Part shown: positions 1 to 64,000 of the stretch, piece by piece
How positions within the stretch are numbered: position 1 is the first letter of the stretch
Layout of the letters: the number at the start of each line of letters is the position of its first letter
Virus record (IMG/VR): IMGVR_UViG_3300047476_002078
Span: 1 to 64,000 of that record
Length of the DNA stretch: 64,000 nucleotides
Reading direction: 5' to 3' (one strand)
The notes under the pieces: model-generated
What the model saw: the letters and a program-made list of their open reading frames with translations, nothing else
Told to the model about the DNA's origin: nothing
The model's database searches: none
Program-made: the position numbers and the translations under genes

Positions 1-1
1 A

Positions 2-892
2 ACTGGAGTCCAAGGCGAAACTGGTGTTCAAGGTGAAACAGGAGTCCAAGGCGAAACTGGAGTACAGGGAGCCACAGGCGTTCAAGGTGAAACTGGAGTT
101 CAGGGAACAACTGGAGTCCAAGGAACCACAGGTGTCCAAGGTCAAACAGGTGTTCAAGGTGAAACTGGGGTACAGGGAACAACTGGAGTCCAAGGTCAAA
201 CTGGAGTCCAAGGAACCACAGGTGTTCAAGGTGAAACTGGAGTACAGGGAACAACTGGAGTCCAAGGAACCACAGGTGTTCAAGGAACAACTGGGGTACA
301 AGGAGTCCAAGGTCAAACGGGTGTTCAAGGTGAAACAGGAGTCCAAGGAGCGACAGGAGTCCAAGGAACCACAGGAGTTCAAGGCATCCAAGGAAATACA
401 GGCGTACAGGGTGAAACTGGAGTTGACGGTTACACAGGGGTACAAGGAACAACTGGGGTACTAGGATTTACAGGTGTCCAAGGTGGAACAGGAGTCCAAG
501 GAGCAACAGGTCCAGCTTCATTAGCTAACAATGAAGCTTCTGCCACACTTGATACAACAACAACGAGTAGTTCCGATGTTTTAATGTCAGGAATGACTTT
601 ATCACCTTCGGCAGGTAAATATTTGGTGACTTTTAGTACCGTAATATCTCAAGATACTGTAGGAGCTTCTGTTTTTGTTAGTATTTATAAAGGCGGTTCA
701 CAGGTTTCTGGAAGTGAAAGAGTGATTCAACCTCGTAACTCTACAGGTAACTCAACTTTAAACACTATTCCTGTGGCGGTAAATGCCATAGTAACAGTGA
801 CTAACGGACAGTCTATAGATATTTACTGGAGAACTTCGGGCGGAACAGCAACAGCTAAAGCTAGAATTATTGATATTATAAAAATTGCGTAA
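2..892 (+). CDS. Collagen-like fibre protein (5' truncated) with a C-terminal globular domain
   Basis: Frame +2 is open from base 2 to the TAA at 892. It reads (G-V-Q-G-x-T)n to 517, then continues into the track ORF 584..892, which is in the same frame. Track ORF 24..464 is a shadow frame of the repeat. Confidence 0.9.
5..517 (+). repeat. 18-nt period collagen repeat, 57 Gly-X-Y triplets
   Basis: Gly codons stay in 9-nt register from 5 to 509; units such as ggtgttcaaggtgaaact. Confidence 0.95.
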
Positions 893-905
893 TTGGAGAA
901 AATAA

Positions 906-1967
906 ATGGCTGACATTAAGTATGATTATATTAAAGTAATTAACCCTACCCAACTTTCTGAAGAAATTAGAAAAAGCTCTATTGTAACAGCTTTAAGTTA
1001 TATTTCTACTGAGGGTGAAAACGTACAAATCTATTTTAAAAGTGCTCTCTCTCAATTAGATAAAGACACTTTGGATAGTTTAGTGTCAAATCATTTACCT
1101 GCCTCAGATTATACGGCTCCAATTAATAAGGAAAATATCCCAATCTTCGAGCCTTCTTTGAGAAGAGGTAGAGAAGGAACAGAAACTTTTACAATCGTTT
1201 CACATGATTTTTCTGATAGAACTACTTGGTATCAAAATTCTATTCAAGTTACAAACCAAAGTCTCAGTTTGGTAAGTGGTAACATGTATCAAGCACCTGT
1301 AGGAAAAAGACACTGGATTAATATACATAATCCTAAATTAACGCTAGATCATAATAAAGTTTTAGAAAAAGATGGAAGCTTATCAGCAATATCTCTTCGT
1401 GAAGTTAAAGTTTATTCAAACGGTACTTTACTAAATTCTTCGGAATATTCAGTAGATTTTGAAAATGGTTCAGTAAGTTTTAATTCCCCGCAAGCTGGAA
1501 GTATTTCAGCCGATTTTTGGCATAATGATGGAGTTAGCTCAAATAATTTAGCTGATTTTATTATCAAACCTCAAACAGGCTATACTTTAAGAATTCAACA
1601 CGTAGAAATTCAAGTATCAAAAAATATTGCTTTTAATGACACTATAATTTTTGAAACTTGGGCAGGAGCGAACTTAGAAAATTATGGAAATTTTAGCAGT
1701 TCTGTTTTTGATTTAGGGTTTGGAATATCAAGAGCCTATTACCGTTCAATTAAAGATTTAATAAATTGGTGTAATAACTCATATCCTGTAATTCCTGCGG
1801 CAGGAGAATTACAAAACGATGTGATGTGTTTTCCTTTTATTTTTCTTCTTTCTCCTGAATTAAATTATAAGCAAAAATCTTTGATTAGACTTTGCACTAA
1901 AAATGGAGTGGGAGTTGCAGCGGAGATGGCTACAGCGACTTTTTATATGGAAAAATCTCAGATTTAG
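906..1967 (+). CDS. Putative virion structural protein
   Basis: 353-aa ORF with RBS GGAG, lying between the collagen and tube-like genes; beta-rich, no enzyme motif. Confidence 0.5.
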   Translation: MADIKYDYIKVINPTQLSEEIRKSSIVTALSYISTEGENVQIYFKSALSQLDKDTLDSLVSNHLPASDYTAPINKENIPIFEPSLRRGREGTETFTIVSHDFSDRTTWYQNSIQVTNQSLSLVSGNMYQAPVGKRHWINIHNPKLTLDHNKVLEKDGSLSAISLREVKVYSNGTLLNSSEYSVDFENGSVSFNSPQAGSISADFWHNDGVSSNNLADFIIKPQTGYTLRIQHVEIQVSKNIAFNDTIIFETWAGANLENYGNFSSSVFDLGFGISRAYYRSIKDLINWCNNSYPVIPAAGELQNDVMCFPFIFLLSPELNYKQKSLIRLCTKNGVGVAAEMATATFYMEKSQI

Positions 1968-2102
1968 GCTGTATAAAATAATAGCATAATAAAAATGACA
2001 TAATGAGTTAGTTCTTTAGTGGGAACGTATAAAAATATAGATAATCAATTATTAAATCATTTATACAGACTTTAAGAACTTTTTTTATCGGAGTTTCATA
2101 TT

Positions 2103-2741
2103 ATGGCTATTCCTACAAATTCACGCATTTATCGTTCGGGGACAACTCCTCAGACACGATCAGTCGTAAGCAGTAAAAACAGAATTTTTGCTCCTGCGGC
2201 AGAAGGTAATCAATTACTTCAAATTGGAGCAATGGCAAGTTTTTCACCTAATGAATCACGAAATGTTGAACAGGTTAGAGGGATTGGTTACGGAGACATG
2301 ATTGCTGAACTTGTTCCGGGCGTAACAGAGGCAATGACTATTTCTGTCGTTAGAACTGCTTTATATCTTGCTAATGTTTTCCAAGTGTTTGGATACAAGT
2401 CAGGTACTTCAGGAGTTGTAAGATCATTAAGACATCATAAGTTCCCTTTTGATATAAAACATGAGCTTATTTTATCTTCTCTTACAGAAAATGCTACAGC
2501 TTCAGGCACTAAAGATTTAACAATATCAGGTCAAACTGTAAAAGCTCTCATCACTATTTTTGAGGGTTGTTGGATGACAAGCTGGAGCACCGAGTTTACT
2601 TCTGATGCTGCGATGGTTCAAGAAAACGTAGAAATTATTGTTACTGACGTTGTGGACGCTGACTCTACTTACAATGAATTTATTGATGCTGGTCTTGGAG
2701 GCAATGACGCTTACCAGTCTAACATTTACAAAGCTATTTAA
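2103..2741 (+). CDS. Putative tail tube protein
   Basis: 212 aa; SRNVEQVRGIGYGDMIAELVPG and a C-terminal EGCWMTSWS..AMVQENVEIIVTD pattern resemble large-myophage tube proteins; followed by a terminator and chaperone-like genes. Confidence 0.6.
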   Translation: MAIPTNSRIYRSGTTPQTRSVVSSKNRIFAPAAEGNQLLQIGAMASFSPNESRNVEQVRGIGYGDMIAELVPGVTEAMTISVVRTALYLANVFQVFGYKSGTSGVVRSLRHHKFPFDIKHELILSSLTENATASGTKDLTISGQTVKALITIFEGCWMTSWSTEFTSDAAMVQENVEIIVTDVVDADSTYNEFIDAGLGGNDAYQSNIYKAI

Positions 2742-2747
2742 TTTTTT

Positions 2748-2778
2748 AAGGGAGTAAAAGTTAATTTTTTACTCCCTT
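2748..2778 (+). terminator. Rho-independent hairpin
   Basis: aagggagtaaaa / ttttactccctt 12-bp stem right after the tube-like gene. Confidence 0.75.
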
Positions 2779-2795
2779 TAACTATAATATAAAAT

Positions 2796-3284
2796 ATGGA
2801 TATAAAAAAACTTTCAAAAAAATTCGCTGAATTACACGCATCAACAATTCAAACTAAAGAAGTAGAAGTTCATGGTATGAAGGTAAAACTTCGACCATTG
2901 CAAAGCATAGAAGAAATTCAACTTCACAAATTAGTTTCAGATTTATCTGGTATAGAATATCTTTTAAGATTAAAACAAGAAACTTTAGGTTTTTCCATTT
3001 CTAGTATTGATGATGAAGAATTAGAAGAAGAAATAACAGATGATAGTGGTTCTTCTATGCCTAAATCTTTATATTTGAAGAAGAATTTTTTGTCTAAGTT
3101 ACCACAACAAGCAACTGATATTCTTTTCAACGCTTATCTTGTCTTAGGCATTGAGATGGAAGAAAAATCCAAATCTCAGATTAAATTTGATAACGCTGAT
3201 TTAATAAATAAATATCTTGAAGAAGAAAATGTTAAAAAAGTTAGCGAAACTGTAGATAAAATTATCGAAAAACAAGAAAACTAA
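2796..3284 (+). CDS. Putative tail assembly chaperone
   Basis: Acidic 162-aa ORF directly after the tube-like gene; KVKLRPL..EE pattern. Confidence 0.45.
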   Translation: MDIKKLSKKFAELHASTIQTKEVEVHGMKVKLRPLQSIEEIQLHKLVSDLSGIEYLLRLKQETLGFSISSIDDEELEEEITDDSGSSMPKSLYLKKNFLSKLPQQATDILFNAYLVLGIEMEEKSKSQIKFDNADLINKYLEEENVKKVSETVDKIIEKQEN

Positions 3285-3308
3285 TTGATCTAATGGGGTT
3301 TAATTTAG

Positions 3309-4427
3309 ATGGAAGATGACTCATACTTTCTTGAGTCGCAAAACGACTTCATTGAAATTCAAACTCCTGATTTTGAAGACAATTATTTTCAAGTAAAGAA
3401 TTTAATTTTTGACGGGTTTGTTCCTGTAAGAATAAATTTTGGAAATTATAATTTTGTAGTAAAAGCTTTAAACCCTTCCGATTTTAAATACATTGATTTA
3501 ATAACAAATTCATCGTCTTCCAAAGTCCCTTTGTATTTTTTATATTCTCTTGTATTTTTTGACGGTCAAGAAATAGTCCCATTCAGAAAAGAACTTCACG
3601 AAGACGTTTTTAATTTATTTAATTCTTTTTCAAATAAAACCATAGATAGAATAATGCAATTATTGGGGTATCTTCAAGGATACTATACTAAATGCTATGA
3701 AAATTTAGAGGGTTATTTGTATGAAAAAGAATCCAGATACAAATGGGAAGTTTATAAACACAAAGCTTTAAACAGTTTAATTAAAGGTTTTTCAGATTAC
3801 AATACTGCTCAAGAAGTTTGGGTTAGTTTTAATCAAAGAGAAGACGAAAGAGAAAAAAGTGAAAATGATTTCATCCATTCTAAGTTCATAGCTTCAGCTT
3901 TTATTGGAAGCAAAGAGATCAAGCGTATAGAACAATTAGAAAAGAATCGTTGGAATGAAGAATTAAAAAGACGACAAAACGTAAGATTAAAAAATAAAGA
4001 AGATAAAATTATTCTCTCTGCTCCAATTTTAACTTCAGATGATCTCGTTAAAGAACTAGAAAAGCAAATCAAAGGTGAAATGGATGTGCATGATAGAATA
4101 ATAAAACAACATGAAGAACAGATGGAAAAATTCGCTGAACAGAGACGTTTACAAATGGAAGCTATGAAATCTCAAATGTCTTTTGGAGAAGAAGACAAAA
4201 ATATTTTTGGCGGAAGCAAAGCTGTTTCTAAAAAAGAAATGGAAGATAGTTTAAATAAATCACCAAACGATATACCTAAATATTCAGAGCAGACTGATAG
4301 ATATTTGAACAAAATTTCTCAAACAAAAATACAAGGTTCAGAATTAACTCAAGAAAGATCAATAAGTATTTTTGACCCTGAAGTACAAGAAGAACTAGAA
4401 AAATTAGAAAGGGTGATAAAAAAATGA
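3309..4427 (+). CDS. Hypothetical protein, possibly tail-assembly associated
   Basis: 372-aa ORF with a charged coiled-coil C-terminus; position in the tail module. Confidence 0.45.
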   Translation: MEDDSYFLESQNDFIEIQTPDFEDNYFQVKNLIFDGFVPVRINFGNYNFVVKALNPSDFKYIDLITNSSSSKVPLYFLYSLVFFDGQEIVPFRKELHEDVFNLFNSFSNKTIDRIMQLLGYLQGYYTKCYENLEGYLYEKESRYKWEVYKHKALNSLIKGFSDYNTAQEVWVSFNQREDEREKSENDFIHSKFIASAFIGSKEIKRIEQLEKNRWNEELKRRQNVRLKNKEDKIILSAPILTSDDLVKELEKQIKGEMDVHDRIIKQHEEQMEKFAEQRRLQMEAMKSQMSFGEEDKNIFGGSKAVSKKEMEDSLNKSPNDIPKYSEQTDRYLNKISQTKIQGSELTQERSISIFDPEVQEELEKLERVIKK

Positions 4428-4585
4428 TTGTATGTCTTAATTGCGGAATAGAGTTATCAGAGGAAAAAGATATATATTTCTCTGAATATGAGATTTATGC
4501 TAAAGCCTACATTTGCGAATGTGGTGGAGAATTTATGACATCCGATCAATTGGATGACATGTTAAATAAGATTAAGAAAGAATAG
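4424..4585 (+). CDS. Small zinc-finger protein (YgiT-type-like), not in the track
   Basis: ATGA overlap with the previous stop; MIVCLNCGIE...AYICECGGEFMTSDQLDDML, 53 aa. Confidence 0.65.
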   Translation: MIVCLNCGIELSEEKDIYFSEYEIYAKAYICECGGEFMTSDQLDDMLNKIKKE

Positions 4586-7500
4586 TGTTATTTATACCTA
4601 TTTGTTCGTTAGAAGAATTCTGAGAATCAACGGCTCTTTTTATAGAAGATACTGTACCTGTACCTCTACTTGCTCTGTAAGTTAGCCAAGAATATCTTTT
4701 ATTGAATAAATTTTCTTGCGTTGACGTAAGAGTATTGGAAATTTCAGATAACCTATCATTCAAATTAGATAAAAATGTATTTATTTCATTCAAACGACTA
4801 GGGTTAGTAACATCACGTCTATTTGTAATGTTTGAATTTTGATTTATATCCATCGTTAAATCAATTTGATTTTTAGATTTTGATTGATTCGTATCTGAAA
4901 TGAAAGAATTAACTTTATCTCTCCATTCTTTAGCTTCGTTAAAAGATATATCATAAGGAGGTCTAAATTCTTCCATTATAACAGATAGAAAATCATTTAC
5001 TTGATTTAAAAGAACTAAATACAGATTTTGGTTATTTATTTCCCCTTGAACAAGATTCAGCCAATCTTGATACTCTTCCGAAGTGAGTCTTGTAGTTTCA
5101 GGTTCTTGACCCGGAAGAGGAAAAGAAAAAGTAGGAAGAGATAAAATAACATTGAGTAATGAGGTTTCAGAATTTATGTTAGATTTTTCATTATTTACAT
5201 AAGTAACAATAGTATTGTTAGTAGTTCCTCCTGTAGTAGTTCCATTATCATTTTGATTGATTCCATCTAAAGCTGGAACTCTGAAAGGAAGTGATGAGCT
5301 ATAACCTTGTGGAAATAATCTCGATGAAGAATTAACTATATTTTGAATATCTGATTCGGTTACTACACCGTTATTTGCTCCAACAATCCATCCGTTGTAC
5401 TTCAATCTTTCGTTAGTGAAAGCATTAATTCTGTTATTAAAAAAATCAAAATATTTTTTGGCAATTCCGTCCTCTATTCTAGCTTTGTATTCTACCCACT
5501 TAGGAGTTTCATTTCCTGAATCTGAATTAGCTTCTTCTCCTCCTGCCGTTGCAGAGTAACCACTGGACGAAGGATTAGATAAACTATCATTTTCAGAGCG
5601 GATTTTATCCAATATTTTTTCTGCAATATCATTTTCATAAACAACGTCATAGAAAAATTGATCTGGAGAAATAAATTCGTAAGAAGCTTTGACAATGCTC
5701 CCTTCGTTTAAGTTTGAAAAAAACTTATATGTAGCAACTATTGTGGAATTTTCAGGTATATTTGAAAATATTGTGTAGCTTGCTTGAATACTAGAGCTTG
5801 AATTTAATTTTTTAAGATCAGATAAAGTTATAGTACCGTTTTCATTAATCGTGTAATCAATGCCTTCTTGTAAAATAACATTGTTATCTTTCACTGTTAT
5901 TGGAAGATCAATTATTGGTGTCGATAAGAAAGATAGCTCTGTTTGACCTTCTAAAAATACAGGTCTTCTAGTAAATTGGATAACATCTATAGGATATATC
6001 GGAGCTACTGTTCTACTTAATAATTGAATTATTGTTTTTCCGTCTTCAAATCTTGAAGATAAAACGGAGTATAAGTTATTGTTGATTTTAATGACTGTGT
6101 TAGGTTTGTAATTATTTGTAACATCTACCCCGTTAAACTCGATAGTGCTACTACCTGCAACACATTTTTCTGGGCTGTTAGTTTCAGTAATGAAGGTAAC
6201 AGGTTTTTTTGTCGTTCTTAAAATAGGGTTTTCATAAGCAGTATAAAATAAACCCTGCACAGTAATTATGGTGTCAGTTAGACCGGAATCTGTTTGATTG
6301 TTTGTAAATCCTAACATTAAGTTAGCAGTTCCTTCTTTAATTTTTAATCTGCTCCCTATTCCTGAACTTTGTGACTCTAGTTTAACAACTGTTTGGTTAT
6401 TAATAGTCACTGAAGAGGCTATGCTTACTATTAAGTTTATATCTTCTGCAATATCTTGAGCAGTTCTATCTCCAGATGTGAGTATGATAGTTTTTTCGAC
6501 ATCATCAACTTCAATAATAAATTTGTCGTTGATGCCAGAAGTTATTCTGAAAGGTTCAGGATTTGAAAAAAGAGTGGCTTTGTTTGACGTACTAGAAGAT
6601 TCTACTAAATAAAAATCATTATTTATTTGTATTAAAGTATCAGGCAGGTAATTGTTCGCAACATTAGCTTCTCTGATATAAAAAGTGTTACCGTTTTGAG
6701 GAACTTTAAATGAATTAATTTCAATAGGAGCGTTCACCAAATCAAATGCAAATTCTCCTCCATTAGCACCAAAACCTACAGAGTTTAAACCTGTGGTAAG
6801 ACCTAAATTTATGTTACCGTTTGCTTGAAGAATTTGAATACTGCTTGAACTTCCTGCAATTCTACTTGAAATGATAAATCTATTACCTGCGGTATTCTTT
6901 GTCGCAAAACTATTAGAGGCTTGTGAATTATAAGCTTCTATTATCTCATCTAAACTTACGTTTAGACCGATAGGTAGAGTAATAGATTCTATTACAGATT
7001 CAACTTGAATTATAATGTTATCATTTTCTCCTGCCGTTATGGTGTATGGGGCAGGCAAAGTATTAGTAACCGTAGCAGGAGTTCCTGCTAAAATTTCATC
7101 ATTTATTTGTCCAAAATCCGCCGATCTATAGCTTGCAGTTAAAACGTCTTCTGGAAACAAAGGGGTGTTTAAATTTAAAAATCCTGCTTCTAAAGCAATA
7201 ACATATTCACTTGAATCAACTATAGTTCCATTTTTTTTGATTATAAGATCATTTGAAATCAAAGCCCCTTCAGTTGATAAAACATATTCTGCAATCAAAT
7301 CATCCGTAAAACTTTGAGTGAAATATATCCGACCTGAACTCATCGCTCTACTTTGGTATTCTGTAGTATCTTGGGCTATGAAATCTACATTTGGAGTGAG
7401 CAGATTACCGTTTAATGTAATGGAGATTAAATCTTTAATAACTCCACCAACTCCCGTATTATTGAGATCGAACTGCGAAGTTGAAGAATCGAACGTATAA

Positions 7501-8312
7501 ACTTCATTTGTTATTGTGCGAAGAAAATTGATGCGGTTATCTTGAAGTGATATTGTGTAACCTATATTTTCTTCTGAAATTTCTTCGTTTATGCTGATTT
7601 GTAGCGTTCCCGAAATTATCAATTTTAAAACAGGCATGTTTACAAACTGAATACCACTTGATGCGTTTTTAACCAAAATTTCATCAACAACAACTTTTAT
7701 TCGGGCTAGATCAAATTCTGGATTTGTTGTGTTATTAACAAAAATAATGTTCGCCCCGTTATCTATCGGAGTTATTCCTGACGAAGGAACTAAAACTCCA
7801 GTAGCATCATAATTCTGACTTTGGTTAATCCATTTAAAATCTATGGATGAAAAAACAAAATTATTTTTTACCCACTTAACTGAACTGCTTCCAAGTTTTG
7901 CGGTAGTCTCTGATTCAATTAAATATTCTGCGGTTTTTGCATAAAATACCTGAACAGTATTTTTAACATTCACTCCAATTTTTCCTTCGATTATTGCTCG
8001 ATCAGAAGGATTGCCTTGTAAAATCGCTTCATAATTAGAGTTTTGGTTTATAGCGTCAACTAAGTCTTGAAGTTGTTTTCCGACTAAAGGTATAACGAGA
8101 TTGTCTGAGTGTGTTAAGTCTTCGTTTACTAGAGTCACTAATTCTTTAGCGTTAAGAAAAAGAAAAGCTGTGTCACCAGAACCGTTGTATTTTACGGTAA
8201 AAGCGTTACTTAGCGTGTACGTTCCTGAAGTTGAAGGAGGCAATGTTTTTTTATGATTTACTGCCGAAACTCGTGGCTGTCTAATTATGAAACTTGTTAA
8301 ATTAATAGGCAT
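4572..8312 (-). CDS. Large virion structural protein (baseplate/tail-associated candidate)
   Basis: 1246 aa, Ser/Thr/Asn-rich beta modules, with two copies of an ITxGxNDx(I)II..G.AN..LG module. Confidence 0.6.
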   Translation of the reverse strand: MPINLTSFIIRQPRVSAVNHKKTLPPSTSGTYTLSNAFTVKYNGSGDTAFLFLNAKELVTLVNEDLTHSDNLVIPLVGKQLQDLVDAINQNSNYEAILQGNPSDRAIIEGKIGVNVKNTVQVFYAKTAEYLIESETTAKLGSSSVKWVKNNFVFSSIDFKWINQSQNYDATGVLVPSSGITPIDNGANIIFVNNTTNPEFDLARIKVVVDEILVKNASSGIQFVNMPVLKLIISGTLQISINEEISEENIGYTISLQDNRINFLRTITNEVYTFDSSTSQFDLNNTGVGGVIKDLISITLNGNLLTPNVDFIAQDTTEYQSRAMSSGRIYFTQSFTDDLIAEYVLSTEGALISNDLIIKKNGTIVDSSEYVIALEAGFLNLNTPLFPEDVLTASYRSADFGQINDEILAGTPATVTNTLPAPYTITAGENDNIIIQVESVIESITLPIGLNVSLDEIIEAYNSQASNSFATKNTAGNRFIISSRIAGSSSSIQILQANGNINLGLTTGLNSVGFGANGGEFAFDLVNAPIEINSFKVPQNGNTFYIREANVANNYLPDTLIQINNDFYLVESSSTSNKATLFSNPEPFRITSGINDKFIIEVDDVEKTIILTSGDRTAQDIAEDINLIVSIASSVTINNQTVVKLESQSSGIGSRLKIKEGTANLMLGFTNNQTDSGLTDTIITVQGLFYTAYENPILRTTKKPVTFITETNSPEKCVAGSSTIEFNGVDVTNNYKPNTVIKINNNLYSVLSSRFEDGKTIIQLLSRTVAPIYPIDVIQFTRRPVFLEGQTELSFLSTPIIDLPITVKDNNVILQEGIDYTINENGTITLSDLKKLNSSSSIQASYTIFSNIPENSTIVATYKFFSNLNEGSIVKASYEFISPDQFFYDVVYENDIAEKILDKIRSENDSLSNPSSSGYSATAGGEEANSDSGNETPKWVEYKARIEDGIAKKYFDFFNNRINAFTNERLKYNGWIVGANNGVVTESDIQNIVNSSSRLFPQGYSSSLPFRVPALDGINQNDNGTTTGGTTNNTIVTYVNNEKSNINSETSLLNVILSLPTFSFPLPGQEPETTRLTSEEYQDWLNLVQGEINNQNLYLVLLNQVNDFLSVIMEEFRPPYDISFNEAKEWRDKVNSFISDTNQSKSKNQIDLTMDINQNSNITNRRDVTNPSRLNEINTFLSNLNDRLSEISNTLTSTQENLFNKRYSWLTYRASRGTGTVSSIKRAVDSQNSSNEQIGINNTILS

Positions 8313-8902
8313 TATAATATCTTCCCAACTCCTACCCCAGAACCCCCAACAATATTGGGAGCACCTAAAATAGGTGTAACTACTGTGCCTGAAGATAATA
8401 CATGAGGCACGATTGAGTTTGCAATTGCTTTAGCTAATTTTGGGGAGTATTGACCTAACATGCCATTCGCTCCAAGCATACCTACAAGCAAAGCTTCCAT
8501 GGCTGTAGGCGTTAATCCTGAAACTGAACCTTGACCTACTCCCACGCCTACACCGGAGTGTACGGTTTGTGTTTGATTTCCAGCTAAAAACCACAAAGCA
8601 AAAGCTTCTGAAATAGCTCCTGCTAATTTTGGTGAATATTGACCAAGCATCCCTTGTGAAGCAAATTGACCTATCATTAACCCTTTTAACGCAGCGGAAT
8701 TAATTCCAAGAACTTTTGAAGTTCCGACTCCTCCTCCGAGAGTTCCTGAGTCTATTGTTTGAATTGTAGCGGTGGATAAAATATTTATTGTAACTGCATC
8801 GGATATTGCAGTAGCAAGTGCAGGAGAGGATTTTCCTAAAATCCCTTGTGCCGCAAATTGCCCTATTAGTAAACCTTTAAAAGCTGACGCTACTAATGTC
8901 AT
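8312..8902 (-). CDS. Gly/Ala-rich protein with three internal repeats
   Basis: TAATG overlap with the 1246-aa gene; three G.LG..SP.LA.AI repeats. Confidence 0.7.
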   Translation of the reverse strand: MTLVASAFKGLLIGQFAAQGILGKSSPALATAISDAVTINILSTATIQTIDSGTLGGGVGTSKVLGINSAALKGLMIGQFASQGMLGQYSPKLAGAISEAFALWFLAGNQTQTVHSGVGVGVGQGSVSGLTPTAMEALLVGMLGANGMLGQYSPKLAKAIANSIVPHVLSSGTVVTPILGAPNIVGGSGVGVGKIL

Positions 8903-8933
8903 ATTTAATTATAGTTTAATTTTAATCAAAATT

Positions 8934-9164
8934 ATGAACCTTGTGTTTATTTATAGACCAGATATTCCTAAAGAATTTGCTCTAGGCGTAATGTATGTTT
9001 TAAAAGGTTTCAACACTACACAGAACATGCAATTATTACGAGATTACATGGACGCAGAATCCGATATTTTAGTTTTTAAGTGGATAGAATCAATAATTCA
9101 AGACAATGACGTAGATCAAAAATATAGTTTAGGTTGGTGGAAAGCAAACCTTGTCGGTAACTAA
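8934..9164 (+). CDS. Hypothetical protein
   Basis: In-frame ATG at 8934 avoids overlap with the opposite-strand gene; 76 aa. Confidence 0.55.
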   Translation: MNLVFIYRPDIPKEFALGVMYVLKGFNTTQNMQLLRDYMDAESDILVFKWIESIIQDNDVDQKYSLGWWKANLVGN

Positions 9165-9185
9165 AACATTTTGTAAAATTTTTAA

Positions 9186-9773
9186 ATGAAGAACTTTTAT
9201 GAAATGCAAACAGTTAAATTCAAACTCAAGCCAATACAAAATTTTGAACCTGTTGGAAGTTGCGGGGTGTACGCTTTATCGTACATTACAGGATTAAAGT
9301 TATCTTACATTGATAAATTCACTCCTAAAAAAGGTTGGTGGTCGGATAAAGATATTTTGAAATTTTTAAAAAATTTGGGATATAAATATTTAAAAATATG
9401 TGATTCTACAATCCATCGTCAAAAACTTACTGGAAAGAACTACTATGAAAAAAATATTAACCATTTGAATGTAGTTTTAATATCCCAACATACTACCAAA
9501 GAAGAAGGAAGCTGGGCGGTAGTTTATGATAATAGATACTATCATGGAACAGAAGTTGAATTTTTCAGTGGGTATGAGCTATTAGTAAATCCGTTATGGA
9601 CAGGCTACGTTATTTTTCACCCTAAATGGAAAAGTTCAGCCAAACAAATAAGAGAAAAAATAGATCAAAATTTTTTAGCAATACATAAAATTTGCGGTAA
9701 AAAAAATATTAATGATTATTATCATCCCTCATTATCTATTTGGCATCACTCAGTTTCTAAAAAGTTTAAGTAA
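9186..9773 (+). CDS. Hypothetical protein, possible papain-like cysteine peptidase
   Basis: GSCGVYALS motif plus a later His and W-x-V-V-Y-D segment; weak. Confidence 0.35.
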   Translation: MKNFYEMQTVKFKLKPIQNFEPVGSCGVYALSYITGLKLSYIDKFTPKKGWWSDKDILKFLKNLGYKYLKICDSTIHRQKLTGKNYYEKNINHLNVVLISQHTTKEEGSWAVVYDNRYYHGTEVEFFSGYELLVNPLWTGYVIFHPKWKSSAKQIREKIDQNFLAIHKICGKKNINDYYHPSLSIWHHSVSKKFK

Positions 9774-10415
9774 TTTTTCCCAAGCGTTTGGCTTTAATTC
9801 TAGTTTCGGCTCTGGGATTATTTCAATTTCTAATTCCTTATCTTTTTTTGTAACTGCTTTTTGTTTAACAACTTCTTCATTTTCTTTCGGTTTTTCAGAT
9901 TCAACAACTACTAAAGGATTTTTCCACGGTTTAAGATAACCAAGAAGAACAAAAGAACCAGAATTTCCTATAAGTCTTTTTCTTCTATAAACTCCATCAC
10001 CTTCACGATTAATACCTATACCGTCGCTAGTATTTCCTTCTATCGTAATCATGGTCTTGTTATCTATGATTTTTTCAACGATGCCTGTGTGCCCTGAAGC
10101 TGTAGGTTTTCCGTTTTTGTAATAGTTCCAAATAACAATAGCTCCGACTTCTGGTTTACTTAGACGGGCTTCTTTTGGTGATTTATTCCAACATGTTAAT
10201 ACGTGCTCTGTTTTGAATATCCAAGAACTAATGCCTCCAAATTCATCTGTTTTTTTTATACAGTATTGGACAAAAGACATGCACCAAGGTTCCCCTTGAG
10301 CTTTCCCATCTACAGCTTTTTGAAATTCTTCAACCATTTTCCCCTTGTTTTTACCCGACTCTTTGACTCCAACAAGTTTAGAAGCTATTCCGCATAGTTT
10401 TTGAATCTTATTCAT
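9750..10415 (-). CDS. CHAP-domain peptidoglycan hydrolase (endolysin candidate)
   Basis: EPWCMSFVQ, GHTGIV and TIEGNT motifs. Confidence 0.85.
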   Translation of the reverse strand: MNKIQKLCGIASKLVGVKESGKNKGKMVEEFQKAVDGKAQGEPWCMSFVQYCIKKTDEFGGISSWIFKTEHVLTCWNKSPKEARLSKPEVGAIVIWNYYKNGKPTASGHTGIVEKIIDNKTMITIEGNTSDGIGINREGDGVYRRKRLIGNSGSFVLLGYLKPWKNPLVVVESEKPKENEEVVKQKAVTKKDKELEIEIIPEPKLELKPNAWEKLLKLFRN

Positions 10416-10452
10416 AGGTAATTCCTCCTAAGAATAATATAAATTAAAAGAA

Positions 10453-10749
10453 TTATTGGTTTTGTTTGTAAGATTTCAATAAATCTGGGCGAAATACGTT
10501 TGATTCATATCCGCAGTCACACATCTTAATTAACATTTTTGGTTGATGGAAATTGAAATTAACTATAGGGGCTAATTTTTTGCAACAGGGGCATTTTTCA
10601 TAGCCTAACTCTTGGATATGGTAAATTGAAGAGTCTTTTTTGCCTTTCTTCATTTCTATTGAAATATGATCGAATGACATATCACAAATCAATCTGTCAT
10701 ATATTTCAATTGCTTTTTTTTGCCAAGTTTTTGTCTTTAATTCATTCAT
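10453..10749 (-). CDS. Hypothetical protein with Cys motifs
   Basis: CPCC...CDCG; 98 aa. Confidence 0.5.
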   Translation of the reverse strand: MNELKTKTWQKKAIEIYDRLICDMSFDHISIEMKKGKKDSSIYHIQELGYEKCPCCKKLAPIVNFNFHQPKMLIKMCDCGYESNVFRPDLLKSYKQNQ

Positions 10750-10819
10750 TCTTACCTATTATAGTAGTAATTATTTTTTAATTTATCAGTGATTTATATT
10801 TCTAATAAAAGACAGGGTT

Positions 10820-11746
10820 ATGAATTTAAGAAAAATAGCAGGAAGAGTAGCTTTAAAATATGCGGCATCTGGACCATCCTTTGATTACAAATTTAATGAA
10901 GAGGATTCAGAAAAATTAGTGAGAAATCCTAACCCTCACGGTGTTAAGAAAATGGTGACACAGGAATACGCTGATAGATTTTTGGGGAAACAGCCAAAAA
11001 AATCTCCTGTTGAAAATAAACCTGCTCCTTCAACAATTTCTAAAGCTAAAGAAAATAAGGAAAGAGTAGAAAATCAGAAAAAAACTAATCAAAAGCACTC
11101 GAATGGGATGAATAAACCTGAATACAATAAAAAGGGTGCTGAAGTAACAAAAGATGAATGTGTTTCTTTTATTAAAGAGTTTCACCCTGCTTTTGAAGAA
11201 GCCGCTTCATGGGGAGAAGGGTTTAAAAAATCAGGAGCGATGAGTTTTTCAGGAAGATTAAAAGACGAAAATTCTCTACATGATAAAATGAAAGGAAGAT
11301 TCAAAGAAAGAACTTTGAATTCGGCAGGGGATATTGTAGGAAGTAGAGCTATTTGCAAAAATATGAACGATGTTAAAAAAATCATTTCTCATGTTTATGA
11401 CACTTATGATGTTTTAGAACACGATGATAGTGTAGAAGAAAAAGTAAGACCTGAAGGGTACAGAGCACATCATTTTACAATCAAATCAAGTGATGGTAAA
11501 TTAATTGAACTTCAAGTTAAAACGCAAAATCAACAATTATGGTCAGGGTACACACATGACACAATTTATAAAGCTGAAGACCCTGAAATAATACAAGCCA
11601 AGCCAGATATAGATAAATATACTAAAGCAGTTAGTGACTATATTTATGCTGTGGATACTGGCAAAGACCCCGGTTCTTTTCCAGAAACTCCAGAAATATT
11701 AAAAAAGAAAAATTTAGCTTTCCCTGCTAATGACATAGTGAGATAA
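10820..11746 (+). CDS. Small alarmone synthetase (RelA/SpoT synthetase domain) with N-terminal extension
   Basis: GRLKDENSLHDK, DIVGSR, EHDD, GYRAHH and ELQVKT..QQLW..YTHDTIYK motifs; no hydrolase, TGS or ACT domain. Confidence 0.88.
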   Translation: MNLRKIAGRVALKYAASGPSFDYKFNEEDSEKLVRNPNPHGVKKMVTQEYADRFLGKQPKKSPVENKPAPSTISKAKENKERVENQKKTNQKHSNGMNKPEYNKKGAEVTKDECVSFIKEFHPAFEEAASWGEGFKKSGAMSFSGRLKDENSLHDKMKGRFKERTLNSAGDIVGSRAICKNMNDVKKIISHVYDTYDVLEHDDSVEEKVRPEGYRAHHFTIKSSDGKLIELQVKTQNQQLWSGYTHDTIYKAEDPEIIQAKPDIDKYTKAVSDYIYAVDTGKDPGSFPETPEILKKKNLAFPANDIVR

Positions 11747-11750
11747 GAAA

Positions 11751-11963
11751 ATGAAATACTATCTAGTTATAAGAGATAAAAAAAATAAAAACTTAGACGT
11801 AAAAGAATATCCTACCATGAAAAAAGCTTCCGCAGTAAAAGAAGCTATGCTTAAAAGCGGTCATGAAGGGCAATTAGTAATAGGTTACGGAAGCTCAATG
11901 AATGATTTTTTAACATCATTTACAGAGTATCGACCAAAAAATTGGAAAGATTTAATTAAGTAA
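11751..11963 (+). CDS. Hypothetical protein, 4 bp downstream of the synthetase
   Basis: 70-aa ORF, tight operon spacing. Confidence 0.6.
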   Translation: MKYYLVIRDKKNKNLDVKEYPTMKKASAVKEAMLKSGHEGQLVIGYGSSMNDFLTSFTEYRPKNWKDLIK

Positions 11964-12573
11964 TTTTTTTGGCAGGTATTCCAACATAAATACCACTTTC
12001 TGTTAAATTTTTGACAACTGCGGATTGAGCACCAGTAATTACATTTTCTGATATACAAATTTTTTCTCGAACCGCTGTTCCTGTTCCCAAAGAGGAATAT
12101 TTTCCGATAACTGTGTTACCTGAAATGTGACAGCCCGGATTTGCTGTTACATAATCATCAATTACTGCGTCGTGCCCAACAGTACAGTTAAGATTCAAAA
12201 CAACGTAATCCCCGATTTTAACATTAGTAGTGATTATACACCCTGCGGTTATAATCCCTCCTACACCTATATCAGCATCTTGAACTAAAGCTTTTGGGTG
12301 AACAAATGTTTTCATTGGCTTTAATCCGCTTTTCAATGCTTTTTCTACCATTATTTTTTTAACTTCGGGATTACCTACACCGATTATAAATTCAGCATTT
12401 TGAAATGAATCAAAGTTCCAATTTTTAACAACCTTGTAACTTTTATTTTTTATAATTATTTCTTCAATATTTGTGAAATCATCCACAAAAATAAAATCAG
12501 CATTAAAAGAATCTAAGTGAAAAAAGACTTCCCTTGCAAATCCCCCTGCTCCAAGAATAACTATGTTTTTCAT
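11956..12573 (-). CDS. NeuD/PglD-family sugar acetyltransferase
   Basis: ILGAGGFAREV N-terminus, hexapeptide repeats, VGHD, C-terminal GIPAK. Confidence 0.9.
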   Translation of the reverse strand: MKNIVILGAGGFAREVFFHLDSFNADFIFVDDFTNIEEIIIKNKSYKVVKNWNFDSFQNAEFIIGVGNPEVKKIMVEKALKSGLKPMKTFVHPKALVQDADIGVGGIITAGCIITTNVKIGDYVVLNLNCTVGHDAVIDDYVTANPGCHISGNTVIGKYSSLGTGTAVREKICISENVITGAQSAVVKNLTESGIYVGIPAKKIT

Positions 12574-14654
12574 GAAAGAGCCTCAATAATTCCATTGAAA
12601 ACTTCATCCATTTCTTCATTTGTAATAGTTTCGTAAAACGGTATGCACAATATTCTGTCTGACATGTTTTCAGTTTTTGACAAGTCGTTAAATGCCAAAT
12701 TATCTTTGAAAAAAGGCTGTGCGTGAATAGGTATGTAGTATATTCTGGTGTTAATACCTTTTTTGTTCAAAGATTCAATAACTAAATTTCTTTCTTCTTT
12801 ATTTGATAAAATAATAGGGTAAACCTGATAACCTGAATTAATATTTTTAATTGTTTTTATTGAACTTGTAGAAAATTTTTGTTGATAGTAATCGTGTTTT
12901 TGCTTTTTAATATTTATTTTATTTTCAATAGTATCCATAACAGATAGACCTATAGCAGCATGAAATTCAGAGCATTTTGCATTTGTACCCGATAAGGTTG
13001 AAACATTATTGGTAAAACCAAAATTTATAATTTTTCTGCATTTCTCAATAAAATTTGAATTTTTACTGGTCACTAAGCACCCTTCACCAATACCAAAAGT
13101 TTTGGTTATATGCAGACTGAAAATTTCGCAATCTCCTGCCGACCCTAATTTTGTTTCGTCACTGTACGATGCTCCAAGTGCAGCCGCCGAATCAAAAATT
13201 AAAATTAATCCATGTTTATTAGCAAAGTCTTCGTACTTTTTATAATCACATGTGTAGCCGAGAGCCTGAACGACAATCATGGCTTTTGTATTGGCAGTTA
13301 ATTTTTTTTCTGCGTTTTTAATACATAAATGAATACCTTCTTCTTCAATATCAACTAAGACAGGATTACATTCAGCGTTTAATACAGAATGTGCTGTAGC
13401 AGAAAACGTAAAAGATGGAATTAAAATATCACAGTTCTTTAAATCATGTGCTTTTATAGCAACAGTTAATCCTATTGTTGCGTTATTCATTAAAACTGGG
13501 ACATTATCAAGATTGAGATAGGACTTGAACCTTTCCTCTAACATTTTTACACAGGGTCCGTTGTTAGAGAATGTATTTGATTCATAGGAATCTACTAAAT
13601 ATTTAGCCCAATCTTTGATTTGTGGTGGGTTAGGTTTTAAAACAGGTATCTTTAAAAAAAGATCAGAGTCATCAAAAAATTTACTGGCGTAATTTGGCAA
13701 ATTTTTAATGTCGAATCTTTCGTATCTTTCAGAGATTTCTAAATTCACTTTAGAATTTATCTGAATTTCACTTAAAGCAGAGCTAGATATTATTGAATTT
13801 GGGACATTTACTGTAAAATGGTCTTGTTCTATTTTGTAAACATTCAAACTTAACCCATTAACTGAAATAGAATCTTCTATCTTTAAATCAGCTAGTATCT
13901 CTGGGCAAGAAATTATAAATTCTTTTGATTCCTCTAAGTTGTTAATTGAAGATACAGTCCCTATATTTTTGATTTGACCAGCAAACATATTTCCCTTCCT
14001 ATTTTGTATATCAACCCCAAATATAGGGTATTTATCTAAATCTTTGAAATGCCATCCGATTATTTCACCATTAGATAAAGAATTTGATCTTAAATTATCT
14101 ACGTTATTGACCGTAAAATGAAAAAGAGGGTCAAAATTCTTTTTTAGACACATTAAATTTTTACTATCTTGAATATTATTTTGAATTTTCAAATTTAAAA
14201 AATATCTAAAATTTTGGAGCTTGAAAACAATAGGCTCCTGATTATCTGTAAATAAAGCATGAGCTTCTCTTGTCCAACTCATTAATGTTTGATTATTAAA
14301 AACGATATTATCTTCGGAGAGTATGACAATATCTTCCGGTTGTGCAGAAGATAGAGCTTCTGACAGTTTTGAATAGTGGTGCGTTAAATTTTCAACAAGT
14401 GAATTTTCTGAAGGTAAGTCTATGACGCTGTACAAAATTTTATCTTTATACTTATCAAAAATGTCTTTATTTTCTTCAAACAGTAGAGCTTTCGGCTTTC
14501 CGTTATAATCTTGGTTACATTCTACGAAAACAAAATAATCAACGATGGAAAGTTCATAAACTAATGTTTCTAAAACTGTTAGGGTATGTTTACCGTAATT
14601 TACAATAGGTACACATAAAAAAACTTTTTTTCCAAATTTATTGCTTAATTCCAT
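12570..14654 (-). CDS. Fusion: GT17-like domain + riboflavin-synthase-alpha-like barrel + DegT/DnrJ sugar aminotransferase
   Basis: N: DYFVFVECN..NGKPK, GWHF; aa 223-306: MFAGQIKNIGTV..DSISVNG..VNLE; C: PSFTFSATA, FDSAAALG, SLHITKTFGIGEGC. Confidence 0.85.
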   Translation of the reverse strand: MELSNKFGKKVFLCVPIVNYGKHTLTVLETLVYELSIVDYFVFVECNQDYNGKPKALLFEENKDIFDKYKDKILYSVIDLPSENSLVENLTHHYSKLSEALSSAQPEDIVILSEDNIVFNNQTLMSWTREAHALFTDNQEPIVFKLQNFRYFLNLKIQNNIQDSKNLMCLKKNFDPLFHFTVNNVDNLRSNSLSNGEIIGWHFKDLDKYPIFGVDIQNRKGNMFAGQIKNIGTVSSINNLEESKEFIISCPEILADLKIEDSISVNGLSLNVYKIEQDHFTVNVPNSIISSSALSEIQINSKVNLEISERYERFDIKNLPNYASKFFDDSDLFLKIPVLKPNPPQIKDWAKYLVDSYESNTFSNNGPCVKMLEERFKSYLNLDNVPVLMNNATIGLTVAIKAHDLKNCDILIPSFTFSATAHSVLNAECNPVLVDIEEEGIHLCIKNAEKKLTANTKAMIVVQALGYTCDYKKYEDFANKHGLILIFDSAAALGASYSDETKLGSAGDCEIFSLHITKTFGIGEGCLVTSKNSNFIEKCRKIINFGFTNNVSTLSGTNAKCSEFHAAIGLSVMDTIENKINIKKQKHDYYQQKFSTSSIKTIKNINSGYQVYPIILSNKEERNLVIESLNKKGINTRIYYIPIHAQPFFKDNLAFNDLSKTENMSDRILCIPFYETITNEEMDEVFNGIIEALS

Positions 14655-14742
14655 TAATTTACCTCTAACATATTTATAGCTAAAAAATTATAAAAATTTT
14701 ATGGCTTTATCCATATATATTTATTAGGATATTTTTACGGAG

Positions 14743-15084
14743 GTGTCTATGAGTTTTATGAACAGGATACGTAAAGAGGCTCTTAGTGATGAGGAGCTTA
14801 TCAAAATTCGAGAAAGCGAGCTTCTTTTTAACGAAAATCGTTACGGTAATAACGTACCAAAAGAAGAAATAGAAGAAGATAATAGATGCCGTGAGGTTCT
14901 ATCTGGTATTAAAGCACAAGCTGAATCTTTGTTGAGTGATACAGATACTTTAGAAATAAACATTAAAAAAATAGAAGATAATCTACAAAATGTTACGGTT
15001 TCAGGAACTTCTAATCAAGATTATGACGAAATTATTCTTTCAGTCGATGAAGGTAAAGTTATTTTTAAAATAACACCAAATTAA
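14743..15084 (+). CDS. Hypothetical acidic protein with RIRKEA leader
   Basis: RBS GGAGGT; start is probably the ATG at 14749. Confidence 0.6.
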   Translation: MSMSFMNRIRKEALSDEELIKIRESELLFNENRYGNNVPKEEIEEDNRCREVLSGIKAQAESLLSDTDTLEINIKKIEDNLQNVTVSGTSNQDYDEIILSVDEGKVIFKITPN

Positions 15085-15413
15085 ATTGAAAAAGATTCAC
15101 CGCAACCACAGGTATTTTTGGCATTATGGTTTTCAAATACAAAACCTTTTCCATTAAGACCGTCTTTAAAGTCAAGTGTGACTCCTTTCAGATAGATAGC
15201 GGATTTAGGGTCTATTAAGATGGAGATGTTATCCAAACTTAATATGTTGTCTTTTTCTTTAAACTGAGAAAATTCTATTTTATAAGATAACCCAGAACAT
15301 CCTCCTCCTGTTACAGAGATGCGTAAACCCTTTTCGTTGTTCGCATTTTCGGTACTCCAGATGTCTTTTATTTGTTGGATTGCCTTTTCGGTTACTTCAA
15401 TTATGTTGTTCAT
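15081..15413 (-). CDS. iscA: A-type Fe-S carrier protein (IscA/HesB)
   Basis: GGGCSGLSY and TCGCGESF motifs. Confidence 0.93.
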   Translation of the reverse strand: MNNIIEVTEKAIQQIKDIWSTENANNEKGLRISVTGGGCSGLSYKIEFSQFKEKDNILSLDNISILIDPKSAIYLKGVTLDFKDGLNGKGFVFENHNAKNTCGCGESFSI

Positions 15414-16096
15414 AAAACCTCTTTATCAATTATCGCCGTAATTTGCTCTTTTGATAGAGTTCCATCTATTTCAAAAACTTTAGGAAAATTTGTAGATAAT
15501 TCAATTTCTCCTAAAAAGGGACAGTTTAATTTATTTATAGCAAATTTTTGTCCGTTTATGCTATTCAAAGAGTTTAAATCCTTAGAAATTCTTAAAAAAT
15601 TTTCTCTTACTTTTTCCGTAAAACTGTCACCTTTAGATTCTTCTCTCGTGGAAGAAGTATCACCTCTTTCAAACCTTCGTTTTGTAGCTTCTTCGATAGG
15701 TATATCTAAGAAAAAAATATGAGAGGGGAAAACCTGAATAGCAAATTTTAACAGGTTCCAAATGTCTTGAACTTTGTTTCCACAAGCTACACCATAAGCT
15801 AAACCGCTCATAAATGATCTGTCTGAAACAACAAAATAACCGTCTTCTAAAAGCTGTTTTACCTTGGCGGTATGTTCGGCTCGATCAGCTTGCATTAGCA
15901 GTTCCAATGATGCTGGAGATATTTTTTCATGGCTTAAAACAAAATCTCGAACTTTTAAATTTATCAAAGGGCTTCCGGGTTCTCTAGTCCAAATTGCTTT
16001 GTGCCCTGAATTGATTAATCTTTTTACTAAATTTTCACTGTGACTTGATTTACCACACCCGTCGATTCCTTCAAACACGATATATTTGTTTTCCAT
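15410..16096 (-). CDS. tmk: Thymidylate kinase
   Basis: FEGIDGCGKS, TREPG, QADRAEH and SDRSFMS..AY motifs. Confidence 0.93.
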   Translation of the reverse strand: MENKYIVFEGIDGCGKSSHSENLVKRLINSGHKAIWTREPGSPLINLKVRDFVLSHEKISPASLELLMQADRAEHTAKVKQLLEDGYFVVSDRSFMSGLAYGVACGNKVQDIWNLLKFAIQVFPSHIFFLDIPIEEATKRRFERGDTSSTREESKGDSFTEKVRENFLRISKDLNSLNSINGQKFAINKLNCPFLGEIELSTNFPKVFEIDGTLSKEQITAIIDKEVL

Positions 16097-16167
16097 AAAT
16101 CCCCTTTTACGGAAAAAGTTTAAAATAATGTGTTGGAATTTTCAAACGAATAGTATAATTTGATTTT

Positions 16168-16809
16168 ATGATTAGTATTATTACAAGCGTAAATGACCAA
16201 GAGCAATATGAACAATTTATGATGCCTAGTATGAACAGGCTTCAGAAATTTCTTATGGATTCTAATCTTCCTACTCTGGATATAGTAAAAGTTTCTGGTT
16301 CAGAGTCTATCGGCAAGAATTACAATGAAGGCATAAGAAAAGCCATCTACAAGGTAAAAGTTTTTATTCACCAAGATGTAGATATGCTAGAAATAGATTG
16401 GGCTTTTAAACTTCTAAAAATTTTTGCTGATTACCCAGATGTGGGATTAGTAGGATTGGTAGGAACCGTAAATTTTCCGAATAGAGGGTTTTGGTGGACT
16501 TCTGGAAGAGAATTTATTCGTGGAGAGCTTTGGTCAGGAAAAGAAAAAGCTGATTGGACTTTTTTGCCTGTGATTGCCCCGACAACAGTAGAATGTATTG
16601 ATGGCTTTTTCATGGCAACAAATAGAGACATTCTATGGGATGAGGACATTAAAGGTTTTCATTGTTATGATATGGACTACTCTCGTACAATTACTAAAAA
16701 CGGTTTAAAAATAATGGTCATGCCTCATAAATCTTGGCATATTGGAGAAATTCGAGAGGCAAAACACGAGCATTTATTTGAAACTTACTATAAAAAATGG
16801 AATTTATGA
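16168..16809 (+). CDS. GT-A glycosyltransferase-like protein
   Basis: YNEGI..A, FIHQD, IDGFFMA and FHCYDMD motifs. Confidence 0.8.
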   Translation: MISIITSVNDQEQYEQFMMPSMNRLQKFLMDSNLPTLDIVKVSGSESIGKNYNEGIRKAIYKVKVFIHQDVDMLEIDWAFKLLKIFADYPDVGLVGLVGTVNFPNRGFWWTSGREFIRGELWSGKEKADWTFLPVIAPTTVECIDGFFMATNRDILWDEDIKGFHCYDMDYSRTITKNGLKIMVMPHKSWHIGEIREAKHEHLFETYYKKWNL

Positions 16810-17717
16810 AAATAGCAGTTTTTTGGGGTGGAAGACATACTTTGCCCGGTGCTTGCGATGAAAATACTTGGTACAGTTTTTACAATTCTGGTTGGAAGTA
16901 CGGATTTGAAAGTTTAGGGCACTCTGTACATTATTTTTCATGGGATGACCATGAAGATAGATCAGGATATGATCTTTACATTTACGCTCCGGGGTTTTTA
17001 ACAAATTTAACTTATCATCCAAAAATTTATCATCCGAACGTATTTTTTACTGAAGAGGCTAGTTGTGCAGTTTCTTGGGCGGCTTCTCACAGTTACTACT
17101 ACGATGCGGTCACATTTCTTGATTACATAAATTGGAAAGCTGTAAAACATATAGGCGTTAATAACGCATATTGGGTGCCCGGTGCAGTTGACCCGACAGT
17201 GTTTAAAAATTTGAATCAGGAAAGAATATATAATACAGCGTTTTTAGGTTCTTATGATGATAATGTTAAAATCATTAATGGTAAGACACGATTAGATTTT
17301 ATACGAGCTATTGACGCTCATAATAAACCTTCAATGGTAGCCAGAGGTTATTACGCATTTGAAGCTAATAAGATTTGGAATGTTACTAAAATAGGTGTCG
17401 ATGTACCGATAGTTGAGTTCTGTTCTTTTAGACTTTTTCAAATAATTGCGTCAGGGGCTTTCTGTATTACTCGAAAAACTAGATTGGATAGTGGAATATC
17501 ACAACTTCTTGAACCTGATATGTATGACACTTATAACGACATAGATGATCTTGTTTTTAATGTAGCTCCGTATTGGATAGTTAAAGACCAAAAACGGGAG
17601 AAACTATGTAAGACTGCTCAAGAGTTTGTTCTCCAAAATCATACTTTTAAAAATCGTGCAGAGCAAATATTAAAAATAGCTGGTCTTATGGAAGGAAAAA
17701 TTCCGTATCAAGGATAA
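16806..17717 (+). CDS. GT-B glycosyltransferase (CgeB-like C-terminal domain)
   Basis: AVDPTVF, AFLGS, RLFQIIASGAF and HTFKNRAEQIL motifs; ATGA overlap gives a start at 16806. Confidence 0.78.
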   Translation: MKIAVFWGGRHTLPGACDENTWYSFYNSGWKYGFESLGHSVHYFSWDDHEDRSGYDLYIYAPGFLTNLTYHPKIYHPNVFFTEEASCAVSWAASHSYYYDAVTFLDYINWKAVKHIGVNNAYWVPGAVDPTVFKNLNQERIYNTAFLGSYDDNVKIINGKTRLDFIRAIDAHNKPSMVARGYYAFEANKIWNVTKIGVDVPIVEFCSFRLFQIIASGAFCITRKTRLDSGISQLLEPDMYDTYNDIDDLVFNVAPYWIVKDQKREKLCKTAQEFVLQNHTFKNRAEQILKIAGLMEGKIPYQG

Positions 17718-17722
17718 CTATA

Positions 17723-17953
17723 ATGGCATCTCCTTATGAAAAAGAGGTAATTGATATTCTTTTAAAAACAAAAGGAAAAGCTGTGTGCTTTTTGGTTTTG
17801 GATGGCTCAAAAGGAACTAGCTTTGAAGTAAGGTCTGTTGATGAAAAATACATGCGGAGTCTGCCAAAAATTTTAATAGAAATAGCCAGTAAAATTGAAG
17901 GCGAATTGAACGAAAAAGATTTAAAGAAGAAAATGGAAAATTTAGATGTTTGA
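17723..17953 (+). CDS. Hypothetical protein
   Basis: 76-aa ORF inside the operon. Confidence 0.6.
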   Translation: MASPYEKEVIDILLKTKGKAVCFLVLDGSKGTSFEVRSVDEKYMRSLPKILIEIASKIEGELNEKDLKKKMENLDV

Positions 17954-18575
17954 TCTTAATTATCAAAACCCTTATAATCCTTACGTAACTAAGACTCAAG
18001 AATTTGGAAATTTTAAATTTGAGAGTTTATCCATAGAAGGTTTAGTTATTATTACTCCTAAAATCTATGGAGACAGTAGAGGCTACTTCCTTGAAACTTA
18101 TAATGAATACGCATTTTTAAACGCTGGGATACCTACACAGTTTAAACAAGATAATCAAAGTTATTCAAGTAAAGGTGTACTTAGAGGGATGCACATACAA
18201 AACCCTACCTTTCAAGGAAAGCTTGTAAGATGTAATAGCGGATTAGTTTATGATGTTGCAATTGATTTAAGAAAAGGTAGTAAAACTTTTGGTCATTTTG
18301 CTGGAATTTTATTAGACCCGAAAATTAAAAATATGTTCTATGTTCCTGAAGGATTTGCACACGGGTTTTTAGCTTTAGAAGATTCTGAGTTTGTTTATAA
18401 ATGCTCTGAAACTTGGAAACCTAACGAAGACCTCACGGTTTCTTATGATTGTTTTGGTGCTCCTTGGTTAGATATTGCGAATAAATACGATATTTCAGAA
18501 TTTTTAACTTCTGTTAAAGACCGCCAAAATGCTATTAGTGTTGAACAATATCGAGTAATGTACTGCTTGGAGTAA
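17946..18575 (+). CDS. rfbC: dTDP-4-dehydrorhamnose 3,5-epimerase
   Basis: DSRGYFLETY, QDNQSYS..GVLRGMH, DVAIDLR and YVPEGFAHGF motifs. Confidence 0.92.
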   Translation: MFDLNYQNPYNPYVTKTQEFGNFKFESLSIEGLVIITPKIYGDSRGYFLETYNEYAFLNAGIPTQFKQDNQSYSSKGVLRGMHIQNPTFQGKLVRCNSGLVYDVAIDLRKGSKTFGHFAGILLDPKIKNMFYVPEGFAHGFLALEDSEFVYKCSETWKPNEDLTVSYDCFGAPWLDIANKYDISEFLTSVKDRQNAISVEQYRVMYCLE

Positions 18576-18580
18576 AGTGT

Positions 18581-18982
18581 GTGAATAAACTTCATAAGCT
18601 CACAATCAAAAAATTGATAAAATTGTGTTCACCTAGTTTAAGAAGTTTAAAATGGGAATTTACGACAATGACCCATGAACAAAAAATTATTTCAGTTTTA
18701 GAAGTTATATGTTTTGAAATTTTTAAGAGAAACAAAGATAAGATTTCAAGTTTAAAATTTTCAGATTATATTAAAAACGAACCTTACCTTGACCATTATT
18801 TGTTAAAACTTTGCAAAGAACTGGACAATAAAAAAACTGACAAAATAAAAAAGCCCAAACAAAAAACTAAAAAATTCGGTATTTTTGACGTAACTAAACT
18901 TCAAAAGAAAAAAGACGCAAATTTAGATATTAAACCAAAAATATTGTCAAAAAAAGAAGCCTTCACAGATTTTGATGAATAG
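18581..18982 (+). CDS. Hypothetical basic protein
   Basis: 133-aa ORF, GTG start. Confidence 0.5.
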   Translation: MNKLHKLTIKKLIKLCSPSLRSLKWEFTTMTHEQKIISVLEVICFEIFKRNKDKISSLKFSDYIKNEPYLDHYLLKLCKELDNKKTDKIKKPKQKTKKFGIFDVTKLQKKKDANLDIKPKILSKKEAFTDFDE

Positions 18983-18984
18983 TA

Positions 18985-19024
18985 TCAATTACTTGCGATC
19001 ATTAGTGGATTCGGTATAGCCTTT
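18985..19024 (+). promoter_or_regulatory. Bipartite conserved element, copy 1 (TCAATTACTT-N10-GTGGAWTCGGTATAGCCTTT)
   Basis: Matches 48358..48397 (minus strand) at 10/10 and 19/20 in exact register; ends 11 nt before the helicase ATG. Confidence 0.8.
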
Positions 19025-19035
19025 GAGAGGTTAGA

Positions 19036-21279
19036 ATGAAATCCAACAAAATTGAAAATAAAATTATTGAGACAACTGCTTGGTACGCCAAAACTTTTAA
19101 AGAAAGTCACGGCACTTCCTACGCTTTTAGAAATTTTAAAGTTCTAAAATTTTTAGGGGAAACCTCAAAAGCTTATCATGTTGATGTAGAGTTTTTTTCA
19201 GGTATCTCTTGCACTTGCGGAGTCTGCGGAAGGATTCTATCGAACGCAGTTTCTAAAGCGACTGGAATTGGTCCCGTTTGTGCTGAAAAAATAGGTCTTC
19301 CAAGACCAACACTAGAGTCGGCAAAAGAAACCGTTAAATTAATGGAATCTTTATCACAACAACAAGGTCAATTTACAAGTATTTGGATTCCAAAATCACA
19401 AATTAAAAGAATCGTAGGTGAAGACGGACAAATAATCGAAGGAGACTCTCCTGAATCTGAAAATGATTCAGAAAAAGTAGAAGTTAAATTAGAACATGAG
19501 ATAAAAGTTTCAGGTCAAGAAGTTACTTTCAAATTTAAAGGCGGAGATTTCCAAAATATTTTGAATAAGATGCGTTCAATGAACGGTAAGTGGGATGCTT
19601 CTTCTAAGTCATGGGTAGTATCTCTACAAAATGTAAAAAAAGAATCAAACTCCCTTAAACTTTTAGGATTTAATTTTGATTTAAGCGTGGAAGATGCAGA
19701 AGTCGAAAAGCCTTTGATGCAAATATCCATTGAAGATGATACTGCAATTATCAATTCACCTTATAACTCTCAATTGGTTAATTTTTTCAGAAATAACTCA
19801 GGGTTTATTTATAACGCTTCAAATCACTCAAGAAAGATTAACATTATTTCAGGAGCAGAGACTCTAAAAAAACTTATAGAATTTGCAAAGAATATAGGAT
19901 TTGAAGTTGATGAATCTATAAGCTCTCACCTTGAGGATTTAAAACAAAAGAAAATCGAACTTGAAGCAACAAAAAAAGATTTCACGATTGATCTAAATCT
20001 TGGAATGAAGGTTAAACCATACCCATATCAAATGGCAGGAATTAAGTTCATTGATCTTGCTAACGGCAGAGCAATTGTTGGAGATGAGATGGGTCTTGGA
20101 AAAACTATGCAGGCTTTAGGATGGGTAGCTTGGAGAAAAAAGAAAGCTCTTGTTATTTGTCCTAATTCTTATAAACTCGGTTGGGCTAGAGAGATAACTA
20201 AGTTCACAAATTGCACTAGCCAAGTTTTAGGAAGTAAAAATGTTGAATTTGAGCAATCTGATTTTACGATTATCAACTATGAAAATATTAAAAAACATGA
20301 TTTTTCAAAATTAAATTACGATACAGTTATTATTGATGAATCTCATAAAATTAAAAATTCTAAAACACAAAGATTCGAGTCTTGTGATAAAATTGTATCC
20401 AAATCAAAACATGTAATTTTGCTGACAGGTACAGCGATTGTTAATAGACCTGTTGAATTTTACACACAGCTTAAAATGGTTTCACCTTCATTAGTCGGTT
20501 CTTATGGTTCTTATACTGCTAAATTTTGTGGAGGTCACAATAACGGTTACGGTTGGGATACTAATGGGGCTACGAACTTGGATGAGTTAAGCAAACTTAT
20601 TTCTCCTATCTACCTTCGCAGGATTAAATCAGAAGTTCTTACTGAGTTACCTTCAAAAATTCATCAAGATATAATGATTGAAGGGGTTAAAGTAAAATTA
20701 AATAGACATTCAAAAAACGCTCTTGATGAAATTAATAATCTGAAAATTGAGTTAGCTAAGGAAAAAGTTAGTCATACAATCGAGTTCGTCGAAAACATGG
20801 TTGAGAATGGGGACAAGGTAATTGTTTTCAGTGACTATATTGAGACTGCTAAAAGTATAGCAGATGCTCTTGGAGAAAAAGCTGTATGCTATTTAAGTGA
20901 ACTTTCAACAGAAGAAAGATTCGAGATTGAAAAGAAATTTCAAGAAGATGAAAATGTAAGAGTTTTTGTCGCCACTATGAAAGTCGCAGGGGTAGCACTT
21001 ACTTTAACGGCAGCTAACAAAGTATGTTTTAATGATCTTCCGTGGACTCCGGGCGATTTAAGACAGTGTGAAGATAGAGCACATAGAATCGGTCAAAAAA
21101 ATTCAGTAAATGTTTACAAGATGGTAGCTGAAGGAACGCTGGACGAGTACATTAATGATCTTCTAAACGACAAAATACGTATTCTTGATGCGGTACTTGA
21201 TGGAAAAGAAATTTCGTCTTCTGATAGAGCTATCTTAGATTTATCAATAGAATCAAAGCTTTGTAATATGGTGCGTTAA
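19036..21279 (+). CDS. SNF2-family helicase with N-terminal zinc finger and HARP-like region
   Basis: CGVCGRIL..S.ATGIGPVC; GDEMGLGKT, IIDESH, LLTGT and QCEDRAHRIGQ motifs. Confidence 0.9.
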   Translation: MKSNKIENKIIETTAWYAKTFKESHGTSYAFRNFKVLKFLGETSKAYHVDVEFFSGISCTCGVCGRILSNAVSKATGIGPVCAEKIGLPRPTLESAKETVKLMESLSQQQGQFTSIWIPKSQIKRIVGEDGQIIEGDSPESENDSEKVEVKLEHEIKVSGQEVTFKFKGGDFQNILNKMRSMNGKWDASSKSWVVSLQNVKKESNSLKLLGFNFDLSVEDAEVEKPLMQISIEDDTAIINSPYNSQLVNFFRNNSGFIYNASNHSRKINIISGAETLKKLIEFAKNIGFEVDESISSHLEDLKQKKIELEATKKDFTIDLNLGMKVKPYPYQMAGIKFIDLANGRAIVGDEMGLGKTMQALGWVAWRKKKALVICPNSYKLGWAREITKFTNCTSQVLGSKNVEFEQSDFTIINYENIKKHDFSKLNYDTVIIDESHKIKNSKTQRFESCDKIVSKSKHVILLTGTAIVNRPVEFYTQLKMVSPSLVGSYGSYTAKFCGGHNNGYGWDTNGATNLDELSKLISPIYLRRIKSEVLTELPSKIHQDIMIEGVKVKLNRHSKNALDEINNLKIELAKEKVSHTIEFVENMVENGDKVIVFSDYIETAKSIADALGEKAVCYLSELSTEERFEIEKKFQEDENVRVFVATMKVAGVALTLTAANKVCFNDLPWTPGDLRQCEDRAHRIGQKNSVNVYKMVAEGTLDEYINDLLNDKIRILDAVLDGKEISSSDRAILDLSIESKLCNMVR

Positions 21280-21384
21280 TACTCTAATAAATACATATTA
21301 GTGATCGGTCCATGGGAAGCAAGGAAGCTATTATTTGTATATGAACATATTTGAATTCACCCTTTAACTCTTAGGAGAATTCGT

Positions 21385-21642
21385 ATGGAAGTCATCTTAG
21401 TCGCAATTAAACCTTTAATTGAAACATTTGCAGGGAATAACGGTGTTGTTCTTCAGGTAGTATCAATCATCGGAGCTTTAAGAATTTTATTAAAGCCTGC
21501 CATGACTCTTGCTCAAGCTGTAGTTGATGTTACTCCGTCTCAAACGGATAACGAAAAACTAAACAAGTTTTTAGAAAGCAAGACTTATGCAACAATCGTT
21601 TATGTTTTAGATTGGTTCGGTTCAATTAAATTACGTAAGTAA
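21385..21642 (+). CDS. Small membrane protein (holin-like)
   Basis: 85 aa with hydrophobic segments and a basic C-terminus; RBS AGGAG. Confidence 0.45.
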   Translation: MEVILVAIKPLIETFAGNNGVVLQVVSIIGALRILLKPAMTLAQAVVDVTPSQTDNEKLNKFLESKTYATIVYVLDWFGSIKLRK

Positions 21643-21663
21643 TTGTAAATTCAAAAGGATTTG

Positions 21664-21696
21664 AAAAAGGGGAGTATTTTTTACTCCCCTTTTTTT
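21664..21696 (+). terminator. Rho-independent terminator
   Basis: aaaaaggggagta / tactccccttttt stem followed by a T-run. Confidence 0.85.
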
Positions 21697-21752
21697 ATAC
21701 ATAATCCCTTAATTTTCTACAATATAGGTAAGTTCAATTAAGGAGATTTGAG

Positions 21753-22772
21753 ATGGATTACAAATTTGTAAAAGTGGAAATTGATAAAATGTATAAGCAA
21801 CTCCACAAATACGCTTCATTACCTGCGGAAAATTACCCTCCTGCTAATATAGCAAGTTGGATTAAACAGTGTAAAAAGGCTGGTCGGGATGATTTAGCAG
21901 ATAAAATTATGCAAGGTTGGAATAATTGTGTAGCTAAATATCCTCAAACTAGACTTAGATGGGATACAGCAACAGTTTTAGGGACTAACTCTGTTAAAAA
22001 GAATGTTTTTGGTGGAAAAGATGTAAATTTTGATGAGTGGTTCGCATCTCAAGGAGCACCTCAACAACAAGTACAAGAAGCTAAAAAAATTAAAGAGCCT
22101 AAAATAACTCTTCCTCCTATAGCTACCCCTTCTCCTGAAGAAACCCCTGAACAGTGGCAATCTGAAGCAGCTAAAACTAAAACTATGCTTGACCAAGGTG
22201 AGTCAGCTTTTAAAAATGTTGATGAGTTCATCACTTATTTAAAAAATACGGCGAGCGATCTGCAAAGAAAAATTAGTGATTACGGTCCGGGCGGTTCTAA
22301 AGAAAAAACTAAATCGGGAGCACCTCATAAATTTACAGAAAGGGTTCCAAAGTGGAAATCTGAGTTGGAAACATATTCTGCAAAAATAGAAGAAGTGGAG
22401 AAAAAAACAAAGCAAGCCAAAGAAAAATTTGATGACGCTAAAAAATCTTATGAAAAATCTCCAGCACTTACCGTTAAATATGAACAAAAAGCTCAAGATG
22501 CTTTAGAAGATGTTCTTAACTTTATTTTAAATGTTGAAGATTTTAATAAGCAAAAAGATATGCTGTTAAAGTTCCAAGACACATTAAAAAAGATGGACAG
22601 CAAAAAAGTAGCTTCCTTCGACAAAGAGGCAGCTTTTTGGGATGCCCTTTTTAAAGCTATGACCAACATGTTTGACTATATTTCAAAAGCTTGGAAAAAA
22701 TTAATTGACTGGATAAACGGTCTTTTCAAAGCTATTGATAAATTTGATGAACTTGCAAAAATAGATTTCTAA
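21753..22772 (+). CDS. Hypothetical coiled-coil protein with K-x-A motifs (head-internal candidate)
   Basis: RBS AAGGAG; HKYA at aa 18-21 and DKEAA near the C-terminus. Confidence 0.6.
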   Translation: MDYKFVKVEIDKMYKQLHKYASLPAENYPPANIASWIKQCKKAGRDDLADKIMQGWNNCVAKYPQTRLRWDTATVLGTNSVKKNVFGGKDVNFDEWFASQGAPQQQVQEAKKIKEPKITLPPIATPSPEETPEQWQSEAAKTKTMLDQGESAFKNVDEFITYLKNTASDLQRKISDYGPGGSKEKTKSGAPHKFTERVPKWKSELETYSAKIEEVEKKTKQAKEKFDDAKKSYEKSPALTVKYEQKAQDALEDVLNFILNVEDFNKQKDMLLKFQDTLKKMDSKKVASFDKEAAFWDALFKAMTNMFDYISKAWKKLIDWINGLFKAIDKFDELAKIDF

Positions 22773-22777
22773 ATTAT

Positions 22778-22809
22778 AAGGCGGCAGGTCGTAAAAATCT
22801 GCCGCTTTT
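22778..22809 (+). terminator. Rho-independent terminator
   Basis: gcggcag / ctgccgc stem followed by tttt. Confidence 0.75.
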
Positions 22810-22879
22810 ACCGTAAATTTTACCGTAAAATGAAATTTTATCTATAATCAAAACAACTAACCAAGGACGGAGGTTGTTT

Positions 22880-23635
22880 TTGAGAATAAAATATTTGCTA
22901 TCTAAGTATGATAAAGCTGTTCAAGTTGATAAATCTTTACCAATTCAAAAGCAAACTTTAATAGTATCCCAGCAATTAAAAAGTGTCCGAGACGATTTGT
23001 GCAAAAAGTCTAAAACCTTGAATGATGTCCTCGAAGCACAATACGCTTACATAATATCTTCTTTAAATCATAGAAATAGAATTTGGAAATATGACTACAT
23101 GTCCTTCCCTAGAAGAGTGGGAGAATTATGGGAGTCTTTCTGTAAAGCCGCCTTTTATAATGCACATGATGTAAGACATGTTAATGCCCCTGAATTTAAT
23201 GACATTAAAAAAGAAATAAAAAAATCTATCCCTAAAGAGATATGGCAGATTGTAGGAGAAGTTAATTTAAAAACAGACAGTCTTTTTTATACTGATCGTA
23301 AATTACATGTAATTGACCTTAAATCTAGTTTTAACAGTCATGAAAAAGGTAACATGCAAAGATTAAGGACAGTCGGGGCAGTTTACAAATTATGGAAGCC
23401 TCGCACAAAACTTTTGGTTTTAGTAAGAGAGACAGATAACAGCAATTATTTGGAGCATTTAGAAGAATTTTGGGAAGTAAAATGTGGTAAAGACGCTTAC
23501 AAAACGATTGAAAACTTTACTGGAGTGAATTTACGGAAATGGATTGATCGTAACGTAAATTTTGAAAAACATCTGGATAAAAACTTTTTTATTGACTTAA
23601 AGAAAAATGACCTAGAAAGTTATCTTAACTGGTAA
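22880..23635 (+). CDS. PD-(D/E)xK restriction-endonuclease-like protein
   Basis: GELWE..C, then TDSLF...IDLKSSF (D...D-x-K); GGAGG spacing favours the TTG at 22880. Confidence 0.6.
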   Translation: MRIKYLLSKYDKAVQVDKSLPIQKQTLIVSQQLKSVRDDLCKKSKTLNDVLEAQYAYIISSLNHRNRIWKYDYMSFPRRVGELWESFCKAAFYNAHDVRHVNAPEFNDIKKEIKKSIPKEIWQIVGEVNLKTDSLFYTDRKLHVIDLKSSFNSHEKGNMQRLRTVGAVYKLWKPRTKLLVLVRETDNSNYLEHLEEFWEVKCGKDAYKTIENFTGVNLRKWIDRNVNFEKHLDKNFFIDLKKNDLESYLNW

Positions 23636-23675
23636 AATATAAAATTTTACCGTAAATTTCAAAGGAGTGATTATC

Positions 23676-23972
23676 ATGGCAAAAGAAACCAAAAAGACGG
23701 CAAAAAAACCTAAAACTATGGCAAGCCGTCGAGGAACAGTAACTAAGACAGCTTCAGTTTTTGGGGCTATTGTAAAAACTATTCTTAATACCAAAAAGAA
23801 GACTTTTACATCAACTGAGATTGCTAAAGCCTCTAAAGCCAGCCCACGTCACAGCCGAAGAACTCTAGCTTCTTTAGCTTCTAAAAGCGTTCTAAGAGTG
23901 AAAAAAGGCGAAGCACCATTTGAATACAGTGTTGCCTCTCGTGAAACTCTCAAAAAAATCGTTACTGCTTAA
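23676..23972 (+). CDS. Highly basic winged-helix DNA-binding protein
   Basis: K/R-rich; FTSTEIAKASKASPRHSRRTLASL..VLRVKKG..FEYSV; AGGAG before the ATG at 23676. Confidence 0.65.
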   Translation: MAKETKKTAKKPKTMASRRGTVTKTASVFGAIVKTILNTKKKTFTSTEIAKASKASPRHSRRTLASLASKSVLRVKKGEAPFEYSVASRETLKKIVTA

Positions 23973-24079
23973 ATTAGTCGGGTGTCACATACCTAATCCT
24001 TTGAAATTGTGAGGGTGGCGAGCTATCGCCTCAATTCCTTGATATTTCATAAATTAAATCTCCTTTTGGAGATACAAAA

Positions 24080-26572
24080 ATGATAAGACAACGCCCAAAC
24101 ATTTTAGGAAATGATACAATTACTTCAGATTCTTTTGGAAGCTCTACTGCTATGTCAGGAGACGGTTCCTTGTTAGTTTCTGGAGCTTCAGAGCACAACC
24201 AGACAGGAGCCGTTTACGTCTTTTCTCTGGGAGGAGATTCTCTTTATTCACAGATTCAAAAAATAGTCTCAGATGACATAGCCACTGGAGATAATTTTGG
24301 GATTTCTGTAGATATAAGTAAAGATGGTAGCGTAATTGTAGTAGGGGCATCCGGAACAACCATAGCAGGGAAATCAAATTTCGGGTGTGCTTATGTTTTC
24401 AGAAAATCTGGTAATTCTTGGATTCAAGAAGCAAAACTTTTCACATCTTTATTATCGACGACAACTTCTCAACCTTTTTTTGGTTCAAATGTTGCAATAA
24501 GTGGAGACGGCAATACTATTGTTGTTTCTAACAAGTCAGAAACAAAAGATGTACAGTACGCTCTTTGCTTTTATTACGACGGGGTTTCTTGGACTGAGAA
24601 ATTTTTGCCATATTCAGAACCGGCGGAAGTTTACAACACTGAGTATAATTGGAAGGTGTCTGTAGATTTTAACGGCGAATTTATAGTATCTTCAAAAGCT
24701 CTTGCACAAAACGGAACAGAAGATAATGTAGGCTCTGTATTTGTTTATAAAAAAAATGAAGGGTCTTATCAAAATTTTCAAACATTAAATATAAGTAGAG
24801 AAACATTTCCGAATATATTCTCTATGGGGACTAGCCTATATTTTACTGAAAATGGGTTGAGTGTTTTAGCAAGTGCCCCAAAATCTAACTTAGATGAATT
24901 TTCTGAATTAGGTGCAATTTGCGTATTTAACAGGCATAGAAGAGATTTAACATTTTCGAGTTCACCTGAAGTATTTTATCCAAGAAATACTGACCAAGTA
25001 GATAATTTACGCTTTGGTTTAAAAATATCATGTAGTGAAAACGCTGAAAATTTAATTATATCTTGTAACGGAAGTGCTTATCTTTATAACAGATCACCGA
25101 AATTAAGTTCTTGGGAGTTCATGAATTTAATTTTAGCAAGTGATTATGGAATATCAGAAGTAGATTTTGCAAGTGATGTTGTGTGTTCTAAAGATTTCAT
25201 GTTTTTTTCTATAGCCTCTAAAAATCATTTGAGTAAAGGTGTAGTAACTCCTTTTAAAGTTCAATATAGAATATTTTTAAATGATTTTACAAGATTAGGG
25301 TCTTTAACCAAAATTTTTGATACCTCTATTGTACAAAATGAATTTTCAAATCCTACAGGTTTTATTGAACTTAGACAGCCGAGCCAATCCGCCGTATTTC
25401 AAAAATTAACAATAAACTCTTTATCTTCTTTTAATAAGTTAAAACTTAAATTGAACAAGATCGGAACTCCCACAGGGTTAATAGCTGTCAGAATAATTAG
25501 AGAGTCTGGTGTTTTACCATCTACAAGTGAAAATAATGTTTATGTTTCTTGGTTTGTAGATAGTGAAGAACTAACAGAAGGTGAAAACGAAGTTGTTTTA
25601 GATTTTCCTGTGAGACTTTCAAGCGGTAATTTTTATATTCAAATAGAACCATACAGTTATGATTCTTGGTCTGAAGGATTGAATGAAGTAGCTGTAGCTG
25701 TTGTTATTAATTCATCCTCACCTGATATTTTATTATACGACAGCGGTCTTCAGAATTACTCGGCTGTTACAAGCACATCATTGGTTTATTCTTTAGAGCT
25801 TTCGTCCTCTGTGTACAGAGGTCAGTTTAATTTTTTAAACTTTCCAGTTTTAGATACGTCAAATCCTCATATTGTATTAACAAAACAAGAGCCTTTCAAT
25901 TATTTTGGTGGGGAATTATTGGCTTTTGATATTGATGGAAACATTAAATCTTTTACTTTAGCTCAACCTGCAATAGCTGGAGCGGCTACTGCATCTGAAC
26001 TTGCTTCTTCTTTAAATATAGATTTAGCTTCTATTGGAGGTCAGGCAGAGGTAGTAAACGGAAGAGTAAAAATATCTTCAACGACTGAAAACGGTTACGC
26101 TAAATTTTTTCATACGTTTAATACTGTTTCACAAATTGGAACAGGTAGTTCAATGGATATTTTTAAATTTCAAAAAGGTTACTTTTGTAAGAATTGGAAA
26201 CCTGACATTTTAAGTAGAGCTAGAGTAAGTGTTCCTTTCAATAAGCAAGTGGTATCAGCTTGGAAATTTGCAGATATACCAGAATTTTATGCTAATTCTA
26301 CCATCTCAAATTATTTGGATGATGAAACCCTTTCTGTAGGAGAAGCCCAAAGTATAAAAGTTGAAGTTTACGATTCAAATGAATGGTCTTGGACTAAACA
26401 GCAAATAGTAGAGTTTGGTGTAACAAATTTTATTGAAAAACCGTTTACTCAGATTGTTAGTAATACTCAAAATGTCTCAATACCTTCAAGCGAAACATCT
26501 CACTTAAACGTAGTTTTATTTGAAGACACTATTGACGGAGTTGTTCATTACGGAGCTTTCTGGTATTTATAA
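24080..26572 (+). CDS. Virion protein with FG-GAP-type beta-propeller (receptor-binding/baseplate candidate)
   Basis: Repeated FG.SVxISxDG..IVVGA...G.(A/V)YVF units in the N-terminal ~400 aa. Confidence 0.75.
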   Translation: MIRQRPNILGNDTITSDSFGSSTAMSGDGSLLVSGASEHNQTGAVYVFSLGGDSLYSQIQKIVSDDIATGDNFGISVDISKDGSVIVVGASGTTIAGKSNFGCAYVFRKSGNSWIQEAKLFTSLLSTTTSQPFFGSNVAISGDGNTIVVSNKSETKDVQYALCFYYDGVSWTEKFLPYSEPAEVYNTEYNWKVSVDFNGEFIVSSKALAQNGTEDNVGSVFVYKKNEGSYQNFQTLNISRETFPNIFSMGTSLYFTENGLSVLASAPKSNLDEFSELGAICVFNRHRRDLTFSSSPEVFYPRNTDQVDNLRFGLKISCSENAENLIISCNGSAYLYNRSPKLSSWEFMNLILASDYGISEVDFASDVVCSKDFMFFSIASKNHLSKGVVTPFKVQYRIFLNDFTRLGSLTKIFDTSIVQNEFSNPTGFIELRQPSQSAVFQKLTINSLSSFNKLKLKLNKIGTPTGLIAVRIIRESGVLPSTSENNVYVSWFVDSEELTEGENEVVLDFPVRLSSGNFYIQIEPYSYDSWSEGLNEVAVAVVINSSSPDILLYDSGLQNYSAVTSTSLVYSLELSSSVYRGQFNFLNFPVLDTSNPHIVLTKQEPFNYFGGELLAFDIDGNIKSFTLAQPAIAGAATASELASSLNIDLASIGGQAEVVNGRVKISSTTENGYAKFFHTFNTVSQIGTGSSMDIFKFQKGYFCKNWKPDILSRARVSVPFNKQVVSAWKFADIPEFYANSTISNYLDDETLSVGEAQSIKVEVYDSNEWSWTKQQIVEFGVTNFIEKPFTQIVSNTQNVSIPSSETSHLNVVLFEDTIDGVVHYGAFWYL

Positions 26573-26593
26573 AGAAAAACTTTTGGATATACA

Positions 26594-27376
26594 ATGAAGC
26601 AGTATCACGATCTATTAAACTTTATCTTAAAAAATGGAAAAGTAAGAGAAGATAGAACAGGAACAGGTACTATAAGTGTTTTTGGATACCAAAATCGTTA
26701 TGATTTGGAAGAAGGTTTTCCTTTAGTCACTACAAAAAAAATTCACCTGAAATCAGTTATCCATGAACTACTTTGGTTCATTAACGGTAACACTAACATT
26801 AAATATCTTAAAGATAACGGCGTTTCGATCTGGGATGAGTGGGCAGATGAGAACGGGAATCTGGGTCCTGTTTATGGTCATCAATGGAGAAATTTTGGAG
26901 GTGTCGTAGATCAGCTTCAAAATGCTATTGATACAATCAAAAACAACCCAAAATCACGTCGAATTATCGTTTCTGCATGGAACCCTGTGGATATACCTCA
27001 GATGGCTTTACCGCCATGCCACGCCTTATTTCAGTTTTATGTTGAAGGTAATGAGTTATCTTGTCAATTATATCAAAGAAGTGCAGATGCTTTTTTAGGA
27101 GTTCCTTTTAATATTGCCTGTTATTCAATGTTGACTATGATGGTAGCTCAAGTAACTAATTTAAAGGCTAAAGAGTTTGTCCATACTTTTGGCGATTTAC
27201 ATATCTATAGTAATCATCTCGATCAAGTAAATTTACAGCTTTCTCGACAACCTAAAAAATTACCTTCACTTGAAATAAACCCAGATGTTAAATCTATTTT
27301 TGATTTTAAATACGAGGATTTTAAACTTATTGGTTATGAACCTGAACCTGCTATAAAAGCACCAGTAGCTATTTAA
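26594..27376 (+). CDS. thyA: Thymidylate synthase
   Basis: [39 protein letters not shown] and HIYSNH motifs; uninterrupted. Confidence 0.97.
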
Positions 27377-27378
27377 TT

Positions 27379-27615
27379 TTATTTATTTTCAAATTCATCC
27401 CATAAAGATTGGCAAAAAGCCCAAGTTGCGTCTTCACTTGGAAAATATTTTCTAACCTTCTTATGACATTTAGTTCTCTTGTGCTCTACGTCTCCGACTA
27501 AAGTATCCCAAAATTGTTTTCTACTCCCTTCAGTCCAGCCTTTAGGCATATTTTTCCATTCTGTAGAAATTTTGTTTTCTAATTCTGAAATTTTTTCCAT
27601 TAAACTTTTTTTCAT
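27379..27615 (-). CDS. Small protein with EKISELENKIS leader (head-internal candidate)
   Basis: 78 aa; GWT..SRKQFW..H..TKC..AFC. Confidence 0.6.
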   Translation of the reverse strand: MKKSLMEKISELENKISTEWKNMPKGWTEGSRKQFWDTLVGDVEHKRTKCHKKVRKYFPSEDATWAFCQSLWDEFENK

Positions 27616-27689
27616 ATAATCCCTCTTGGAGATTTAAAATAATTACAAGAAAATTCACCGTTAATCTTTACATCAATTATATTTAAGGA

Positions 27690-27893
27690 ATGAAAAATAA
27701 AAGTGAAAAAAAAGAAGATATGTGTATAAAGTGCGTTCACGCCTTACCAAATTTTAATTTACTTTGGTGTAATAAATATAAAAAAAGCGTACACGCTCAT
27801 GATAAATGCCTTCATTTTGATTTAAGAGAAAAAATTTGTTCTGAATGTAATTGCAAGTTATTAGACTGCTTGTGTCAATACGATGAGTTTTAA
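27690..27893 (+). CDS. Cys-rich hypothetical protein
   Basis: 67 aa, several CxxC-type pairs. Confidence 0.5.
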   Translation: MKNKSEKKEDMCIKCVHALPNFNLLWCNKYKKSVHAHDKCLHFDLREKICSECNCKLLDCLCQYDEF

Positions 27894-27902
27894 AGGTAAA
27901 GA

Positions 27903-28115
27903 ATGGAAATTTTAAAAAAATACGTTATTTTATACATGTATCAAAAAGATCGTAACTTTTATTTAGTAGATTACGATCATGATTCTATAGAGTGGTCTGG
28001 AGATAAAAAAAATAGTTTAATTTTTCCGAATGAGGAAGAAGCATTGAAAGCCATCGAGCAATTTCCTTGGTTTGTTCATAAAGACTTATGTGTAGTTAAA
28101 GAATCAGTTTTCTAG
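27903..28115 (+). CDS. Hypothetical protein
   Basis: 70-aa ORF, RBS AAGG. Confidence 0.55.
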   Translation: MEILKKYVILYMYQKDRNFYLVDYDHDSIEWSGDKKNSLIFPNEEEALKAIEQFPWFVHKDLCVVKESVF

Positions 28116-28634
28116 CATTTTGGATTTACGTCTTTTTTTAACCACTAACTCCAAGGAGTCAGCAAAAATTTTTCCTGACCTTACCTCATCTTTTATTTTT
28201 TTGATTTCTTGCAGAAGATTATCATTTGTAGTTTCTTCAAATCTGCCTTCCATTTCTTCAATCTTCTTTTTTAGAAAATCTATAGTTTTTTGATTTTCTA
28301 ACATTATGCTGACAATCTCATTAATTTTTTTCAAAAGTTCGGTTTCAAAAATTAAATCAGAGCTTTCTTCCGTCATTTTTTCTTTAAAATTCAAAGGAGG
28401 GTCAATGACTTTATCATCGAAAATTTTGAACAAATTTGACGGGATTGTTACGTATTTAACAAATTTATTTTCTGAAACTATTTGAGTTTTTACCAAATAG
28501 CCTTCATTTACGTCTAAAATAAGATCGTTAGTCAGCTTAAATGGGTTACGGAATAAAACAATTTCAGGGTATGATTTATAAAAATCATCTGTTATTGTAA
28601 GAATATCGCCAACTTTAAACGGTGCATTATACAT
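28104..28634 (-). CDS. Hypothetical protein (FKVGD SH3-like N-terminus, coiled coil)
   Basis: 176 aa, RBS AAGGA. Confidence 0.6.
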   Translation of the reverse strand: MYNAPFKVGDILTITDDFYKSYPEIVLFRNPFKLTNDLILDVNEGYLVKTQIVSENKFVKYVTIPSNLFKIFDDKVIDPPLNFKEKMTEESSDLIFETELLKKINEIVSIMLENQKTIDFLKKKIEEMEGRFEETTNDNLLQEIKKIKDEVRSGKIFADSLELVVKKRRKSKMLEN

Positions 28635-28657
28635 GTTTATCCTTCAAGGAAGAAATT

Positions 28658-28933
28658 ATGCGTTTGTTTGTATTTCAATTAAACAATTTCTCTCACGATT
28701 TCAAGAATTTTGTTGTGAAACAAGATAAAAAAAGTGAAGATTTCATGGCTGTTCATTCAGCATTGCTTAGAATAATGCCTAGCAAAAAATTTGAATGTAG
28801 CGTGAGTTACAATTGGCAGTCAGGGTTCCCTTTGTTTATTTTTGAAGATGAGACGGATGTATATGTTGTTTCAGACACACAGCTAAAAATGTTCGGTATA
28901 AAAAGTAGTTTTGAAATAAATGTAGAGGTTTAA
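28658..28933 (+). CDS. Hypothetical protein
   Basis: In-frame ATG at 28658 with AAGGAAG upstream. Confidence 0.6.
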   Translation: MRLFVFQLNNFSHDFKNFVVKQDKKSEDFMAVHSALLRIMPSKKFECSVSYNWQSGFPLFIFEDETDVYVVSDTQLKMFGIKSSFEINVEV

Positions 28934-28934
28934 A

Positions 28935-29159
28935 ATGCAAAAAGATGATGATTTTAGAAGAATTACTTCTATGCCTTTAGCTAAAGCGTTAAAAAATCCT
29001 CATACCGCTTCGGACTGGCTGGCAGAAAAAATGAATCTTGAACCACATCAAGTACATATTTCAAAAACAAGTGAAGATGAAATGGATACATATCTTGAAG
29101 GTTCATTATTGCTTCAAGGGGTTTCCTCTTTTAATTTTAAGGTCAAAATAAAAAAATGA
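28935..29159 (+). CDS. Hypothetical protein
   Basis: 74 aa, ATGA-coupled to the next gene. Confidence 0.55.
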   Translation: MQKDDDFRRITSMPLAKALKNPHTASDWLAEKMNLEPHQVHISKTSEDEMDTYLEGSLLLQGVSSFNFKVKIKK

Positions 29160-30295
29160 TAGCAGTTGTTCTTTCTGAGAAAAACGAATGTCAAAAAAGA
29201 TTAGCTTTCGTAAAATCTAAATTATACCAAAACGGTTTAAATTGTATCGTTATTCAAGATATTTGGGAAATGGAAAAATTAATCCCTTTTCTTTACTCAA
29301 TTGGGGACTTCCCTTTTTTGTTTTTTAAAAGTCCTTGGGAATGGATAGAAAAACCAAAAGAGATATTAGAGTTTCATGCCTCTAACACAGGATTCGACAG
29401 TGTAGTTGTTAGTGGGGATATTGTTACTTATATTCCATCAAGAGTGACTGTATTTCGAGATACTCTTATTAATTTTAAACAATTATATAACCAAGAGTTT
29501 TATAATTTTTATGCAAAAAATTCTCAAAAAGTAATTGATAAGCCAAACTATGCCCCTCACATATTTTTGACTACACATAATAGACATACCTATTTAGAAT
29601 TAACCCTAAACTCGCTTTTATTTAATGTGAGTGAGTCAACTCCAATAACTTTATTACTGAATGAACCTACAGAAGAAGTTTACAAAACAGCGTTAAAATT
29701 TTCTCAAAAAAGACAAATTGAAATTTTACATATAGAAAAAAACTCATTCTATTCTTCAATAAATTTAGCTGTTCAGTGGTATAACCCAGACATATTTATG
29801 GTATTTGAGGATGACTTTATCCTGCCTCCAACGGCAAAAGAATATTATCCAAATTGGGAGTATCATTTTGCCAGAAGGTTACAAGAATTTGACTTAGTTG
29901 GTTGGAGTCCTATTTTAGATAATGGTCCGACAATTCATAGATTACCTAGAATAGAATCAAAGCCTTTTGGTCAGTGGTATTACGGAAATAAATCTGAAAA
30001 ACCTTTACTATTAGGCAACGCTTTAATGATTAGAAAAAATTTTTGGTTAGAATCTTTAAAATTTATGGCTGAATCAGGGGATGAGAATAAATGGTACACT
30101 CCGCTAGATCACACGTTACATAAAAATGCTAAGAAATATTGTATGCCTAGTTTAAGAGGTTATCATATCGGATGGAATCAAACTTTGGATTATAATTTTA
30201 AAGCTCCTACAAATTTTGACCCTCCTTTAAAAAACACAGTTACTAGCATAAATACGGGTGAAAAAAGAGAGTTCAACTTACAGGATATTCTATGA
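29156..30295 (+). CDS. GT2-like glycosyltransferase with N-terminal extension
   Basis: LTTHNRHTYLELTLNSL, VFEDDF and HIGW motifs. Confidence 0.7.
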   Translation: MIAVVLSEKNECQKRLAFVKSKLYQNGLNCIVIQDIWEMEKLIPFLYSIGDFPFLFFKSPWEWIEKPKEILEFHASNTGFDSVVVSGDIVTYIPSRVTVFRDTLINFKQLYNQEFYNFYAKNSQKVIDKPNYAPHIFLTTHNRHTYLELTLNSLLFNVSESTPITLLLNEPTEEVYKTALKFSQKRQIEILHIEKNSFYSSINLAVQWYNPDIFMVFEDDFILPPTAKEYYPNWEYHFARRLQEFDLVGWSPILDNGPTIHRLPRIESKPFGQWYYGNKSEKPLLLGNALMIRKNFWLESLKFMAESGDENKWYTPLDHTLHKNAKKYCMPSLRGYHIGWNQTLDYNFKAPTNFDPPLKNTVTSINTGEKREFNLQDIL

Positions 30296-31086
30296 AAATA
30301 TTCATAGGTTTTGATAACAATGAGGCGGAAGCTGCCAAAGTGTGTGAATATTCTTTACGTAAAAACTCAAGTTCAGAATTAGATATAGTTTTTTTAAACA
30401 TTCATAATTTGAATTTTAATCGACCTTTAGACCCGTTGCAATCAAGCGAGTTCACATATACTAGATTTTTAGTTCCTTACTTGTGCGGATATGAAGGTAG
30501 AGCTTTGTTTATGGATTCGGACATGATTGTTCTTTCAGACATAAATGAGTTATTTGGTTTGTATGACCCGAATTATTCAATTCAAGTAGTAAAACATGAT
30601 TATGTTCCCACCCAACAAATAAAAAAAGGCAACAAAATACAGTCAGCTTACCATAGAAAAAATTGGTCTTCCTTAATGATGATGAATTGTGGAGATTTAA
30701 AAATATGGTCTAAAGATTATGTTGAAAAATCTACAGGTTCAGATTTACATCAATTTTTAGGTATCCGTGATGATAAAATTGGAGCTATACCAAAAAATTG
30801 GAATAGCCTTGATATTTTTGAGTCTGACACAAAAATACTTCATTTTACGTCTGGAGGTCCTTGGATTAAAGGTTGTGAAAATCATCCTGAATCGTATTTG
30901 TGGCTTCAATACTGGAAAGATATGTACAAAGATGGAATTAGAAGTGTTTTATCCGCTTACGATTGGAATAATATTGATAGTAATGTTTTCTTTAAATGGT
31001 GTGAAAATAAAAGGAAACAAGATATTTCCCCAGACAAAATATCATTCGTAGAGTTTGTCAGAGAGACGTTAAGTAAATTGTTATGA
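30292..31086 (+). CDS. GT8-like glycosyltransferase
   Basis: KIFIGFD, EFTYTRFLVP, FMDSDM, NWSSLM and HFTSGGPW motifs. Confidence 0.85.
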   Translation: MKIFIGFDNNEAEAAKVCEYSLRKNSSSELDIVFLNIHNLNFNRPLDPLQSSEFTYTRFLVPYLCGYEGRALFMDSDMIVLSDINELFGLYDPNYSIQVVKHDYVPTQQIKKGNKIQSAYHRKNWSSLMMMNCGDLKIWSKDYVEKSTGSDLHQFLGIRDDKIGAIPKNWNSLDIFESDTKILHFTSGGPWIKGCENHPESYLWLQYWKDMYKDGIRSVLSAYDWNNIDSNVFFKWCENKRKQDISPDKISFVEFVRETLSKLL

Positions 31087-31832
31087 ATCATATTTTTAAT
31101 AAATGCTACCTTCAAATATCCTCAGATTTTAATTTAGAATACATTAAAAAACAGGATTGTGTTTTATTTTCAGATAAGTACAAGTTCATAGATTATTTTA
31201 ATACTGCTATAGGATGTTCAAATTCATTGGTAGCTTGGAAAGGAAATAGCTTATTAGATTTAGTTAAAAAAGGCACAAGCGTTGCCACTTTTGTAAAAGC
31301 TTTAAGTGAATACGAGTCAGATAAAGACCTTCTCGTTTTTGGTGACATTGAAGACATAGCATTAATAATTTTGCAGACTATTAAATCTCTTACAAACTTA
31401 GATTTAAAGCAATTTTGGAGAGTTTGTGAAAAACAATATTTTCCTGTTACTATATCTGAAGATAGGCTAGAATTTTTAATTTCTTTGATAGAGCCTGTTG
31501 AAATTAAAGTAAAACGATTGTCTCCTGAATTTATGTACGCCGATTTTTTATTCAGAAATGACTCAACTTCAAAACAAGAGTTTTTAAAATTTTTTAATTT
31601 TTGTAATAATCACCAAATCAAAAAAAATTACAAATTAGGTCAGATATTTTACAGAGAAAATTTGTGGAAAGATGATTCTTATAAAAATTTTATCACAGAA
31701 AACTCACCTCAAGAAGTTATAACTGAAAACATAGAAAGAGAATGGTATTCCAACATAGATGTTATCGAATTAAATAAACATGTTTTAAAGTACATAGAGA
31801 GTATAAATGGTTTTGAAGTGCTTAGGCGATAA
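31083..31832 (+). CDS. Hypothetical protein
   Basis: 249-aa ORF, ATGA-coupled. Confidence 0.6.
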   Translation: MNHIFNKCYLQISSDFNLEYIKKQDCVLFSDKYKFIDYFNTAIGCSNSLVAWKGNSLLDLVKKGTSVATFVKALSEYESDKDLLVFGDIEDIALIILQTIKSLTNLDLKQFWRVCEKQYFPVTISEDRLEFLISLIEPVEIKVKRLSPEFMYADFLFRNDSTSKQEFLKFFNFCNNHQIKKNYKLGQIFYRENLWKDDSYKNFITENSPQEVITENIEREWYSNIDVIELNKHVLKYIESINGFEVLRR

Positions 31833-32034
31833 ATGTAAAGAGTGTCCAAATCACACTGAACTTTTGGATAATCTGGAAAAAATTGATACCTGCATTGATG
31901 GTTGTATAGGGTTGAAACCTTATTTTATAAATTTCGATAAAAAGCCACTTGAAGAAATACAAGCAACTTTTTCGGATGGAAGAGTAACTGACTTTGAATT
32001 TAAACTTATGCCTCCAGTTTTTAGGAGCATTTAA
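31807..32034 (+). CDS. Hypothetical protein with Cys motifs
   Basis: 75 aa; C..KCKEC...CIDGC. Confidence 0.45.
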   Translation: MVLKCLGDKCKECPNHTELLDNLEKIDTCIDGCIGLKPYFINFDKKPLEEIQATFSDGRVTDFEFKLMPPVFRSI

Positions 32035-32037
32035 AAA

Positions 32038-32517
32038 ATGAAAATTTTTGATTGCTTCATGTTTAATAATCAGATTGAAATTTTTAACAAAAGAGTCGAA
32101 AAACATTTTGATTATGTAGAAAGCTTTGTGATAGCTCAAGGAAAATTCAATTACGACGGTTCAGAAAAAGAATTTGTAGATTTATATGGCAAAAAATTAA
32201 CTCATATAATTAATGAAGAGAGAATAAGCTCCAAGACAATTCAACGTAATTTAATTATGAAAGGATTAGAAAAATGTAATTCTGAAGACATAATTATTTT
32301 TTCAAGAATAAATGAGTTTGTTGATTTTGATAGATTATTACCTTTTATTAAAGTTTTAGATTTTTTTCCAATATCTTTAGGATTATCAAACAGAGGTAAT
32401 CAAGCCGGACCTATAGTTACAAAGTACAAATATTTAAAATCTTTTACCCTGTCCCAATTAAGGAACCAAAGAAATTTTTTGTTAAAATTAGAAAACGGCT
32501 CTTTTTATGAGAATTGA
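32038..32517 (+). CDS. Short or degenerate GT17-like glycosyltransferase
   Basis: MKIFDCFMFNN..I..R, FVIAQG..YDG..K and QRN..MKGL motifs; the expected DxD is absent. Confidence 0.6.
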   Translation: MKIFDCFMFNNQIEIFNKRVEKHFDYVESFVIAQGKFNYDGSEKEFVDLYGKKLTHIINEERISSKTIQRNLIMKGLEKCNSEDIIIFSRINEFVDFDRLLPFIKVLDFFPISLGLSNRGNQAGPIVTKYKYLKSFTLSQLRNQRNFLLKLENGSFYEN

Positions 32518-32779
32518 TGGTAATTATTTATTTTTAGACCATATTGGAATTATGGATTCCATAATTTCTAATTTACATTCTTCTTATCATAAAATGATAT
32601 TAAGTTTTCAAGTACAGATTTCTGTTGATTGTTTTTTTATTCCGAACGATTGTTTAGATGAAGTAAAACAAATGCTTTTAAATGTTTCTCAGGAAACAAT
32701 TCCAATTAATTTATCAAAAGACATAAATAACGATATATTTAGACTTAAAAAACAAGAACACTTATTGGTTCGGTGGTAA
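32507..32779 (+). CDS. Hypothetical protein
   Basis: 90-aa ORF overlapping the previous stop. Confidence 0.45.
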   Translation: MRIDGNYLFLDHIGIMDSIISNLHSSYHKMILSFQVQISVDCFFIPNDCLDEVKQMLLNVSQETIPINLSKDINNDIFRLKKQEHLLVRW

Positions 32780-32968
32780 ATTTTCTTTAATGTAAGGATA
32801 AATTAATTCGTAGATGTAATTAGGATAACTAAGTAAACTGGGGTTAATTCCTTCTTTTTTCTTAGATTCTACCCACTTGTAAAATTCATTATTTTGAGGC
32901 TCGTCCCAATTATAGCAGCTATAAATTTTTTTTATTATGTCTTCTAGTAAAATTACTTTTTCATTCAT
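32762..32968 (-). CDS. Small protein homologous to the C-terminal tail of the GT8-like enzyme
   Basis: 14/37 ungapped identities by hand alignment with the 30937..31047 region. Confidence 0.65.
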   Translation of the reverse strand: MNEKVILLEDIIKKIYSCYNWDEPQNNEFYKWVESKKKEGINPSLLSYPNYIYELIYPYIKENLPPNQ

Positions 32969-32979
32969 ATAATATAATT

Positions 32980-33699
32980 GTGATGCAAAATGGGAAAACT
33001 CTTATATTTACTATAGCTTTTAATCGTCTTGAGATGATTAAATTTTCTATTTTAAATGTCGTCACTCATGCTAAAAACGCTCGTTTTGTAATATGGGATA
33101 ATGCTAGTGATCGAAAGCTTTTAGACTTTTGTCGGTACATTGTTAAAAATAACACTGAAAAGTCCCTCGAAATATTATACTTCGCATCAAAAAATATTGG
33201 TTTAAACGCAGCTAAAGAGATAGTTGAAAAATTTTCTGAGGGTTGTGAATTTATCATGAGTGTAGATGAGGATATTCTGTATCTACCTTTTAATTTTCAA
33301 TCTGATCTTCAATACTTACTAAAACAACAAGTTAAACCTTTAGGTTATGTGGCGTGTAATGTAATTCAAGATAAATTAACTAATGGTGCTAAACCTCCAG
33401 AAGATAGCTATCAAGAAATTGATGTAGGCTTACCTATTTTAATCGGACCTACCGGCGGATGGGCTTCCATGACAACCTCTTCAGTATATCAAAAAATAGG
33501 AGGATACTCTCAATCTAGCGAGGGCTTCTATGGTCTTGATGGTCTTTTTAGCAAAAAATGTCATGACAATGGTTTGTACACGGCGTTATCAAAAAATACT
33601 ATTTGTTATCATGCTACAGGTCCAAAATGGAATCATTATTTTAACTACGGTCAAATATATGATAAAAAATTAGAGATGTTTAAGAAATCAAAAACATGA
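32980..33699 (+). CDS. GT2-family glycosyltransferase
   Basis: IAFNR, VIWDNAS, NIGLNA, SVDED, KIGGY..FYGLDG and CYH motifs. Confidence 0.85.
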   Translation: MMQNGKTLIFTIAFNRLEMIKFSILNVVTHAKNARFVIWDNASDRKLLDFCRYIVKNNTEKSLEILYFASKNIGLNAAKEIVEKFSEGCEFIMSVDEDILYLPFNFQSDLQYLLKQQVKPLGYVACNVIQDKLTNGAKPPEDSYQEIDVGLPILIGPTGGWASMTTSSVYQKIGGYSQSSEGFYGLDGLFSKKCHDNGLYTALSKNTICYHATGPKWNHYFNYGQIYDKKLEMFKKSKT

Positions 33700-34490
33700 A
33701 GTTAGCAATTACTACAGATACCCATTATGGGTTTGACGCAAAAACTCATAGAATCCATGAAAAATTTCTTACAAGATTAAAAGAAATCTGTGATTTAGAA
33801 AAAGTGGAAGCTTTAATTCATACTGGCGATTGGATTTCTAATAATCAGCATCAATTACCAAGAACTTGGAATATGTTTAGAAAATTTCTTGGAGATTTAC
33901 CAATTTTGACTGTTTTAGGAAATCACGATTTTTGGCAACAAGAAGTATGGAACAGTAAAAAAAGTAGTTATAAAAGAGATAAAATAACAACCATTCCTGT
34001 TCTCAATGAACAGCATTACGAATGGGCTTTAGAAAATAAAATACATCTTTTACAAGGAAATCCATACATAAGTAATGATATTGTTTTTTATGGATTTAAT
34101 GGTTGGTATCATCATCCTAATCCACCAACTAATGACGCTGTTAATATGTGTAAAATGTATGAAACTGCTCCGACAGGATTGTATTTTTCTTATCAAGCTA
34201 ATAAGGAATTAGAAAAAATACTAATAGATGTTGACCAGCATCCTATCAAAAAGAAAGTCTGTGTTACTCATTTTCCTCCTTACAGTAAAAATCCGAATTA
34301 CGAAATTTATTGTGCCAATACCTCTTATTTAGATTTTATATCAGAAAAATTTGATTTACTTGTTGTAGGTCATTCTCATCAAACAGAAGATTGGATTTCA
34401 AAATCTTGTAGAGTTGTTAATGCAGGAACTAATTTTGATAAATTTAGCGGTGGGTATAATAAACCGAATTTTTTAATCATAGATATTTAA
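33696..34490 (+). CDS. Calcineurin-like metallophosphoesterase
   Basis: TDTH, HTGD, LGNHD, VTHF and GHSH motifs. Confidence 0.88.
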   Translation: MKLAITTDTHYGFDAKTHRIHEKFLTRLKEICDLEKVEALIHTGDWISNNQHQLPRTWNMFRKFLGDLPILTVLGNHDFWQQEVWNSKKSSYKRDKITTIPVLNEQHYEWALENKIHLLQGNPYISNDIVFYGFNGWYHHPNPPTNDAVNMCKMYETAPTGLYFSYQANKELEKILIDVDQHPIKKKVCVTHFPPYSKNPNYEIYCANTSYLDFISEKFDLLVVGHSHQTEDWISKSCRVVNAGTNFDKFSGGYNKPNFLIIDI

Positions 34491-34509
34491 GTTAGTCCTA
34501 AAATGTTAT

Positions 34510-34902
34510 GTGGTTAAAAAATCTAAATATTCAAAATTTTTATACAAAGCAAAACAGAGAAATTTAGAAGTATCTATTTCTTATACTGATTACGTTAAAT
34601 TAAAAAGCGGTACTTGTTTCTATTGTGGAACAGAGCCTTATATTCTAAAGCATTACTGCTATTTTTTAGGGATAAAGACACCATTTCCCACGATTGATAG
34701 AAAAGACAATACTAAAGGTTACACATTAGATAACACTGTCAGTTGTTGTTTCTTATGCAACAAAATAAAAGGTAATATTTTTAATTCAGACGAGATGGTT
34801 GAAATAGCTCAAAAATATTTGGTTCCTAAGATAAATTCGATTAAAGAAGAGGCTTGGGATGATTTCACCGATGATTGCAGGTATGATTATGATTTTGATT
34901 AA
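34510..34902 (+). CDS. HNH-family endonuclease
   Basis: CFYCG, IDRKDNTKGYTLDN and CCFLCNKIK motifs. Confidence 0.8.
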   Translation: MVKKSKYSKFLYKAKQRNLEVSISYTDYVKLKSGTCFYCGTEPYILKHYCYFLGIKTPFPTIDRKDNTKGYTLDNTVSCCFLCNKIKGNIFNSDEMVEIAQKYLVPKINSIKEEAWDDFTDDCRYDYDFD

Positions 34903-35652
34903 TTATACCTTGTTTAAAGTTTTTCCCATGATATTGTCTATATATCCAAACTGACAACTAAGTGTGAATCTTTCTTTTTCACATTTCATTGGATGCACTT
35001 TATGAAGAAGTCTTGGGTTCATATTGTCTAGTGTAATTAAAGTTCCGTGATTTGGTAAAACGTCTGCCAGAATACTAATTATTTCTTTTGGAAGACCTTT
35101 ATCGTCAATAGAACAATCAGATATGCTGAGATAGCCTCCATCGTTTTTAGTAAAATCTGAATCCCCTAAATACAGAATGTTGTTAAACCATGTCGAATCA
35201 GACAGATCATGATGCCATCCCAAGCTCTGATTTAATTTGTATTTGTGTGCTAACATGTAGCGATGGGTAAAATTACCATATATTGAAGTAAACCAATCCA
35301 TAGAATTTTCTACATTGAGCCAAAATTCCGTAAACATTTCAGGATAGTTATTGAAAGGTCTTTCAGATGAGTGCGGTCCATTAACCCCATTGACCCAAAT
35401 ATCTGGATGTTTTACTTCTTTCCAATCAAAACTTAGAGACTTTTTTAAATCTACATTAAAATCTGGTTCAATGACCTGACCGTTAGATGCTAGGTAATTT
35501 TTGGATTCGTAAACATCAAAAACATTTCCAGCATCAACAAAAACTTCGCTTTTTAAACAATTGAGTAGTTTGTCGGAATTTTCTTTTTTTAATTTCCTTA
35601 CAACAAAACCTTTTGAAAAAAAGTGATCTAAGTCAAATTCATCCTCGAACAT
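34903..35652 (-). CDS. 2OG-Fe(II) oxygenase, paralog 1
   Basis: WHHD..ILYL..DGGYL..PNHGTL..LHKV..ERF. Confidence 0.88.
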   Translation of the reverse strand: MFEDEFDLDHFFSKGFVVRKLKKENSDKLLNCLKSEVFVDAGNVFDVYESKNYLASNGQVIEPDFNVDLKKSLSFDWKEVKHPDIWVNGVNGPHSSERPFNNYPEMFTEFWLNVENSMDWFTSIYGNFTHRYMLAHKYKLNQSLGWHHDLSDSTWFNNILYLGDSDFTKNDGGYLSISDCSIDDKGLPKEIISILADVLPNHGTLITLDNMNPRLLHKVHPMKCEKERFTLSCQFGYIDNIMGKTLNKV

Positions 35653-36328
35653 ATTTTTTAGTCTCTTTGTTTATTACATTATTGAAGTATCCTAGCTGAC
35701 ATACAAGGGCATAACGTGTTTTATCAGAAAAAAGCTTTTCAACTTTATGCAAAACGCTTGGGTTATAATTTGATATGGTAACAAGTGTTCCGTGATTTGG
35801 TAGAATTTTTATTTTACTTTCTACAGTGTCTTTTATTGGAATACCTTTCCCTGTTATATTACAGTGTCCTACCTCTAAATAACCTCCATCTTCAAGTTTC
35901 CATGTGTCGTCGGTAAGATATAATATGTTTAATAGAAGTGTCGCATCCGTTACATCGTAGTGCCATCCCATGCCATCATCTTTATTGTATTTATGAGCCA
36001 TGATTGTTCTATGGGTAAAACTTCCATAAAGTTTTGGAAACCATGAAAAGTATTCGGATTCAGATAAATTCTTCCAAAAATCTTGAAATAAATTAGGAGC
36101 GGAATTGAAAGGGCTTTTCTTGTCCCATAGAGGAGCTTTGGGGTGTATAATCCCATCCCAACTTTCTTTTAAAGCAACACTCGAAGGATTATCTAAAGAA
36201 TAGACATCATCTTCTTCAATATAATCATCTTTTTTTATAGCTTGTAATAATTGATCTGCCTCAGATTTATCAATTTTGGTAAATGTAAATCCATCACGAA
36301 AAAAATTATTTAGATTAAATTTTTCCAT
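35639..36328 (-). CDS. 2OG-Fe(II) oxygenase, paralog 2
   Basis: WHYD..ILYL..DGGYL..PNHGTL..LHKV..TRY. Confidence 0.88.
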   Translation of the reverse strand: MEKFNLNNFFRDGFTFTKIDKSEADQLLQAIKKDDYIEEDDVYSLDNPSSVALKESWDGIIHPKAPLWDKKSPFNSAPNLFQDFWKNLSESEYFSWFPKLYGSFTHRTIMAHKYNKDDGMGWHYDVTDATLLLNILYLTDDTWKLEDGGYLEVGHCNITGKGIPIKDTVESKIKILPNHGTLVTISNYNPSVLHKVEKLFSDKTRYALVCQLGYFNNVINKETKKYVRG

Positions 36329-36896
36329 ATAAATGCTCCAAAAATCCCGTCTGGCAAGATAAAGCTATGCGTGTTTTTTCCGATTTTACCGTAGATACCT
36401 CATGTAATATACAAGGATTTAAGTTATTAATTGTAACTAAAGTTCCGTGATTAGGGGAAATCTTTTTTAATACTTTGTAGGAGCCGTTATTTTTCCCATC
36501 GTTATTTATGTTGCATTGAGAAATAATTAACTCTCCTCCATCTTCAGGATAAAAAGTTTCATCTGTTAGATATAAAATACTTAATATAAAAGACCTGTCT
36601 AAAACATCATTATGTGTTTCCATAGCTTCACCTATTTCATAACGATGTGCAATAATATTTTTGAAAGAAAAATTTCCAAATAGTTTAAAAAATGCGTATG
36701 AGTTTAGACGTTTATGCCAATAGTAATCAATATCTTTATTATAAAAGTTAAGGCATGTTTGATTTCTTAAATACCCTTCAGATTTTTCTTCATAAGAATA
36801 GTTTAACTTTTTTGCTTCTTTTAGTAGCAAGTCAGCGTCGGATTTATCTATTTTTTCAACGCAGTAACCAAATTTAAAAAATAAGTTTATATCCAT
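36315..36896 (-). CDS. 2OG-Fe(II) oxygenase, paralog 3
   Basis: THND..ILYL..DGGEL..PNHGTL..LHEV..TRI. Confidence 0.88.
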   Translation of the reverse strand: MDINLFFKFGYCVEKIDKSDADLLLKEAKKLNYSYEEKSEGYLRNQTCLNFYNKDIDYYWHKRLNSYAFFKLFGNFSFKNIIAHRYEIGEAMETHNDVLDRSFILSILYLTDETFYPEDGGELIISQCNINNDGKNNGSYKVLKKISPNHGTLVTINNLNPCILHEVSTVKSEKTRIALSCQTGFLEHLYGKI

Positions 36897-36945
36897 CTAT
36901 ATTAAATTATAACAACAAACGTCGTAGATATGATAGGTTTTAGTA

Positions 36946-37641
36946 ATGTTTTACGGTAAATTTGACGTAAATTCTTTTTTTAAAAATGGTCACACCGTCG
37001 GTAAACTTGATGATAATACTTCAGATTATTTGTTGAATTTGATTGAAAAAGAAAAATTTGCACAAGCTGAACAAAAGAATCTATTTTTAGACAATCCAGA
37101 TCACCCAGATGCTAAATTAGAGTATCCTGAAATATGGACAGAAAACGGAAATATCGTACAAGCTTTTTCTCGCCAAAATTACAACCCTGAATTGATACAG
37201 TTTTGGAAAGAATTTTCAGATAGTAACTTAAAATGGTTTAAAGATTATTTTGGCTCATTTGATGATATGACTATGTTAGCTCATAATTTTAAAATTAATA
37301 ATGAGATAGGTTTTCATACAGATTACATTGAAGCTTCTTATTTAGGGGTCATTGTTTATCTTGGGGATAGAAATTTCACGAAAGATGACGGAGGGTATTT
37401 GGAATTAGCTAAGTGCAAAGTAGATAATGAGGGAACGCCTCTAATCGACACAGTTCAAGTATTAAATCAAATTTTGCCTAATCACGGTACAGTGGTTTTT
37501 ATATCTAATACAAATCCTTGTTTCATGCACAGAGTTGTTCCATTAAAGTCTTGTAAAGTAAGAATTTCGCACGCCTGTAGATTCGGTTTTATTGCAAATA
37601 GAGTTAGTAAGAAAAATTTACCGAATCACGGGTATTTATAA
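36946..37641 (+). CDS. 2OG-Fe(II) oxygenase, paralog 4
   Basis: FHTD..IVYL..DGGYL..PNHGTV..MHRV..VRI. Confidence 0.88.
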   Translation: MFYGKFDVNSFFKNGHTVGKLDDNTSDYLLNLIEKEKFAQAEQKNLFLDNPDHPDAKLEYPEIWTENGNIVQAFSRQNYNPELIQFWKEFSDSNLKWFKDYFGSFDDMTMLAHNFKINNEIGFHTDYIEASYLGVIVYLGDRNFTKDDGGYLELAKCKVDNEGTPLIDTVQVLNQILPNHGTVVFISNTNPCFMHRVVPLKSCKVRISHACRFGFIANRVSKKNLPNHGYL

Positions 37642-37655
37642 ATAAGGGGCTATTT

Positions 37656-38021
37656 ATGAAATTTAATTTTGAATACCACGGAGAAAACTACGATTTCGAT
37701 GTGATTATTGAAAAACAACTCAACAGTTATTCAATAATTTCCACAAATAAAGAAATTTCTATGAAATCTGAAGTAATGTTTCAAGAAAATGGGGATATAA
37801 GAATACTAAAACCTGTAAGTTTTATTTTAAAAGACCCAAAGATACAAATTAGTGACTACGTAATAAAAGTTTTTGTAAAAGCTACAAGGATAGCCTCAGT
37901 TTTAACCAATTTTCCTGAATTAAGCGTGGCAGATGCCAAAAATTTAATAGACCTGTTTGGTGACGAAGTGGCTATAAACTGCTCCGCTTTGAACATGAAA
38001 TTTTGTATGGAAATCCACTAA
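37656..38021 (+). CDS. Hypothetical protein
   Basis: 121 aa, RBS AAGGGG. Confidence 0.6.
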   Translation: MKFNFEYHGENYDFDVIIEKQLNSYSIISTNKEISMKSEVMFQENGDIRILKPVSFILKDPKIQISDYVIKVFVKATRIASVLTNFPELSVADAKNLIDLFGDEVAINCSALNMKFCMEIH

Positions 38022-39196
38022 TATTTACTGATTATATGAAAAAAACAAACATTTTGTTAAGTTATCTAGTTACGGGTCTTCCAGATGAAGGGAAAACATC
38101 TTTTTCCATAGCTTTAGCCAAAATTTCGGGTGATTACTTTGTTAGTGGGTGTCAGCCTATTTTTAACCCTAAAAGCATAGTAATAATGTTGGATAGATCA
38201 TTTTACTTATTTATAGGAGAAAACCCAGCAACTACAAAATATTCAATAACTACAGCTATTCACAAAGATGCCAAGCTGGACAAAGACGAGTTTCTAAAAG
38301 TAGTAATTAAAGAAATTGATGAAATGTTAGAATACAACCCGAATCAGATCATAATAGAAGGCTACGTTTTAAATTTTATTAAAGAAGAAGTAGAAAATTA
38401 TTTAAAAGATAAAACATTATCTGCTCACATTAGAATGAGAAATTATGTAATACATTATTTGGATGAGGTTTATTCAACTAAGAGGTGCGAAAGTCCGAAT
38501 AGTTATACAGATGAAATAGTTGTAGCTTATAGAGATGCTATTCAATTGTTAAAACAAAAATTAGTTGAAGTTCACGGCAAAAACATTTTATCTCAAGTAA
38601 ATTATCAAGCTTTTCCTGACTTAGGAATAAATGTTAAAAATTCAGACAGCATTAAAAAATTTAAGAGCTTAAATCTAAAAAATTTACAAGACAAAAAAGT
38701 TTTGGACGTTGGGTGTAACCATGGGAGATTTTGCATTGAATCAATTAGGCTAGGTGCTTCCGTAGTTCATGGCATAGATAGTAACAAAAATTTTCTACAT
38801 ACTGCTTCAGCTTTAAATAATATTTTTTATCGCTATAACATTTCTTTTTTTGAATGTGATTTTTTAAATTTTAATCAGTCTAATTATGACATTATTATTG
38901 CTTGTTCCGTGTTTCATTATTTTAAAGAAAATCAACCTGAATTTTTTAAGAAAGCTTATGATTTGTTGGTTAAAGATGGTGTCTTAATTCTTGAAGCAGG
39001 AATATCTGATTTGCATCCAGATAAAGAATTTATTGAAAAGTATCAAAGAGGTGTGGACCCTACACCTTGTCACTTTCCAAATCATTTAGCTTTACTTGCC
39101 ATGGCTCAAGGCTTTAAGTGTGAATATCTAGGTAGTTCCGTTAATCAGCATGGGGATAGAATAAACAGGAAAGTTTATCATTTAAGGAAATTATAA
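38003..39196 (+). CDS. Class I SAM methyltransferase with N-terminal P-loop-like domain
   Basis: VTGLPDEGKTS; KVLDVGCNHG..GID and SVFHY motifs; start may be the ATG at 38036. Confidence 0.78.
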   Translation: MYGNPLIFTDYMKKTNILLSYLVTGLPDEGKTSFSIALAKISGDYFVSGCQPIFNPKSIVIMLDRSFYLFIGENPATTKYSITTAIHKDAKLDKDEFLKVVIKEIDEMLEYNPNQIIIEGYVLNFIKEEVENYLKDKTLSAHIRMRNYVIHYLDEVYSTKRCESPNSYTDEIVVAYRDAIQLLKQKLVEVHGKNILSQVNYQAFPDLGINVKNSDSIKKFKSLNLKNLQDKKVLDVGCNHGRFCIESIRLGASVVHGIDSNKNFLHTASALNNIFYRYNISFFECDFLNFNQSNYDIIIACSVFHYFKENQPEFFKKAYDLLVKDGVLILEAGISDLHPDKEFIEKYQRGVDPTPCHFPNHLALLAMAQGFKCEYLGSSVNQHGDRINRKVYHLRKL

Positions 39197-41187
39197 TGTC
39201 TATTAAAATAGCAAAAATTTTAGCAAAAATAGCTTTAACTTATGAAGAGTATAAAAATCTTCATCCTAAAACTAAAAAAACTCCAGATGATCCACTGTTT
39301 TCAAAAGAAAAAGAAAAAAAGAAAATAAAAAAAGATGTTCCTAATAATACAAAAAATAAAAAGGAAGAATCTAAACAAATTAAAAAGACTACCAAAGAAA
39401 TGTCTGACGACGAAATCGTAGAAAAATATAAGCCTACTTTTTCTGGGGGCGAGTTTCAGAGAAAAATGAATTTTGATGAACTTGGAAAGTATGCGGAAAA
39501 AATGTCTTCAGATGATTTAGCTTACCATCTTGTAAATAGCCCGATACCAGAGGATGAAGGGCATCCGTTTTTTCAATCGGCTAATTATAAGATTGGGAGA
39601 TTTAACGGATTTATGTTACAGCTTTTCAATCCCAACGTGAGCAAAGATGAAAGAACTTCGCTCGCCAGTTACATATTAGATAAAGCTGGAGTTTCTTTTG
39701 TTGGGGGAAGAACTTTAAATCAATTTATAACAGCCTTAGCGAAAAAAGGGTTAATTGATAAAAGTCTTTCTGAAGAATCAGAGTATGATAAATTAAGAAC
39801 TGATCTTTATTATGGAAATATATCTGACTCAGAAGAAATAAGAAAATACGCTAAAGAAAGAGATGGGAAAAGTATGAAGTGGGCGTATCAATTAAAAACT
39901 AATCCGTTCACTCCTTCGGATGTTCTAGTCAAAATTTATCAAGAACATGGTTCAGACTCTTCCTATAAAGAAGTTTTAAGACATAAAAATTTTCCAATAG
40001 AAACACTATTAAAAATAAGACCCCCTACATCTTCTGATAATTATTCTTTTTATTTAGATAGAGAAGATGTACCAAGTCAAATTCAACAACAAATAATTGA
40101 AACTTACATCATGAAGGGTAATGGTTTTTCAATACCTAAAAACTTTAATTTTTCAGAAAAACAACTTTCTGAATTATGGAGAAAAAACCTAGCTTCTCAC
40201 AAAAAATCAAACAAAGAAAAAGCTCAAAAAAGCCAAGACGGATTTATTTACCCTACTGATACAGAGTACGGTCTTTCAAAATGGGCAGAGCATCCAAACT
40301 GTCCCAAAGAGATACTTACAGAAATATTAAATTGGGAAAATAAGCAAGATAGAGAAGGTGGAGTACATTTCTCAATATCAAAAGCAAAAGTTTCTGCTTA
40401 TCAAAACTTAGTTAAAAGAAATATTTTAAAAAAAGAAGATATTGTTAATAAAGTAAAAGAGACTTTAAATTTACACGGTGATGAAGAAATTCTTCAAAAA
40501 TTTGGAGAAAGAGCTTACTGTTCTGAAAATCAAAAAAATGTTGTAAAAAGAACTATTACTAAAGTTTCTCCTGAAGAAAAATTAAAAATACAAGAAGAGA
40601 TGAATAAGACCGCAGTTCACGACGATTTTGATTATGATGTTTTAGAAGTATATGAGATAGATAAAGAGCCTCACAAAGACTTTGAAAATACCGAAAAAAG
40701 AATCAATAATGTTTTTAAAAATGTGTATCATGGTACATCATTTTCAAATGCAGGAGGTATTTTGGCTGACGGTATCAATACTGATTCAAAAGCTAGAACA
40801 GGTCAAATGTTTGGGCAGGGTTTTTATTTAGCTTCAGCCTCTTCAAAAGCAGTTCAATATGCGTCTGATAACTTCTCCAAGAATGAAGGGGAGGGCGTAG
40901 TTTTTCTTTTGGACGCAAGTATGGGAAAAACGACTGAGATGAAATACGGAAGACCTGCTAACGATGATATATCTCGTGTTGAATGGAAAGATGAAATCAA
41001 AAAAAAGAAAGAAGAGTACGAGAAAAATACAGGCAAGACCACTAACACTTATTGGCATTTAGAGCACGATTCAGTTATAGCTAAAGCAGGCATGTCTTTA
41101 GATCACGATGAATATGTGGTTAAGGATTCTTCTCAACTGAGAATAAAAAGAATAGTTCACGTTAAAAAGAAACCAAAAGCAGGCTAA
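39196..41187 (+). CDS. PARP-family (ARTD, H-Y-E) ADP-ribosyltransferase with long N-terminal region
   Basis: VYHGT..NAGGILADG..TGQMFGQGFYLA..SKAVQYA..VFLLDA.MG..HDEYVV; helical NP.TP..L repeats upstream. Confidence 0.9.
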   Translation: MSIKIAKILAKIALTYEEYKNLHPKTKKTPDDPLFSKEKEKKKIKKDVPNNTKNKKEESKQIKKTTKEMSDDEIVEKYKPTFSGGEFQRKMNFDELGKYAEKMSSDDLAYHLVNSPIPEDEGHPFFQSANYKIGRFNGFMLQLFNPNVSKDERTSLASYILDKAGVSFVGGRTLNQFITALAKKGLIDKSLSEESEYDKLRTDLYYGNISDSEEIRKYAKERDGKSMKWAYQLKTNPFTPSDVLVKIYQEHGSDSSYKEVLRHKNFPIETLLKIRPPTSSDNYSFYLDREDVPSQIQQQIIETYIMKGNGFSIPKNFNFSEKQLSELWRKNLASHKKSNKEKAQKSQDGFIYPTDTEYGLSKWAEHPNCPKEILTEILNWENKQDREGGVHFSISKAKVSAYQNLVKRNILKKEDIVNKVKETLNLHGDEEILQKFGERAYCSENQKNVVKRTITKVSPEEKLKIQEEMNKTAVHDDFDYDVLEVYEIDKEPHKDFENTEKRINNVFKNVYHGTSFSNAGGILADGINTDSKARTGQMFGQGFYLASASSKAVQYASDNFSKNEGEGVVFLLDASMGKTTEMKYGRPANDDISRVEWKDEIKKKKEEYEKNTGKTTNTYWHLEHDSVIAKAGMSLDHDEYVVKDSSQLRIKRIVHVKKKPKAG

Positions 41188-41197
41188 AGCCTGCTTT
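41176..41197. terminator. Bidirectional hairpin between convergent genes
   Basis: aaagcaggc-taaa-gcctgcttt. Confidence 0.75.
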
Positions 41198-41462
41198 ATT
41201 GAAGAGGTGGATTAAATTCTTTTTCTTTTTCGTTAATGGCTTTGTTAGCTAAAGCTTCATTGTAGAATTCTTTAGTTTGAGCCGTACTTACAAACTTTTT
41301 TTCAGGCTTATAAACAAAAGCAAATCTGTGGTTGAGTTTGACCCTTATTGTTTGACCTTCGAGAGAGTTCTTTTCATGGATTTCCATAGCCATGAGTATT
41401 TCTCTCATTTTATCAGGAGTTACTTCAAATTCATAAAGCGTTTCAATATTATTAAATCCCAT
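41196..41462 (-). CDS. Hypothetical protein
   Basis: 88 aa, RBS GGAGG. Confidence 0.65.
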   Translation of the reverse strand: MGFNNIETLYEFEVTPDKMREILMAMEIHEKNSLEGQTIRVKLNHRFAFVYKPEKKFVSTAQTKEFYNEALANKAINEKEKEFNPPLQ

Positions 41463-41569
41463 CTTTTCCTCCCTAAATTGAACCGTATTTTAATAATCAT
41501 CAAACTTATTTAATGCTTAATCAAGTTAAAAATGATAGATTTTACCGTAAATATATTTTGCGTGTGGTT

Positions 41570-42466
41570 ATGAATTGGATTCGAGGACAAAAATTTCAAA
41601 ATAAGATAATTCATTTGGCGATAAATTCATATCGTTTAGGGGATAATATTGCTAGTTTCCCAACCCTTAGATATTTAGTAAGTAATGGAAAAAATTATGG
41701 AATAAATTATAAAGTTCATGTAATAAATCAACATTTAAACGACTTATATCGTTTAGCCTTGCCTGAATTAGTATTTGATAATTTTACAGGCAGCAATTTT
41801 CCACATTTAACTCATTTTGCCTTTAGTAATGTACCTACATTTGCCTCGAATTTAGTCGATTACATATCCTTTAATTTGGCTCAAACTAGCCTTTCAAAAG
41901 AAAATAAAAAGTATCCTTTGCTAAACCCTCCAGCGTTTAATTTTGATTTTGATGTGTCGAAATCAATAATTATTTCAGTAGGTCACACTTGGGAAAACAA
42001 AAAATTTACAACTAAATTTATTGAAGATATTTCCGATTGGGTGAATTCAAAAGGGTATTTGCCAGTTCTAGTAGGTACTACTAATAAAAATTTTGACATA
42101 ATGCAATACGCATCATCCTGTGAAAAATCTATCAATTTAGTAGATAAGACAAACTTGATAGAATTGTTATATTTAATTTCTAACTCTAAAGCTGTGATAA
42201 CTCAGGATAACGGAATACTTCACCTTTCAGCACTAACAAAAACCCCAATAGTAGTCGGATTTACAGCAACGATGCCTGAACATGCCCTCCCAATTAGAGA
42301 GGACATATTTCCAATTGAAACAGGTGTAGATTGTAAATTTTGTGCGGTAAAAGGCATCCATACTTTTAAAAGTTTTAACATTTGCCCTTATGGAGATTAT
42401 CTATGTATAGAGGATTTAAAAGCAGAAAAATTTATTAAAGTTTTAAGTGAAAAAGTTTTTAAATGA
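41570..42466 (+). CDS. GT9 (heptosyltransferase-like) glycosyltransferase
   Basis: RLGDNIA..P.LR, W..KKF and ITQDNGILHLSA motifs; the in-frame ATG at 41570 is preferred over 41513. Confidence 0.8.
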   Translation: MNWIRGQKFQNKIIHLAINSYRLGDNIASFPTLRYLVSNGKNYGINYKVHVINQHLNDLYRLALPELVFDNFTGSNFPHLTHFAFSNVPTFASNLVDYISFNLAQTSLSKENKKYPLLNPPAFNFDFDVSKSIIISVGHTWENKKFTTKFIEDISDWVNSKGYLPVLVGTTNKNFDIMQYASSCEKSINLVDKTNLIELLYLISNSKAVITQDNGILHLSALTKTPIVVGFTATMPEHALPIREDIFPIETGVDCKFCAVKGIHTFKSFNICPYGDYLCIEDLKAEKFIKVLSEKVFK

Positions 42467-42490
42467 GAGGCATGACTGCCTCTCATTTTT
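42462..42490. terminator. Bidirectional terminator
   Basis: aatgagaggca-tgac-tgcctctcatt followed by a T-run. Confidence 0.8.
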
Positions 42491-42499
42491 TGGTGATTA

Positions 42500-42811
42500 T
42501 TACATTATCTTTTTTAATTCTTCTTCATAAGTGTTTTTAGGATGAACCCCAACCAATTGCTTTTCAACTTTTCCATCTTTTAAAATAACCACGGTTGGGA
42601 TACCTCTAACTCCAAACTGAGCAGCGATATTGCTATTTTCATCAACATTCACTTTAGTAATTGAAGCTTTACCTTGAAATTCTGAAGCAAGTTCATCAAT
42701 CACAGGGGATAGTGCTTTACAAGGACCGCACCATTCAGCAAAAAAATCCACAAGAACTACTCCACTTTCTGTAGCTTGGTTAAAATTTAATTCATTGAGG
42801 TATAAAGTCAT
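42500..42811 (-). CDS. trxA: Thioredoxin
   Basis: LVDFFAEWCGPC and FGVRGIPT motifs. Confidence 0.95.
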   Translation of the reverse strand: MTLYLNELNFNQATESGVVLVDFFAEWCGPCKALSPVIDELASEFQGKASITKVNVDENSNIAAQFGVRGIPTVVILKDGKVEKQLVGVHPKNTYEEELKKIM

Positions 42812-42878
42812 TCTGAAACTCCTTTTTCATTTTTTATCAATTTAACACTATATTATTATAATCAAAAAGGTTTTAAAT

Positions 42879-43091
42879 ATGTCAGATTTTATTACAGACA
42901 TTCAAAGTATTCAGTATTTGGTTAGTTCTTCAAAAACAGTAGAAGAGGCTAAAAGTTTGTACCATGTTATGCAAGGCATAAATTTGGATAGAACTGTGGC
43001 AGAAAAAGTTTTTGAAGAAATGTTAAGGGCTAAATTTTCTAATAAGAACATTAAAGCTGAAATTTCTAAAATGGAAGCTAAGTTAAGATGA
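42879..43091 (+). CDS. Hypothetical protein
   Basis: 70 aa, RBS AAGG. Confidence 0.55.
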   Translation: MSDFITDIQSIQYLVSSSKTVEEAKSLYHVMQGINLDRTVAEKVFEEMLRAKFSNKNIKAEISKMEAKLR

Positions 43092-43408
43092 AAAGATCAA
43101 AGGTCTGGATTTCATATTGCCCTGATTTAAAAAATATTAACTCAGAGCCTCTGACTGTAAAATTTGAATTTGATTATGATTATGATTGTTATTTCGTAAG
43201 CATATATAAAGAAAGGCTTCTTTTAAAAGAAACTCCAGTTAATAAACAAAGTGATTATTTAGAATTTGAAGAATTAAAAAAAAGCATTAAGGTTGCAGAT
43301 AACCTCATCCAAGAATTACATTACAAAGAAACACTACTTAAAAAATTATTTCGCAAACTGAAAAATAAGTTAAATGATTGGATATACAATCAATGTGGCA
43401 TGAATTAA
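43088..43408 (+). CDS. Hypothetical protein
   Basis: 106 aa, ATGA overlap. Confidence 0.55.
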   Translation: MKRSKVWISYCPDLKNINSEPLTVKFEFDYDYDCYFVSIYKERLLLKETPVNKQSDYLEFEELKKSIKVADNLIQELHYKETLLKKLFRKLKNKLNDWIYNQCGMN

Positions 43409-43418
43409 TTACGGTAAT

Positions 43419-43447
43419 TTGACTTTAAAAACAGCATAAGATATTTT
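43419..43447 (+). promoter_or_regulatory. Sigma70-like promoter
   Basis: TTGACT-17-TATTTT, ending 6 nt before the exonuclease ATG (near-leaderless if real). Confidence 0.5.
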
Positions 43448-43453
43448 AACCAA

Positions 43454-44098
43454 ATGAAAATATCTACAGAATTAATTGTTTTTGATCTCGAATCAACATC
43501 AAATCAAGAAACAAAATACGAAAAGCCTAAAGTTCAAACGAATAATTTCATTATTGAAATAGGTGCTGTTTTACTAAACAAAAATTTAGAAATTGTAGAT
43601 GAGTTTCAGCATTTTGTTAAACCTGAAGAAAATATAACTCCTTTCATAGAAGAATTAACTGGAATTTCAAACGATATAGTTCATAAAGAGCCTACGTGGG
43701 AACAAGTAGCTTCTAAATTTGAACAGTGGGCTTTAAGTCACACTAAAAATTTTAAAAGTGTTAGGTTGTGTGCTTGGGGAAACTATTTTGATATACCTCT
43801 TTTAAGAAAATGCTATTCTCATTACGGTATGTATTACCCTTGGTCAGGAACAGCACTAGATTGTAAAACAATTGCATTTTTATGGTGTGCTTTAAGTGGT
43901 AGAAGAACAGATAAGTTAAGTGTAGAACATTTAGCATCTTTAATGAATATTAGCCCTGAAGGGGATTACCATCGAGCTATAGTGGATGCTCAAGTACAGG
44001 CTAAAATTATCCAAAAGGCTTTAAAAGACCTGTCTTCTGGTTATTTTTTACCTAACACAGAAAACAAGCCCTATGATTTACTTAAAATTTGCAAGTGA
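43454..44098 (+). CDS. DEDDh 3'-5' exonuclease
   Basis: VFDLEST, IIEIGAV, AWGNYFD, ALDCK and HRAIVDA motifs. Confidence 0.9.
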   Translation: MKISTELIVFDLESTSNQETKYEKPKVQTNNFIIEIGAVLLNKNLEIVDEFQHFVKPEENITPFIEELTGISNDIVHKEPTWEQVASKFEQWALSHTKNFKSVRLCAWGNYFDIPLLRKCYSHYGMYYPWSGTALDCKTIAFLWCALSGRRTDKLSVEHLASLMNISPEGDYHRAIVDAQVQAKIIQKALKDLSSGYFLPNTENKPYDLLKICK

Positions 44099-44099
44099 T

Positions 44100-44705
44100 T
44101 TATATTTCACCGTGTAATTCGGTAACTTCCGTTGTGTATGTTTTAAGCCATTTTTTATAAGATTTTTTAATAATTTTAAGTTCCAATTTTGGAGCAATAA
44201 TTTCATCCCAACATTCTTCGTAAACATCATTTAAAAGATAGCACAATGAAAAAGGTCTTTTTGATGTGCTATAAAAATCGTGAGAAAATCCTAATTTGTG
44301 ACCATATTCATGGATAAAATTAGAGCCTGTCATTTTTCTGTGATGGCTTTCTTTTGATAAATTATTTGAATCAAAATATTTTGTGTTCACGTAAATTGTC
44401 ATGGTATTTGGATAGGTATAGCCGATGACATTTTTCCATGAAAAATAAGATTGAATTGTTATATCAATTACGTTGTCGATTGAAGGATTTAGAGTTTCTT
44501 TTCCAGATAGTATGTGGTTGTATATTTGTTCTCTTGATGCGTCTTTCCAAACAGAAAGTTCTCCGATTGGATTTTTAAGATTAATAATTTTTTCTTTAAA
44601 AAGAGAAGAGTTTATTATCATTTCCATCTCTTTCTGTACGGCATTAACTTTTTCCTGTCTTTCCTGTGTGAAATCTATTGTGGTTATATTAATTTTTGTA
44701 TTCAT
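44100..44705 (-). CDS. Zinc metallopeptidase-like protein (metzincin-type motif)
   Basis: HEYGHKLGFSH = HExxHxxGxxH. Confidence 0.7.
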   Translation of the reverse strand: MNTKINITTIDFTQERQEKVNAVQKEMEMIINSSLFKEKIINLKNPIGELSVWKDASREQIYNHILSGKETLNPSIDNVIDITIQSYFSWKNVIGYTYPNTMTIYVNTKYFDSNNLSKESHHRKMTGSNFIHEYGHKLGFSHDFYSTSKRPFSLCYLLNDVYEECWDEIIAPKLELKIIKKSYKKWLKTYTTEVTELHGEI

Positions 44706-44766
44706 TTTAACTCCAAGTTTTACTCAGAATAAAAATAAATATGTTATTTTAACTACATGTGTTAAA

Positions 44767-44796
44767 TTGACAGTTTCACCGTAAAATTGATATTCT
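44767..44796 (+). promoter_or_regulatory. Sigma70-like promoter with CCGTAAA in the spacer
   Basis: TTGACA-18-TATTCT with extended TG. Confidence 0.6.
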
Positions 44797-44802
44797 AAAA
44801 AA

Positions 44803-45153
44803 ATGAACTTTGTTGCTGACTTTTATAATATCATTTCAAAATGCCAGTTTTCTTTAGAATCTGAAGAAGAGTTGAAACTGCAAATTTCAAGCGTCTTAGA
44901 ACGACATAATTTTGATTTTAAAAAAGAGTTTAGATTAGATTCAAAAAATAGGTTAGATTTTTACATTCATGATTATGCAGTAGAGGTAAAAATAAAAGGC
45001 TCTGCTATGAGCATCTACAGACAGTGTGTTCGATATTGTCAATTTAAGGAAGTAAAAGGTTTATTTCTCATTACAAATAAGTCTATGGGGTTTCCCACAG
45101 AGATTAATCAAAAACCTTGTTATTTAATAAATTTAGGTAAAAGTTGGCTTTAA
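44803..45153 (+). CDS. Small PD-(D/E)xK nuclease-like protein
   Basis: E..L, KEFRL..RLDF..AVEVK motifs. Confidence 0.65.
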   Translation: MNFVADFYNIISKCQFSLESEEELKLQISSVLERHNFDFKKEFRLDSKNRLDFYIHDYAVEVKIKGSAMSIYRQCVRYCQFKEVKGLFLITNKSMGFPTEINQKPCYLINLGKSWL

Positions 45154-46814
45154 TGTTTAGATATTACGGTTCTATAAAATTTGATTCTAAAAATAATAGA
45201 TGGACAATAGAACAAATTGAACCGCATGTTTCAATTAAACTAAAATCTATTTTCACAAAAATTGCAAAATGGAAAACCGTTCCAATACATTTTGAAAATA
45301 CTCAAGAAAATTGCAGAGAATTAGAATGGTTTATTTCTCGATACCCTTTAGAAATGAGCGAAGAAGATCACAGTTATTTATTATCGCAAAAATTTAATCA
45401 TCTAAAAAAATTAGAAGATTTAGAAAAAATACTTAAACCTGATTATTCTCCAAGAGTTTTTCCACTGAAAGGTGAACTAAGACCTTATCAAGCTACCGCT
45501 GTTGAAATATTTCTACGCAACAAGCGGTTGTTAATAGGAGATGGAGTAGGATTGGGTAAAACTCTGTGCGGTATAGCTTCTGCTTTAGAGCCTTCTACGC
45601 TTCCAATGGCAGTAGTGGTTCAAACTCATTTACCGACGCAATGGAAAGAGCAGTTTGAAAAGTTTACTGATCTTAAAGTTCATCTAATTAAAGGAACAAA
45701 ACCGTATAATTTACCAACCGCAGATATTTATATTTGGAAATATTCATGTTTGTCTGGATGGGTTGATGTTTTTAAAATGGGATTTTTAAAATCTGTTGTA
45801 TTTGATGAGTGCCAAGAATTACGTATATCTGGTTCACAAAAATATGAAGGAGCGAAAGTTTTAACTTCAAATGTGGACTATGTTCTGGGTCTTTCTGCTA
45901 CCCCTATTTATAATTATGGTGATGAAATTTATAACATAATGAATCTAATCAAAGAAGGCTGTTTAGGAAACATTTATGATTTTATGAGAGAGTGGGCAGG
46001 AGGAGGGAATGGTAAACAAATTAAAAATCCAAAAGCTTTGGGAACTTATTTAAGAGAAAATTTTCTCTTTATTAGAAGAACAAGAGAAGACGTTCAAAGA
46101 GAATTACCTCCAGTAAACAAAATCGTACACACTGTAGATTTCGATAAAGAAGCTGTAGATAATATTGAGGAAATAGCGAAGAAATTGGCTATTTCTGTTA
46201 CGACAGGAACTTTTGTAGAAAGAGGAAAAGCCGCTCGTGAATTAGACATAATGGTTCGTCAGGCTACAGGAGTGAGTAAAGCAAAGTATGTGGCAGAATA
46301 TGTAAAGATTTTGTTAGAAAACGGGGAGTCTGTTCTTTTGGCAGGATGGCATAGAGCCGTTTACGATATATGGTTAAAAGAGTTATTTCAGTACAACCCA
46401 GTTATGTACACTGGTTCGGAAGATGTTAAAGAAAAAGATGCTGCTAAAAAGGCTTTTATTGAAGGTAAATCTCAATTAATGATTATATCACTTCGTTCCG
46501 GAATAGGATTAGATGGTCTTCAAGAGAGGTCTTCTCTGGTAGTTTTTGGGGAATTAGATTATTCTCCAGCCGTTCATGAGCAAGTGATAGGACGCTTAGA
46601 CAGGGATGGTCAAAAAAATCAAGTAACTAGCATTTATTTAATTAGCGATAGCGGCTCAGACCCTTTGATGGTTGACTTATTGGGCTTAAAAGCCTCTCAA
46701 GCCAAAGATATTATTGACCCTATGAATAACCAAGTGACTTTCCAAAATAGTGATGATACTCGTATTAAACTTCTAGCAGAGCTTTACCTTAAAAAAGCAG
46801 GAAATAATGGATAA
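45153..46814 (+). CDS. SNF2-family helicase (second copy)
   Basis: LRPYQ, GDGVGLGKT, VFDECQ, LSATP and QVIGRLDRDGQ motifs; TAATG-coupled to the nuclease. Confidence 0.9.
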   Translation: MFRYYGSIKFDSKNNRWTIEQIEPHVSIKLKSIFTKIAKWKTVPIHFENTQENCRELEWFISRYPLEMSEEDHSYLLSQKFNHLKKLEDLEKILKPDYSPRVFPLKGELRPYQATAVEIFLRNKRLLIGDGVGLGKTLCGIASALEPSTLPMAVVVQTHLPTQWKEQFEKFTDLKVHLIKGTKPYNLPTADIYIWKYSCLSGWVDVFKMGFLKSVVFDECQELRISGSQKYEGAKVLTSNVDYVLGLSATPIYNYGDEIYNIMNLIKEGCLGNIYDFMREWAGGGNGKQIKNPKALGTYLRENFLFIRRTREDVQRELPPVNKIVHTVDFDKEAVDNIEEIAKKLAISVTTGTFVERGKAARELDIMVRQATGVSKAKYVAEYVKILLENGESVLLAGWHRAVYDIWLKELFQYNPVMYTGSEDVKEKDAAKKAFIEGKSQLMIISLRSGIGLDGLQERSSLVVFGELDYSPAVHEQVIGRLDRDGQKNQVTSIYLISDSGSDPLMVDLLGLKASQAKDIIDPMNNQVTFQNSDDTRIKLLAELYLKKAGNNG

Positions 46815-47061
46815 AGAAAAATATGATTTTTTAGTCTCGAAAACTATGGGTGAAATAGAAAAAGCCGTAAAAAATGCTTTGGTTGGTGAAAACTTAACTC
46901 CTTCCGAACAGTTTACTGTTACAACTGGAGTTTCCTTTTTTCTTACGGCTGAACACATTTCCGCTCTCTTGATGAGTCAACCTGAACAAAAAGATTTTTT
47001 AGTTCAGAGTTCAATAAATAAAATTATGGAATTAGTTCAAGGATATTTATCCGAAGTTTAA
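46807..47061 (+). CDS. Hypothetical protein
   Basis: 84 aa. Confidence 0.55.
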   Translation: MDKEKYDFLVSKTMGEIEKAVKNALVGENLTPSEQFTVTTGVSFFLTAEHISALLMSQPEQKDFLVQSSINKIMELVQGYLSEV

Positions 47062-47085
47062 TATTTTAATGGAATGGAGTTTTAA

Positions 47086-47376
47086 ATGAAATTTTTAGTT
47101 GTTATTTTGTCATTTTTTTACGCAAACATTTCTGAGGCTTGTCTTCACAGTGATAAGACTGAGTTTAAACGGAAGCTAGAACAGACAAAGGTTGAGATTA
47201 AAATTTTTTGTCACAACTATTTTAATTCAGATATGATTGAGACTTGCGTTAATGAAAATAATGAATGTTTAAAAGAAAACATTAAAAAAGTTAGAAAAGT
47301 AACTTTTTGCAAAAATGATTCTAATATAATCATTAAAGCTTGGGATATGTGTCAATATAGAAAACCTTGGCTATAA
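47086..47376 (+). CDS. Putative exported Cys-rich protein
   Basis: Signal-peptide-like MKFLVVILSFFYANISEA; RBS GGAG. Confidence 0.6.
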   Translation: MKFLVVILSFFYANISEACLHSDKTEFKRKLEQTKVEIKIFCHNYFNSDMIETCVNENNECLKENIKKVRKVTFCKNDSNIIIKAWDMCQYRKPWL

Positions 47377-48336
47377 ATCCACGCATTGAGAAGCATCCTT
47401 ATCTTCTCTTATTCTTATAAATCTGGGGCTTCTAAAAGCCCCTTTTTTTGTTCTTTCTTGTGCTTTTATCTCAATAACTTTTCCAATGTAACTTTCTTTA
47501 TTTTGTGAGAAATCTCTTCTCATACTTTCACTCATTCCCGAACAAGTTCCAAGCTCAATAATTTGACCGTTTTTATACAGTCCAAATTTTATAGCTCCTA
47601 TTAATTTTTCTTTCCAATAAGATGTTTCAGATACTTCTCCGTTTGATTTTTTTGAAAATTGTTGAGGCTTTTCAAAACCTGTTATGATTACATCCCAAGT
47701 CTTCACTTTTTTTACTTTAAACCAACCTGAGCCGTAACTAGCGTTTAAACTTTTCAACATAATTCCTTCGCCTCCTCTATTTGTTACAGCTTCATATAAT
47801 TTTTTTGCCTCTGAAGCAGGAACAGATTGAACCATAACGACAGGCACTTTATTACTGAATAGAATGTTTACAACTTTTTTTAAAAACTCTTTCCTTTTTT
47901 TAAGAGGTATTTGACGTAAATCATTATTTCCAAATTTAGGTATGTCATAAACATGGTACTCAAGCCAACCTTCTTCATTTTGTTTTTGTACTGCTCTTTC
48001 AGGAGTACACCCCATTATTGAAGTAGTTGCATCGGATTTTTCTGTATTAGGGTGAACTAACTCTCCATCAATAATTGTTCCGTAAAGTTCTTTTGGTACT
48101 AACACTCTTGTTAAGTGGGGACAATGTAGAGTTTTATCTACGTATTCTCCAGTAACGTCTGATATTCTTCGGGATAACAATTTAGATTTCCCAAGTTCGT
48201 CAATATAAAGCAAATAACGGCTTCCGTCTTTTTTCACTTCAGCTACGAAGTTTTCATTGATGAAATTAGAATCTGCCCAAAGATTGTCATAGTCTTCGTG
48301 GGGAATGTGTTCAGCTTTAGCAGGATTTACTTTCAT
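47371..48336 (-). CDS. lig: ATP-dependent DNA ligase
   Basis: EVKKDGSR (KxDG), IDGEL, YDI, GEGIMLK, FKVK and FRSPRF..IREDK motifs. Confidence 0.92.
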   Translation of the reverse strand: MKVNPAKAEHIPHEDYDNLWADSNFINENFVAEVKKDGSRYLLYIDELGKSKLLSRRISDVTGEYVDKTLHCPHLTRVLVPKELYGTIIDGELVHPNTEKSDATTSIMGCTPERAVQKQNEEGWLEYHVYDIPKFGNNDLRQIPLKKRKEFLKKVVNILFSNKVPVVMVQSVPASEAKKLYEAVTNRGGEGIMLKSLNASYGSGWFKVKKVKTWDVIITGFEKPQQFSKKSNGEVSETSYWKEKLIGAIKFGLYKNGQIIELGTCSGMSESMRRDFSQNKESYIGKVIEIKAQERTKKGAFRSPRFIRIREDKDASQCVDL

Positions 48337-48357
48337 GTTTATTCTCCTATAATACTT

Positions 48358-48397
48358 AAAGGCTATACCGATTCCACCGTTTAATATAAGTAATTGA
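48358..48397 (-). promoter_or_regulatory. Bipartite conserved element, copy 2
   Basis: Minus strand reads TCAATTACTT-atattaaacg-GTGGAATCGGTATAGCCTTT, upstream of the ligase RBS. Confidence 0.8.
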
Positions 48398-48412
48398 ATT
48401 TAATGAGGATTT

Positions 48413-48751
48413 ATGAGTTTTGAAGGGTATTATCAAATAAAGTGCGAAAATAATCACTATTACACGGAAAATGTTTATACGTTTTCTTTTTCTTCATCAA
48501 GGTGCTCTTACTGTGATGGAAAAATTATAGCTACAAAAATGGTAGATGAAACAAATGGGGAGTCAGAAGGGTATGATCCAAAATTTTCAGAAAATTGTGA
48601 TGTTTTAGTCTCAGTTTGGAAATCTGAATTAGAGTTTTTAACAGAAGAAAAAGAAAAATTTGAAAAAATTGCTAAATGTAAATATATGCACAAGATGAAA
48701 ATAGATGGGGAAGGCTATTGTTCTAAATGTGGCTGGAAACAAAATTTGTAA
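48413..48751 (+). CDS. Hypothetical protein with Cys/His motifs
   Basis: CENNHY, CSYC and CSKC; RBS GAGG. Confidence 0.6.
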   Translation: MSFEGYYQIKCENNHYYTENVYTFSFSSSRCSYCDGKIIATKMVDETNGESEGYDPKFSENCDVLVSVWKSELEFLTEEKEKFEKIAKCKYMHKMKIDGEGYCSKCGWKQNL

Positions 48752-48777
48752 AGAGGAGCCTGCTTTCAGGCTCCTCT
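48752..48777. terminator. Bidirectional hairpin
   Basis: agaggagcctg-cttt-caggctcctct, between convergent genes. Confidence 0.8.
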
Positions 48778-48787
48778 CTTGTTTAGA

Positions 48788-48982
48788 TTACTCTCCGATA
48801 GAAAGCTTATCTTTTGAAACAATTCGCAGAATCATGTTTACTACCGCAAATACGCCTACTACAACGTCAGGTTGAGCAGCAATGTATTCGCTCACGCCCG
48901 GAGCGAAAAGTGCTCCTAATGCCACAATAGCGTTTACCCAAAGCGTTTTAGAAAGCCATGGCTTCTTTACACCGTTTTCCAT
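48788..48982 (-). CDS. Small two-TM membrane protein (holin-like)
   Basis: KPWLSKTLWVN..., N.ILR..S; RBS AAGGAG. Confidence 0.55.
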   Translation of the reverse strand: MENGVKKPWLSKTLWVNAIVALGALFAPGVSEYIAAQPDVVVGVFAVVNMILRIVSKDKLSIGE

Positions 48983-49060
48983 TTTAAATTCTCCTTTTTA
49001 AGTTGAGTTCCTAAATAATTATAGAAACAATACATATAATGGTGACGAGGATATTTTATT

Positions 49061-49717
49061 ATGTCTATAAACATAAATCATTTTTTTAATTACGGTTACT
49101 CAGTGAGTCAAATTCCTGTCGAATTAGCGGATGCTTTGTTAGAAACAGTGAGAAAGCAAAATTATTCTGTTTGTGATGGAACTTACAAATCAAATTTGGA
49201 GGCTCCTTTACTAGCTTCTTGGAATAGTGAGCTTTTACCTAAAACTTCTAACATTGGTGAAACTCCTCCAATTTTAGAGTCTCTTCAAGCGATTTTAAAA
49301 GAAATGGGTTTTTTAAATTGGTTTGAGATTAACTTTGGGGTCTTTAGTCAATTTTCGGTAATGGTCAACAAATTTTCAAAAAATAATGGGATGATTTGGC
49401 ATAATGACCATTTAGATTCAACTTTTTTAAGTGTTTTAATTTATCTTTCTAAAGATATTTTTGAAGAAAATGATGGCGGATATTTGGAGTTAGGTAGGAT
49501 ATACAACACTGATTATGTAATGGATGCTAGACCTCCTTCAGAAGAAGTTAGCTTATTAAGAAGTGTCTTGCCAAATCACGGAACAATAGTGCTTTTAAAC
49601 AATACTCAGATAACATCTGTTCACAGAGTTGAAAAAATGATTTCAGACAAAGAGCGTTATACAATTCTGTGTCATTTTGGTTATTGGCAAAATATTGTTC
49701 ACAAAAAACGGAAATAA
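49061..49717 (+). CDS. 2OG-Fe(II) oxygenase, paralog 5
   Basis: WHND..LIYL..DGGYL..PNHGTI..VHRV..ERY. Confidence 0.88.
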   Translation: MSININHFFNYGYSVSQIPVELADALLETVRKQNYSVCDGTYKSNLEAPLLASWNSELLPKTSNIGETPPILESLQAILKEMGFLNWFEINFGVFSQFSVMVNKFSKNNGMIWHNDHLDSTFLSVLIYLSKDIFEENDGGYLELGRIYNTDYVMDARPPSEEVSLLRSVLPNHGTIVLLNNTQITSVHRVEKMISDKERYTILCHFGYWQNIVHKKRK

Positions 49718-49719
49718 TT

Positions 49720-49748
49720 TTGACTTACCGTAAAATACCTTTTAGCGT
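49720..49748 (+). promoter_or_regulatory. Sigma70-like promoter with CCGTAAA in the spacer
   Basis: TTGACT-17-TAGCGT. Confidence 0.5.
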
Positions 49749-49770
49749 TTTAAAATACATGGAGGTTTCA

Positions 49771-50001
49771 ATGAAATTTTTATCTTTATTCAGTGTTCTT
49801 TTTTCCTTTTCTTTGTTTGCCCAAGAATTAAAATGTGACGTTAGATTAAACTACGTCGGTGTTTATTATAATTATTGTCCTGTTGGAACAGTTTCGGAAG
49901 CTGTAGATGTAAGATTGAGCGGTTCCCCTCAATATCCTTTTGTAAATGTGTTGCTAAGATGTGTAAAACCTGAAGTTGTGTGTAAAAAGGTTAATGAATA
50001 A
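49771..50001 (+). CDS. Putative exported small protein
   Basis: GGAGG then ATG at 49771; signal-peptide-like MKFLSLFSVLFSFSLFA; four Cys. Confidence 0.65.
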   Translation: MKFLSLFSVLFSFSLFAQELKCDVRLNYVGVYYNYCPVGTVSEAVDVRLSGSPQYPFVNVLLRCVKPEVVCKKVNE

Positions 50002-50874
50002 ATGAAAAAGTTAGTAGTTGTAGATGTATCAAATATGTTTTTTAGGGCTTTCTATGGTGTACCAACACTTTCAAATAAGAAAGGGATGCACACCAACGCC
50101 ATTTTTGGGTTTTTGAAAATGGCACTCAACTTGACAAAAATGAGTCCTGATTATTTTGCATTTTGTATGGAAGGTGGAAGCTCTTTTAGAAAAGATATTT
50201 TTTCAGAATACAAAGGCAATAGAAGTGAATTGCCTGAAGAGTTAAAACAACAACTTCCATATATTCCAAAAGTGATTGAGTCTCTAGGATTTAAACAGAT
50301 TCAACAAAAAACTTTTGAGGCTGACGATATAATTGGCACTTTATCTAAAAAAGCTTCAGAAAGCGGAATTAAAACCATAATCATATCAGGTGATAAAGAT
50401 TTTTCTCAGCTTATAGACGAAAATGTAGAGCTTGTTGATACTATGAGAAACATTACCTACGCTTCAAAAGACGTGTTTTTAAAATACGGGGTAGAGCCTA
50501 AAAATTTCATAGATTATTTGGCTATAGTCGGAGACAGTTCAGATAATATTCCGGGCGTTTCTGGCATAGGGGCGAAAGGGGCAAGCTCGCTTCTAAACTT
50601 GTATAATTCCCTTGAAGGGATTTATGAGAATATTGAAAAGATTAAAGGCAAAAATAAAGAAAAATTAATCGCCTCTAAAGACAACGCCTTTTTGAGTAAA
50701 AGACTAGCAACAATAGTAACAGATGTACCTATTGAAATTAATTGGGAAGACTTTAAAAGAAATCCAATCAACAAAGAACTCATAAAAGAATTAATAGAAG
50801 AGTTAGAATTTACTCAACTTGACTACTTATATAAACCGCAGCCTGAATCTTTAAGCGAGTTAGAATACATGTAA
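50002..50874 (+). CDS. 5'-3' exonuclease (PolI N-terminal/FEN-like, stand-alone)
   Basis: VVDVSNMFFRAF, EYKGNR, EADDIIG, SGDKD and GDSSDNIPGV.GIG motifs. Confidence 0.93.
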   Translation: MKKLVVVDVSNMFFRAFYGVPTLSNKKGMHTNAIFGFLKMALNLTKMSPDYFAFCMEGGSSFRKDIFSEYKGNRSELPEELKQQLPYIPKVIESLGFKQIQQKTFEADDIIGTLSKKASESGIKTIIISGDKDFSQLIDENVELVDTMRNITYASKDVFLKYGVEPKNFIDYLAIVGDSSDNIPGVSGIGAKGASSLLNLYNSLEGIYENIEKIKGKNKEKLIASKDNAFLSKRLATIVTDVPIEINWEDFKRNPINKELIKELIEELEFTQLDYLYKPQPESLSELEYM

Positions 50875-50876
50875 AA

Positions 50877-50900
50877 TGAAGGGAGTTAAATCTCCCTTCA
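50877..50900. terminator. Bidirectional hairpin
   Basis: tgaagggag-ttaaat-ctcccttca. Confidence 0.7.
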
Positions 50901-51248
50901 TTGCGTGATTGGAATAATTTTCTTACTTTTTTCAGTTTTTGGAATTTCTATCTTTAATACTCCGTCTTTGTATGATGCTTTAATATCATCTGTATTAAGA
51001 TCATTCGCTAGTTTAAAAGATCGTTTAAATTTCCCATAATTAATTTCATTCAAAATAGTTCTGTCTGCTTCTGTTTTTTCTTTTTCATATTCAACAGTCA
51101 AAATATTATTGTTTGTTTCTATGTTGAATTTTTCAGATGAAACTCCGGGCACTTCGGCAAGAATGGATACTTTATCTTTGTAGTCAGTGATGCAAACATC
51201 AAAAGGTTTCACCATTTCATGACGGAAAAAAGAATCTGAATAAAACAT
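50898..51248 (-). CDS. Small heat-shock protein (Hsp20)
   Basis: AEVPGV, EINYGKFKRSF.L and ASYKDGVLKIEIPK motifs. Confidence 0.92.
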   Translation of the reverse strand: MFYSDSFFRHEMVKPFDVCITDYKDKVSILAEVPGVSSEKFNIETNNNILTVEYEKEKTEADRTILNEINYGKFKRSFKLANDLNTDDIKASYKDGVLKIEIPKTEKSKKIIPITQ

Positions 51249-51336
51249 TTTAACCTCCTAAAATTGTTCTTATTTATAAAATGTTTCCGTAATTTAATTT
51301 GTCAAGTGCCTAAAATAAAAATAAGGAATAACTTAT

Positions 51337-51612
51337 ATGAACAAAGAAGAAATTATATCTCTTGCAATGGAACGATTGGGTTGGACTGAAAGAAAAGTTC
51401 GGTCTTGGTATAAAAAAGAAAATAATTGGCTTAAAGGTAACTCTCCTAAAGAGTTAGTTGAAAGAGGTGAATCAGAAATAGTTGTAGAATTTTTAATGTC
51501 ACGGCAAAAAGATTTAGACGAAGATGATAAAGGCGAAGATGTTGAGCCAAAAGAAGAATATGAAGTAGTGTTCAAAAAAGATAAGAAGAAAAAATTATGG
51601 TTTAAACCATAA
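51337..51612 (+). CDS. Stand-alone Xre/MbcA/ParS-type antitoxin C-terminal domain
   Basis: VRSWY..ENNWLKGNSPKELV..GE..IV..FL; acidic/basic tail. Confidence 0.6.
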   Translation: MNKEEIISLAMERLGWTERKVRSWYKKENNWLKGNSPKELVERGESEIVVEFLMSRQKDLDEDDKGEDVEPKEEYEVVFKKDKKKKLWFKP

Positions 51613-51634
51613 CATCATGCACAATTAAAATTTA

Positions 51635-51673
51635 TTGTTATAGTATTTTCCGTAAAATATAATTTACGGAAAA
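51635..51673 (+). promoter_or_regulatory. Sigma70-like promoter whose -10 is flanked by an 11-bp inverted repeat
   Basis: TTGTTA-17-TATAAT; ttttccgtaaa (51646-51656) / tttacggaaaa (51663-51673). Confidence 0.7.
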
Positions 51674-51682
51674 AGAGGTTAT

Positions 51683-52024
51683 ATGAAAAAAGGAACAGTT
51701 ACAAAAATTTCATTCTTAGATAATCCGCAAGTCCCTGTTGAAAAGGCTTTCGTATTAGAAGGAGAGAAATTTACGGGGTATTTTTCTGAGGAACCTAGAG
51801 TTGGTCAATGCTTTTTACTCACTCAATGTCAGGACGATGTGGCATTTTTTAAAAGCTCTACAGTCAAATCTGTTTTTAAACCAGATACAGAGCAAGATAA
51901 ATTAATTATTCCTTCTCAATTTCAAAATAAAGAAAAACTGAATATTCCAGTTGTTAAAGAAAATGAAACACTTTTTATAACAATGAACTCTTTATACCTT
52001 TTAAGTGATGTGACGGATGCGTAA
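51683..52024 (+). CDS. Hypothetical protein
   Basis: 113 aa, RBS GAGG. Confidence 0.6.
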   Translation: MKKGTVTKISFLDNPQVPVEKAFVLEGEKFTGYFSEEPRVGQCFLLTQCQDDVAFFKSSTVKSVFKPDTEQDKLIIPSQFQNKEKLNIPVVKENETLFITMNSLYLLSDVTDA

Positions 52025-52166
52025 CAAGATTAAAAAACTTCATTTGGTGTCGGTTATTGTATGTTTTTTTGTGCTGGGTAACGCAATTAACAAAAAAGAT
52101 TTTAAGTTAATTGCGTTCACTTCATTTTTTACATTTGTTGGTTTGTACAGATACGTAAGGATTTAA
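52017..52166 (+). CDS. Small membrane protein, not in the track
   Basis: 49 aa with two hydrophobic segments; overlaps the previous stop. Confidence 0.4.
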   Translation: MRNKIKKLHLVSVIVCFFVLGNAINKKDFKLIAFTSFFTFVGLYRYVRI

Positions 52167-52393
52167 AAATCATCTTTTAAAGGATTTTTGTCAGTTCCCA
52201 TTAACCATCCTCTATCTACGCCATATAAATTTACCACGTCAGTAATAAATTGTGCAGAAGCCGATTTAGAACCCTCTTCGATAGCGATATATTCATCTAG
52301 TGGCATAGCGAGTAGAGCACAAACTTGTTCCCGTGTGAATCGGTTGGAAATTCTTTTTGCTCTTATTTTTGCGGCGAAATCTTTCATTTTCAT
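52163..52393 (-). CDS. XRE-family HTH protein
   Basis: KIRAKR..FTREQVCALL..YIAIEEG..YGVDRGWL; AAGGAG before the ATG at 52393. Confidence 0.8.
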   Translation of the reverse strand: MKMKDFAAKIRAKRISNRFTREQVCALLAMPLDEYIAIEEGSKSASAQFITDVVNLYGVDRGWLMGTDKNPLKDDF

Positions 52394-52449
52394 AAATTCT
52401 CCTTTATTTAATTTTATTTTAGAGAAGCATTGATCGAATTGCAAATAAT

Positions 52450-52908
52450 TTGCCTATAATGCTTTACAGTATGGAAGACTTAGATTTATTAAAATTTCTT
52501 TTTCCTATAATTTCTTATTCGATAATCTGTGGCTCTATTTTGGGAATAGAGAGAGAAATAAATAACAAAAAAGCAGGCATTAAAACAAACATATTAATTT
52601 GTTTCGGCTCTGCGTTATTTACAATATGTTCGGTTCTAGTCACAAAAGAAGTGGGGGACCCTTCAAGAGTAATATCTCAAATAGTATCAGGTATAGGTTT
52701 TTTAGGGGCTGGAACGATAATTCGATACAACGACAAAGTATCAGGATTAACAAGTGCTGCAATTATATGGGTAGCTTCTGCTATAGGTATCATGATCGGA
52801 TTAGGTCACGGATTAACAGCGAGTGTCACAACATTTATAATTGTTATAATTCTTATGGTCGTTAGATTTCTTGAAAGAAAATTTATCTATCAAAGAAAAG
52901 ATGATTAG
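52450..52908 (+). CDS. mgtC: MgtC/SapB-family membrane protein (N-terminal domain only)
   Basis: GIERE..K.AGIKT, DPSRVISQIVSGIGFLGAG and GLTSAA.IW motifs; start may be 52459 or 52471. Confidence 0.88.
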   Translation: MPIMLYSMEDLDLLKFLFPIISYSIICGSILGIEREINNKKAGIKTNILICFGSALFTICSVLVTKEVGDPSRVISQIVSGIGFLGAGTIIRYNDKVSGLTSAAIIWVASAIGIMIGLGHGLTASVTTFIIVIILMVVRFLERKFIYQRKDD

Positions 52909-53261
52909 CCTTTAAGAGATTTTTTTAAAAATTCTAAAAGAAGAAGACAGGCTACTGCCACAATACTACCAATAGCTCCCCAAGCTCCAGACTTTAATTT
53001 CAAAAGAGCTATTTCAGTTGAAAACTTAGGAAGTTCAACTGTGCGTATTTGATCTACTTTATCCGCTAGTTCGTTGTGTTGCTTGTTCGACTGATCTGAC
53101 ATGTGTTTTATTTCATTCTGTAGCATTTCAAGCTTTGCTAACAAAACTTCGTGAACTGAAGAATTTTCTCGTAAATCAGCCATAGCTTCTCGTTGGTCAG
53201 CGAGAGCGTACTCAACTTTTTGAAGTCTTTTTTCAAGCTGTTCGATGTTTTGTTCTTCCAT
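52905..53261 (-). CDS. Coiled-coil protein with C-terminal TM helix
   Basis: Heptad pattern followed by GAWGAIGSIVAVACLLLL. Confidence 0.6.
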   Translation of the reverse strand: MEEQNIEQLEKRLQKVEYALADQREAMADLRENSSVHEVLLAKLEMLQNEIKHMSDQSNKQHNELADKVDQIRTVELPKFSTEIALLKLKSGAWGAIGSIVAVACLLLLEFLKKSLKG

Positions 53262-53357
53262 CTTGACCTACCTTAAAAATGATACATATAGTAAAATTAA
53301 TTACTTCTGTAACAAGTCTAATAAAAAACTTAATAGATAGAATAACTTACGTATTTA

Positions 53358-53603
53358 CTATTGTTCCATGTTGAAAATTTTGCATAATAACGCAAGGTGA
53401 ACAATAACTAAAAGCCTGTTTCCTCTTCGCTCTTTTACTCTTAAAGAACCTAGTTCAGGGTAAGTTGCGTAGTCACTACCAGAACTATAATTCGCAGGAG
53501 GTGGGAGAAGTATAGAAACGATCTCATCTTCATCCCAGTGATCTTTGTTACCGTAAAATACGACGTTATCTTTTATATGTGATTTTAACTCTTCAATAGT
53601 CAT
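53358..53603 (-). CDS. Hypothetical protein
   Basis: 81 aa, coupled to the NADAR gene. Confidence 0.55.
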   Translation of the reverse strand: MTIEELKSHIKDNVVFYGNKDHWDEDEIVSILLPPPANYSSGSDYATYPELGSLRVKERRGNRLLVIVHLALLCKIFNMEQ

Positions 53604-54159
53604 TTTGTTCGCACTTTTTTAACTCTTCTCTGATCTCCATTAAAGCTTCACCTAAAAGATTTTGACCGAAACCAACATTACCTAATTTTCCTGTTCCCCA
53701 CACTAGATCATACGGGTTATCAGAATAAATTAAGCGATCTTTTGTAGAAAGAAGGAGATTTTTCATTTCTTCTTCTCTGAATTTTACTCTTAGTGCTTTT
53801 AACATGATACTATATTTTATACTGTCCCAATCTTCTCTAATGTTTATTTTTGAAGCCATCTTTTTTGCATCTTTTGGATTTGGTGCAAATCGGATGGTTT
53901 CTTGTTCAAAAAAATTTTCTGATTTCATTGCTTGAAAATAATGCTCAACTGTTTGCCAATCCCTTCCATCTATTTCTAATGGAGTTAAAGCGTAGTTAGA
54001 CAACATTGAATATTTTTGATTACTAAAAAAGAAAATAGGAATCGTTGGATTATCTGCACTAATATCGTTATCAAAAATTATGTTAGATTTAGCTTCTTTT
54101 AAGTTCCAGTTTGTTATATGGAGGTTACGGTTAGGATTTAATCTAAAAAGTCCACTCAT
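53593..54159 (-). CDS. NADAR/YbiA-family hydrolase
   Basis: LSNY, TVEHYFQAMK, WD..K..IM..AL..KF, D..WG.G and G.NLLG..LM.IR motifs. Confidence 0.9.
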   Translation of the reverse strand: MSGLFRLNPNRNLHITNWNLKEAKSNIIFDNDISADNPTIPIFFFSNQKYSMLSNYALTPLEIDGRDWQTVEHYFQAMKSENFFEQETIRFAPNPKDAKKMASKINIREDWDSIKYSIMLKALRVKFREEEMKNLLLSTKDRLIYSDNPYDLVWGTGKLGNVGFGQNLLGEALMEIREELKKCEQNDY

Positions 54160-54226
54160 AAAAACCCTCTCAAGTGAATTTACCTATTAAATATAAAATA
54201 AAAGTTAGTTATCTTCTTATATTTTT

Positions 54227-54826
54227 CTATTCAATAGACTTATCTGAATCCCAAACGACTTTTACGTTTTCTGCTAAATATAAACCTGTAGGACTTATGT
54301 AAGGTCTTCCTAATCCTGCCAAATCTGTAAGATCAATTTTGAGTCTTTTTTCAAAATCAGAAAGATAAATTAACTCTGAACAATACAAGGCAGAAACACC
54401 TATTTTAAAGGAAGTGTCATACTTAGAGCCTTCAAAAGATTGACATTTTTCTACCATTTTATTTATGTAATCTTCATCAAAATCAACACATTCTAATATA
54501 ACAACTCGGTCGCTTTCTTTGCACATATCAAAGAAAAAAGATTTGGTGTAATCCGAATGGGTCATTTCTGCTATTTCGTAATTGTCTGGATATAAACCTA
54601 TGCAAAATCCTGCATGTGAGAACTCGCCCGGAATTAGAAAAGTTGTGAGCTTATTCTTATCAATGGATAAGATTATATGCCCCTTTTTTAAAAGTTTGTA
54701 ACCTTCGTGATACTTTCGACCTCGTAAAGAAGTGTAATAGGTTGTAAATCTAATGTAAGGAACGAATTTTTTAAGAAGCCATTTATACGGTTTTGTTTCC
54801 ATTAACCAAAAGATAATTTTTTTCAT
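54227..54826 (-). CDS. Permuted papain-like (YiiX/YebB-type NlpC/P60) amidase
   Basis: His motif FSHAG precedes Cys motif LYCSELIY; ISP at the C-terminus. Confidence 0.72.
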   Translation of the reverse strand: MKKIIFWLMETKPYKWLLKKFVPYIRFTTYYTSLRGRKYHEGYKLLKKGHIILSIDKNKLTTFLIPGEFSHAGFCIGLYPDNYEIAEMTHSDYTKSFFFDMCKESDRVVILECVDFDEDYINKMVEKCQSFEGSKYDTSFKIGVSALYCSELIYLSDFEKRLKIDLTDLAGLGRPYISPTGLYLAENVKVVWDSDKSIE

Positions 54827-54876
54827 TATTTATACCCTCTATAAGGTAGAAATAATGAAACTTTATGACGCATAGC

Positions 54877-54906
54877 AAAAGTGAGAGGGTTTAACCTCTC
54901 ACTTTT
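54877..54906. terminator. Terminator hairpin
   Basis: aaaagtgagagg / cctctcactttt 12-bp stem with A- and T-runs. Confidence 0.8.
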
Positions 54907-55046
54907 TCAATTATTTCTTTTACGGCTGAAACAAGATCAGGAATATCCAAAATAAATATCCAGACTCCAAGAATACCGACAGAGTAAAGATAATATGAGG
55001 CAGAAAAACATGATGATAAATCTGATAGTTCTTTTATAAGAGAATA

Positions 55047-55496
55047 TCAGTTCCATTTGTCTCTTCTGTAGTTGCCTCTATCTCCTCGATCACGTCTGTT
55101 ACCTCTGTTTTCGATGTCATATTTCGTGAATCCTGCATCATTTGTGAAAGGGCGTTCCTCACGATTAAAAGACCTTTCTTCACGATTAAAAGACTTTTCT
55201 CTAGGGGCATACGAGGTTCTTTCAGTACGAGGTCTATCCCCTCTAGGTGCTTGAGGTTGAGCTTCTTTTACAACTAGGGTTCTTCCGCTTAGTTCTCCAC
55301 CATTTAATTCCTGAATAGCTTTCTTACCGTCTTCTTCATTTTCCATCTCTACAAAAGCAAAACCTTTAGATTTTCCTGTTTCTCTATCGGTAATCACTCT
55401 TGCATCAACAACTTTTCCAATCTCAGAAAAAGTCATTTTAAGATCATTTGAGGTTACAGTGTAGGGTAGATTAGCTACGTAAATTTTCTTAGACAT
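55047..55496 (-). CDS. Single-RRM RNA-binding protein with Arg/Gly-rich tail
   Basis: RNP2 IYVANL; RNP1 KGFAFVEM; DRETGKS; tandem SFNREER x2. Confidence 0.93.
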   Translation of the reverse strand: MSKKIYVANLPYTVTSNDLKMTFSEIGKVVDARVITDRETGKSKGFAFVEMENEEDGKKAIQELNGGELSGRTLVVKEAQPQAPRGDRPRTERTSYAPREKSFNREERSFNREERPFTNDAGFTKYDIENRGNRRDRGDRGNYRRDKWN

Positions 55497-55505
55497 AAAG
55501 TCTCC

Positions 55506-55919
55506 TTAATAAAGTCTTGACCACTTAGTTTGTTTAGTTTTGAGATAATTATCAATTAAGTCTTCCATTGATTCTTCTGTATAAAAACCGACAGGGTAAA
55601 GTTTTGCTAAATTGTCACAGTTAAGCTCCTCGTTTTCAAAGTTTGAAATAAAATCAATAAGCAAAATTACAGCCGCACCGGGGTTATGGGCAAAACAATT
55701 AACTGCCATTAAACCTTGATTGGTTAATTTTATAGGGAGCTTATTAACTTCTACTCTTAGTTGTACGATTTTTGATAAAAATGGCATCTCCTGAATTTCA
55801 AAATCTTTTCCAAGGATACAAAGCTGTAAAAATAATTCAGCTTGGTCTTTGGAAAGTTCCTTATATTTAGGAACAAACCCAAGCTCCGTTGGTAAAGGCA
55901 GTTCATTTTGGTAAAGCAT
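55506..55919 (-). CDS. Hypothetical protein
   Basis: 137 aa. Confidence 0.6.
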   Translation of the reverse strand: MLYQNELPLPTELGFVPKYKELSKDQAELFLQLCILGKDFEIQEMPFLSKIVQLRVEVNKLPIKLTNQGLMAVNCFAHNPGAAVILLIDFISNFENEELNCDNLAKLYPVGFYTEESMEDLIDNYLKTKQTKWSRLY

Positions 55920-56103
55920 TTTTATTTTCCTGATTCCATTTATTTTTAGGACAAGACATATTTTGTAAACGTGCTTTGATTGTCATTACACAGCCACAAA
56001 TACCGCATCGGTTTAGAAATTTTTTGAAGTGTTCGCACTCAGTACATATCGCTAATCTTTGCTCATACTCTTTTTTTAAAACAAAAATCTCTTTAATTTT
56101 CAT
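55903..56103 (-). CDS. Small Cys-rich protein (RL.IC..C..CG.CGC..K..CP.KW type)
   Basis: Conserved Cys spacing. Confidence 0.7.
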   Translation of the reverse strand: MKIKEIFVLKKEYEQRLAICTECEHFKKFLNRCGICGCVMTIKARLQNMSCPKNKWNQENKNALPK

Positions 56104-56333
56104 AGATTTGGTTATTGAGGAAATAATTCTCTGATTTTCATTTATGAAGGGAGTTTACAATAATGTTAATCTGTTTTGTCACAGTTCTTTTGGCTCTTTT
56201 AATTAGACAAGCGTCAGCCCATTCTAAAGGTAATTTCATAAAATGCAACAAAATTATCTCAAAGGTATAAAATTGATATTTTCAAACTATAACTCTTCAG
56301 AATTAATAACTTTTTTAAATCCCTTGAAATAAG

Positions 56334-56516
56334 ATGGACGTTAAAAAGTTTAAAAATGGGGATAAGGTTCAAGTAGTCGCAAGCTCTTGTGGTTACAAAG
56401 GCAAAGGTGAAGTTATTGGACCTGCCTATCTAAAGGCTTATCTGGTAAAAATTGAAGCTGAAGGTTTTAATTCAATCATTCTTGTTAAAGAAGATGAGAT
56501 GAGAAAATTAAAATAA
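56334..56516 (+). CDS. Small KOW/SH3-like protein
   Basis: FKNGDKVQVV..YKG.GEVIG. Confidence 0.6.
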   Translation: MDVKKFKNGDKVQVVASSCGYKGKGEVIGPAYLKAYLVKIEAEGFNSIILVKEDEMRKLK

Positions 56517-56521
56517 AAAAA

Positions 56522-56597
56522 TGGAGCGGGCGAAGGGGTTTGAACCCTCGACATCCAGATTGGAAATCTGGCACTCTACCAACTGAGCTACGCCCGC
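56522..56597 (-). tRNA. trnG: tRNA-Gly(TCC)
   Basis: 76-nt cloverleaf GCGGGCG..., anticodon arm CCAGA-TTTCCAA-TCTGG, T-loop TTCAAAC, encoded CCA. Confidence 0.96.
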
Positions 56598-56619
56598 ATG
56601 GTTTTATTATAGAAAAAAT

Positions 56620-56868
56620 TTATTTTGTAGCAACTATTTTTTGAAAAATATGTTCGCAAACATTTTCGCCCCATTCAACGGGCTTACCACATGTTCCACA
56701 ACGACCAACAGCCGCCATTTTATTACCTTCAGCACAATAACTACAATCGCAATCAACAATCCAATATGGTGAACAATTTTCGGTAGTCATCCAATATTCA
56801 TCGCAGTTTTGACAATACCAATCTATTTTTCCCCAATTTTCCATTAAGACTCCTCTTTCATTTACCAT
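56620..56868 (-). CDS. Cys-rich zinc-ribbon-like protein
   Basis: CQNC, CDCSYC and CGTC motifs. Confidence 0.55.
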   Translation of the reverse strand: MVNERGVLMENWGKIDWYCQNCDEYWMTTENCSPYWIVDCDCSYCAEGNKMAAVGRCGTCGKPVEWGENVCEHIFQKIVATK

Positions 56869-56923
56869 TATAGAGGTAAATTATAAACTTTACTTTACGG
56901 TAAAAACTCGATAGCCTTTTTAA

Positions 56924-57046
56924 ATGAAACAAAATTTATGTGTTGTGTTATATTTAATTTTTATTTTTTTAGCGTCAGGATTTATTGCTTTTTATAGTCC
57001 AATAGAATGTGATGAAGTTTGTATGAAAGAATACATGGAAGAATAG
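56924..57046 (+). CDS. Small membrane peptide, not in the track
   Basis: MKQNLCVVLYLILFFLASGFIAFY..., 40 aa. Confidence 0.4.
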   Translation: MKQNLCVVLYLIFIFLASGFIAFYSPIECDEVCMKEYMEE

Positions 57047-57056
57047 GGAGGTTCCT

Positions 57057-57410
57057 GTGATTGATTACGACCAAAAGGGTAAAGAAGTTTGGGAATTAAA
57101 AGTTGTTACTCTTGATAATGGAAAAAGTTTGCCAACTATCGTGAGTTTTAATGACGGAAAAAATTTTATCGGAGTTGATGATTATAAAGGTTTTAATTAC
57201 GTCTTGTTAGAACAAGACAATGATAAGGTTGTTTACAGTTCTTTAATTTTTCCTCATGTAATGAAAATTTTAGCAAAATTACCAGAATTGCCACTAGCTT
57301 ATGAACCTTACGCTGAGTGGTATTATAACGATAGTACGTCGGTGGAAATTACGGCAAAACCTACACCGAAAGACGAAATTAATTCAAAACCTCATAGCGT
57401 TCACGGGTAG
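57057..57410 (+). CDS. Hypothetical protein
   Basis: GGGAGG RBS, GTG start. Confidence 0.6.
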   Translation: MIDYDQKGKEVWELKVVTLDNGKSLPTIVSFNDGKNFIGVDDYKGFNYVLLEQDNDKVVYSSLIFPHVMKILAKLPELPLAYEPYAEWYYNDSTSVEITAKPTPKDEINSKPHSVHG

Positions 57411-57416
57411 GTCATA

Positions 57417-58376
57417 ATGTCAGATATGGAAGAATTTGCATCTAAAGTGGGAACTTCTAAACCAGAATACAGTGAGAGAGGGAGCTTGGTAGCTGAAGAA
57501 CCTGTACGTTGCCGTGAATCAAAAGAGGGTGCTCCTCAAATTGGTAAACTGACTCAATACGCAAATTTCGCAAGAGGTTTTTTACCTACAACTTCAACAG
57601 TTTCAACATTGCCTGCAAGAGCCTACAAACTCGTCGGTTATCAAGAAGGGGTCGTTCTTGAACCTTTGAATATTGTGACTGATAAACTTATGAGATTTCC
57701 TGACAGTAGATCGGATGAAGTCATTGCAGAAGTTAAAAATTTCTGGAAATTAAAGAGCAAATTTAAACAATTTGGTTTTTCTCATAAAAGAGGATTTTTA
57801 ATATGGGGTCCGCCCGGTTCTGGAAAAACTTGTACTATAGCGATAATTATACAAAATATGCTTCAAGATGAAGGAGTAGTAATTATCGCAGAGTCTCCAA
57901 GGTATCTAGCTGATATTCTACCAAATATAAGATCGGTTGAGCCTGAACGACCTATCATTGTTATTTGGGAAGACTTAGATGCTGTAATAGATCGTTATGG
58001 GGAATCTGAAGTTTTGGCTATTTTAGATGGTGAATCTCAAGTGGAAAATATCGTTTTTATAGCAACGACAAATTATCCTGAAAAACTTGATGGTCGAATT
58101 GTAAATAGACCTAGCCGATTCGATAAAATTGTTAAAATAGGTATGCCAAATGAAGAAGCTAGAAAAATGTATTTAATGGACAAAATAGGAACTACACAAA
58201 TAGATGGTATAGATTTAATCAAATCTACTCATGACTTTTCTATTGCTCATTTAAGAGAATTAATCGTGGGTATAAAGTGTTTGGGTAACTCGCCACAAGA
58301 AGTTATATCAAGGCTTTCTTCAATGAAGAAAAAACCAAAATCAAGTGACACTGGACATACTTTAGGATTGCAATAA
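57417..58376 (+). CDS. AAA+ ATPase (FtsH/Cdc48-clade core, no protease domain)
   Basis: GPPGSGKT, IWEDLD, ATTNYPEKLD..IVNRPSRFD motifs. Confidence 0.9.
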   Translation: MSDMEEFASKVGTSKPEYSERGSLVAEEPVRCRESKEGAPQIGKLTQYANFARGFLPTTSTVSTLPARAYKLVGYQEGVVLEPLNIVTDKLMRFPDSRSDEVIAEVKNFWKLKSKFKQFGFSHKRGFLIWGPPGSGKTCTIAIIIQNMLQDEGVVIIAESPRYLADILPNIRSVEPERPIIVIWEDLDAVIDRYGESEVLAILDGESQVENIVFIATTNYPEKLDGRIVNRPSRFDKIVKIGMPNEEARKMYLMDKIGTTQIDGIDLIKSTHDFSIAHLRELIVGIKCLGNSPQEVISRLSSMKKKPKSSDTGHTLGLQ

Positions 58377-58387
58377 TTTTATATGGG

Positions 58388-58855
58388 TCAGAAATCTGAC
58401 CCATATAATTTTTTTTCTAGTTCAGCGATCTTTTTTTCTAAGTGTGACTTTTTCTTTATCTCTTTAGCTTTATCACCAAATGTAGGAGTGTTTACAGGTT
58501 TACCTGTATTAGGTTTCTCCTTCTCTTTTTTCTTTTTATTCTTGGCAAGCTCCGCTCTTTCATCTTTGGATAGATCATGAGCTTTTTGTCTTGGCATACA
58601 TTTAAGAGGGTCTTTACCGTTATTAGTAATGTCTTTCCAGTCTGGGTCTTTGCTTATTCCACAAGGTCCGACTATATCCCCTGCCTCATAAGTCTTTTTT
58701 TCACCGTCATCTTTTGTAACAGTGTTTTTAACAGGAGTAATAGCTATCCAATCGCCGTAAGGAGCTTTGCCTTTAGCTTTTGATTTACCTTGACCGTGAC
58801 CTTTAAACCAAGCATCCAAACCTCCGTGTTCGGAGCCTTTATCTCTATCAGCCAT
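58388..58855 (-). CDS. Basic hypothetical protein (head-internal candidate)
   Basis: GGLDAWF, GPCG and KCMP..KA motifs; C-terminal LEKKIAELEKKL. Confidence 0.65.
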   Translation of the reverse strand: MADRDKGSEHGGLDAWFKGHGQGKSKAKGKAPYGDWIAITPVKNTVTKDDGEKKTYEAGDIVGPCGISKDPDWKDITNNGKDPLKCMPRQKAHDLSKDERAELAKNKKKKEKEKPNTGKPVNTPTFGDKAKEIKKKSHLEKKIAELEKKLYGSDF

Positions 58856-58857
58856 AT

Positions 58858-59667
58858 TTAATCTGCTTTTTTATAGGTAAGAATAGGTTTTCCGCCTTTA
58901 ACAATTGTGAATCCGCCTTCATCATCAAATTTAATTTCACTTGCTTTTGGAAATTCTAACCAAGAGTCGCCATTAGGAGTTTTGAAAGCAACTGCCTTGG
59001 ACTGAATTTTTGAAACTTCTCTTAATCCTAAATCTTTGTTCAATATGTGGTTAAAACAATTCCACTTAGAACCTATAGTTAAAGATTTCTTGAGGTCTGA
59101 TAGACTTGATTTTTTCTTCCACCCTCCACCAAGCTCTTTATAAGTTTTTGAAGCCCATCCATTTCCGTAGGCACTTGGAAAAATTTCAAAACCTTTACCA
59201 TCGTTAGGTCCATTAATTTCTTTTCCGTTATGTTTAATAGATTTAACTTCGCCTTTAGTAAGTTTCTGTACCTTTTCCCACAATGAAGGGTTTGTAGGCT
59301 CATTGTCTCCTGCAAATTTCTCATTAGACTTTTTGCTTAAAACATCTGATACACTGAAACCTTTTTCCCACATCTTGCACGACCAATACTTAGCTTTCCA
59401 TTTTGGTCCGGGGTCAACATCGCATTGATGTCTTGATCTAAAGTTTTTTCTAGCATCGTCGTTATCACGACGGATTTCCATATTAGGGTCGCCAAAATTT
59501 ACTTTAACTACATTACCTTTATCGTTTTTAACATAAACACTAAATTTTTTAGGACCATCTGGAGTTCGGAAAGGCTTATTTAAAGTTACTTTTTTACCTT
59601 GATATTCAGATTCACCTGCTATCTTCATTTCCATTTCAAAAATTTCAAACTCTATATCTTTTTTCAT
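58858..59667 (-). CDS. Modular basic protein (three small domains joined by K-x-A/S linkers)
   Basis: KVTLNKPFR..VKVNFGD..NFRSRHQC..YWSC; PSAYGNGWASKTYKELGG.W; third domain after KKKS. Confidence 0.7.
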   Translation of the reverse strand: MKKDIEFEIFEMEMKIAGESEYQGKKVTLNKPFRTPDGPKKFSVYVKNDKGNVVKVNFGDPNMEIRRDNDDARKNFRSRHQCDVDPGPKWKAKYWSCKMWEKGFSVSDVLSKKSNEKFAGDNEPTNPSLWEKVQKLTKGEVKSIKHNGKEINGPNDGKGFEIFPSAYGNGWASKTYKELGGGWKKKSSLSDLKKSLTIGSKWNCFNHILNKDLGLREVSKIQSKAVAFKTPNGDSWLEFPKASEIKFDDEGGFTIVKGGKPILTYKKAD

Positions 59668-59675
59668 TTTATCTC

Positions 59676-61100
59676 CTAACGGGAATTACCCCAACGTAAA
59701 ACTTTGGCAGCACTAATGAAATCTTGTAATGATGATTTGATTAAATTAGTGTCGTATTTTTTCCCTTTAGGGAACTTTATGTGAAATCTAAAACTTACTG
59801 CCCATGCTTTTGGAATATCATGGTGACTATCAGAAGACATTGTAACAATGTTGTCTTTTACTATAACTCTTGGAGTTCGATAAGTATCGGTTCCATCGTA
59901 ATAGTCTTCTTCTTGGTAGGTTAAGCTACCTGTAACAAATCCACCTGCGTTTTTAATTCCCTTAACAGCACTATCTATTCGAGATTTGAGTGAGCTTTCC
60001 TCAGATTTAGAAAAATAAAGTTTTGTTTTCCAAGAATCATCAATTTCTTCATATCCCTCGACAGTAATCAAATTTTCATTTTCTGATTCTTTTACTTTAA
60101 TATGTTTTCCATCTTCCATTTTACGAAATTCATGCTGATTTTCTTCAGTTTTATTTTTCAGTTTCTTATATCCACCATCAACTAACATTCTTTGTAATTT
60201 TTCTACTTGAAACAAATTGTCTGTTTTTGATTGAAGTGTACTCTTATCTTCAAAAAATAATTCTTTTACATTGTCATGATTGCCTTCTCCTAAGCTGAAT
60301 TGATAGTAAGGAAGACCTTCTGTAAAAGTCATAACAATAGATGCAAAAAGAGGTTTTTGTCCTTTAATGTTAATTACTGCCCCTGATTTAACATCAATGC
60401 TGTAGTTCATTGGATTTTGTCTTGCATAGTTTCTGTACTTAACATCAAAATCTAACCCTGAACCTCTTGTTATGTTTTCTTTTACTAATGATTGAAATTT
60501 TTTTACTAAATCAGATAAATCTTTAGGGGGTGTTTTTGATGAATTAAATTTGTCTTTTTGACTTTCAATATCTTTTTCAGCTTTTGTCTTATATTTTTCA
60601 GCTTCAGATTTTAATTTTGCTAGATCAGAATTATTTTCTTTCCCTTGGTTGAAAGCTCTAATTACATTCTGAATTATAAAAACGGCTTGTCGAAGTTTTA
60701 CTAACTTTTGAGATAAATCTTCGGCTCCTGCTTTTTTTGATGCTCTTATTGAAGATGAATACTCAATTGTAGCCACAAGATCATAAACATCATTTTCCTG
60801 TGGTTTTGAGGGACCAAAAGAAGCGTTAATGTAAAGTAAGAATCCTCCCTTATCTCCATGTGGAATTTCTACGTACCATTTTTTTCCATCTGGCATAGGT
60901 GAATGTTCACTATTAGGTATGTGGTAATAATCAGTTTTTTGTATGTTATAGTCTATTCCATTATCAGAAAGGTCTTTTAAAATACTTTGAACAGGCTTCC
61001 ACGTATCATCTCTAAAAAATCCCTTAGTCTTGGGATATATTATAGACTGTAAGTAAGACTTCGCTTTATGCTTTGATAACTCGTTAAACATGACGTTCAC
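59676..61100 (-). CDS. Modular hypothetical protein with K-x-A motifs
   Basis: 474 aa from the GTG; the ATG at 61091 fits the GAGG spacing; SKHKA and SKKAG motifs. Confidence 0.6.
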   Translation of the reverse strand: MNVMFNELSKHKAKSYLQSIIYPKTKGFFRDDTWKPVQSILKDLSDNGIDYNIQKTDYYHIPNSEHSPMPDGKKWYVEIPHGDKGGFLLYINASFGPSKPQENDVYDLVATIEYSSSIRASKKAGAEDLSQKLVKLRQAVFIIQNVIRAFNQGKENNSDLAKLKSEAEKYKTKAEKDIESQKDKFNSSKTPPKDLSDLVKKFQSLVKENITRGSGLDFDVKYRNYARQNPMNYSIDVKSGAVINIKGQKPLFASIVMTFTEGLPYYQFSLGEGNHDNVKELFFEDKSTLQSKTDNLFQVEKLQRMLVDGGYKKLKNKTEENQHEFRKMEDGKHIKVKESENENLITVEGYEEIDDSWKTKLYFSKSEESSLKSRIDSAVKGIKNAGGFVTGSLTYQEEDYYDGTDTYRTPRVIVKDNIVTMSSDSHHDIPKAWAVSFRFHIKFPKGKKYDTNLIKSSLQDFISAAKVLRWGNSR

Positions 61101-61140
61101 CTCTTGAATATAAAACTATTATATTAAGAAATTAGACATC

Positions 61141-61710
61141 TTAATCCCAATCCCAAGGGTCATAAAAAAATTTATCGGAATTGCTCCCAAGTTTATCAAA
61201 TCTTTCATGTTTTATACATTCACGTTCAAACATTCTATGACGCTTTGCAGATTTTTTTCTACTTATCTGGCGAGCCGTACTACGTGATCTTTTATAGTCT
61301 CTTCTTTTATCCTTTTTCCAAGAGCTTTTATTTTTTGTATCCTTTTTTTTGTGATGCTGTTTACGAACAAACTTTTGTTTTTCCCTGAACTTCTTGACAG
61401 TTGCTTTTTTAAAGTAAGTTTTAAAAAAAATATCTTTACCGTTTTTAATTTTCTGGCAAAATTCAAAAAAACTCATTTTAAGGCACATCGAAAATATACC
61501 TTCATCGTACAGGTTTTGCAGTAGTGGTAATTTTAATTCATGCTTATCTGAGTAGATATATTTGAAAGATTTTAAGCAGAAATATTTTTCAGGTGGATAA
61601 GGTTCACCGCATTTTTCAACGTAAAACAAATAACAAAAACGAAGGTAATTGTTTTGCTTTTCTTCAGTCCAAACAGGTTTCCATGCAGGATTAGGATAAA
61701 TTTTTGACAT
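61141..61710 (-). CDS. Very basic hypothetical protein
   Basis: RBS AAGGAG; K/R-rich C-terminal half. Confidence 0.6.
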   Translation of the reverse strand: MSKIYPNPAWKPVWTEEKQNNYLRFCYLFYVEKCGEPYPPEKYFCLKSFKYIYSDKHELKLPLLQNLYDEGIFSMCLKMSFFEFCQKIKNGKDIFFKTYFKKATVKKFREKQKFVRKQHHKKKDTKNKSSWKKDKRRDYKRSRSTARQISRKKSAKRHRMFERECIKHERFDKLGSNSDKFFYDPWDWD

Positions 61711-61823
61711 AAAGTCTCCTTAGTGAAAGTTCACTAATGAGCGTCAAATAAAAATTTTCCTAGTTTTGTGTGGTTCATTCTCATACAATATTTAAAATAA
61801 TTAACTGATTACATATAATTTTT

Positions 61824-62360
61824 GTGATGCAAGATTGGAAAGTTTTAATTATTGACCAGTTAGATCAACCTATCAAAATGGTTGATTGGACTACGGCTAT
61901 CATAATGCTACTTCAAAACAAAATTGACGTAGTTTATGAATATCAAAATGTTTTAATTAGAAGTGAGAAAATACAAATAAATTTACCATCTGTTATAAGG
62001 TTAAAGCGTTATTTCCGAAGACCTTCTTCCGCAAAATTTTCCAGATATTCAGTGTACTTTAGAGATAAATGGACTTGTCAGTATTGCGGTGAAAAGAAAA
62101 AACAGAAAGAGCTTACTTTTGACCATGTGATACCTCGAAGTTTAGGAGGTAAAACTAATTGGGAGAACATTGTTACAGCTTGTTTTAGATGTAACGGTAA
62201 AAAAGCTGATTTATCACTTCAAGAATCTGGTATGAGTCTTTTAAATAAACCTAAAAAGCCTCATTGGACTCCTTGCATTATATTTAAAATAAAAAAACAT
62301 CATCCTGAAGAGTGGAAGTATTACATTCATTGGTACGATCAGATCGAAGAAAATATTTAG
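61824..62360 (+). CDS. HNH endonuclease (McrA-like)
   Basis: RDKWTCQYCG, TFDHVIPRS.GG.T.WEN and ACFRCN.KK motifs. Confidence 0.92.
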   Translation: MMQDWKVLIIDQLDQPIKMVDWTTAIIMLLQNKIDVVYEYQNVLIRSEKIQINLPSVIRLKRYFRRPSSAKFSRYSVYFRDKWTCQYCGEKKKQKELTFDHVIPRSLGGKTNWENIVTACFRCNGKKADLSLQESGMSLLNKPKKPHWTPCIIFKIKKHHPEEWKYYIHWYDQIEENI

Positions 62361-62382
62361 AAATTGAATCTATAATAAAGCT

Positions 62383-62550
62383 ATGGATTGTAAACATGAT
62401 TACAAAAATGCTTATACCCAAGTTCTTTATGAAGATAATAAAATTATCGAAACTGTAGAATTTTGCCCTAAATGTAAACAAGTTATCAGACATGAAATAA
62501 TCTCAAAAGATCAAAAATCAGATACTTACGACATCAAATGCGAACATTAG
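62383..62550 (+). CDS. Small Cys/His protein, not in the track
   Basis: MDCKHDY...FCPKC..., 55 aa. Confidence 0.5.
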   Translation: MDCKHDYKNAYTQVLYEDNKIIETVEFCPKCKQVIRHEIISKDQKSDTYDIKCEH

Positions 62551-62590
62551 TTAATAGTTTTGGTTATAGGAATCTTTAAAGGAGATACAG

Positions 62591-62701
62591 ATGAAATGGA
62601 TATTCTTATTATCAGTTATCTTGTCTTGTAGCCACGTTGAAGAAAAACCTTGTTCTGAAAACTGTAATCATCACAAACATGTTTATGAGAGGGCTAGATG
62701 A
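62591..62701 (+). CDS. Small lipoprotein, not in the track
   Basis: AGGAG RBS; MKWIFLLSVILS-C lipobox-like; ATGA-coupled to the next gene; 36 aa. Confidence 0.55.
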   Translation: MKWIFLLSVILSCSHVEEKPCSENCNHHKHVYERAR

Positions 62702-62913
62702 AAACAAAATTAATCTTAGCCTTTCTGTTATTTTTTAGTAGTTGCGGAAAACCGATAGTTGATAAATCCGATGAAGTTCAAAGAGAAGTTTATTCTTCAG
62801 AGTATGATTTAAAAAGAGAGGTTCTCAATTACAATTTTACAAGGTATTCTAACAAAGAAATAACATGCTATACCTTCAATGGTTTTGATTTGGATTGTAA
62901 ATGGAAGTTTTAG
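62698..62913 (+). CDS. Small lipoprotein
   Basis: MKTKLILAFLLFFSS-C lipobox-like. Confidence 0.65.
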   Translation: MKTKLILAFLLFFSSCGKPIVDKSDEVQREVYSSEYDLKREVLNYNFTRYSNKEITCYTFNGFDLDCKWKF

Positions 62914-63821
62914 TTACAGGCGGAGCAGGATTTATCGGAAGTCATTTATGTGACCATTTAATCAGTAAAGGTTGCAATGTTACGGTAATTGATGACTTAT
63001 CAACAGGCAGAAATAAAAATTTATCCAAAAAAGTCGATTTTATTCAAGCAGATATTTCAAAGCAAGAGACGTGGAATAGTTTAAACAAAAATTTTAATGC
63101 TTTGTTTCATTTAGCCGCAAAAACTTCGGTAACAGAATCGGTAAAAATACCGTCATTCTATTTTCAGCAAAATGTTATTACGTCACAATACATTTATGAA
63201 TGGAGCATAAAAAACAACGTAAAGAATGTAATTTATGCAAATACCGCTGGAGCCTTGTACGGTGACGCTTTTGATAAAGGTCATAATGAAAGCTCCTTAC
63301 CTAAGCCTAAGTCTCCTTATGGTGCGACTAAATACGCCTGCGAGCTTTTTTTAATGTCTCTCCCAATAAATTTTACTTCCATAAGATTAGCCAACGTATA
63401 TGGGGAGAGACAAATAACCAAAGGTGAAGCAGGAGTAATCCCTATTTTTACGGAAAATATTCACGCTGGTAAAGATTGCATTATTTTCGGTAAAAATAAA
63501 ATGCGTGACTACATTCATGTAACAGATGTTTGTGAATATTTTGTTAGAGCCTTTGAAAAAATGCTCCCATCACAGGGATGGAAAGAGATTTTTAATGTAG
63601 GGACAGGCGTAAAAACTGAAGATGAGAAAGTTTTTAATACTATTTCTAGTGTAATTAAAAAGCCTGCTCAAATGTTATATGCTGATAAGAGAGATGGGGA
63701 AATAGATGTAACTTATTTAGACATCTCTAAAGCAAAAGAGATTTTAGAATATGAACCAAAAATAGAATTTGTTCAAGGTTGCTCGAATACTGTCAGATAT
63801 TATTTAGAAAATGAGTTTTGA
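62901..63821 (+). CDS. NAD-dependent nucleotide-sugar epimerase/dehydratase (GalE/WcaG-like SDR)
   Basis: VTGGAGFIGSH, YGATK, NVYGERQ and RDYIHV.D motifs. Confidence 0.93.
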   Translation: MEVLVTGGAGFIGSHLCDHLISKGCNVTVIDDLSTGRNKNLSKKVDFIQADISKQETWNSLNKNFNALFHLAAKTSVTESVKIPSFYFQQNVITSQYIYEWSIKNNVKNVIYANTAGALYGDAFDKGHNESSLPKPKSPYGATKYACELFLMSLPINFTSIRLANVYGERQITKGEAGVIPIFTENIHAGKDCIIFGKNKMRDYIHVTDVCEYFVRAFEKMLPSQGWKEIFNVGTGVKTEDEKVFNTISSVIKKPAQMLYADKRDGEIDVTYLDISKAKEILEYEPKIEFVQGCSNTVRYYLENEF

Positions 63822-64000
63822 TGAGTGATAAAAATAGCTTTTTAGCAGACATCTATTATTTTCTGTTAAAAATGTTTAATAAGGTGTGCAAAAGAGACAC
63901 TTCTATCAAAAATTTTCCCTCCAAAAAGTTTCATAACTATAAAGCAGACAATCATATTGTTTGTAGTTTTTGTAATTTTCAATTTAGTTATGTTCGAGAT
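63821..64000 (+). CDS. Partial ORF running off the window
   Basis: TGATG overlap, open for 60 codons; an opposite-strand frame is also partly open. Confidence 0.3.
   Translation, partial: MSDKNSFLADIYYFLLKMFNKVCKRDTSIKNFPSKKFHNYKADNHIVCSFCNFQFSYVRD

What the first reader, a model, noticed from the sequence alone, without database searches (positions are those of the whole stretch)
34903..49717. Five paralogous 2OG-Fe(II) oxygenases with a private signature, all with intact catalytic residues
Seen: a tandem trio (minus), a divergent fourth (36946) and a remote fifth (49061). All share HxD..YL..DGG(Y/E)L..PNHGT..H(K/R/E)V..R, while the N-terminal halves diverge. Known: phage 2OG oxygenases hydroxylate prolines, bases or lipids. 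The visible collagen has no Pro or Lys, so the usual collagen explanation is weak. Inference: a substrate-diversified family acting on the glycan, DNA bases, tRNA or host proteins.
Basis: partly seen in the sequence, partly recalled or inferred. Interest (0 to 1): 0.7.

Follow-up and report, generated by a model that had tools for sequence, protein, structure and literature searches.

The report
Expanded prolyl-hydroxylase-like oxygenase family in jumbo phage
A 356-kb freshwater jumbo phage carries 13 old, individually conserved copies (five in this window) of a small iron/2-oxoglutarate oxygenase that most resembles protein prolyl hydroxylases; many-copy oxygenase families of unknown target are already known in large phages, so this is a well-characterised new example rather than a new kind of system.

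Summary
Five ORFs at the stated coordinates are 32-41% identical paralogs with an intact HxD...H...R set, and they pass Pfam thresholds for 2OG-FeII_Oxy_4/_3.

Two corrections:
- The window is the first 64 kb of a complete 355,874-bp tailed jumbo phage. That phage holds 13 copies of this family plus one unrelated P4H-like oxygenase.
- The "private" signature is largely the common PHD/OGFOD1/P4H motif set. Only PNHGT is family-typical.

Main results:
- Sequence and fold searches place the family next to protein prolyl hydroxylases (Tpa1/OGFOD1, PHD2, Pseudomonas PPHD). AlkB scores lower and TET/JBP does not appear.
- A tree shows each paralog has its own orthologs in other metagenomic phages of 42-51% GC, with gene order kept. 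dN/dS is 0.03-0.12.
- The segment matching the substrate "finger" loop is conserved within orthogroups and unrelated between them. This supports different substrates.
- One orthogroup, outside the window, has lost all catalytic residues yet remains constrained.
- The only collagen gene (3,082 aa, GVQGxT repeats) has 0.6% Pro, so collagen hydroxylation is very unlikely.
- The targets remain unknown. Multi-copy phage 2OG oxygenases are already documented, with up to 24 copies per genome.

The parts
34903..35652 (-). Paralog 1 (249 aa), last gene of the tandem trio. It has the longest finger segment (67 aa). Catalytic residues are H147/D149/H217, and R228 is the predicted 2OG-binding arginine.
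   Evidence: ORF; alignment; PF13661 32.3 bits and PF13640 28.7 bits against a cut-off of 27; orthologs in L013, L015, P0019 and P0029; dN/dS 0.046 against a 95%-identical relative
35639..36328 (-). Paralog 2 (229 aa), middle gene of the trio and the reference for numbering. Catalytic residues are H123/D125/H194, with R205 and Y137. Residues 36-78 form the finger segment and 151-175 the hairpin.
   Evidence: AlphaFold2 model with pLDDT 84 and pTM 0.85; fold matches to Tpa1p, PHD, PPHD and OGFOD1 at Z 17-18; orthogroup of 11 with 98% support; dN/dS 0.027
36315..36896 (-). Paralog 3 (193 aa), first gene of the trio. It has the shortest finger segment (21 aa) and DGGEL in place of DGGYL.
   Evidence: PF13661 42 bits; orthologs P0027 (68% identity), P0020 and L013 8609-9181
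36897..36945 (.). 49-bp AT-rich spacer between the divergently oriented paralogs 3 and 4
   Evidence: Sequence. The promoter-like scan shows no enrichment over shuffled sequence, so no promoter is claimed.
36946..37641 (+). Paralog 4 (231 aa), divergently oriented. Its triad and Arg are intact.
   Evidence: PF13661 31.1 bits, PF13640 24.7 bits (below the cut-off); orthologs L013 761-1432 and P0016 with 99% support
49061..49717 (+). Paralog 5 (218 aa), 11 kb away between an ATP-dependent DNA ligase and a 5'-3' exonuclease gene. Its triad and Arg are intact, and its hairpin is slightly longer (28 aa).
   Evidence: orthogroup with P0028, P0030 and P0043 at 99% support

Best explanation
The five genes belong to a 13-member family of soluble, single-domain Fe(II)/2-oxoglutarate-dependent hydroxylases of the prolyl-hydroxylase-like branch (PHD/OGFOD1/P4H; Pfam PF13640/PF13661). 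The family is encoded by a 356-kb tailed jumbo phage from fresh water.

Proposed chemistry. Each active copy binds Fe(II) through the HxD...H triad (H123, D125, H194 in the 35639 protein). It binds the C5 carboxylate of 2-oxoglutarate through R205 (with Y137), and it uses O2 to hydroxylate one side chain. The most likely substrate is a residue of a protein or peptide.

Proposed substrate choice. A variable 'finger' segment (residues 36-78) occupies the position of the beta2-beta3 finger loop of PHD2 and the beta4-beta5 hairpin of OGFOD1/Tpa1. A second variable hairpin lies at residues 151-175.

Proposed evolution. The duplications are old. Each paralog is a separate, conserved orthogroup with its own finger, so the copies act on different targets rather than being redundant. 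One orthogroup has lost catalysis and probably survives as a binding or regulatory subunit.

Shown: family membership, intact or lost catalytic residues, fold, copy number, orthology, purifying selection, and where the variation lies.

Inferred: enzymatic activity, protein or peptide as the substrate class, and different substrates per paralog.

Open: whether the targets are host proteins (for example translation factors, as for PPHD/EF-Tu and OGFOD1/uS12) or phage proteins that the neighbouring glycosyltransferases then glycosylate.
For: - Pfam: PF13661 and PF13640 pass the gathering score.
- PDB sequence profile: the only matches are Tpa1 (1e-5) and OGFOD1 (2.7e-5), aligned over nearly the full length including HxD, LYL, GG.L, H.V and R.
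- Structure: the AlphaFold2 model is confident (pLDDT 84, pTM 0.85).
- Fold search without Foldseek bias: the top hits are Tpa1p Z 17.9, Trichoplax PHD 17.7, PPHD-EF-Tu 17.6, OGFOD1 17.4, Dictyostelium PHD 17.3, PHD2 17.2 and PBCV-1 vCPH 16.1. The AlkB family scores 12-13.3, and no TET/JBP appears in the top 50. Foldseek against PDB and Swiss-Prot gives the same picture.
- Copy number: 13 copies, 12 of them with HDHR.
- Orthology: orthogroups are shared with contigs of 42% and 51% GC, and the order 36315-type > 35639-type > 34903-type is kept.
- Selection: dN/dS is 0.027-0.115.
- Finger segment: it is 21-67 aa long and 16-18% identical between paralogs, but 46-51% identical within three orthogroups. 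It aligns to the Tpa1 hairpin region, which PMC4396695 equates with the substrate-lid finger loop of PHD2 and CrP4H.
- Dead orthogroup: the four catalytic positions read YDRL, FRFL, RDHL or FERW. The clade has 100% support and dN/dS 0.023.
Against: - No substrate, activity or expression was observed, and no RNA run was listed.
- Identity to solved prolyl hydroxylases is only 13-18%. Small-molecule enzymes (PasI and PolD at Z 15.3-15.6, HalB, EvdO2) follow closely in the fold ranking.
- The finger segment is the low-confidence part of the model (pLDDT 41-49), so its role as a lid rests on position only.
- Three loci lie beside DNA replication or recombination genes: ligase/FEN, primase/helicase and RuvC/RecA. 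This is the argument used for a DNA-repair role in cyanophages.
- No Pro-rich phage protein stands out as a target.
Confidence: 0.5

Rival explanations
1. The paralogs are tailoring oxygenases for small molecules. They would act on nucleotide sugars, glycan residues or another metabolite, and work with the many neighbouring glycosyltransferase and sugar-nucleotide genes to build an unusual glycan on the virion or on the Thr-rich collagen-like fibre.
For: - The four-gene cluster sits among GT2, GT8 and GT9 genes, a SAM methyltransferase and a metallophosphoesterase. An aminotransferase and a nucleotide-sugar epimerase are elsewhere in the window.
- In the related contigs L013 and L015 the array again lies next to GT2, GT1, dTDP-sugar isomerase and DegT genes.
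- Structural neighbours include the sugar or nucleoside tailoring enzymes PasI, PolD, EvdO2, AviO1 and HygX at Z 13.5-15.6.
- They also include viral fusions of this fold with sugar epimerase/dehydratase or FUT8-like domains.
Against: - The best sequence and fold matches are all protein hydroxylases.
- Eight of the 13 copies are scattered away from glycosylation genes.
- Adjacency to glycosyltransferases fits equally well with hydroxylation of a protein residue that is then glycosylated.
Confidence: 0.2
2. The paralogs act on nucleic acids, either by AlkB-like oxidative repair or by base modification of DNA, mRNA or tRNA. This is the role usually conjectured for multi-copy cyanophage 2OG oxygenases.
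For: - Copy 5 lies between an ATP-dependent DNA ligase and a FEN-type exonuclease.
- Other copies lie beside DnaG/DnaB-like and RuvC/RecA genes.
- There are weak partial hits to the AlkB-type PF13532 (E 0.018-0.12).
- The literature proposes DNA repair for the phage copies (PMC3037559 and PMC9146016).
Against: - PF13532 scores 13-16 bits against a cut-off of 31.2, and there is no TET/JBP hit.
- AlkB-family structures rank 4-5 Z units below the prolyl hydroxylases, and no TET/JBP appears in the top 50.
- The family lacks the second Arg of the AlkB RxxxxxR motif (by inspection of the alignment, from my own knowledge of AlkB).
Confidence: 0.12
3. The paralogs are redundant collagen prolyl or lysyl hydroxylases that serve the phage's collagen-like fibre or another collagen.
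For: The fold is shared with PBCV-1 vCPH and Chlamydomonas P4H (Z 14.5-16.1). The genome also encodes a giant collagen-like protein.
Against: - PF01391 matches a single ORF of 3,082 aa made of (GVQGxT)n repeats, with 0.6% Pro and 0.5% Lys. Positions X and Y are V/E/A and Q/T.
- No other collagen or Pro-rich repeat protein was found.
- The paralogs are ancient, separately conserved orthogroups, not redundant copies.
- 2OG is bound by Arg as in PHD/OGFOD1. Collagen-type P4Hs use Lys (my own knowledge).
Confidence: 0.03
4. The paralogs mainly manipulate metabolism. They would consume 2-oxoglutarate or O2 (uncoupled or coupled turnover to succinate) to reprogramme host nitrogen or carbon signalling, so the prime substrate would matter little.
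For: This was proposed for cyanophages (PMC3037559). High copy number could raise dosage.
Against: - Copies 23-41% identical to one another, each with orthogroup-specific conserved finger loops, are not what dosage would select for.
- A conserved catalytically dead clade cannot consume 2OG.
Confidence: 0.05

Closest known systems
Tpa1p / OGFOD1 / Ofd1 (eukaryotic ribosomal protein uS12 prolyl 3-hydroxylases), N-terminal catalytic domain
   Same: - These are the only solved proteins found by sequence profile (E 1e-5), and Tpa1p is the top structural match (Z 17.9; OGFOD1 17.4).
- They share HxD...H, an Arg that binds 2OG, and the LYL and GG.L motifs.
- A short hairpin lies where the phage finger segment sits.
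   Different: - The phage proteins are single-domain (193-249 aa). They lack the second, non-catalytic DSBH domain (Ofd1_CTDD) that defines Tpa1/OGFOD1.
- Identity is only 15-17%.
- Their substrate is unknown.
PHD2/EGLN and bacterial PPHD (Pseudomonas prolyl hydroxylase acting on EF-Tu)
   Same: - Single-domain enzymes of similar size, at Z 17.2-17.7 and TM 0.57-0.65.
- Arg-type 2OG binding.
- A flexible finger loop acts as the substrate lid (PMC4396695).
   Different: - There is no significant sequence match by profile search.
- The phage finger varies from 21 to 67 aa.
- The phage proteins carry an extra hairpin between GG.L and the P..G strand (residues 151-175).
Multi-copy 2OG-Fe(II) oxygenase genes of T4-like cyanophages and other large phages
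   Same: - The phenomenon is the same: many diverged paralogs of about 170-250 aa per genome, scattered and in clusters, with unknown function. Reported counts are 1-5 per genome (PMC3037559), 9 in S-SZBM1 (PMC9146016), and 24 in S-SCSM1 and 9 in a sea-ice vOTU (PMC13436968).
- They are the structural neighbours in the viral library BFVD.
   Different: - This is a different sequence family. PHROG 61 and 81 give only E 5e-4 to 2e-3, and tblastn finds no hit in 50,697 phage records.
- The genome is a non-cyanobacterial jumbo phage.
- I documented orthogroup structure, a conserved dead clade and finger-loop specificity here. I did not find these described for the cyanophage sets in the papers I read.
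PBCV-1 vCPH / Chlamydomonas P4H (viral and algal collagen-type prolyl 4-hydroxylases)
   Same: The fold is shared (Z 14.5-16.1). vCPH is also a viral precedent for protein hydroxylation.
   Different: No Pro-rich or collagen-type substrate is encoded here. The 2OG-binding residue is Arg rather than Lys (my own knowledge of these enzymes).

Membership tests
2OG-Fe(II) oxygenase superfamily | HxD/E...H facial triad for Fe(II) | tested here: met
   H and D and the distal H are invariant in all five window copies. They are present in 12 of 13 genome copies.
2OG-Fe(II) oxygenase superfamily | Basic residue (Arg/Lys) that binds the 2OG C5 carboxylate, about 10 residues after the distal His | tested here: met
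   R228 (34903 numbering), equivalent to R205 (35639 numbering), is invariant in the five window copies. It aligns to the Arg of Tpa1.
2OG-Fe(II) oxygenase superfamily | Double-stranded beta-helix fold | tested here: met
   AlphaFold2 model with pLDDT 84 and eight core strands. It matches more than 100 solved 2OG oxygenases at Z above 8.
2OG-Fe(II) oxygenase superfamily | 2OG- and Fe-dependent oxidation activity | not testable with these tools
   This needs a biochemical assay.
Prolyl-hydroxylase-like branch (Pfam PF13640 / PF13661) | Score above the Pfam gathering threshold | tested here: met
   PF13661 scores 31.1-42 bits (cut-off 27) for all five. PF13640 scores 28.7-33.1 bits for four of them and 24.7 bits for the 36946 copy.
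Prolyl-hydroxylase-like branch (Pfam PF13640 / PF13661) | Closest solved structures are protein prolyl hydroxylases | tested here: met
   Seven of the top eight representatives in an all-against-all structural search are Tpa1p, PHDs, PPHD, OGFOD1 and vCPH, at Z 16.1-17.9. The eighth is an uncharacterised Burkholderia oxygenase (Z 17.0).
Prolyl-hydroxylase-like branch (Pfam PF13640 / PF13661) | Substrate is a peptidyl proline | not testable with these tools
   No substrate is known, and no Pro-rich phage protein was found.
Tpa1/OGFOD1 ribosomal prolyl hydroxylases | Two-domain architecture with a C-terminal non-catalytic DSBH domain (Ofd1_CTDD, PF10637) | tested here: not met
   The proteins are 193-249 aa and single-domain. 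There is no PF10637 hit, and the match covers only the N-terminal domain of Tpa1.
Collagen prolyl 4-hydroxylases (incl. viral vCPH) | A collagen or Pro-rich repeat substrate encoded with the enzyme | tested here: not met
   The single collagen-like ORF has 0.6% Pro and 0.5% Lys. There is no Pro-rich repeat protein.
AlkB / TET-JBP nucleic-acid oxygenases | Match to PF13532 or PF12851 above threshold, and a nucleic-acid-type fold neighbourhood | tested here: not met
   PF13532 scores 13-15.7 bits against a cut-off of 31.2, and PF12851 is absent. AlkB-family structures score Z 12-13.3, below the prolyl hydroxylases, and no TET/JBP is listed.
Cyanophage 2OG-Fe(II) oxygenase PHROGs (phrog_61, phrog_81) | Significant profile match to the PHROG | tested here: inconclusive
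   Only two of the five hit, at E 2e-3 and 5e-4. tblastn against all deposited phages finds nothing. There is structural similarity only.
YhhC-type RiPP (cyclophane peptide) oxygenases, NF041706 | Score above the NCBIfam cut-off (150 bits) | tested here: not met
   The scores are 14-21.5 bits. The two radical SAM genes near one pair of copies are a lead only.

The most novel reading that the evidence does not exclude
The phage carries a battery of about twelve substrate-specialised protein hydroxylases plus one conserved catalytically dead 'reader' or decoy. Together they would rewrite host proteins by site-specific hydroxylation during infection, in a host probably belonging to the predatory Bacteriovoracaceae, and possibly phage proteins too. 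This would be a viral post-translational takeover toolkit comparable to the ADP-ribosyltransferases of T4. Some of the marks would serve as acceptor sites for the neighbouring glycosyltransferases.
Probability: 0.15. Interest if true: 0.75.

Novelty: new member of a known kind. Interest (0 to 1): 0.4.

Why it matters
What the many 2OG-Fe(II) oxygenase paralogs of large phages do has been open since the first cyanomyovirus genomes. The proposals (DNA repair, 2OG drawdown) remain untested.

This genome adds a clean case outside cyanophages:
- 13 copies fall into old orthogroups that are conserved across phages of very different GC content.
- The variation is concentrated in the element that holds the substrate in PHD2-type enzymes.
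- One clade is kept although it is catalytically dead.

That pattern argues for many distinct macromolecular targets, and against dosage, redundancy or collagen modification. It also gives a defined set of short, soluble proteins to express and screen. The phage is uncultured and no target was identified, so the open question is sharpened but not solved.

Tried and rejected
- The search for related loci with the 12-sequence alignment failed because no stretch was conserved enough. With a single protein it found no relative in IMG/VR other than the genome itself.
- The metagenome contigs could not be searched whole, so copy numbers in the relatives are minimum counts from 12-20 kb pieces.
- tblastn against 50,697 deposited phages found nothing.
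- Pfam Terminase_6C and NCLDV capsid searches of the genome were empty. PHROGs then identified the large terminase, portal and prohead protease, so the genome is a tailed phage.
- About 400-aa metagenomic relatives carry an N-terminal extension. It has no recognisable domain, so it gives no fusion clue.
- NCBIfam gave only far-sub-threshold YhhC hits.
- Five Bacteriovoracaceae-type genomes have no homolog of the family, so the family was not recently taken from the presumed host.
- The promoter and terminator scan of 34.3-38.2 kb showed no enrichment over shuffles.
- No RNA run was listed for the gene, so expression is untested.
- A proteome scan for Pro-rich windows found no candidate P4H substrate.
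- Gene neighbourhoods of the eight copies outside the window share no common partner. They include GMP reductase, DUF1003 with radical SAM genes, an amidoligase with a small integrase-like gene, GT1 with primase/helicase, and RuvC/RecA.
- I did not run complex prediction, because there was no specific binding claim to test.

Full report
**1. The observation**

They are 34903-35652(-), 35639-36328(-) and 36315-36896(-), which form a head-to-tail trio with 14-nt overlaps. 36946-37641(+) is divergent across a 49-bp spacer, and 49061-49717(+) lies 11 kb away.

The five align at 32-41% identity to the first sequence, with 31 invariant columns. These include H147-x-D149, Y161-L162, D171-G-G173-x-L175, P200-N-H-G-T204, H217-x-V219 and R228. 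All five pass the Pfam gathering score for PF13661, and four of the five pass it for PF13640. The array is found without a single difference in long contigs from two different freshwater samples, and diverged versions occur in lake and lagoon metagenomes.

**2. The genome**

The window is the first 64 kb of a complete 355,874-bp virus record with 87-bp terminal repeats. The record encodes a large terminase, a portal and a prohead protease. It also encodes RecA, DnaB-like and DnaG-like proteins, ribonucleotide reductase and two DNA ligases. It is a tailed jumbo phage.

Its GMP-reductase-like gene is 69-72% identical to those of Bacteriovoracaceae, Halobacteriovorax and Peredibacter. This points to a predatory Bdellovibrionota host, but it is an inference from one gene.

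**3. Copy number**

A profile of the five finds 13 copies in the genome. The eight outside the window are at:
- 104203-104787
- 173525-174229 and 174226-174963 (tandem)
- 207848-208504
- 233578-234237
- 266145-266804 and 266807-267337 (tandem)
- 280974-281597

Pairwise identities are 18-41%. A 14th oxygenase, at 100839-101393, belongs to a different, PKHD/YbiX-like subfamily.

Twelve of the 13 copies keep H, D, H and R. The copy at 207848 has Y, D, R and L at those four positions.

**4. What the proteins are**

- A profile search of all PDB sequences finds only yeast Tpa1 (1e-5) and human OGFOD1 (2.7e-5). The alignment runs from residue 16 to 195 of the profile.
- The AlphaFold2 model of the 35639 protein is confident (pLDDT 84, pTM 0.85), except for residues 41-57.
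- A structural search over one representative of every PDB sequence cluster ranks Tpa1p (Z 17.9), Trichoplax PHD (17.7), Pseudomonas PPHD bound to EF-Tu (17.6), OGFOD1 (17.4), Dictyostelium PHD (17.3), PHD2 (17.2) and PBCV-1 vCPH (16.1) at the top.
- Nucleoside and sugar tailoring enzymes follow at Z 13.5-15.6. AlkB-family proteins score 12-13.3, and no TET/JBP appears in the first 50.
- Foldseek against PDB and Swiss-Prot agrees.

HxD, LYL, GG.L, P, H.V and R all align to Tpa1. Only N, H and T of PNHGT are typical of the family, and they vary among the 13 copies and their relatives.

The proteins fail the defining architecture of Tpa1/OGFOD1, because they lack the second domain. They resemble its catalytic domain but are not members of that family.

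**5. Evolution**

The family is rare:
- An exhaustive profile search of 1.84 billion representative proteins gives 284 hits at E ≤ 1e-3 and 42 at E ≤ 1e-30.
- No deposited phage genome has a tblastn hit.
- Five candidate host genomes have none.

Related metagenomic contigs carry arrays of their own. One is a 182-kb contig of 42% GC, and another is a soil contig of 51% GC.

A maximum-likelihood tree of 67 sequences shows that each paralog of this phage groups with sequences from other phages, not with its genomic neighbours. The order 36315-type > 35639-type > 34903-type is preserved in those contigs. The duplications therefore predate the divergence of these phages.

Against close relatives, dN/dS is 0.027 (35639 copy), 0.046 (34903 copy), 0.06 (173525 copy) and 0.023 (dead copy), with dS of 0.25-0.76 or saturated. 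All tested copies are under strong constraint.

**6. Where the paralogs differ**

The core is fixed in length. Residues 79-150 are 69-73 aa long and residues 176-214 are 37-39 aa long.

The segment equivalent to residues 36-78 ranges from 21 to 67 aa and is 16-18% identical between paralogs. A hairpin at residues 151-175 ranges from 12 to 28 aa.

Within orthogroups the 36-78 segment keeps its length. In three groups it is 46-51% identical, close to the core value.

In the alignment to Tpa1, this segment covers the hairpin that Horita et al. (PMC4396695) equate with the beta2-beta3 finger loop of PHD2 and CrP4H. That loop is the lid that encloses the substrate. The model is uncertain exactly there, as expected for a flexible loop.

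Variation that is fixed within orthogroups and sits at the predicted substrate lid is the main support for different substrates.

**7. The dead clade**

The copy at 207848 and its metagenomic orthologs P0014, P0031, P0034 and P0048 form a clade with 100% support. At the four catalytic positions they carry YDRL, FRFL, RDHL or FERW. The copy is nevertheless under purifying selection. I read it as a conserved pseudoenzyme. Its role was not tested.

**8. Collagen**

PF01391 matches only one ORF, which runs off the end of the record and continues at window 2-892. Joined across the terminal repeat it is 3,082 aa and consists of (GVQGxT)n repeats. It has 30% Gly, 16.5% Thr, 15.4% Gln, 14.4% Val, 0.6% Pro and 0.5% Lys.

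There is no second collagen gene and no Pro-rich repeat protein.

**9. Context**

- The four-gene cluster lies among GT2, GT8 and GT9 genes, a metallophosphoesterase, a SAM methyltransferase and a 663-aa protein with a PARP catalytic domain.
- Copy 5 lies between an ATP-dependent ligase and a FEN-type exonuclease.
- The related contigs repeat the association with glycosyltransferases and a metallophosphoesterase.
- The other eight copies have no common partner.
- Structural neighbours in the ESM Atlas include viral fusions of this fold with sugar-nucleotide enzymes or a FUT8-like transferase.

Context therefore allows either hydroxylation followed by glycosylation of a protein, or sugar tailoring. 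The positions next to replication genes keep a nucleic-acid role alive. None of this is decisive.

**10. What is already known**

Many diverged 2OG-Fe(II) oxygenase genes per genome are documented in T4-like cyanophages and other phages, with function unresolved:
- 1-5 copies per genome (PMC3037559);
- nine in S-SZBM1 (PMC9146016);
- 24 in S-SCSM1 and nine in a sea-ice phage contig (PMC13436968).

Those proteins are the nearest viral structures, but they are not detectably related by sequence.

**11. Verdict**

I commit to this as the best explanation, at confidence about 0.5: a family of prolyl-hydroxylase-like protein or peptide hydroxylases with different targets, plus one pseudoenzyme.

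It is a new sequence family and a new host lineage for a known phenomenon, so I rate it a new member of a known kind, with moderate interest.

Noticed in passing
window 2-892 (+), continuing from genome 347431-355787: One collagen-like ORF of 3,082 aa wraps the ends of the record (87-bp terminal repeat). About 2,650 residues form (GVQGxT)n triplets, followed by a C-terminal globular domain of about 125 aa. It has 0.6% Pro and 0.5% Lys. It is probably a Thr-rich fibre that could be O-glycosylated by the many glycosyltransferases.
   Followed up: partly
genome 207848-208504 (+), outside the window (locus L011 1501-2157): This paralog has lost both His residues and the Arg (Y-D-R-L at the four catalytic positions). 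Its orthologs in other metagenomes are also dead (FRFL, RDHL, FERW). The clade has 100% support and dN/dS 0.023, so it looks like a conserved pseudoenzyme.
   Followed up: yes
genome 173525-174229 (-), outside the window (locus L006): This paralog has no ATG, GTG or TTG before its N-terminal domain. A CTG aligns with the ATG of its ortholog and overlaps the stop codon of the upstream paralog (CTGA here, ATGA in the ortholog). The likely reading is a CTG start with translational coupling. dN/dS is 0.06.
   Followed up: partly
genome 106235-107266 (-), locus L017 7235-8266: The GMP-reductase/IMPDH-like gene is 69-72% identical to genes of Bacteriovoracaceae, Halobacteriovorax and Peredibacter. 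This suggests that the host is a predatory Bdellovibrionota bacterium. The source samples are freshwater metagenomes.
   Followed up: partly
window 39196-41187 (+): A 663-aa protein with a C-terminal PARP catalytic domain (PF00644, 7e-24) lies two genes from the oxygenase cluster. It is a possible ADP-ribosyltransferase.
   Followed up: no
genome 100839-101393 (+), locus L017 1839-2393: A 14th 2OG-Fe(II) oxygenase from a different, PKHD/YbiX-like subfamily (PF13640 1.2e-9; NF003974 2.5e-8, below cut-off).
   Followed up: partly
genome 174935-177805 (-), locus L018: A DUF1003 gene and two radical SAM genes lie directly upstream of the tandem pair at 173.5-175 kb. The DUF1003-oxygenase-oxygenase order recurs in a relative's contig. 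Several paralogs give weak, far-sub-threshold hits to the RiPP oxygenase YhhC.
   Followed up: partly
metagenomic relatives P0022, P0056, P0062 and others (16 of 158 aligned): A subset of relatives has HxH instead of HxD in the iron-binding motif. That would be an unusual three-His arrangement for this branch.
   Followed up: no
window 47371-48336 (-) and genome 256355-258217 (+): The phage encodes both an ATP-dependent and an NAD-dependent DNA ligase.
   Followed up: no
window 34510-34902 (+): A 130-aa ORF with Cys-rich HNH-like motifs (by eye; no Pfam hit) sits between the metallophosphoesterase and the oxygenase trio. In the relative L013 the metallophosphoesterase directly abuts an oxygenase, so this ORF may be an inserted homing-type endonuclease.
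   Followed up: no

Follow-up and report, generated by a model that had tools for sequence, protein, structure and literature searches.

A jumbo bacteriophage gene encodes a protein that, by domain identity, is an H-Y-E ADP-ribosyltransferase (ART) of the PARP1/2 type with an intact catalytic triad, preceded by a conserved leader, a linker and a long helical-repeat region. The gene lies in the first 64,000 nucleotides (here called the window) of the IMG/VR record UViG_3300047476_002078, which comprises 355,874 bp. The reading that we favour, and to which we give somewhat better than an even chance, is that the protein is an active, targeted, NAD+-dependent ADP-ribosyltransferase effector of the phage, which would be routed by its leader and regulated by a small partner protein. 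Phage enzymes of the PARP type have so far been listed in genome surveys, and the roles proposed for them extend from the takeover of the host to the repair of DNA. The present example offers three experimental handles: a strongly constrained PARP1/2-like active site, a portable leader, and an obligate small partner. The features on which the analysis is based are the following.

38003..39196, + strand: SAM-dependent methyltransferase gene (Pfam Methyltransf_25/12/23), upstream of the PARP gene and translationally coupled to it
39184..39189, + strand: Shine-Dalgarno-like AAGGAA, 6 nt 5' of the PARP ATG
39196..41187, + strand: whole PARP gene, encoding the leader-linker-solenoid-PARP protein of 663 aa
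39196..39306, + strand: N-terminal leader MSIKIAKILAKIALTYEEYKNLHPKTKKTPDDPLFSK, residues 1-37; two short helices, then an extended basic/Pro/Asp segment
39307..39396, + strand: Lys-rich low-complexity linker, residues 38-67
39397..40560, + strand: all-helical repeat (solenoid) region, residues 68-455, which holds the NPxTP-like turns
40585..41166, + strand: PARP catalytic (ART) domain, residues 464-657, Pfam PF00644
40729-40731, + strand: catalytic H512, aligned to the PARP1/2 H-Y-E triad
40825-40827, + strand: catalytic Y544, aligned to the PARP1/2 H-Y-E triad
40858-40860, + strand: second Tyr of the PARP lobe, Y555
41110-41112, + strand: catalytic E639, aligned to the PARP1/2 H-Y-E triad
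41176..41197, no strand assigned: GC-rich hairpin AAAGCAGGCTAAAGCCTGCTTT across the PARP stop codon, between convergent genes
42879..43091, + strand: partner gene of the PARP family (~70 aa), 1.7 kb downstream of the PARP gene and displaced by three inserted genes

The DNA is that of a jumbo bacteriophage with bacterial-type expression signals. Of 64 window ORFs, 35 have a Shine-Dalgarno-like core ahead of the start (background 9.8%), and the genome also carries a tRNA, a phage-type ligase and helicases, and a CHAP domain. The preliminary description had already attributed the sequence to a phage, and the viral record, the Shine-Dalgarno usage and the phage genes all agree with this. It had also placed the ORF exactly: 39196..41187(+) is intact and uninterrupted, with an ATG start, 663 codons for amino acids and zero internal stops. 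The ATG overlaps the stop codon of the methyltransferase gene (TAATG at 39194-39198), and L024 and L025, both close relatives, keep this gene order. The neighbours of the PARP gene are auxiliary genes (2OG oxygenases, a methyltransferase, a glycosyltransferase, a thioredoxin, an exonuclease) with no head-morphogenesis module among them. Within about 10 kb there are also a DNA ligase, a 5'-3' exonuclease, an exonuclease of the RNase T-like type and SNF2 helicases. The gene shows no fusion to MuF or portal.

The identity of the catalytic lobe is carried by several lines of evidence. In the Pfam search, PF00644 was matched at residues 464-657 with 84.8 bits (cut-off 26.7, E 7e-24), and all 14 family members match the same profile. 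The PARP1 catalytic signature quoted in the preliminary description, including the catalytic Glu, is found in the ORF (YHGTSFSNAGGILADGINTDSKARTGQMFGQGFYLASASSKAVQYAS ... HDEYVV), far beyond chance. A phmmer search of the PDB returned PARP2 (6e-12) and PARP1 (1e-10), and the family profile reached 1e-20 against PARP1. The H-Y-E assignment made earlier from the letters is upheld by alignment of the triad to PARP1/2, and H512, Y544, Y555, K551 and E639 show no variation among the 14 members. The ART lobe is under purifying selection (dN/dS = 0.008; 0.08 for the whole ORF against close orthologues). An ARTD fold had been named as one of the points on which the identification could fail, and the predicted structure matches PARP1/2 best: with an AF2 model of pLDDT 80.9, the top Foldseek matches in the PDB were PARP1/2 catalytic fragments (E 2e-10, probability 1.0). 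The TM-score against HD-deleted PARP1 was 0.59, and identity in the structural alignment with PARP1 and PARP2 was only ~15-18%. Judging from the invariant catalytic residues, the protein is probably enzymatically active. It may serve any of the purposes put forward in the preliminary description: host takeover, defence inactivation or NAD+ drain. An H-Y-E triad is required for the making of polymers but does not guarantee it (PARP3/PARP4), and by itself it does not tell mono- from poly-ADP-ribosylation.

The regions that accompany this lobe in PARP1 were also sought. A Pfam search of the 14 members with a limit of E<=1 found no zinc-finger, BRCT, WGR or PARP_reg family in any, and the sequence-profile match to PARP1 begins only at the start of the ART lobe. 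The whole-model Foldseek alignment covers 420-470 columns of HD+ART chains, yet with an RMSD of 15-18 A, and a PARP helical domain was not recovered when the non-catalytic region was modelled alone. None of the 14 members matches an Alt/VIP2 family, and the R-S-E motif is absent from this H-Y-E protein. Most members show sub-threshold similarity to the Exotoxin A catalytic and ART-PolyVal profiles; the ART-PolyVal matches (best E 1e-4, sub-threshold) fall on the PARP lobe itself. In a tree of ART domains, the family forms a separate, monophyletic clade on a long branch. The coverage filter applied to this tree removed the herelleviral sequences as well as the liverwort PARP, and since the nearest non-family PARP domains are almost all metagenomic proteins, the tree gives the monophyly of the family and not its origin.

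Between the linker and the lobe lies the all-helical solenoid, which is confidently modelled (pLDDT = 88.8) and has a dN/dS of 0.12-0.18. The helical "NP.TP repeats" of the preliminary description hold in part: there are helical repeats with conserved N/H-P turns (residues 114, 145, 265 and 366), and the exact NPxTP occurs only once (N236-P240). A comparison of the solenoid with the PDB gave no match at E<1e-3, the best being ARM, importin-alpha and PPR solenoids at E>=0.015. Similarity to LRV repeats is weak: one of the 14 members matches the LRV profile (E 0.05), alignments to LRV proteins of BFVD have E values from 4e-3 to 0.06, and Atlas feature scores are 0.6-0.68. The region is presumed to be a target-recognition module; because there is no specific structural homologue, this is a function that we infer. 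A helical-repeat region without PARP1-type DNA-sensing domains appears to be new for such an enzyme. Two shorter proteins, P0019 and P0020, were considered as proof of an independent first solenoid half and set aside, as both are truncated members of subgroup b.

The ~35 residues of the N-terminal leader are nearly invariant across subgroup-a homologues (dN/dS = 0.05), with L9, K11, A13, T15, Y19, H23, P24, T26, K28, T29, P30, D32, P33 and F35 as the near-invariant positions. A leader profile was built from six, later nine, diverse instances, and leader loci were sought with a degenerate DNA pattern. The same leader heads an LPD1-domain protein (71% identity, E 7e-13) and a second LPD1 protein, and further cargoes include proteins of 209, 176, 411 and 104 aa, a small-protein family and three tandem genes in L020. 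Within the phage clade, at least six cargo families that are unrelated to one another bear it, N-terminal every time and mostly followed by a P/Q/K/A-rich linker. As read from these sequences, it is a modular N-terminal tag, and its occurrence on unrelated cargoes appears to be new. The PARP linker (residues 38-67) has a pLDDT < 50 and contains K or R at 13 of 30 positions; its length and composition differ between homologues. The sister subgroup bears a different N-terminal domain in place of the leader. That domain was considered as an ART-PolyVal/AcrIF11 relative and rejected, as the likeness appears in Atlas language-model features only, with no PDB sequence match and no conserved catalytic motif.

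The preliminary description spoke of a "K-x-A leader", and K11-I-A13 does lie inside the real leader. The bare K-x-A occurs within the first 30 residues of 14 of 133 window ORFs, about as often as chance would give on a rough estimate from composition (with K at about 0.10 and A at about 0.04). The leader profile found the full leader on no other ORF of the 64-kb window (next best E 2.9), and a window-wide leader was discarded, with the PARP ORF alone recovered. A RelA/SpoT ORF at 10820 looked alike by eye (KIAGRVALKY vs KILAKIALTY) and gave no statistical match. Locus L006 was likewise rejected as a leader carrier, since it lacks a start codon and is preceded closely by an in-frame stop. A prohead-protease site was also considered; the residue at the candidate P1 position can be E, D, N, K or Q, so the leader has no conserved site of the Glu type.

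The ~70-aa partner gene in the window is 46% identical (E 3e-19) to the one directly downstream of PARP in L001, and only 9 homologues were found in 5.8e9 proteins. All seven readable contexts place it within 2 kb of a PARP-family gene, which establishes its linkage to the family. It is directly 3' of PARP in L001, L010, L011, L026 and L005, mostly so close that stop and start codons overlap; in the window and in its close relatives, the distance is 1.7 kb. It follows the PARP body in both subgroups and not the leader. Searches with Pfam and Atlas returned no family or fold for it, and a partner gene confined to the neighbourhood of PARP genes appears to be new. A metallophosphoesterase was tried as another conserved partner and dropped: it adjoins PARP in L010 and L011, and the window has its copy 5 kb upstream (33696..34490), with an identity of just 19-24%.

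In the mechanism that we propose, the leader would serve as a portable address tag common to several unrelated proteins of the phage clade, with the disordered Lys-rich linker joined after it. The helical-repeat region of ~390 residues would most likely pick the target, and the C-terminal PARP lobe would put ADP-ribose on it. The partner is most likely a regulator of the enzyme: an inhibitor or immunity-like factor that acts in the producing cell, or else a cofactor. In our preferred reading, the leader would steer the proteins that bear it into the phage head during assembly, for delivery together with the DNA, as happens to Alt in T4. Packaging into virions, and the injection that the preliminary description inferred, are plausible steps; for packaging of the PARP protein, taken on its own, we would put the chance somewhat short of even. 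The leader on LPD1 proteins speaks for it, as does the position of the closest annotated phage PARPs beside portal, protease and capsid genes; the auxiliary or metabolic gene setting and the lack of a conserved protease site in the leader speak against it. A more ambitious version, which we rate as rather unlikely, would make the leader an as yet undescribed address tag of a co-delivered set in an uncultured jumbo-phage clade (two PARP paralogues, LPD1 proteins and small-protein families), with the PARP protein building poly-ADP-ribose in the bacterium under the control of its partner.

Short conserved peptides followed by disordered linkers are typical of linear docking motifs, and the leader and linker fit this layout. 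The protein may be an unpackaged effector, made after infection and active in the cytoplasm, whose leader docks it to a host or phage hub or to a phage-built compartment. The auxiliary surroundings of the gene, the grouping of leader-bearing genes with small early-looking ORFs and the variable protease position all suit this alternative, whereas the association of the leader with LPD1 and the head-module setting of related phage PARPs favour delivery, and no candidate hub for docking was identified. We consider this alternative rather unlikely. It has also been proposed that jumbo-phage PARPs mark DNA breaks and recruit repair (PMC11662467). Among solved structures, PARP1 and PARP2 are nearest to the protein, and the ligase, exonucleases and helicases nearby would be in keeping with a PARP1-like damage sensor of phage DNA. 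This role is improbable here: the DNA-sensing and regulatory domains went undetected in the 14 members, the profile match to PARP1 starts only at the lobe, no helical domain emerged from the separate model, and a leader common to unrelated cargoes is a poor fit for a repair factor.

The partner could instead be an antidote, within a toxin-immunity-like or NAD+-consuming module in which the PARP lobe would chiefly be a toxin or NADase, for instance for host shut-off or the exclusion of competing phages. ART toxin-immunity pairs usually have a small downstream gene that is translationally coupled and strictly co-occurring, and the faint Exotoxin A and ART-PolyVal similarities point the same way. 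We nevertheless consider such a module quite improbable. In this phage lineage, the pair is split by three genes on mixed strands and yet kept, which is unusual for a tight pair; a large, target-recognition-like solenoid would be superfluous for simple NAD+ hydrolysis; and the partner has no recognisable family. Inactive PARP-fold proteins occur in other lineages, and a catalytically dead scaffold or binding module would be conceivable on that ground. With all NAD+-binding and catalytic residues invariant in 14 members and a lobe dN/dS of 0.008, this is extremely improbable, and the favoured reading is still that of an active, targeted effector.

Among known systems, eukaryotic PARP1 and PARP2 give the best match in sequence and fold, with the H-Y-E triad, the second, nicotinamide-stacking Tyr and the SK..Y motif in common; the phage protein differs in that zinc fingers, BRCT and WGR are absent and no helical regulatory domain can be recognised. 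T4 Alt, a head-packaged and injected ADP-ribosyltransferase with an N-terminal capsid-targeting sequence, provides the working analogy for the leader, since Alt too is a phage ART whose short N-terminal tag, which is cleaved on maturation, recurs on other proteins of the same phage. However, Alt belongs to the R-S-E clade, and the two leaders are unrelated in sequence. The "PARP polymerase" of Bacillus phage YungSlug (QKE56383.1), a PARP-domain protein of Pseudomonas phage pf16 and the Bodo saltans virus ART likewise carry a C-terminal PARP-type lobe in a large, multi-part viral protein. The likeness to the YungSlug protein is confined to that lobe (36% over 145 aa). In the herelleviral phages, the closest with annotation, the PARP genes are immediately upstream of those for the portal, procapsid protease and major capsid protein, whereas the present gene is outside a head module.

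PARP-type transferases of jumbo phages have been catalogued before (PMC7824862, PMC9503650, PMC11662467), and therefore the kind of protein is known. The preliminary description regarded H-Y-E PARPs as sporadic in viruses, but PARP/PART is among the most frequent viral ART families (PMC9503650). Modification of host macromolecules has been predicted for the PARP/PART enzymes of phages and giant viruses (PMC7824862, PMC9503650), and head packaging has been inferred for about 44% of phage ARTs (PMC9503650). In the literature searched, no experimental study of any phage PARP-type enzyme was found. The present protein is set apart from the catalogued ones by a leader, a solenoid and a partner gene of its own. 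LPD domains are tied to delivered proteins (PMC5512222), and the leader on LPD1-domain proteins is the only link to the polyvalent proteins described there, which are chains of many domains, often with MuF, LPD or ART-PolyVal, while a single enzymatic domain is present here. The destination of the leader, once shown, would add a new signal for protein sorting to those of jumbo phages, and the target of the enzyme and polymer formation would bear on PARP chemistry outside eukaryotes. If the address-tag and poly-ADP-ribose reading were true, the system would be a phage counterpart of both T4 capsid targeting and the eukaryotic arrangement of a PARP plus cofactor.

Two minor features of the locus may be added. 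The hairpin at 41176..41197 is terminator-like in its sequence. Near the N-terminus of the methyltransferase, a Walker-A-like GLPDEGKT can be read by eye in the translation.

The protein encoded at 39196..41187 matches the Pfam PARP family (PF00644) over residues 464-657, scoring 84.8 bits where the curated cut-off is 26.7 bits. The gene and its product are laid out as follows.

The PARP gene and the parts of its product
38003..39196, plus strand: methyltransferase overlapping the PARP start; Pfam methyltransferase matches cover residues 218-372
39196..41187, plus strand: PARP ORF without interruption, 663 residues
41176-41197: GC-rich hairpin straddling the PARP stop codon
Residues 1-37: leader
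Residues 38-67: Lys-rich segment, pLDDT <50
Residues 68-455: all-helical region, pLDDT 88.8 when modelled by itself
C-terminal to the helical region: PARP lobe

The closest solved relatives in a single-sequence search were PARP2 (6e-12) and PARP1 (1e-10), and a profile derived from the sequences of 14 members of the family ranked PARP1 (1e-20) ahead of PARP2 (5e-17), PARP3 (2e-7), and PARP4 and the tankyrases (about 1e-5). In the alignments to solved PARPs, YHGTS corresponds to WHGS, GFYLA to GIYFA, SSKAVQY to SKSANY, and HDEYVV to YNEYIV; H512, Y544, Y555, and E639 fall at catalytic and NAD+-binding positions. These residues and K551 are unchanged in all 14 family members. When the AlphaFold2 model of the protein (mean pLDDT 80.9, pTM 0.71) was compared with the PDB by Foldseek, the 50 best matches were catalytic fragments of PARP1/2 (E about 2e-10, probability 1.0). 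The PARP1-like H-Y-E signature with its catalytic Glu, read in the preliminary description, was therefore right, and the Pfam score and the PARP1/2 matches place it far above chance. Comparison with two close orthologues, both from other metagenomes, gives a dN/dS of 0.008 for the ART lobe. Because the active site is intact and strongly constrained, the sequence points to a working ADP-ribosyltransferase.

The catalytic lobe is similar to that of PARP1, whereas the rest of the protein differs: a solenoid and the leader are present, and the PARP1 DNA-sensing domains are not. WGR, zinc-finger, BRCT, and PARP_reg domains were sought in all 14 family members and none was found, and the PARP1 profile match starts only at the ART lobe. 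At E<1e-3 the helical region has no structural match in the PDB. It comes closest to generic solenoids (designed armadillo proteins, importin-alpha, and PPR proteins), and, modelled in isolation, it did not retrieve the PARP helical domain. Phage proteins of the LRV ("leucine-rich repeat variant") type in BFVD align weakly, and language-model features likewise lean toward LRV; the Pfam LRV profile is touched by one of the 14 family members (E 0.05). The "NP.TP repeats" noted earlier correspond to conserved N/H-P solenoid turns at residues 114, 145, 236, 265, and 366, but an exact NPxTP occurs only at N236-P240. In its architecture the protein joins a catalytic lobe of PARP type to a framework unlike that of PARP1, and the solenoid would be the obvious candidate for choosing the target.

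The N-terminal leader has the consensus L-x-K-[LI]-A-[IL]-T-[YFW]-x-E-Y-K-x-L-H-P-x-T-K-K-T-P-x-D-P-[LM]-F in eight homologues, and its dN/dS is 0.05. The K-x-A for which it was originally named survives as K11-x-A13 among the invariant residues, but a bare N-terminal K-x-A occurs in 14 of 133 window ORFs, close to chance by a rough composition-based estimate. A leader-profile search of the 64-kb window finds only the PARP ORF. Elsewhere, leader residues 4-37 are 71% identical (E 7e-13) to part of an unrelated protein of 631 aa that has an LPD1 domain at its C-terminus, and another metagenome yields a second LPD1 leader carrier. At loci of the same phage clade, the leader likewise begins proteins of 209, 176, 411, and 104 aa, a small-protein family with a common SGKxIP...DHxDAS motif, and each of three tandem genes on a 13.7-kb metagenome contig (L020, 3284..5034). 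It is invariably N-terminal, and in most cases a low-complexity stretch rich in P, Q, K, and A comes next. The leader is a portable module. The bodies of the L020 genes, which lie downstream of a DUF932 gene, have the SGKxIP and DHxDAS.AH motifs common to the small leader proteins of loci L011, L013/L017, and L019.

In IMG/VR, the DNA pattern of the leader core has three copies, all in the source genome: the PARP gene, a paralogue at about 86.9 kb, and a 209-aa gene adjoining this paralogue. The leader-bearing paralogue is 36.5% identical to the window protein and lies, together with the two genes after it, in L005 3956..6988 (contig 86.9-89.9 kb). In a sister PARP subgroup, an unrelated domain of 120-220 residues takes the leader's place. 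The subgroups are not cleanly split on the ART tree, and therefore the N-terminal part has been swapped within the family. Residues ~1-220 of the sister proteins P0010-P0015 resemble an ART-PolyVal/AcrIF11-type ADP-ribosyltransferase by language-model features (score 0.92); sequence-level support and a conserved catalytic motif were sought in this domain, and neither was found.

A gene of approximately 70-80 aa directly follows the PARP gene in loci L001, L010, L011, and L026, where the two called genes abut or overlap at stop/start codons. It also follows the L005 paralogue as a divergent homologue (6091..6348, E 2e-10), after which comes the 209-aa leader-bearing protein. Three genes stand between the window homologue (42879..43091; 46% identity, E 3e-19) and the PARP gene: a small ORF on the minus strand, one for a GT9 glycosyltransferase, and one for a thioredoxin. 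The same displaced layout is found in the close relatives L024 and L025. When 5.8 billion proteins were searched with a profile of the partner, only nine homologues emerged, with a PARP-family gene less than 2 kb away in seven of seven readable contexts. Since the partner is found with both PARP subgroups, its occurrence follows the body of the enzyme rather than the leader. Family and fold searches gave no assignment for it. In L010 (12068..12775) and L011 (12440..13228), two distant family contexts, a metallophosphoesterase gene comes after PARP and partner; it was rejected as a conserved companion, the window copy (33696..34490) being only 19-24% identical to these genes.

A PARP-type ART in a phage is an already known kind of protein. 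Comparative genomics has reported such enzymes from jumbo phages as well as from other viruses (PMC7824862, PMC9503650, PMC11662467), and UniProt names PARP-type proteins in several phages. The present family forms a distinct long-branch clade on the ART tree (support 100/99) and accounts for about ten full-length sequences in a set of 1.8 billion cluster representatives. As far as the literature and database searches show, a leader, a solenoid, and an obligate partner have not been described together.

The leader may act like an address tag. The favoured reading is that it would route its cargo into the phage head for delivery with the DNA, because LPD domains belong among the delivered "polyvalent" proteins (PMC5512222), a considerable fraction of phage ARTs has been inferred to be packaged in the head (PMC9503650), and the closest annotated phage PARP genes, those of Herelleviridae, directly precede the genes for portal, procapsid protease, and major capsid protein. 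The window PARP gene, in contrast, sits amid auxiliary genes, and no conserved protease site was seen among the leader sequences; packaging is thus put at somewhat below an even chance. Both of these points suit the main rival, in which the leader is a docking peptide and the PARP protein is not packaged.

Jumbo-phage PARPs have also been proposed to serve DNA repair (PMC11662467), an explanation weakened here by the absence of any DNA-sensing domain from the family members. A toxin-immunity pair of PARP and partner fits in part: the partner's gene layout agrees with it, but in the window's lineage the partner is displaced from the PARP gene.

The PARP ORF is preceded by a Shine-Dalgarno-like AAGGAA 6 nt upstream, and its ATG shares bases with the methyltransferase stop codon (TAATG). 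A Walker-A-like GLPDEGKT, read by eye near the methyltransferase N-terminus and outside the Pfam-covered part, suggests a two-domain NTPase-methyltransferase. Relative to L024 (1655..3646), dS varies along the PARP gene (linker 0, solenoid 0.24, ART lobe 0.71), and because of this unevenness recombination between related phages inside the gene is suggested.

The source genome (IMG/VR contig UViG_3300047476_002078, 355,874 bp, of which the window is bases 1-64000) has no nucleotide-level match among GenBank phages. Phage-type helicases (phrog_62, E 1e-107 and 2e-85), an ATP-dependent ligase (phrog_114, 1.8e-46), one weak virion-structural match, a CHAP peptidoglycan-hydrolase domain, a tRNA-Gly, and SD-like motifs ahead of 55% of window ORFs (background 10%) point to a phage of bacteria. 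They bear out the phage origin initially proposed, specifically that of a jumbo phage.

Other features of the window
4572..10415: 1246-aa protein without family match, adjoining CHAP-domain protein
10820..11746, plus strand: 308-aa RelA/SpoT nucleotidyltransferase-domain protein (PF04607, 57.5 bits)
11956..18575, 41513..42466, 62901..63821: scattered sugar-modification genes
19036..21279 and 45144..46814: two SNF2-type helicases, one with DUF6011 N-terminus
24080..26572: 830-aa FG-GAP repeat protein
34903..37641: row of four 2OG-Fe(II) oxygenase paralogues, a short way upstream of the methyltransferase and PARP genes
53593..54159, minus strand: NADAR-domain protein of an ADP-ribose-removing family (PF08719, 105.7 bits)
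56522..56597, minus strand: tRNA-Gly(TCC)

The NADAR and RelA/SpoT proteins belong to the same theme of nucleotide-based phage-host conflict as the PARP. The former could serve counter-defence or erase modifications made by the ARTs of the phage itself, and the RelA/SpoT domain is among those specific to phage polyvalent proteins (PMC5512222). By eye, the N-terminus of the RelA/SpoT protein (MNLRKIAGRVALKYA) is like leader helix 1; it has no leader-profile match and was rejected as a leader carrier. A fifth 2OG-Fe(II) oxygenase copy (49061..49717) is indicated by L024 synteny. The sugar-modification set includes a 694-aa protein that joins GT17-like, lumazine-binding, and DegT aminotransferase domains, a PglD-like acetyltransferase, a dTDP-4-dehydrorhamnose 3,5-epimerase, and two glycosyltransferases, one of them GT9. 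At 62901, reading by eye alone suggests an N-terminus like that of an epimerase.

What the first reader, a model, noticed from the sequence alone, without database searches (positions are those of the whole stretch)
58388..61100. Three-gene operon of 'beads-on-a-string' proteins: candidate viral polyproteins
Seen: 58858 contains three unrelated small basic domains separated by MKIA|G, EKFA|G and KKKS|S; 59676 has SKHKA and SKKA|G; 58388 ends in the leader-like LEKKIAELEKKL. From memory (not searched), the KVTLNKPFR..RH.C and PSAY.N.W..K.YK..GG domains occur as separate small genes in marine T4-like phages. Inference: formerly independent head proteins concatenated and released by K-x-A cleavage.
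Basis: partly seen in the sequence, partly recalled or inferred. Interest (0 to 1): 0.65.

Follow-up and report, generated by a model that had tools for sequence, protein, structure and literature searches.

The report
Mosaic phage proteins from shuffled modules
Three adjacent genes of a 356-kb freshwater jumbo phage encode proteins built from at least seven small virus-only domains, one resembling the widespread, function-less Tlr6F protein; these domains occur elsewhere as separate genes or in other orders, and cutting them apart into head proteins is possible but not shown.

Summary
Three tightly packed minus-strand genes (C 59676-61091, B 58858-59667, A 58388-58855) encode beads-on-a-string proteins. 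I delimited seven modules. B has D1 (Tlr6F/DUF5754-like), D2 (DUF5872-like) and D3. A has a DUF6321-like domain. C has Cn, Cm and Cc. Five modules (D1, D2, D3, Cn, Cc) and the Cm+Cc pair occur elsewhere as stand-alone genes. D1, D2, Cn and the A-domain also occur in other fusion orders. SKHKA does not. Proteins elsewhere carry A-domain, D2 and D1 on one chain, so genes A and B are a split version of a recurrent unit. The genome is a freshwater jumbo phage with a family A polymerase, not a marine T4-like phage. The polyprotein reading is only partly supported. K-x-A-G-like motifs are enriched before modules but absent from about 90% of junctions. The operon lies about 240 kb from the head genes. 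Nothing shows cleavage. If cutting occurs, A-G-E|S, A-G-D|N and G-A-E|D fit the A-x-E rule of giant-phage prohead proteases better than K-x-A|G. One lead favours a head-interior role: D1 is fused to the prohead protease next to the portal gene in a Mu-like head module. Folds match no solved structure, and function remains unknown.

The parts
59676..61091 (-). Three modules: Cn, Cm, Cc.
   Evidence: relatives
60738..61091 (-). Module Cn (C res 1-118). A widespread viral module: 39 stand-alone, 43 C-terminal, 7 N-terminal and 4 internal among 93 hits.
60720..60737 (-). Junction K-K-A-G-A-E (C471 res 119-124). The stand-alone homologues P0140 and P0142 begin here. The L016 orthologue reads K-I-A-G-V-E.
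59679..60719 (-). Modules Cm+Cc (C res 125-471), a unit found as stand-alone proteins of about 350 aa. Cc alone (res ~319-471, 59679-60137) occurs as 150-aa genes, e.g. L019:2782-3234.
   Evidence: weak YbjN/DUF2299-like shape for Cc, a lead only
59617..59667 (-). B leader (res 1-17), acidic, predicted helix 3-15, ends K-I-A-G-E.
59365..59616 (-). Module D1 (B res 18-101): Tlr6F/DUF5754-like hub domain, 65-86% identical in more than 7,800 proteins. Invariant residues include C82 and C97; H80 is nearly invariant.
59314..59364 (-). Linker 1 (B res 102-118), ends E-K-F-A-G before D-N-E-P-T-N-P. Low model confidence.
59110..59313 (-). Module D2 (B res 119-186): DUF5872-like, long form with a 19-aa insertion. 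Model pLDDT is 92-96.
58861..59109 (-). Module D3 (B res 187-269): rare. One stand-alone 87-aa homologue in a faecal phage record, 46% identical.
58472..58855 (-). Gene A, A-domain (res 1-128): DUF6321-like by transitive profile match. Invariant W36, C65, C86. Fused to D2 and/or D1 in other phages.
58391..58471 (-). A tail (res 129-155): Lys/Glu-rich helix (KIAELEKK). In L016 it continues into an extra module of about 115 aa (346 nt absent from the window).
58379..58408 (.). 13-bp hairpin with T-run between convergent gene A and the AAA ATPase gene. Probable two-way terminator.
61141..61710 (-). Upstream same-strand ORF (189 aa, extremely basic C-terminal half), possibly the first gene of the transcription unit. 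The whole 647-nt cassette is absent from L016.
   Evidence: no family hit

Best explanation
The locus is a co-transcribed cassette (C-B-A, perhaps led by the 189-aa ORF). It encodes mosaic proteins made by fusion and fission of at least seven small, autonomous, virus-specific modules.

Shown:
- D1, D2, D3, Cn and Cc each exist elsewhere as their own gene, and Cm+Cc exists as a stand-alone unit. The A-domain is stand-alone only in gene A and its orthologue.
- D1, D2, Cn and the A-domain exist in other orders and with other partners.
- The trio A-domain + D2 + D1 recurs on single chains as A-D2-D1 and A-D1-D2. The pairs D2-A, A-D2 and D2-D1 also occur. Genes A and B are therefore a split form of one recurrent unit and should act in the same process.
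- Module-sized cassettes come and go between close strains.

Inferred:
- The products work as tethered multi-module proteins joined by flexible Lys/Ser-rich or helical linkers.
- D1 acts as a hub or adaptor domain. It is basic, extremely conserved and carries invariant Cys and near-invariant His. It carries variable partners, including prohead protease, cytidylyltransferase plus PAP2, DUF5824, ChaB and ParB-like domains.
- The most likely setting is the virion interior or the first minutes of infection, in the manner of polyvalent or internal head proteins.
- Proteolytic separation is not needed to explain the architecture and is not shown.
For: Gene packing, ribosome-binding sites and terminator.

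D1: phrog_7595; stand-alone genes; more than 7,800 fusion proteins with D1 at the N-terminus, middle or C-terminus.

Architectures by my own module HMMs.

D2 alone and D2 + A-domain fusions. D3 alone.

C modules alone and recombined.

Pfam partners across 103 and 88 relatives. Atlas and BFVD partners.

Indels of whole modules between L016 and the window.

Linkers are modelled with low confidence and domains with high confidence.

Each module is single-copy in the genome.

The D1 core recruits contigs of many other genomes at 85% or more nucleotide identity.

D1 is fused to a Mu-like protease downstream of a Mu portal gene.
Against: No function is demonstrated for any module. No solved fold matches: Foldseek best E 0.37 and 0.49; VIA best Z 2.2 for D1 and 4.9 for D2-D3. 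The complex test of the A-domain with D2 gave no verdict. The virion or early-infection setting rests on fusions seen in other phages. Here the operon lies far from the head module, and homologues elsewhere lie by replication genes. Transcription evidence is two short metatranscriptome contigs only. Junction motifs that resemble protease sites leave room for processing.
Confidence: 0.55

Rival explanations
1. True polyproteins or propeptide-bearing head-interior proteins. The leader of B acts as a capsid-targeting sequence. The phage's head maturation protease cuts after an acidic residue in [A/G/S]-x-[E/D] at the junctions: A-G-E17|S, A-G-D121|N in B and G-A-E124|D in C. This releases small basic domains inside the capsid for ejection with the DNA. 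It is the reader's idea with the scissile bond moved by one to three residues.
For: The genome encodes a head maturation protease homologue (phrog_18299, E 2e-12). Its relatives include jumbo-phage proteases. Giant-phage protease gp245 of SPN3US cuts after A-X-E and removes N-terminal propeptides of 20-24 residues or of 111-254 residues (PMC10052503). A[GSA][DE] occurs only 109 times in the proteome, yet sits at both N-side boundaries in B. Internal D1 copies are preceded by [AGS]-x-E in 41 of 60 cases and have E at that position in 58 of 60. N-terminal copies have E in 5 of 14 and never have the full motif. Pre-module windows are 13-fold enriched in h-A-[GSA]-[DE]. D1 is fused to prohead proteases within a head module. 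A few Tlr6F peptides were seen in PgVV virions, below threshold.
Against: The motifs are short: [AGS]-x-E occurs once per 83 residues. They are absent from most junctions. The E before D1 may simply belong to the domain. The N-terminal D1 set is mostly one clade. The D1-to-D2 site has Asp, not Glu, and reads S-G-D in the orthologue. The D2-to-D3 junction has no candidate site. The specificity of this phage's protease is unknown. The operon is not in the head module.
Confidence: 0.25
2. Unrelated accessory genes that merely lie together. The modules are independent small 'moron'-type domains fused at random, with no shared process and no particular localisation.
For: No C module is ever found fused to D1, D2 or the A-domain. 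The Cn-containing gene lies at another genomic position in a related phage (L020). D3 is rare. Partner sets are very diverse.
Against: The trio A-domain + D2 + D1 recurs on one chain in several orders. C-B-A synteny is kept in L016 and in lake, wastewater and subsurface strains. Gene spacing of 8 and 2 nt implies coupled expression. Cn and D1 share the partner DUF5661.
Confidence: 0.12

Closest known systems
Polyvalent proteins of phages and conjugative elements (Iyer et al. 2017, PMC5512222)
   Same: Several unrelated domains sit on one chain. There is extensive shuffling and mosaicism. A few hub domains take many partners. Those proteins are predicted to be packaged and delivered with the DNA, and some are processed by peptidases. 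D1 relatives carry prohead-protease and weak ParB_N domains.
   Different: None of the hallmark domains was found in A, B or C: no zincin MPTase, MuF, ART, ParB, primase or nuclease. The modules here are tiny, at 70-150 aa. There is no embedded peptidase. Linkage to a portal or terminase is absent at this locus.
Internal or ejection proteins of T4 and of giant phages (SPN3US, phiKZ) that carry propeptides removed by the prohead protease
   Same: Small basic proteins with short N-terminal leaders. Junctions resemble A-X-E sites. A protease homologue is present in the genome.
   Different: Known substrates lose a propeptide. They are not cut into several functional beads. No virion data exist here. 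The genes are far from the head module. The T4 leader comparison is from my memory only and was not tested.
Tlr6F / DUF5754 small proteins of polinton-like viruses, virophages, giant viruses and phages
   Same: D1 relatives hit PF19058 over the same stretch: 39 of 103 relatives, best E 1.7e-4. The protein is described as ubiquitous, small and without known fold or function (PMC4642659, PMC12220804). The BFVD search gives weak shape matches to small proteins of giant viruses.
   Different: B269 itself does not reach the Pfam model. All hits by relatives are below the gathering score. Here the domain is one bead of a three-domain protein rather than a stand-alone gene.
Polyproteins of RNA viruses and retroviruses
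   Same: Concatenated functional units on one translation product.
   Different: Those encode their own protease within the chain and have proven cleavage maps. Here there is no protease domain and no evidence of cleavage.

Membership tests
DUF5754 / Tlr6F (PF19058) | Match to the Pfam model at or above the gathering score (27.4 bits) | tested here: not met
   B269 gives no hit at E<=0.1. A six-frame search of the genome gives none at E<=1.
DUF5754 / Tlr6F (PF19058) | Homology by transitive or profile evidence | tested here: inconclusive
   39 of 103 relatives hit the model on the D1 stretch, best E 1.7e-4, all below cut-off. Weak BFVD shape matches to giant-virus small proteins, probability 0.57-0.91.
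DUF5872 (PF19197) | Match to the Pfam model at or above the gathering score (27.5 bits) | tested here: not met
   No hit for B269. 13 of 103 relatives hit, best E 7.7e-9. In the three relatives inspected the match covers only model positions 1-53 of 116.
DUF6321 (PF19846) | Match of the A-domain to the family | tested here: inconclusive
   A155 has no direct hit. P0132 hits PF19846 at 1.3e-24, and my A-domain HMM matches its residues 11-74 at 2.4e-20.
Polyvalent proteins (Iyer 2017) | Two to fifteen disparate domains on one chain with shuffled architectures | tested here: met
Polyvalent proteins (Iyer 2017) | Hallmark conflict domains (MPTase, MuF, ART, ParB, nucleases, primase) or an embedded peptidase | tested here: not met
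   No such family in A, B or C. Found only in distant D1 relatives.
Polyvalent proteins (Iyer 2017) | Packaging into the capsid and delivery with the DNA | not testable with these tools
   Needs virion proteomics.
Prohead-protease substrates (T4 IP / SPN3US type) | Sequence matching the protease motif at the end of an N-terminal leader | tested here: met
   A-G-E17 in B, G-A-E124 in C. The pattern has low specificity.
Prohead-protease substrates (T4 IP / SPN3US type) | A prohead protease of the matching class in the same genome | tested here: inconclusive
   Protease homologue at G000 298039-299670. Its class and specificity were not determined. The Pfam S77 search was silent, including in the controls.
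Prohead-protease substrates (T4 IP / SPN3US type) | Cleaved products present in virions | not testable with these tools
   No proteome available.

The most novel reading that the evidence does not exclude
The Tlr6F-like domain D1 is a capsid-interior anchor or targeting module. These mosaic genes are genuine phage polyproteins. The head maturation protease cuts them at [A/G/S]-x-[E/D] junctions into several small basic proteins that travel with the DNA into the host. This would give a first function and a testable mechanism to one of the most widespread uncharacterised protein families of DNA viruses, found from phages to polinton-like and giant viruses.
Probability: 0.15. Interest if true: 0.7.

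Novelty: new member of a known kind. Interest (0 to 1): 0.35.

Why it matters
Domain-shuffled phage proteins of unknown function are common, so the locus itself is ordinary. Three things give it some value:
- It shows cleanly that a handful of DUF-type viral modules (DUF5754/Tlr6F-like, DUF5872-like, DUF6321-like, and Cn) form one recombining network, with D1 as a hub. I found no paper describing this in the library searched.
- The split and fused forms of A-domain + D2 + D1 give a functional-linkage prediction that can be tested.
- The fusion of D1 to a prohead protease inside a head module, together with the protease-like junction motifs, turns the question 'what does Tlr6F do?' into a concrete experiment.

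Tried and rejected
Sequence and family searches that gave nothing:
- Pfam, PHROGs and NCBIfam gave no family for A or C, and only phrog_7595 for B.
- tblastn of A and C against INPHARED found no match.
- The search for related loci with C in IMG/VR found none.
- PDB sequence search found none.
- Searches of the genome for T4 gp23, T4 gp21 and the NCLDV capsid found nothing, but the controls were silent too, so these are uninformative.

Structure:
- Fold searches of the D1 and D2-D3 models against the PDB found nothing meaningful: Foldseek E >= 0.37; VIA Z <= 4.9.
- The Atlas shape hit of Cc to YbjN/DUF2299 comes from a poor model (pLDDT 0.53). I kept it as a lead only.
- The complex prediction of A155 (1-130) with D2 scored 0.00. 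That is no verdict and is evidence neither for nor against binding.
- MAFFT placed the D2 pieces on top of D1 in alignments A2 and A3. I discarded those alignments and folded the domains separately. hhalign then showed no relation between D1 and D2.

Ideas dropped:
- I looked for the B leader elsewhere in the proteome. I found only weak look-alikes: 27379-27615, E 8, and G000 295672-296394, E 15. Neither is significant.
- I thought the extra module of the L016 A-orthologue looked GNAT-like by eye. Pfam gave nothing, so I make no claim.
- I considered internal translation starts at the junctions. No Met or Val codon lies at the D1/D2 or D2/D3 boundaries.
Full report
**Setting.** The window is the first 64 kb of a 355,874-bp virus record with direct terminal repeats. 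It is 34% G+C and 89% coding.
- It encodes a family A DNA polymerase, ribonucleotide reductase, a full-length Lon protease, NAD-dependent ligase, two PARP-domain proteins and SNF2 helicases.
- Its head genes are a major head protein (phrog_2522), a portal and a head maturation protease homologue (phrog_18299). The capsid and protease genes lie at 298-303 kb and the portal gene at 195 kb.
- It is therefore a jumbo tailed phage and not obviously T4-like.
- Near-identical or related DNA occurs in freshwater, lake, wastewater and subsurface metagenomes, not marine ones.

**The genes.** Three minus-strand ORFs are packed with gaps of 8 and 2 nt. An AGGAG precedes the start of B.
- C most likely starts at the ATG at 61091. 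A GAGGTG lies just upstream, and the orthologue starts at the equivalent Met.
- A 13-bp hairpin with a T-run closes the unit against the convergent AAA ATPase gene.
- A same-strand ORF for a very basic 189-aa protein lies 50 nt upstream of C. A promoter-like site lies before that ORF.
- A metatranscriptome holds two short contigs inside A and C. This is weak evidence of transcription.

**Protein B.** B has a 17-residue acidic leader, then D1 (18-101), a linker, D2 (119-186) and D3 (187-269). The three domains are unrelated to one another (hhalign probability under 2%) and all basic.
- AlphaFold models give a four-stranded sheet plus helices for D1 (pLDDT 79) and a very confident D2 (92-96). 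D3 is weaker, and the linkers are modelled as disordered.
- D1 matches phrog_7595. It occurs as an 85-133-aa gene in roseophages, pelagiphages (including the T4-like HTVC008M) and a Nitrosopumilus spindle-shaped virus.
- D1 also occurs at the N-terminus, middle or C-terminus of more than 7,800 proteins of 148-470 aa, at 65-86% identity in all but a few of the 120 listed.
- The D1 coding core alone recruits many foreign contigs at 85% or more nucleotide identity.
- Of 103 relatives, 39 touch Pfam DUF5754 below threshold. DUF5754 is the Tlr6F family, noted as ubiquitous and function-less in polinton-like viruses, virophages, giant viruses and phages. 13 relatives touch DUF5872 on the D2 stretch. 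B itself reaches neither model.
- D2 stands alone in P0121, a 95-aa protein on a 182-kb contig. D3 stands alone as an 87-aa ORF in a faecal phage record.

**Proteins A and C.** Both are modular too.
- The first 128 residues of A form a domain with invariant W36, C65 and C86. It is transitively DUF6321-like.
- That domain is fused after D2 in P0122 (80% identity to A) and in P0125. It is fused before D2 and D1 in several other proteins.
- My module HMMs find the architectures A-D2-D1, A-D1-D2, D2-A, A-D2 and D2-D1. A and B together therefore encode a unit that elsewhere is a single chain.
The 346 nt coding for that module are cleanly absent here.
- In C, Cn (1-118) is a widespread module: 39 hits stand alone, 43 are C-terminal, 7 N-terminal and 4 internal.
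- Cm+Cc (from residue ~121) occurs as stand-alone proteins of about 350 aa that begin exactly at the K-K-A-G-A-E junction. Cc also occurs as 150-aa genes.
- SKHKA is not a junction. It belongs to the conserved start of Cn.
- Every module is single-copy in this genome.

**The cleavage idea.**
- Over 166 non-redundant windows preceding modules, [KR]-h-A-[GSAKR] is 9-fold and h-A-[GSA]-[DE] 13-fold denser than in the rest of the same proteins. They occur in only 12% and 8% of windows.
- The orthologue has K-I-S-G at the D1/D2 junction.
- A better fit to known enzymology is cleavage after the acidic residue: A-G-E|S, A-G-D|N and G-A-E|D. The giant-phage protease gp245 cuts after A-X-E and removes short or long N-terminal propeptides. 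This genome has a protease homologue with jumbo-phage relatives.
- Internal D1 copies are preceded by [AGS]-x-E in 41 of 60 cases. N-terminal copies never are, but these are largely one clade.
- [AGS]-x-E is frequent, at 1.2% of positions. The protease's specificity is unknown, and nothing shows processing.

**Where the proteins might act.**
- Against a head role: the operon lies among AAA ATPase, HNH and tRNA genes, about 240 kb from the head module. Homologues in an abundant myovirus-like contig and in a cyanophage lie by SSB, endonuclease VII, ThyX and primase genes.
- For a head role: in one Mu-like head module, D1 is fused to the N-terminus of the Mu-type prohead protease. The protease gene lies one gene (238 aa) downstream of the portal gene. 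A BFVD entry joins D1 to XkdF. In roseophage CRP-901 the D1 gene lies in a block that ends in a putative head protein. A virophage study saw a few Tlr6F peptides in particles.
- Atlas and BFVD neighbours show D1 on long proteins with cytidylyltransferase, PAP2, DUF5824 and ChaB. This fits a hub or adaptor role.

**Structure and binding tests.** They did not help. No solved fold resembles D1, D2 or D3. The complex test of the A-domain with D2 returned no verdict.

**Verdict.** The 'head polyprotein cut at K-x-A' part is unproven, and in its stated form unlikely. The closest known concept is the polyvalent protein of phages, but the hallmark domains are absent, so I do not file the locus there. 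The locus is a new member of the ordinary class of mosaic phage proteins. Its Tlr6F-like hub domain is a worthwhile lead.

Noticed in passing
window 61141-61710 (-): 189-aa ORF with a Cys/aromatic-rich N-half and an extremely Lys/Arg-rich C-half. No family hit. The 647-nt cassette that holds it is absent from the syntenic contig L016.
   Followed up: partly
window 59470-59607: The D1 core recruits many unrelated contigs at 85% or more nucleotide identity in lake, wastewater and subsurface metagenomes. Summed contig depth reaches 47-241 in this bin, against about 5-11 in most flanking bins. This is unusual nucleotide-level conservation of a small viral domain across genomes.
   Followed up: partly
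window 39196-41187 (+) and G000 86903-89050 (+): Two large proteins (663 and 715 aa) with C-terminal PARP catalytic domains (E 7e-24 and 4e-23) in a phage genome.
   Followed up: no
G000 260983-263355 (+) (L011:983-3355): A complete Lon protease (substrate-binding, AAA+, lid and S16 domains) encoded by the phage.
   Followed up: no
G000 192265-194982 (+) and 303557-305389 (-): A 905-aa ORF with LAGLIDADG and weak Hint matches, possibly an intein. A 610-aa homing/HNH endonuclease lies directly after the major head protein gene (302637-303506).
   Followed up: no
window 27379-27615 (-): 78-aa ORF whose first 19 residues resemble the leader of B (MKK..E.I.E.E.KI[AS].E, 47% identity, E 8). It ends in S-T-E. 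The match is not significant on its own.
   Followed up: partly
window 12570-14654 (-): 694-aa fusion of glycosyltransferase-17-like, lumazine-binding and DegT/DnrJ aminotransferase domains. This suggests phage-encoded sugar modification.
   Followed up: no
relatives of module Cn (P0181, P0202, P0213, P0205 and others): Many Cn modules, stand-alone or internal, are preceded by a conserved amphipathic helix of the type E-L-L-R-V-A-K-S-L-I-A-G about 8-12 residues before the core. It is absent from C in this window.
   Followed up: partly
window 58971 (D3 coding region): Related strains and L016 carry an 18-nt insertion (6 aa) in D3. This is a strain-level indel inside the module.
   Followed up: partly
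window 56522-56597 (-): tRNA-Gly (TCC), about 1.8 kb from the operon's 3' end.
   Followed up: no
L020 (soil metagenome contig): A relative keeps synteny with window 21.4-24 kb but carries the Cn-containing gene P0141 inserted between the homologues of ORFs 21753-22772 and 22874-23635. The Cn module is therefore mobile within related genomes.
   Followed up: partly
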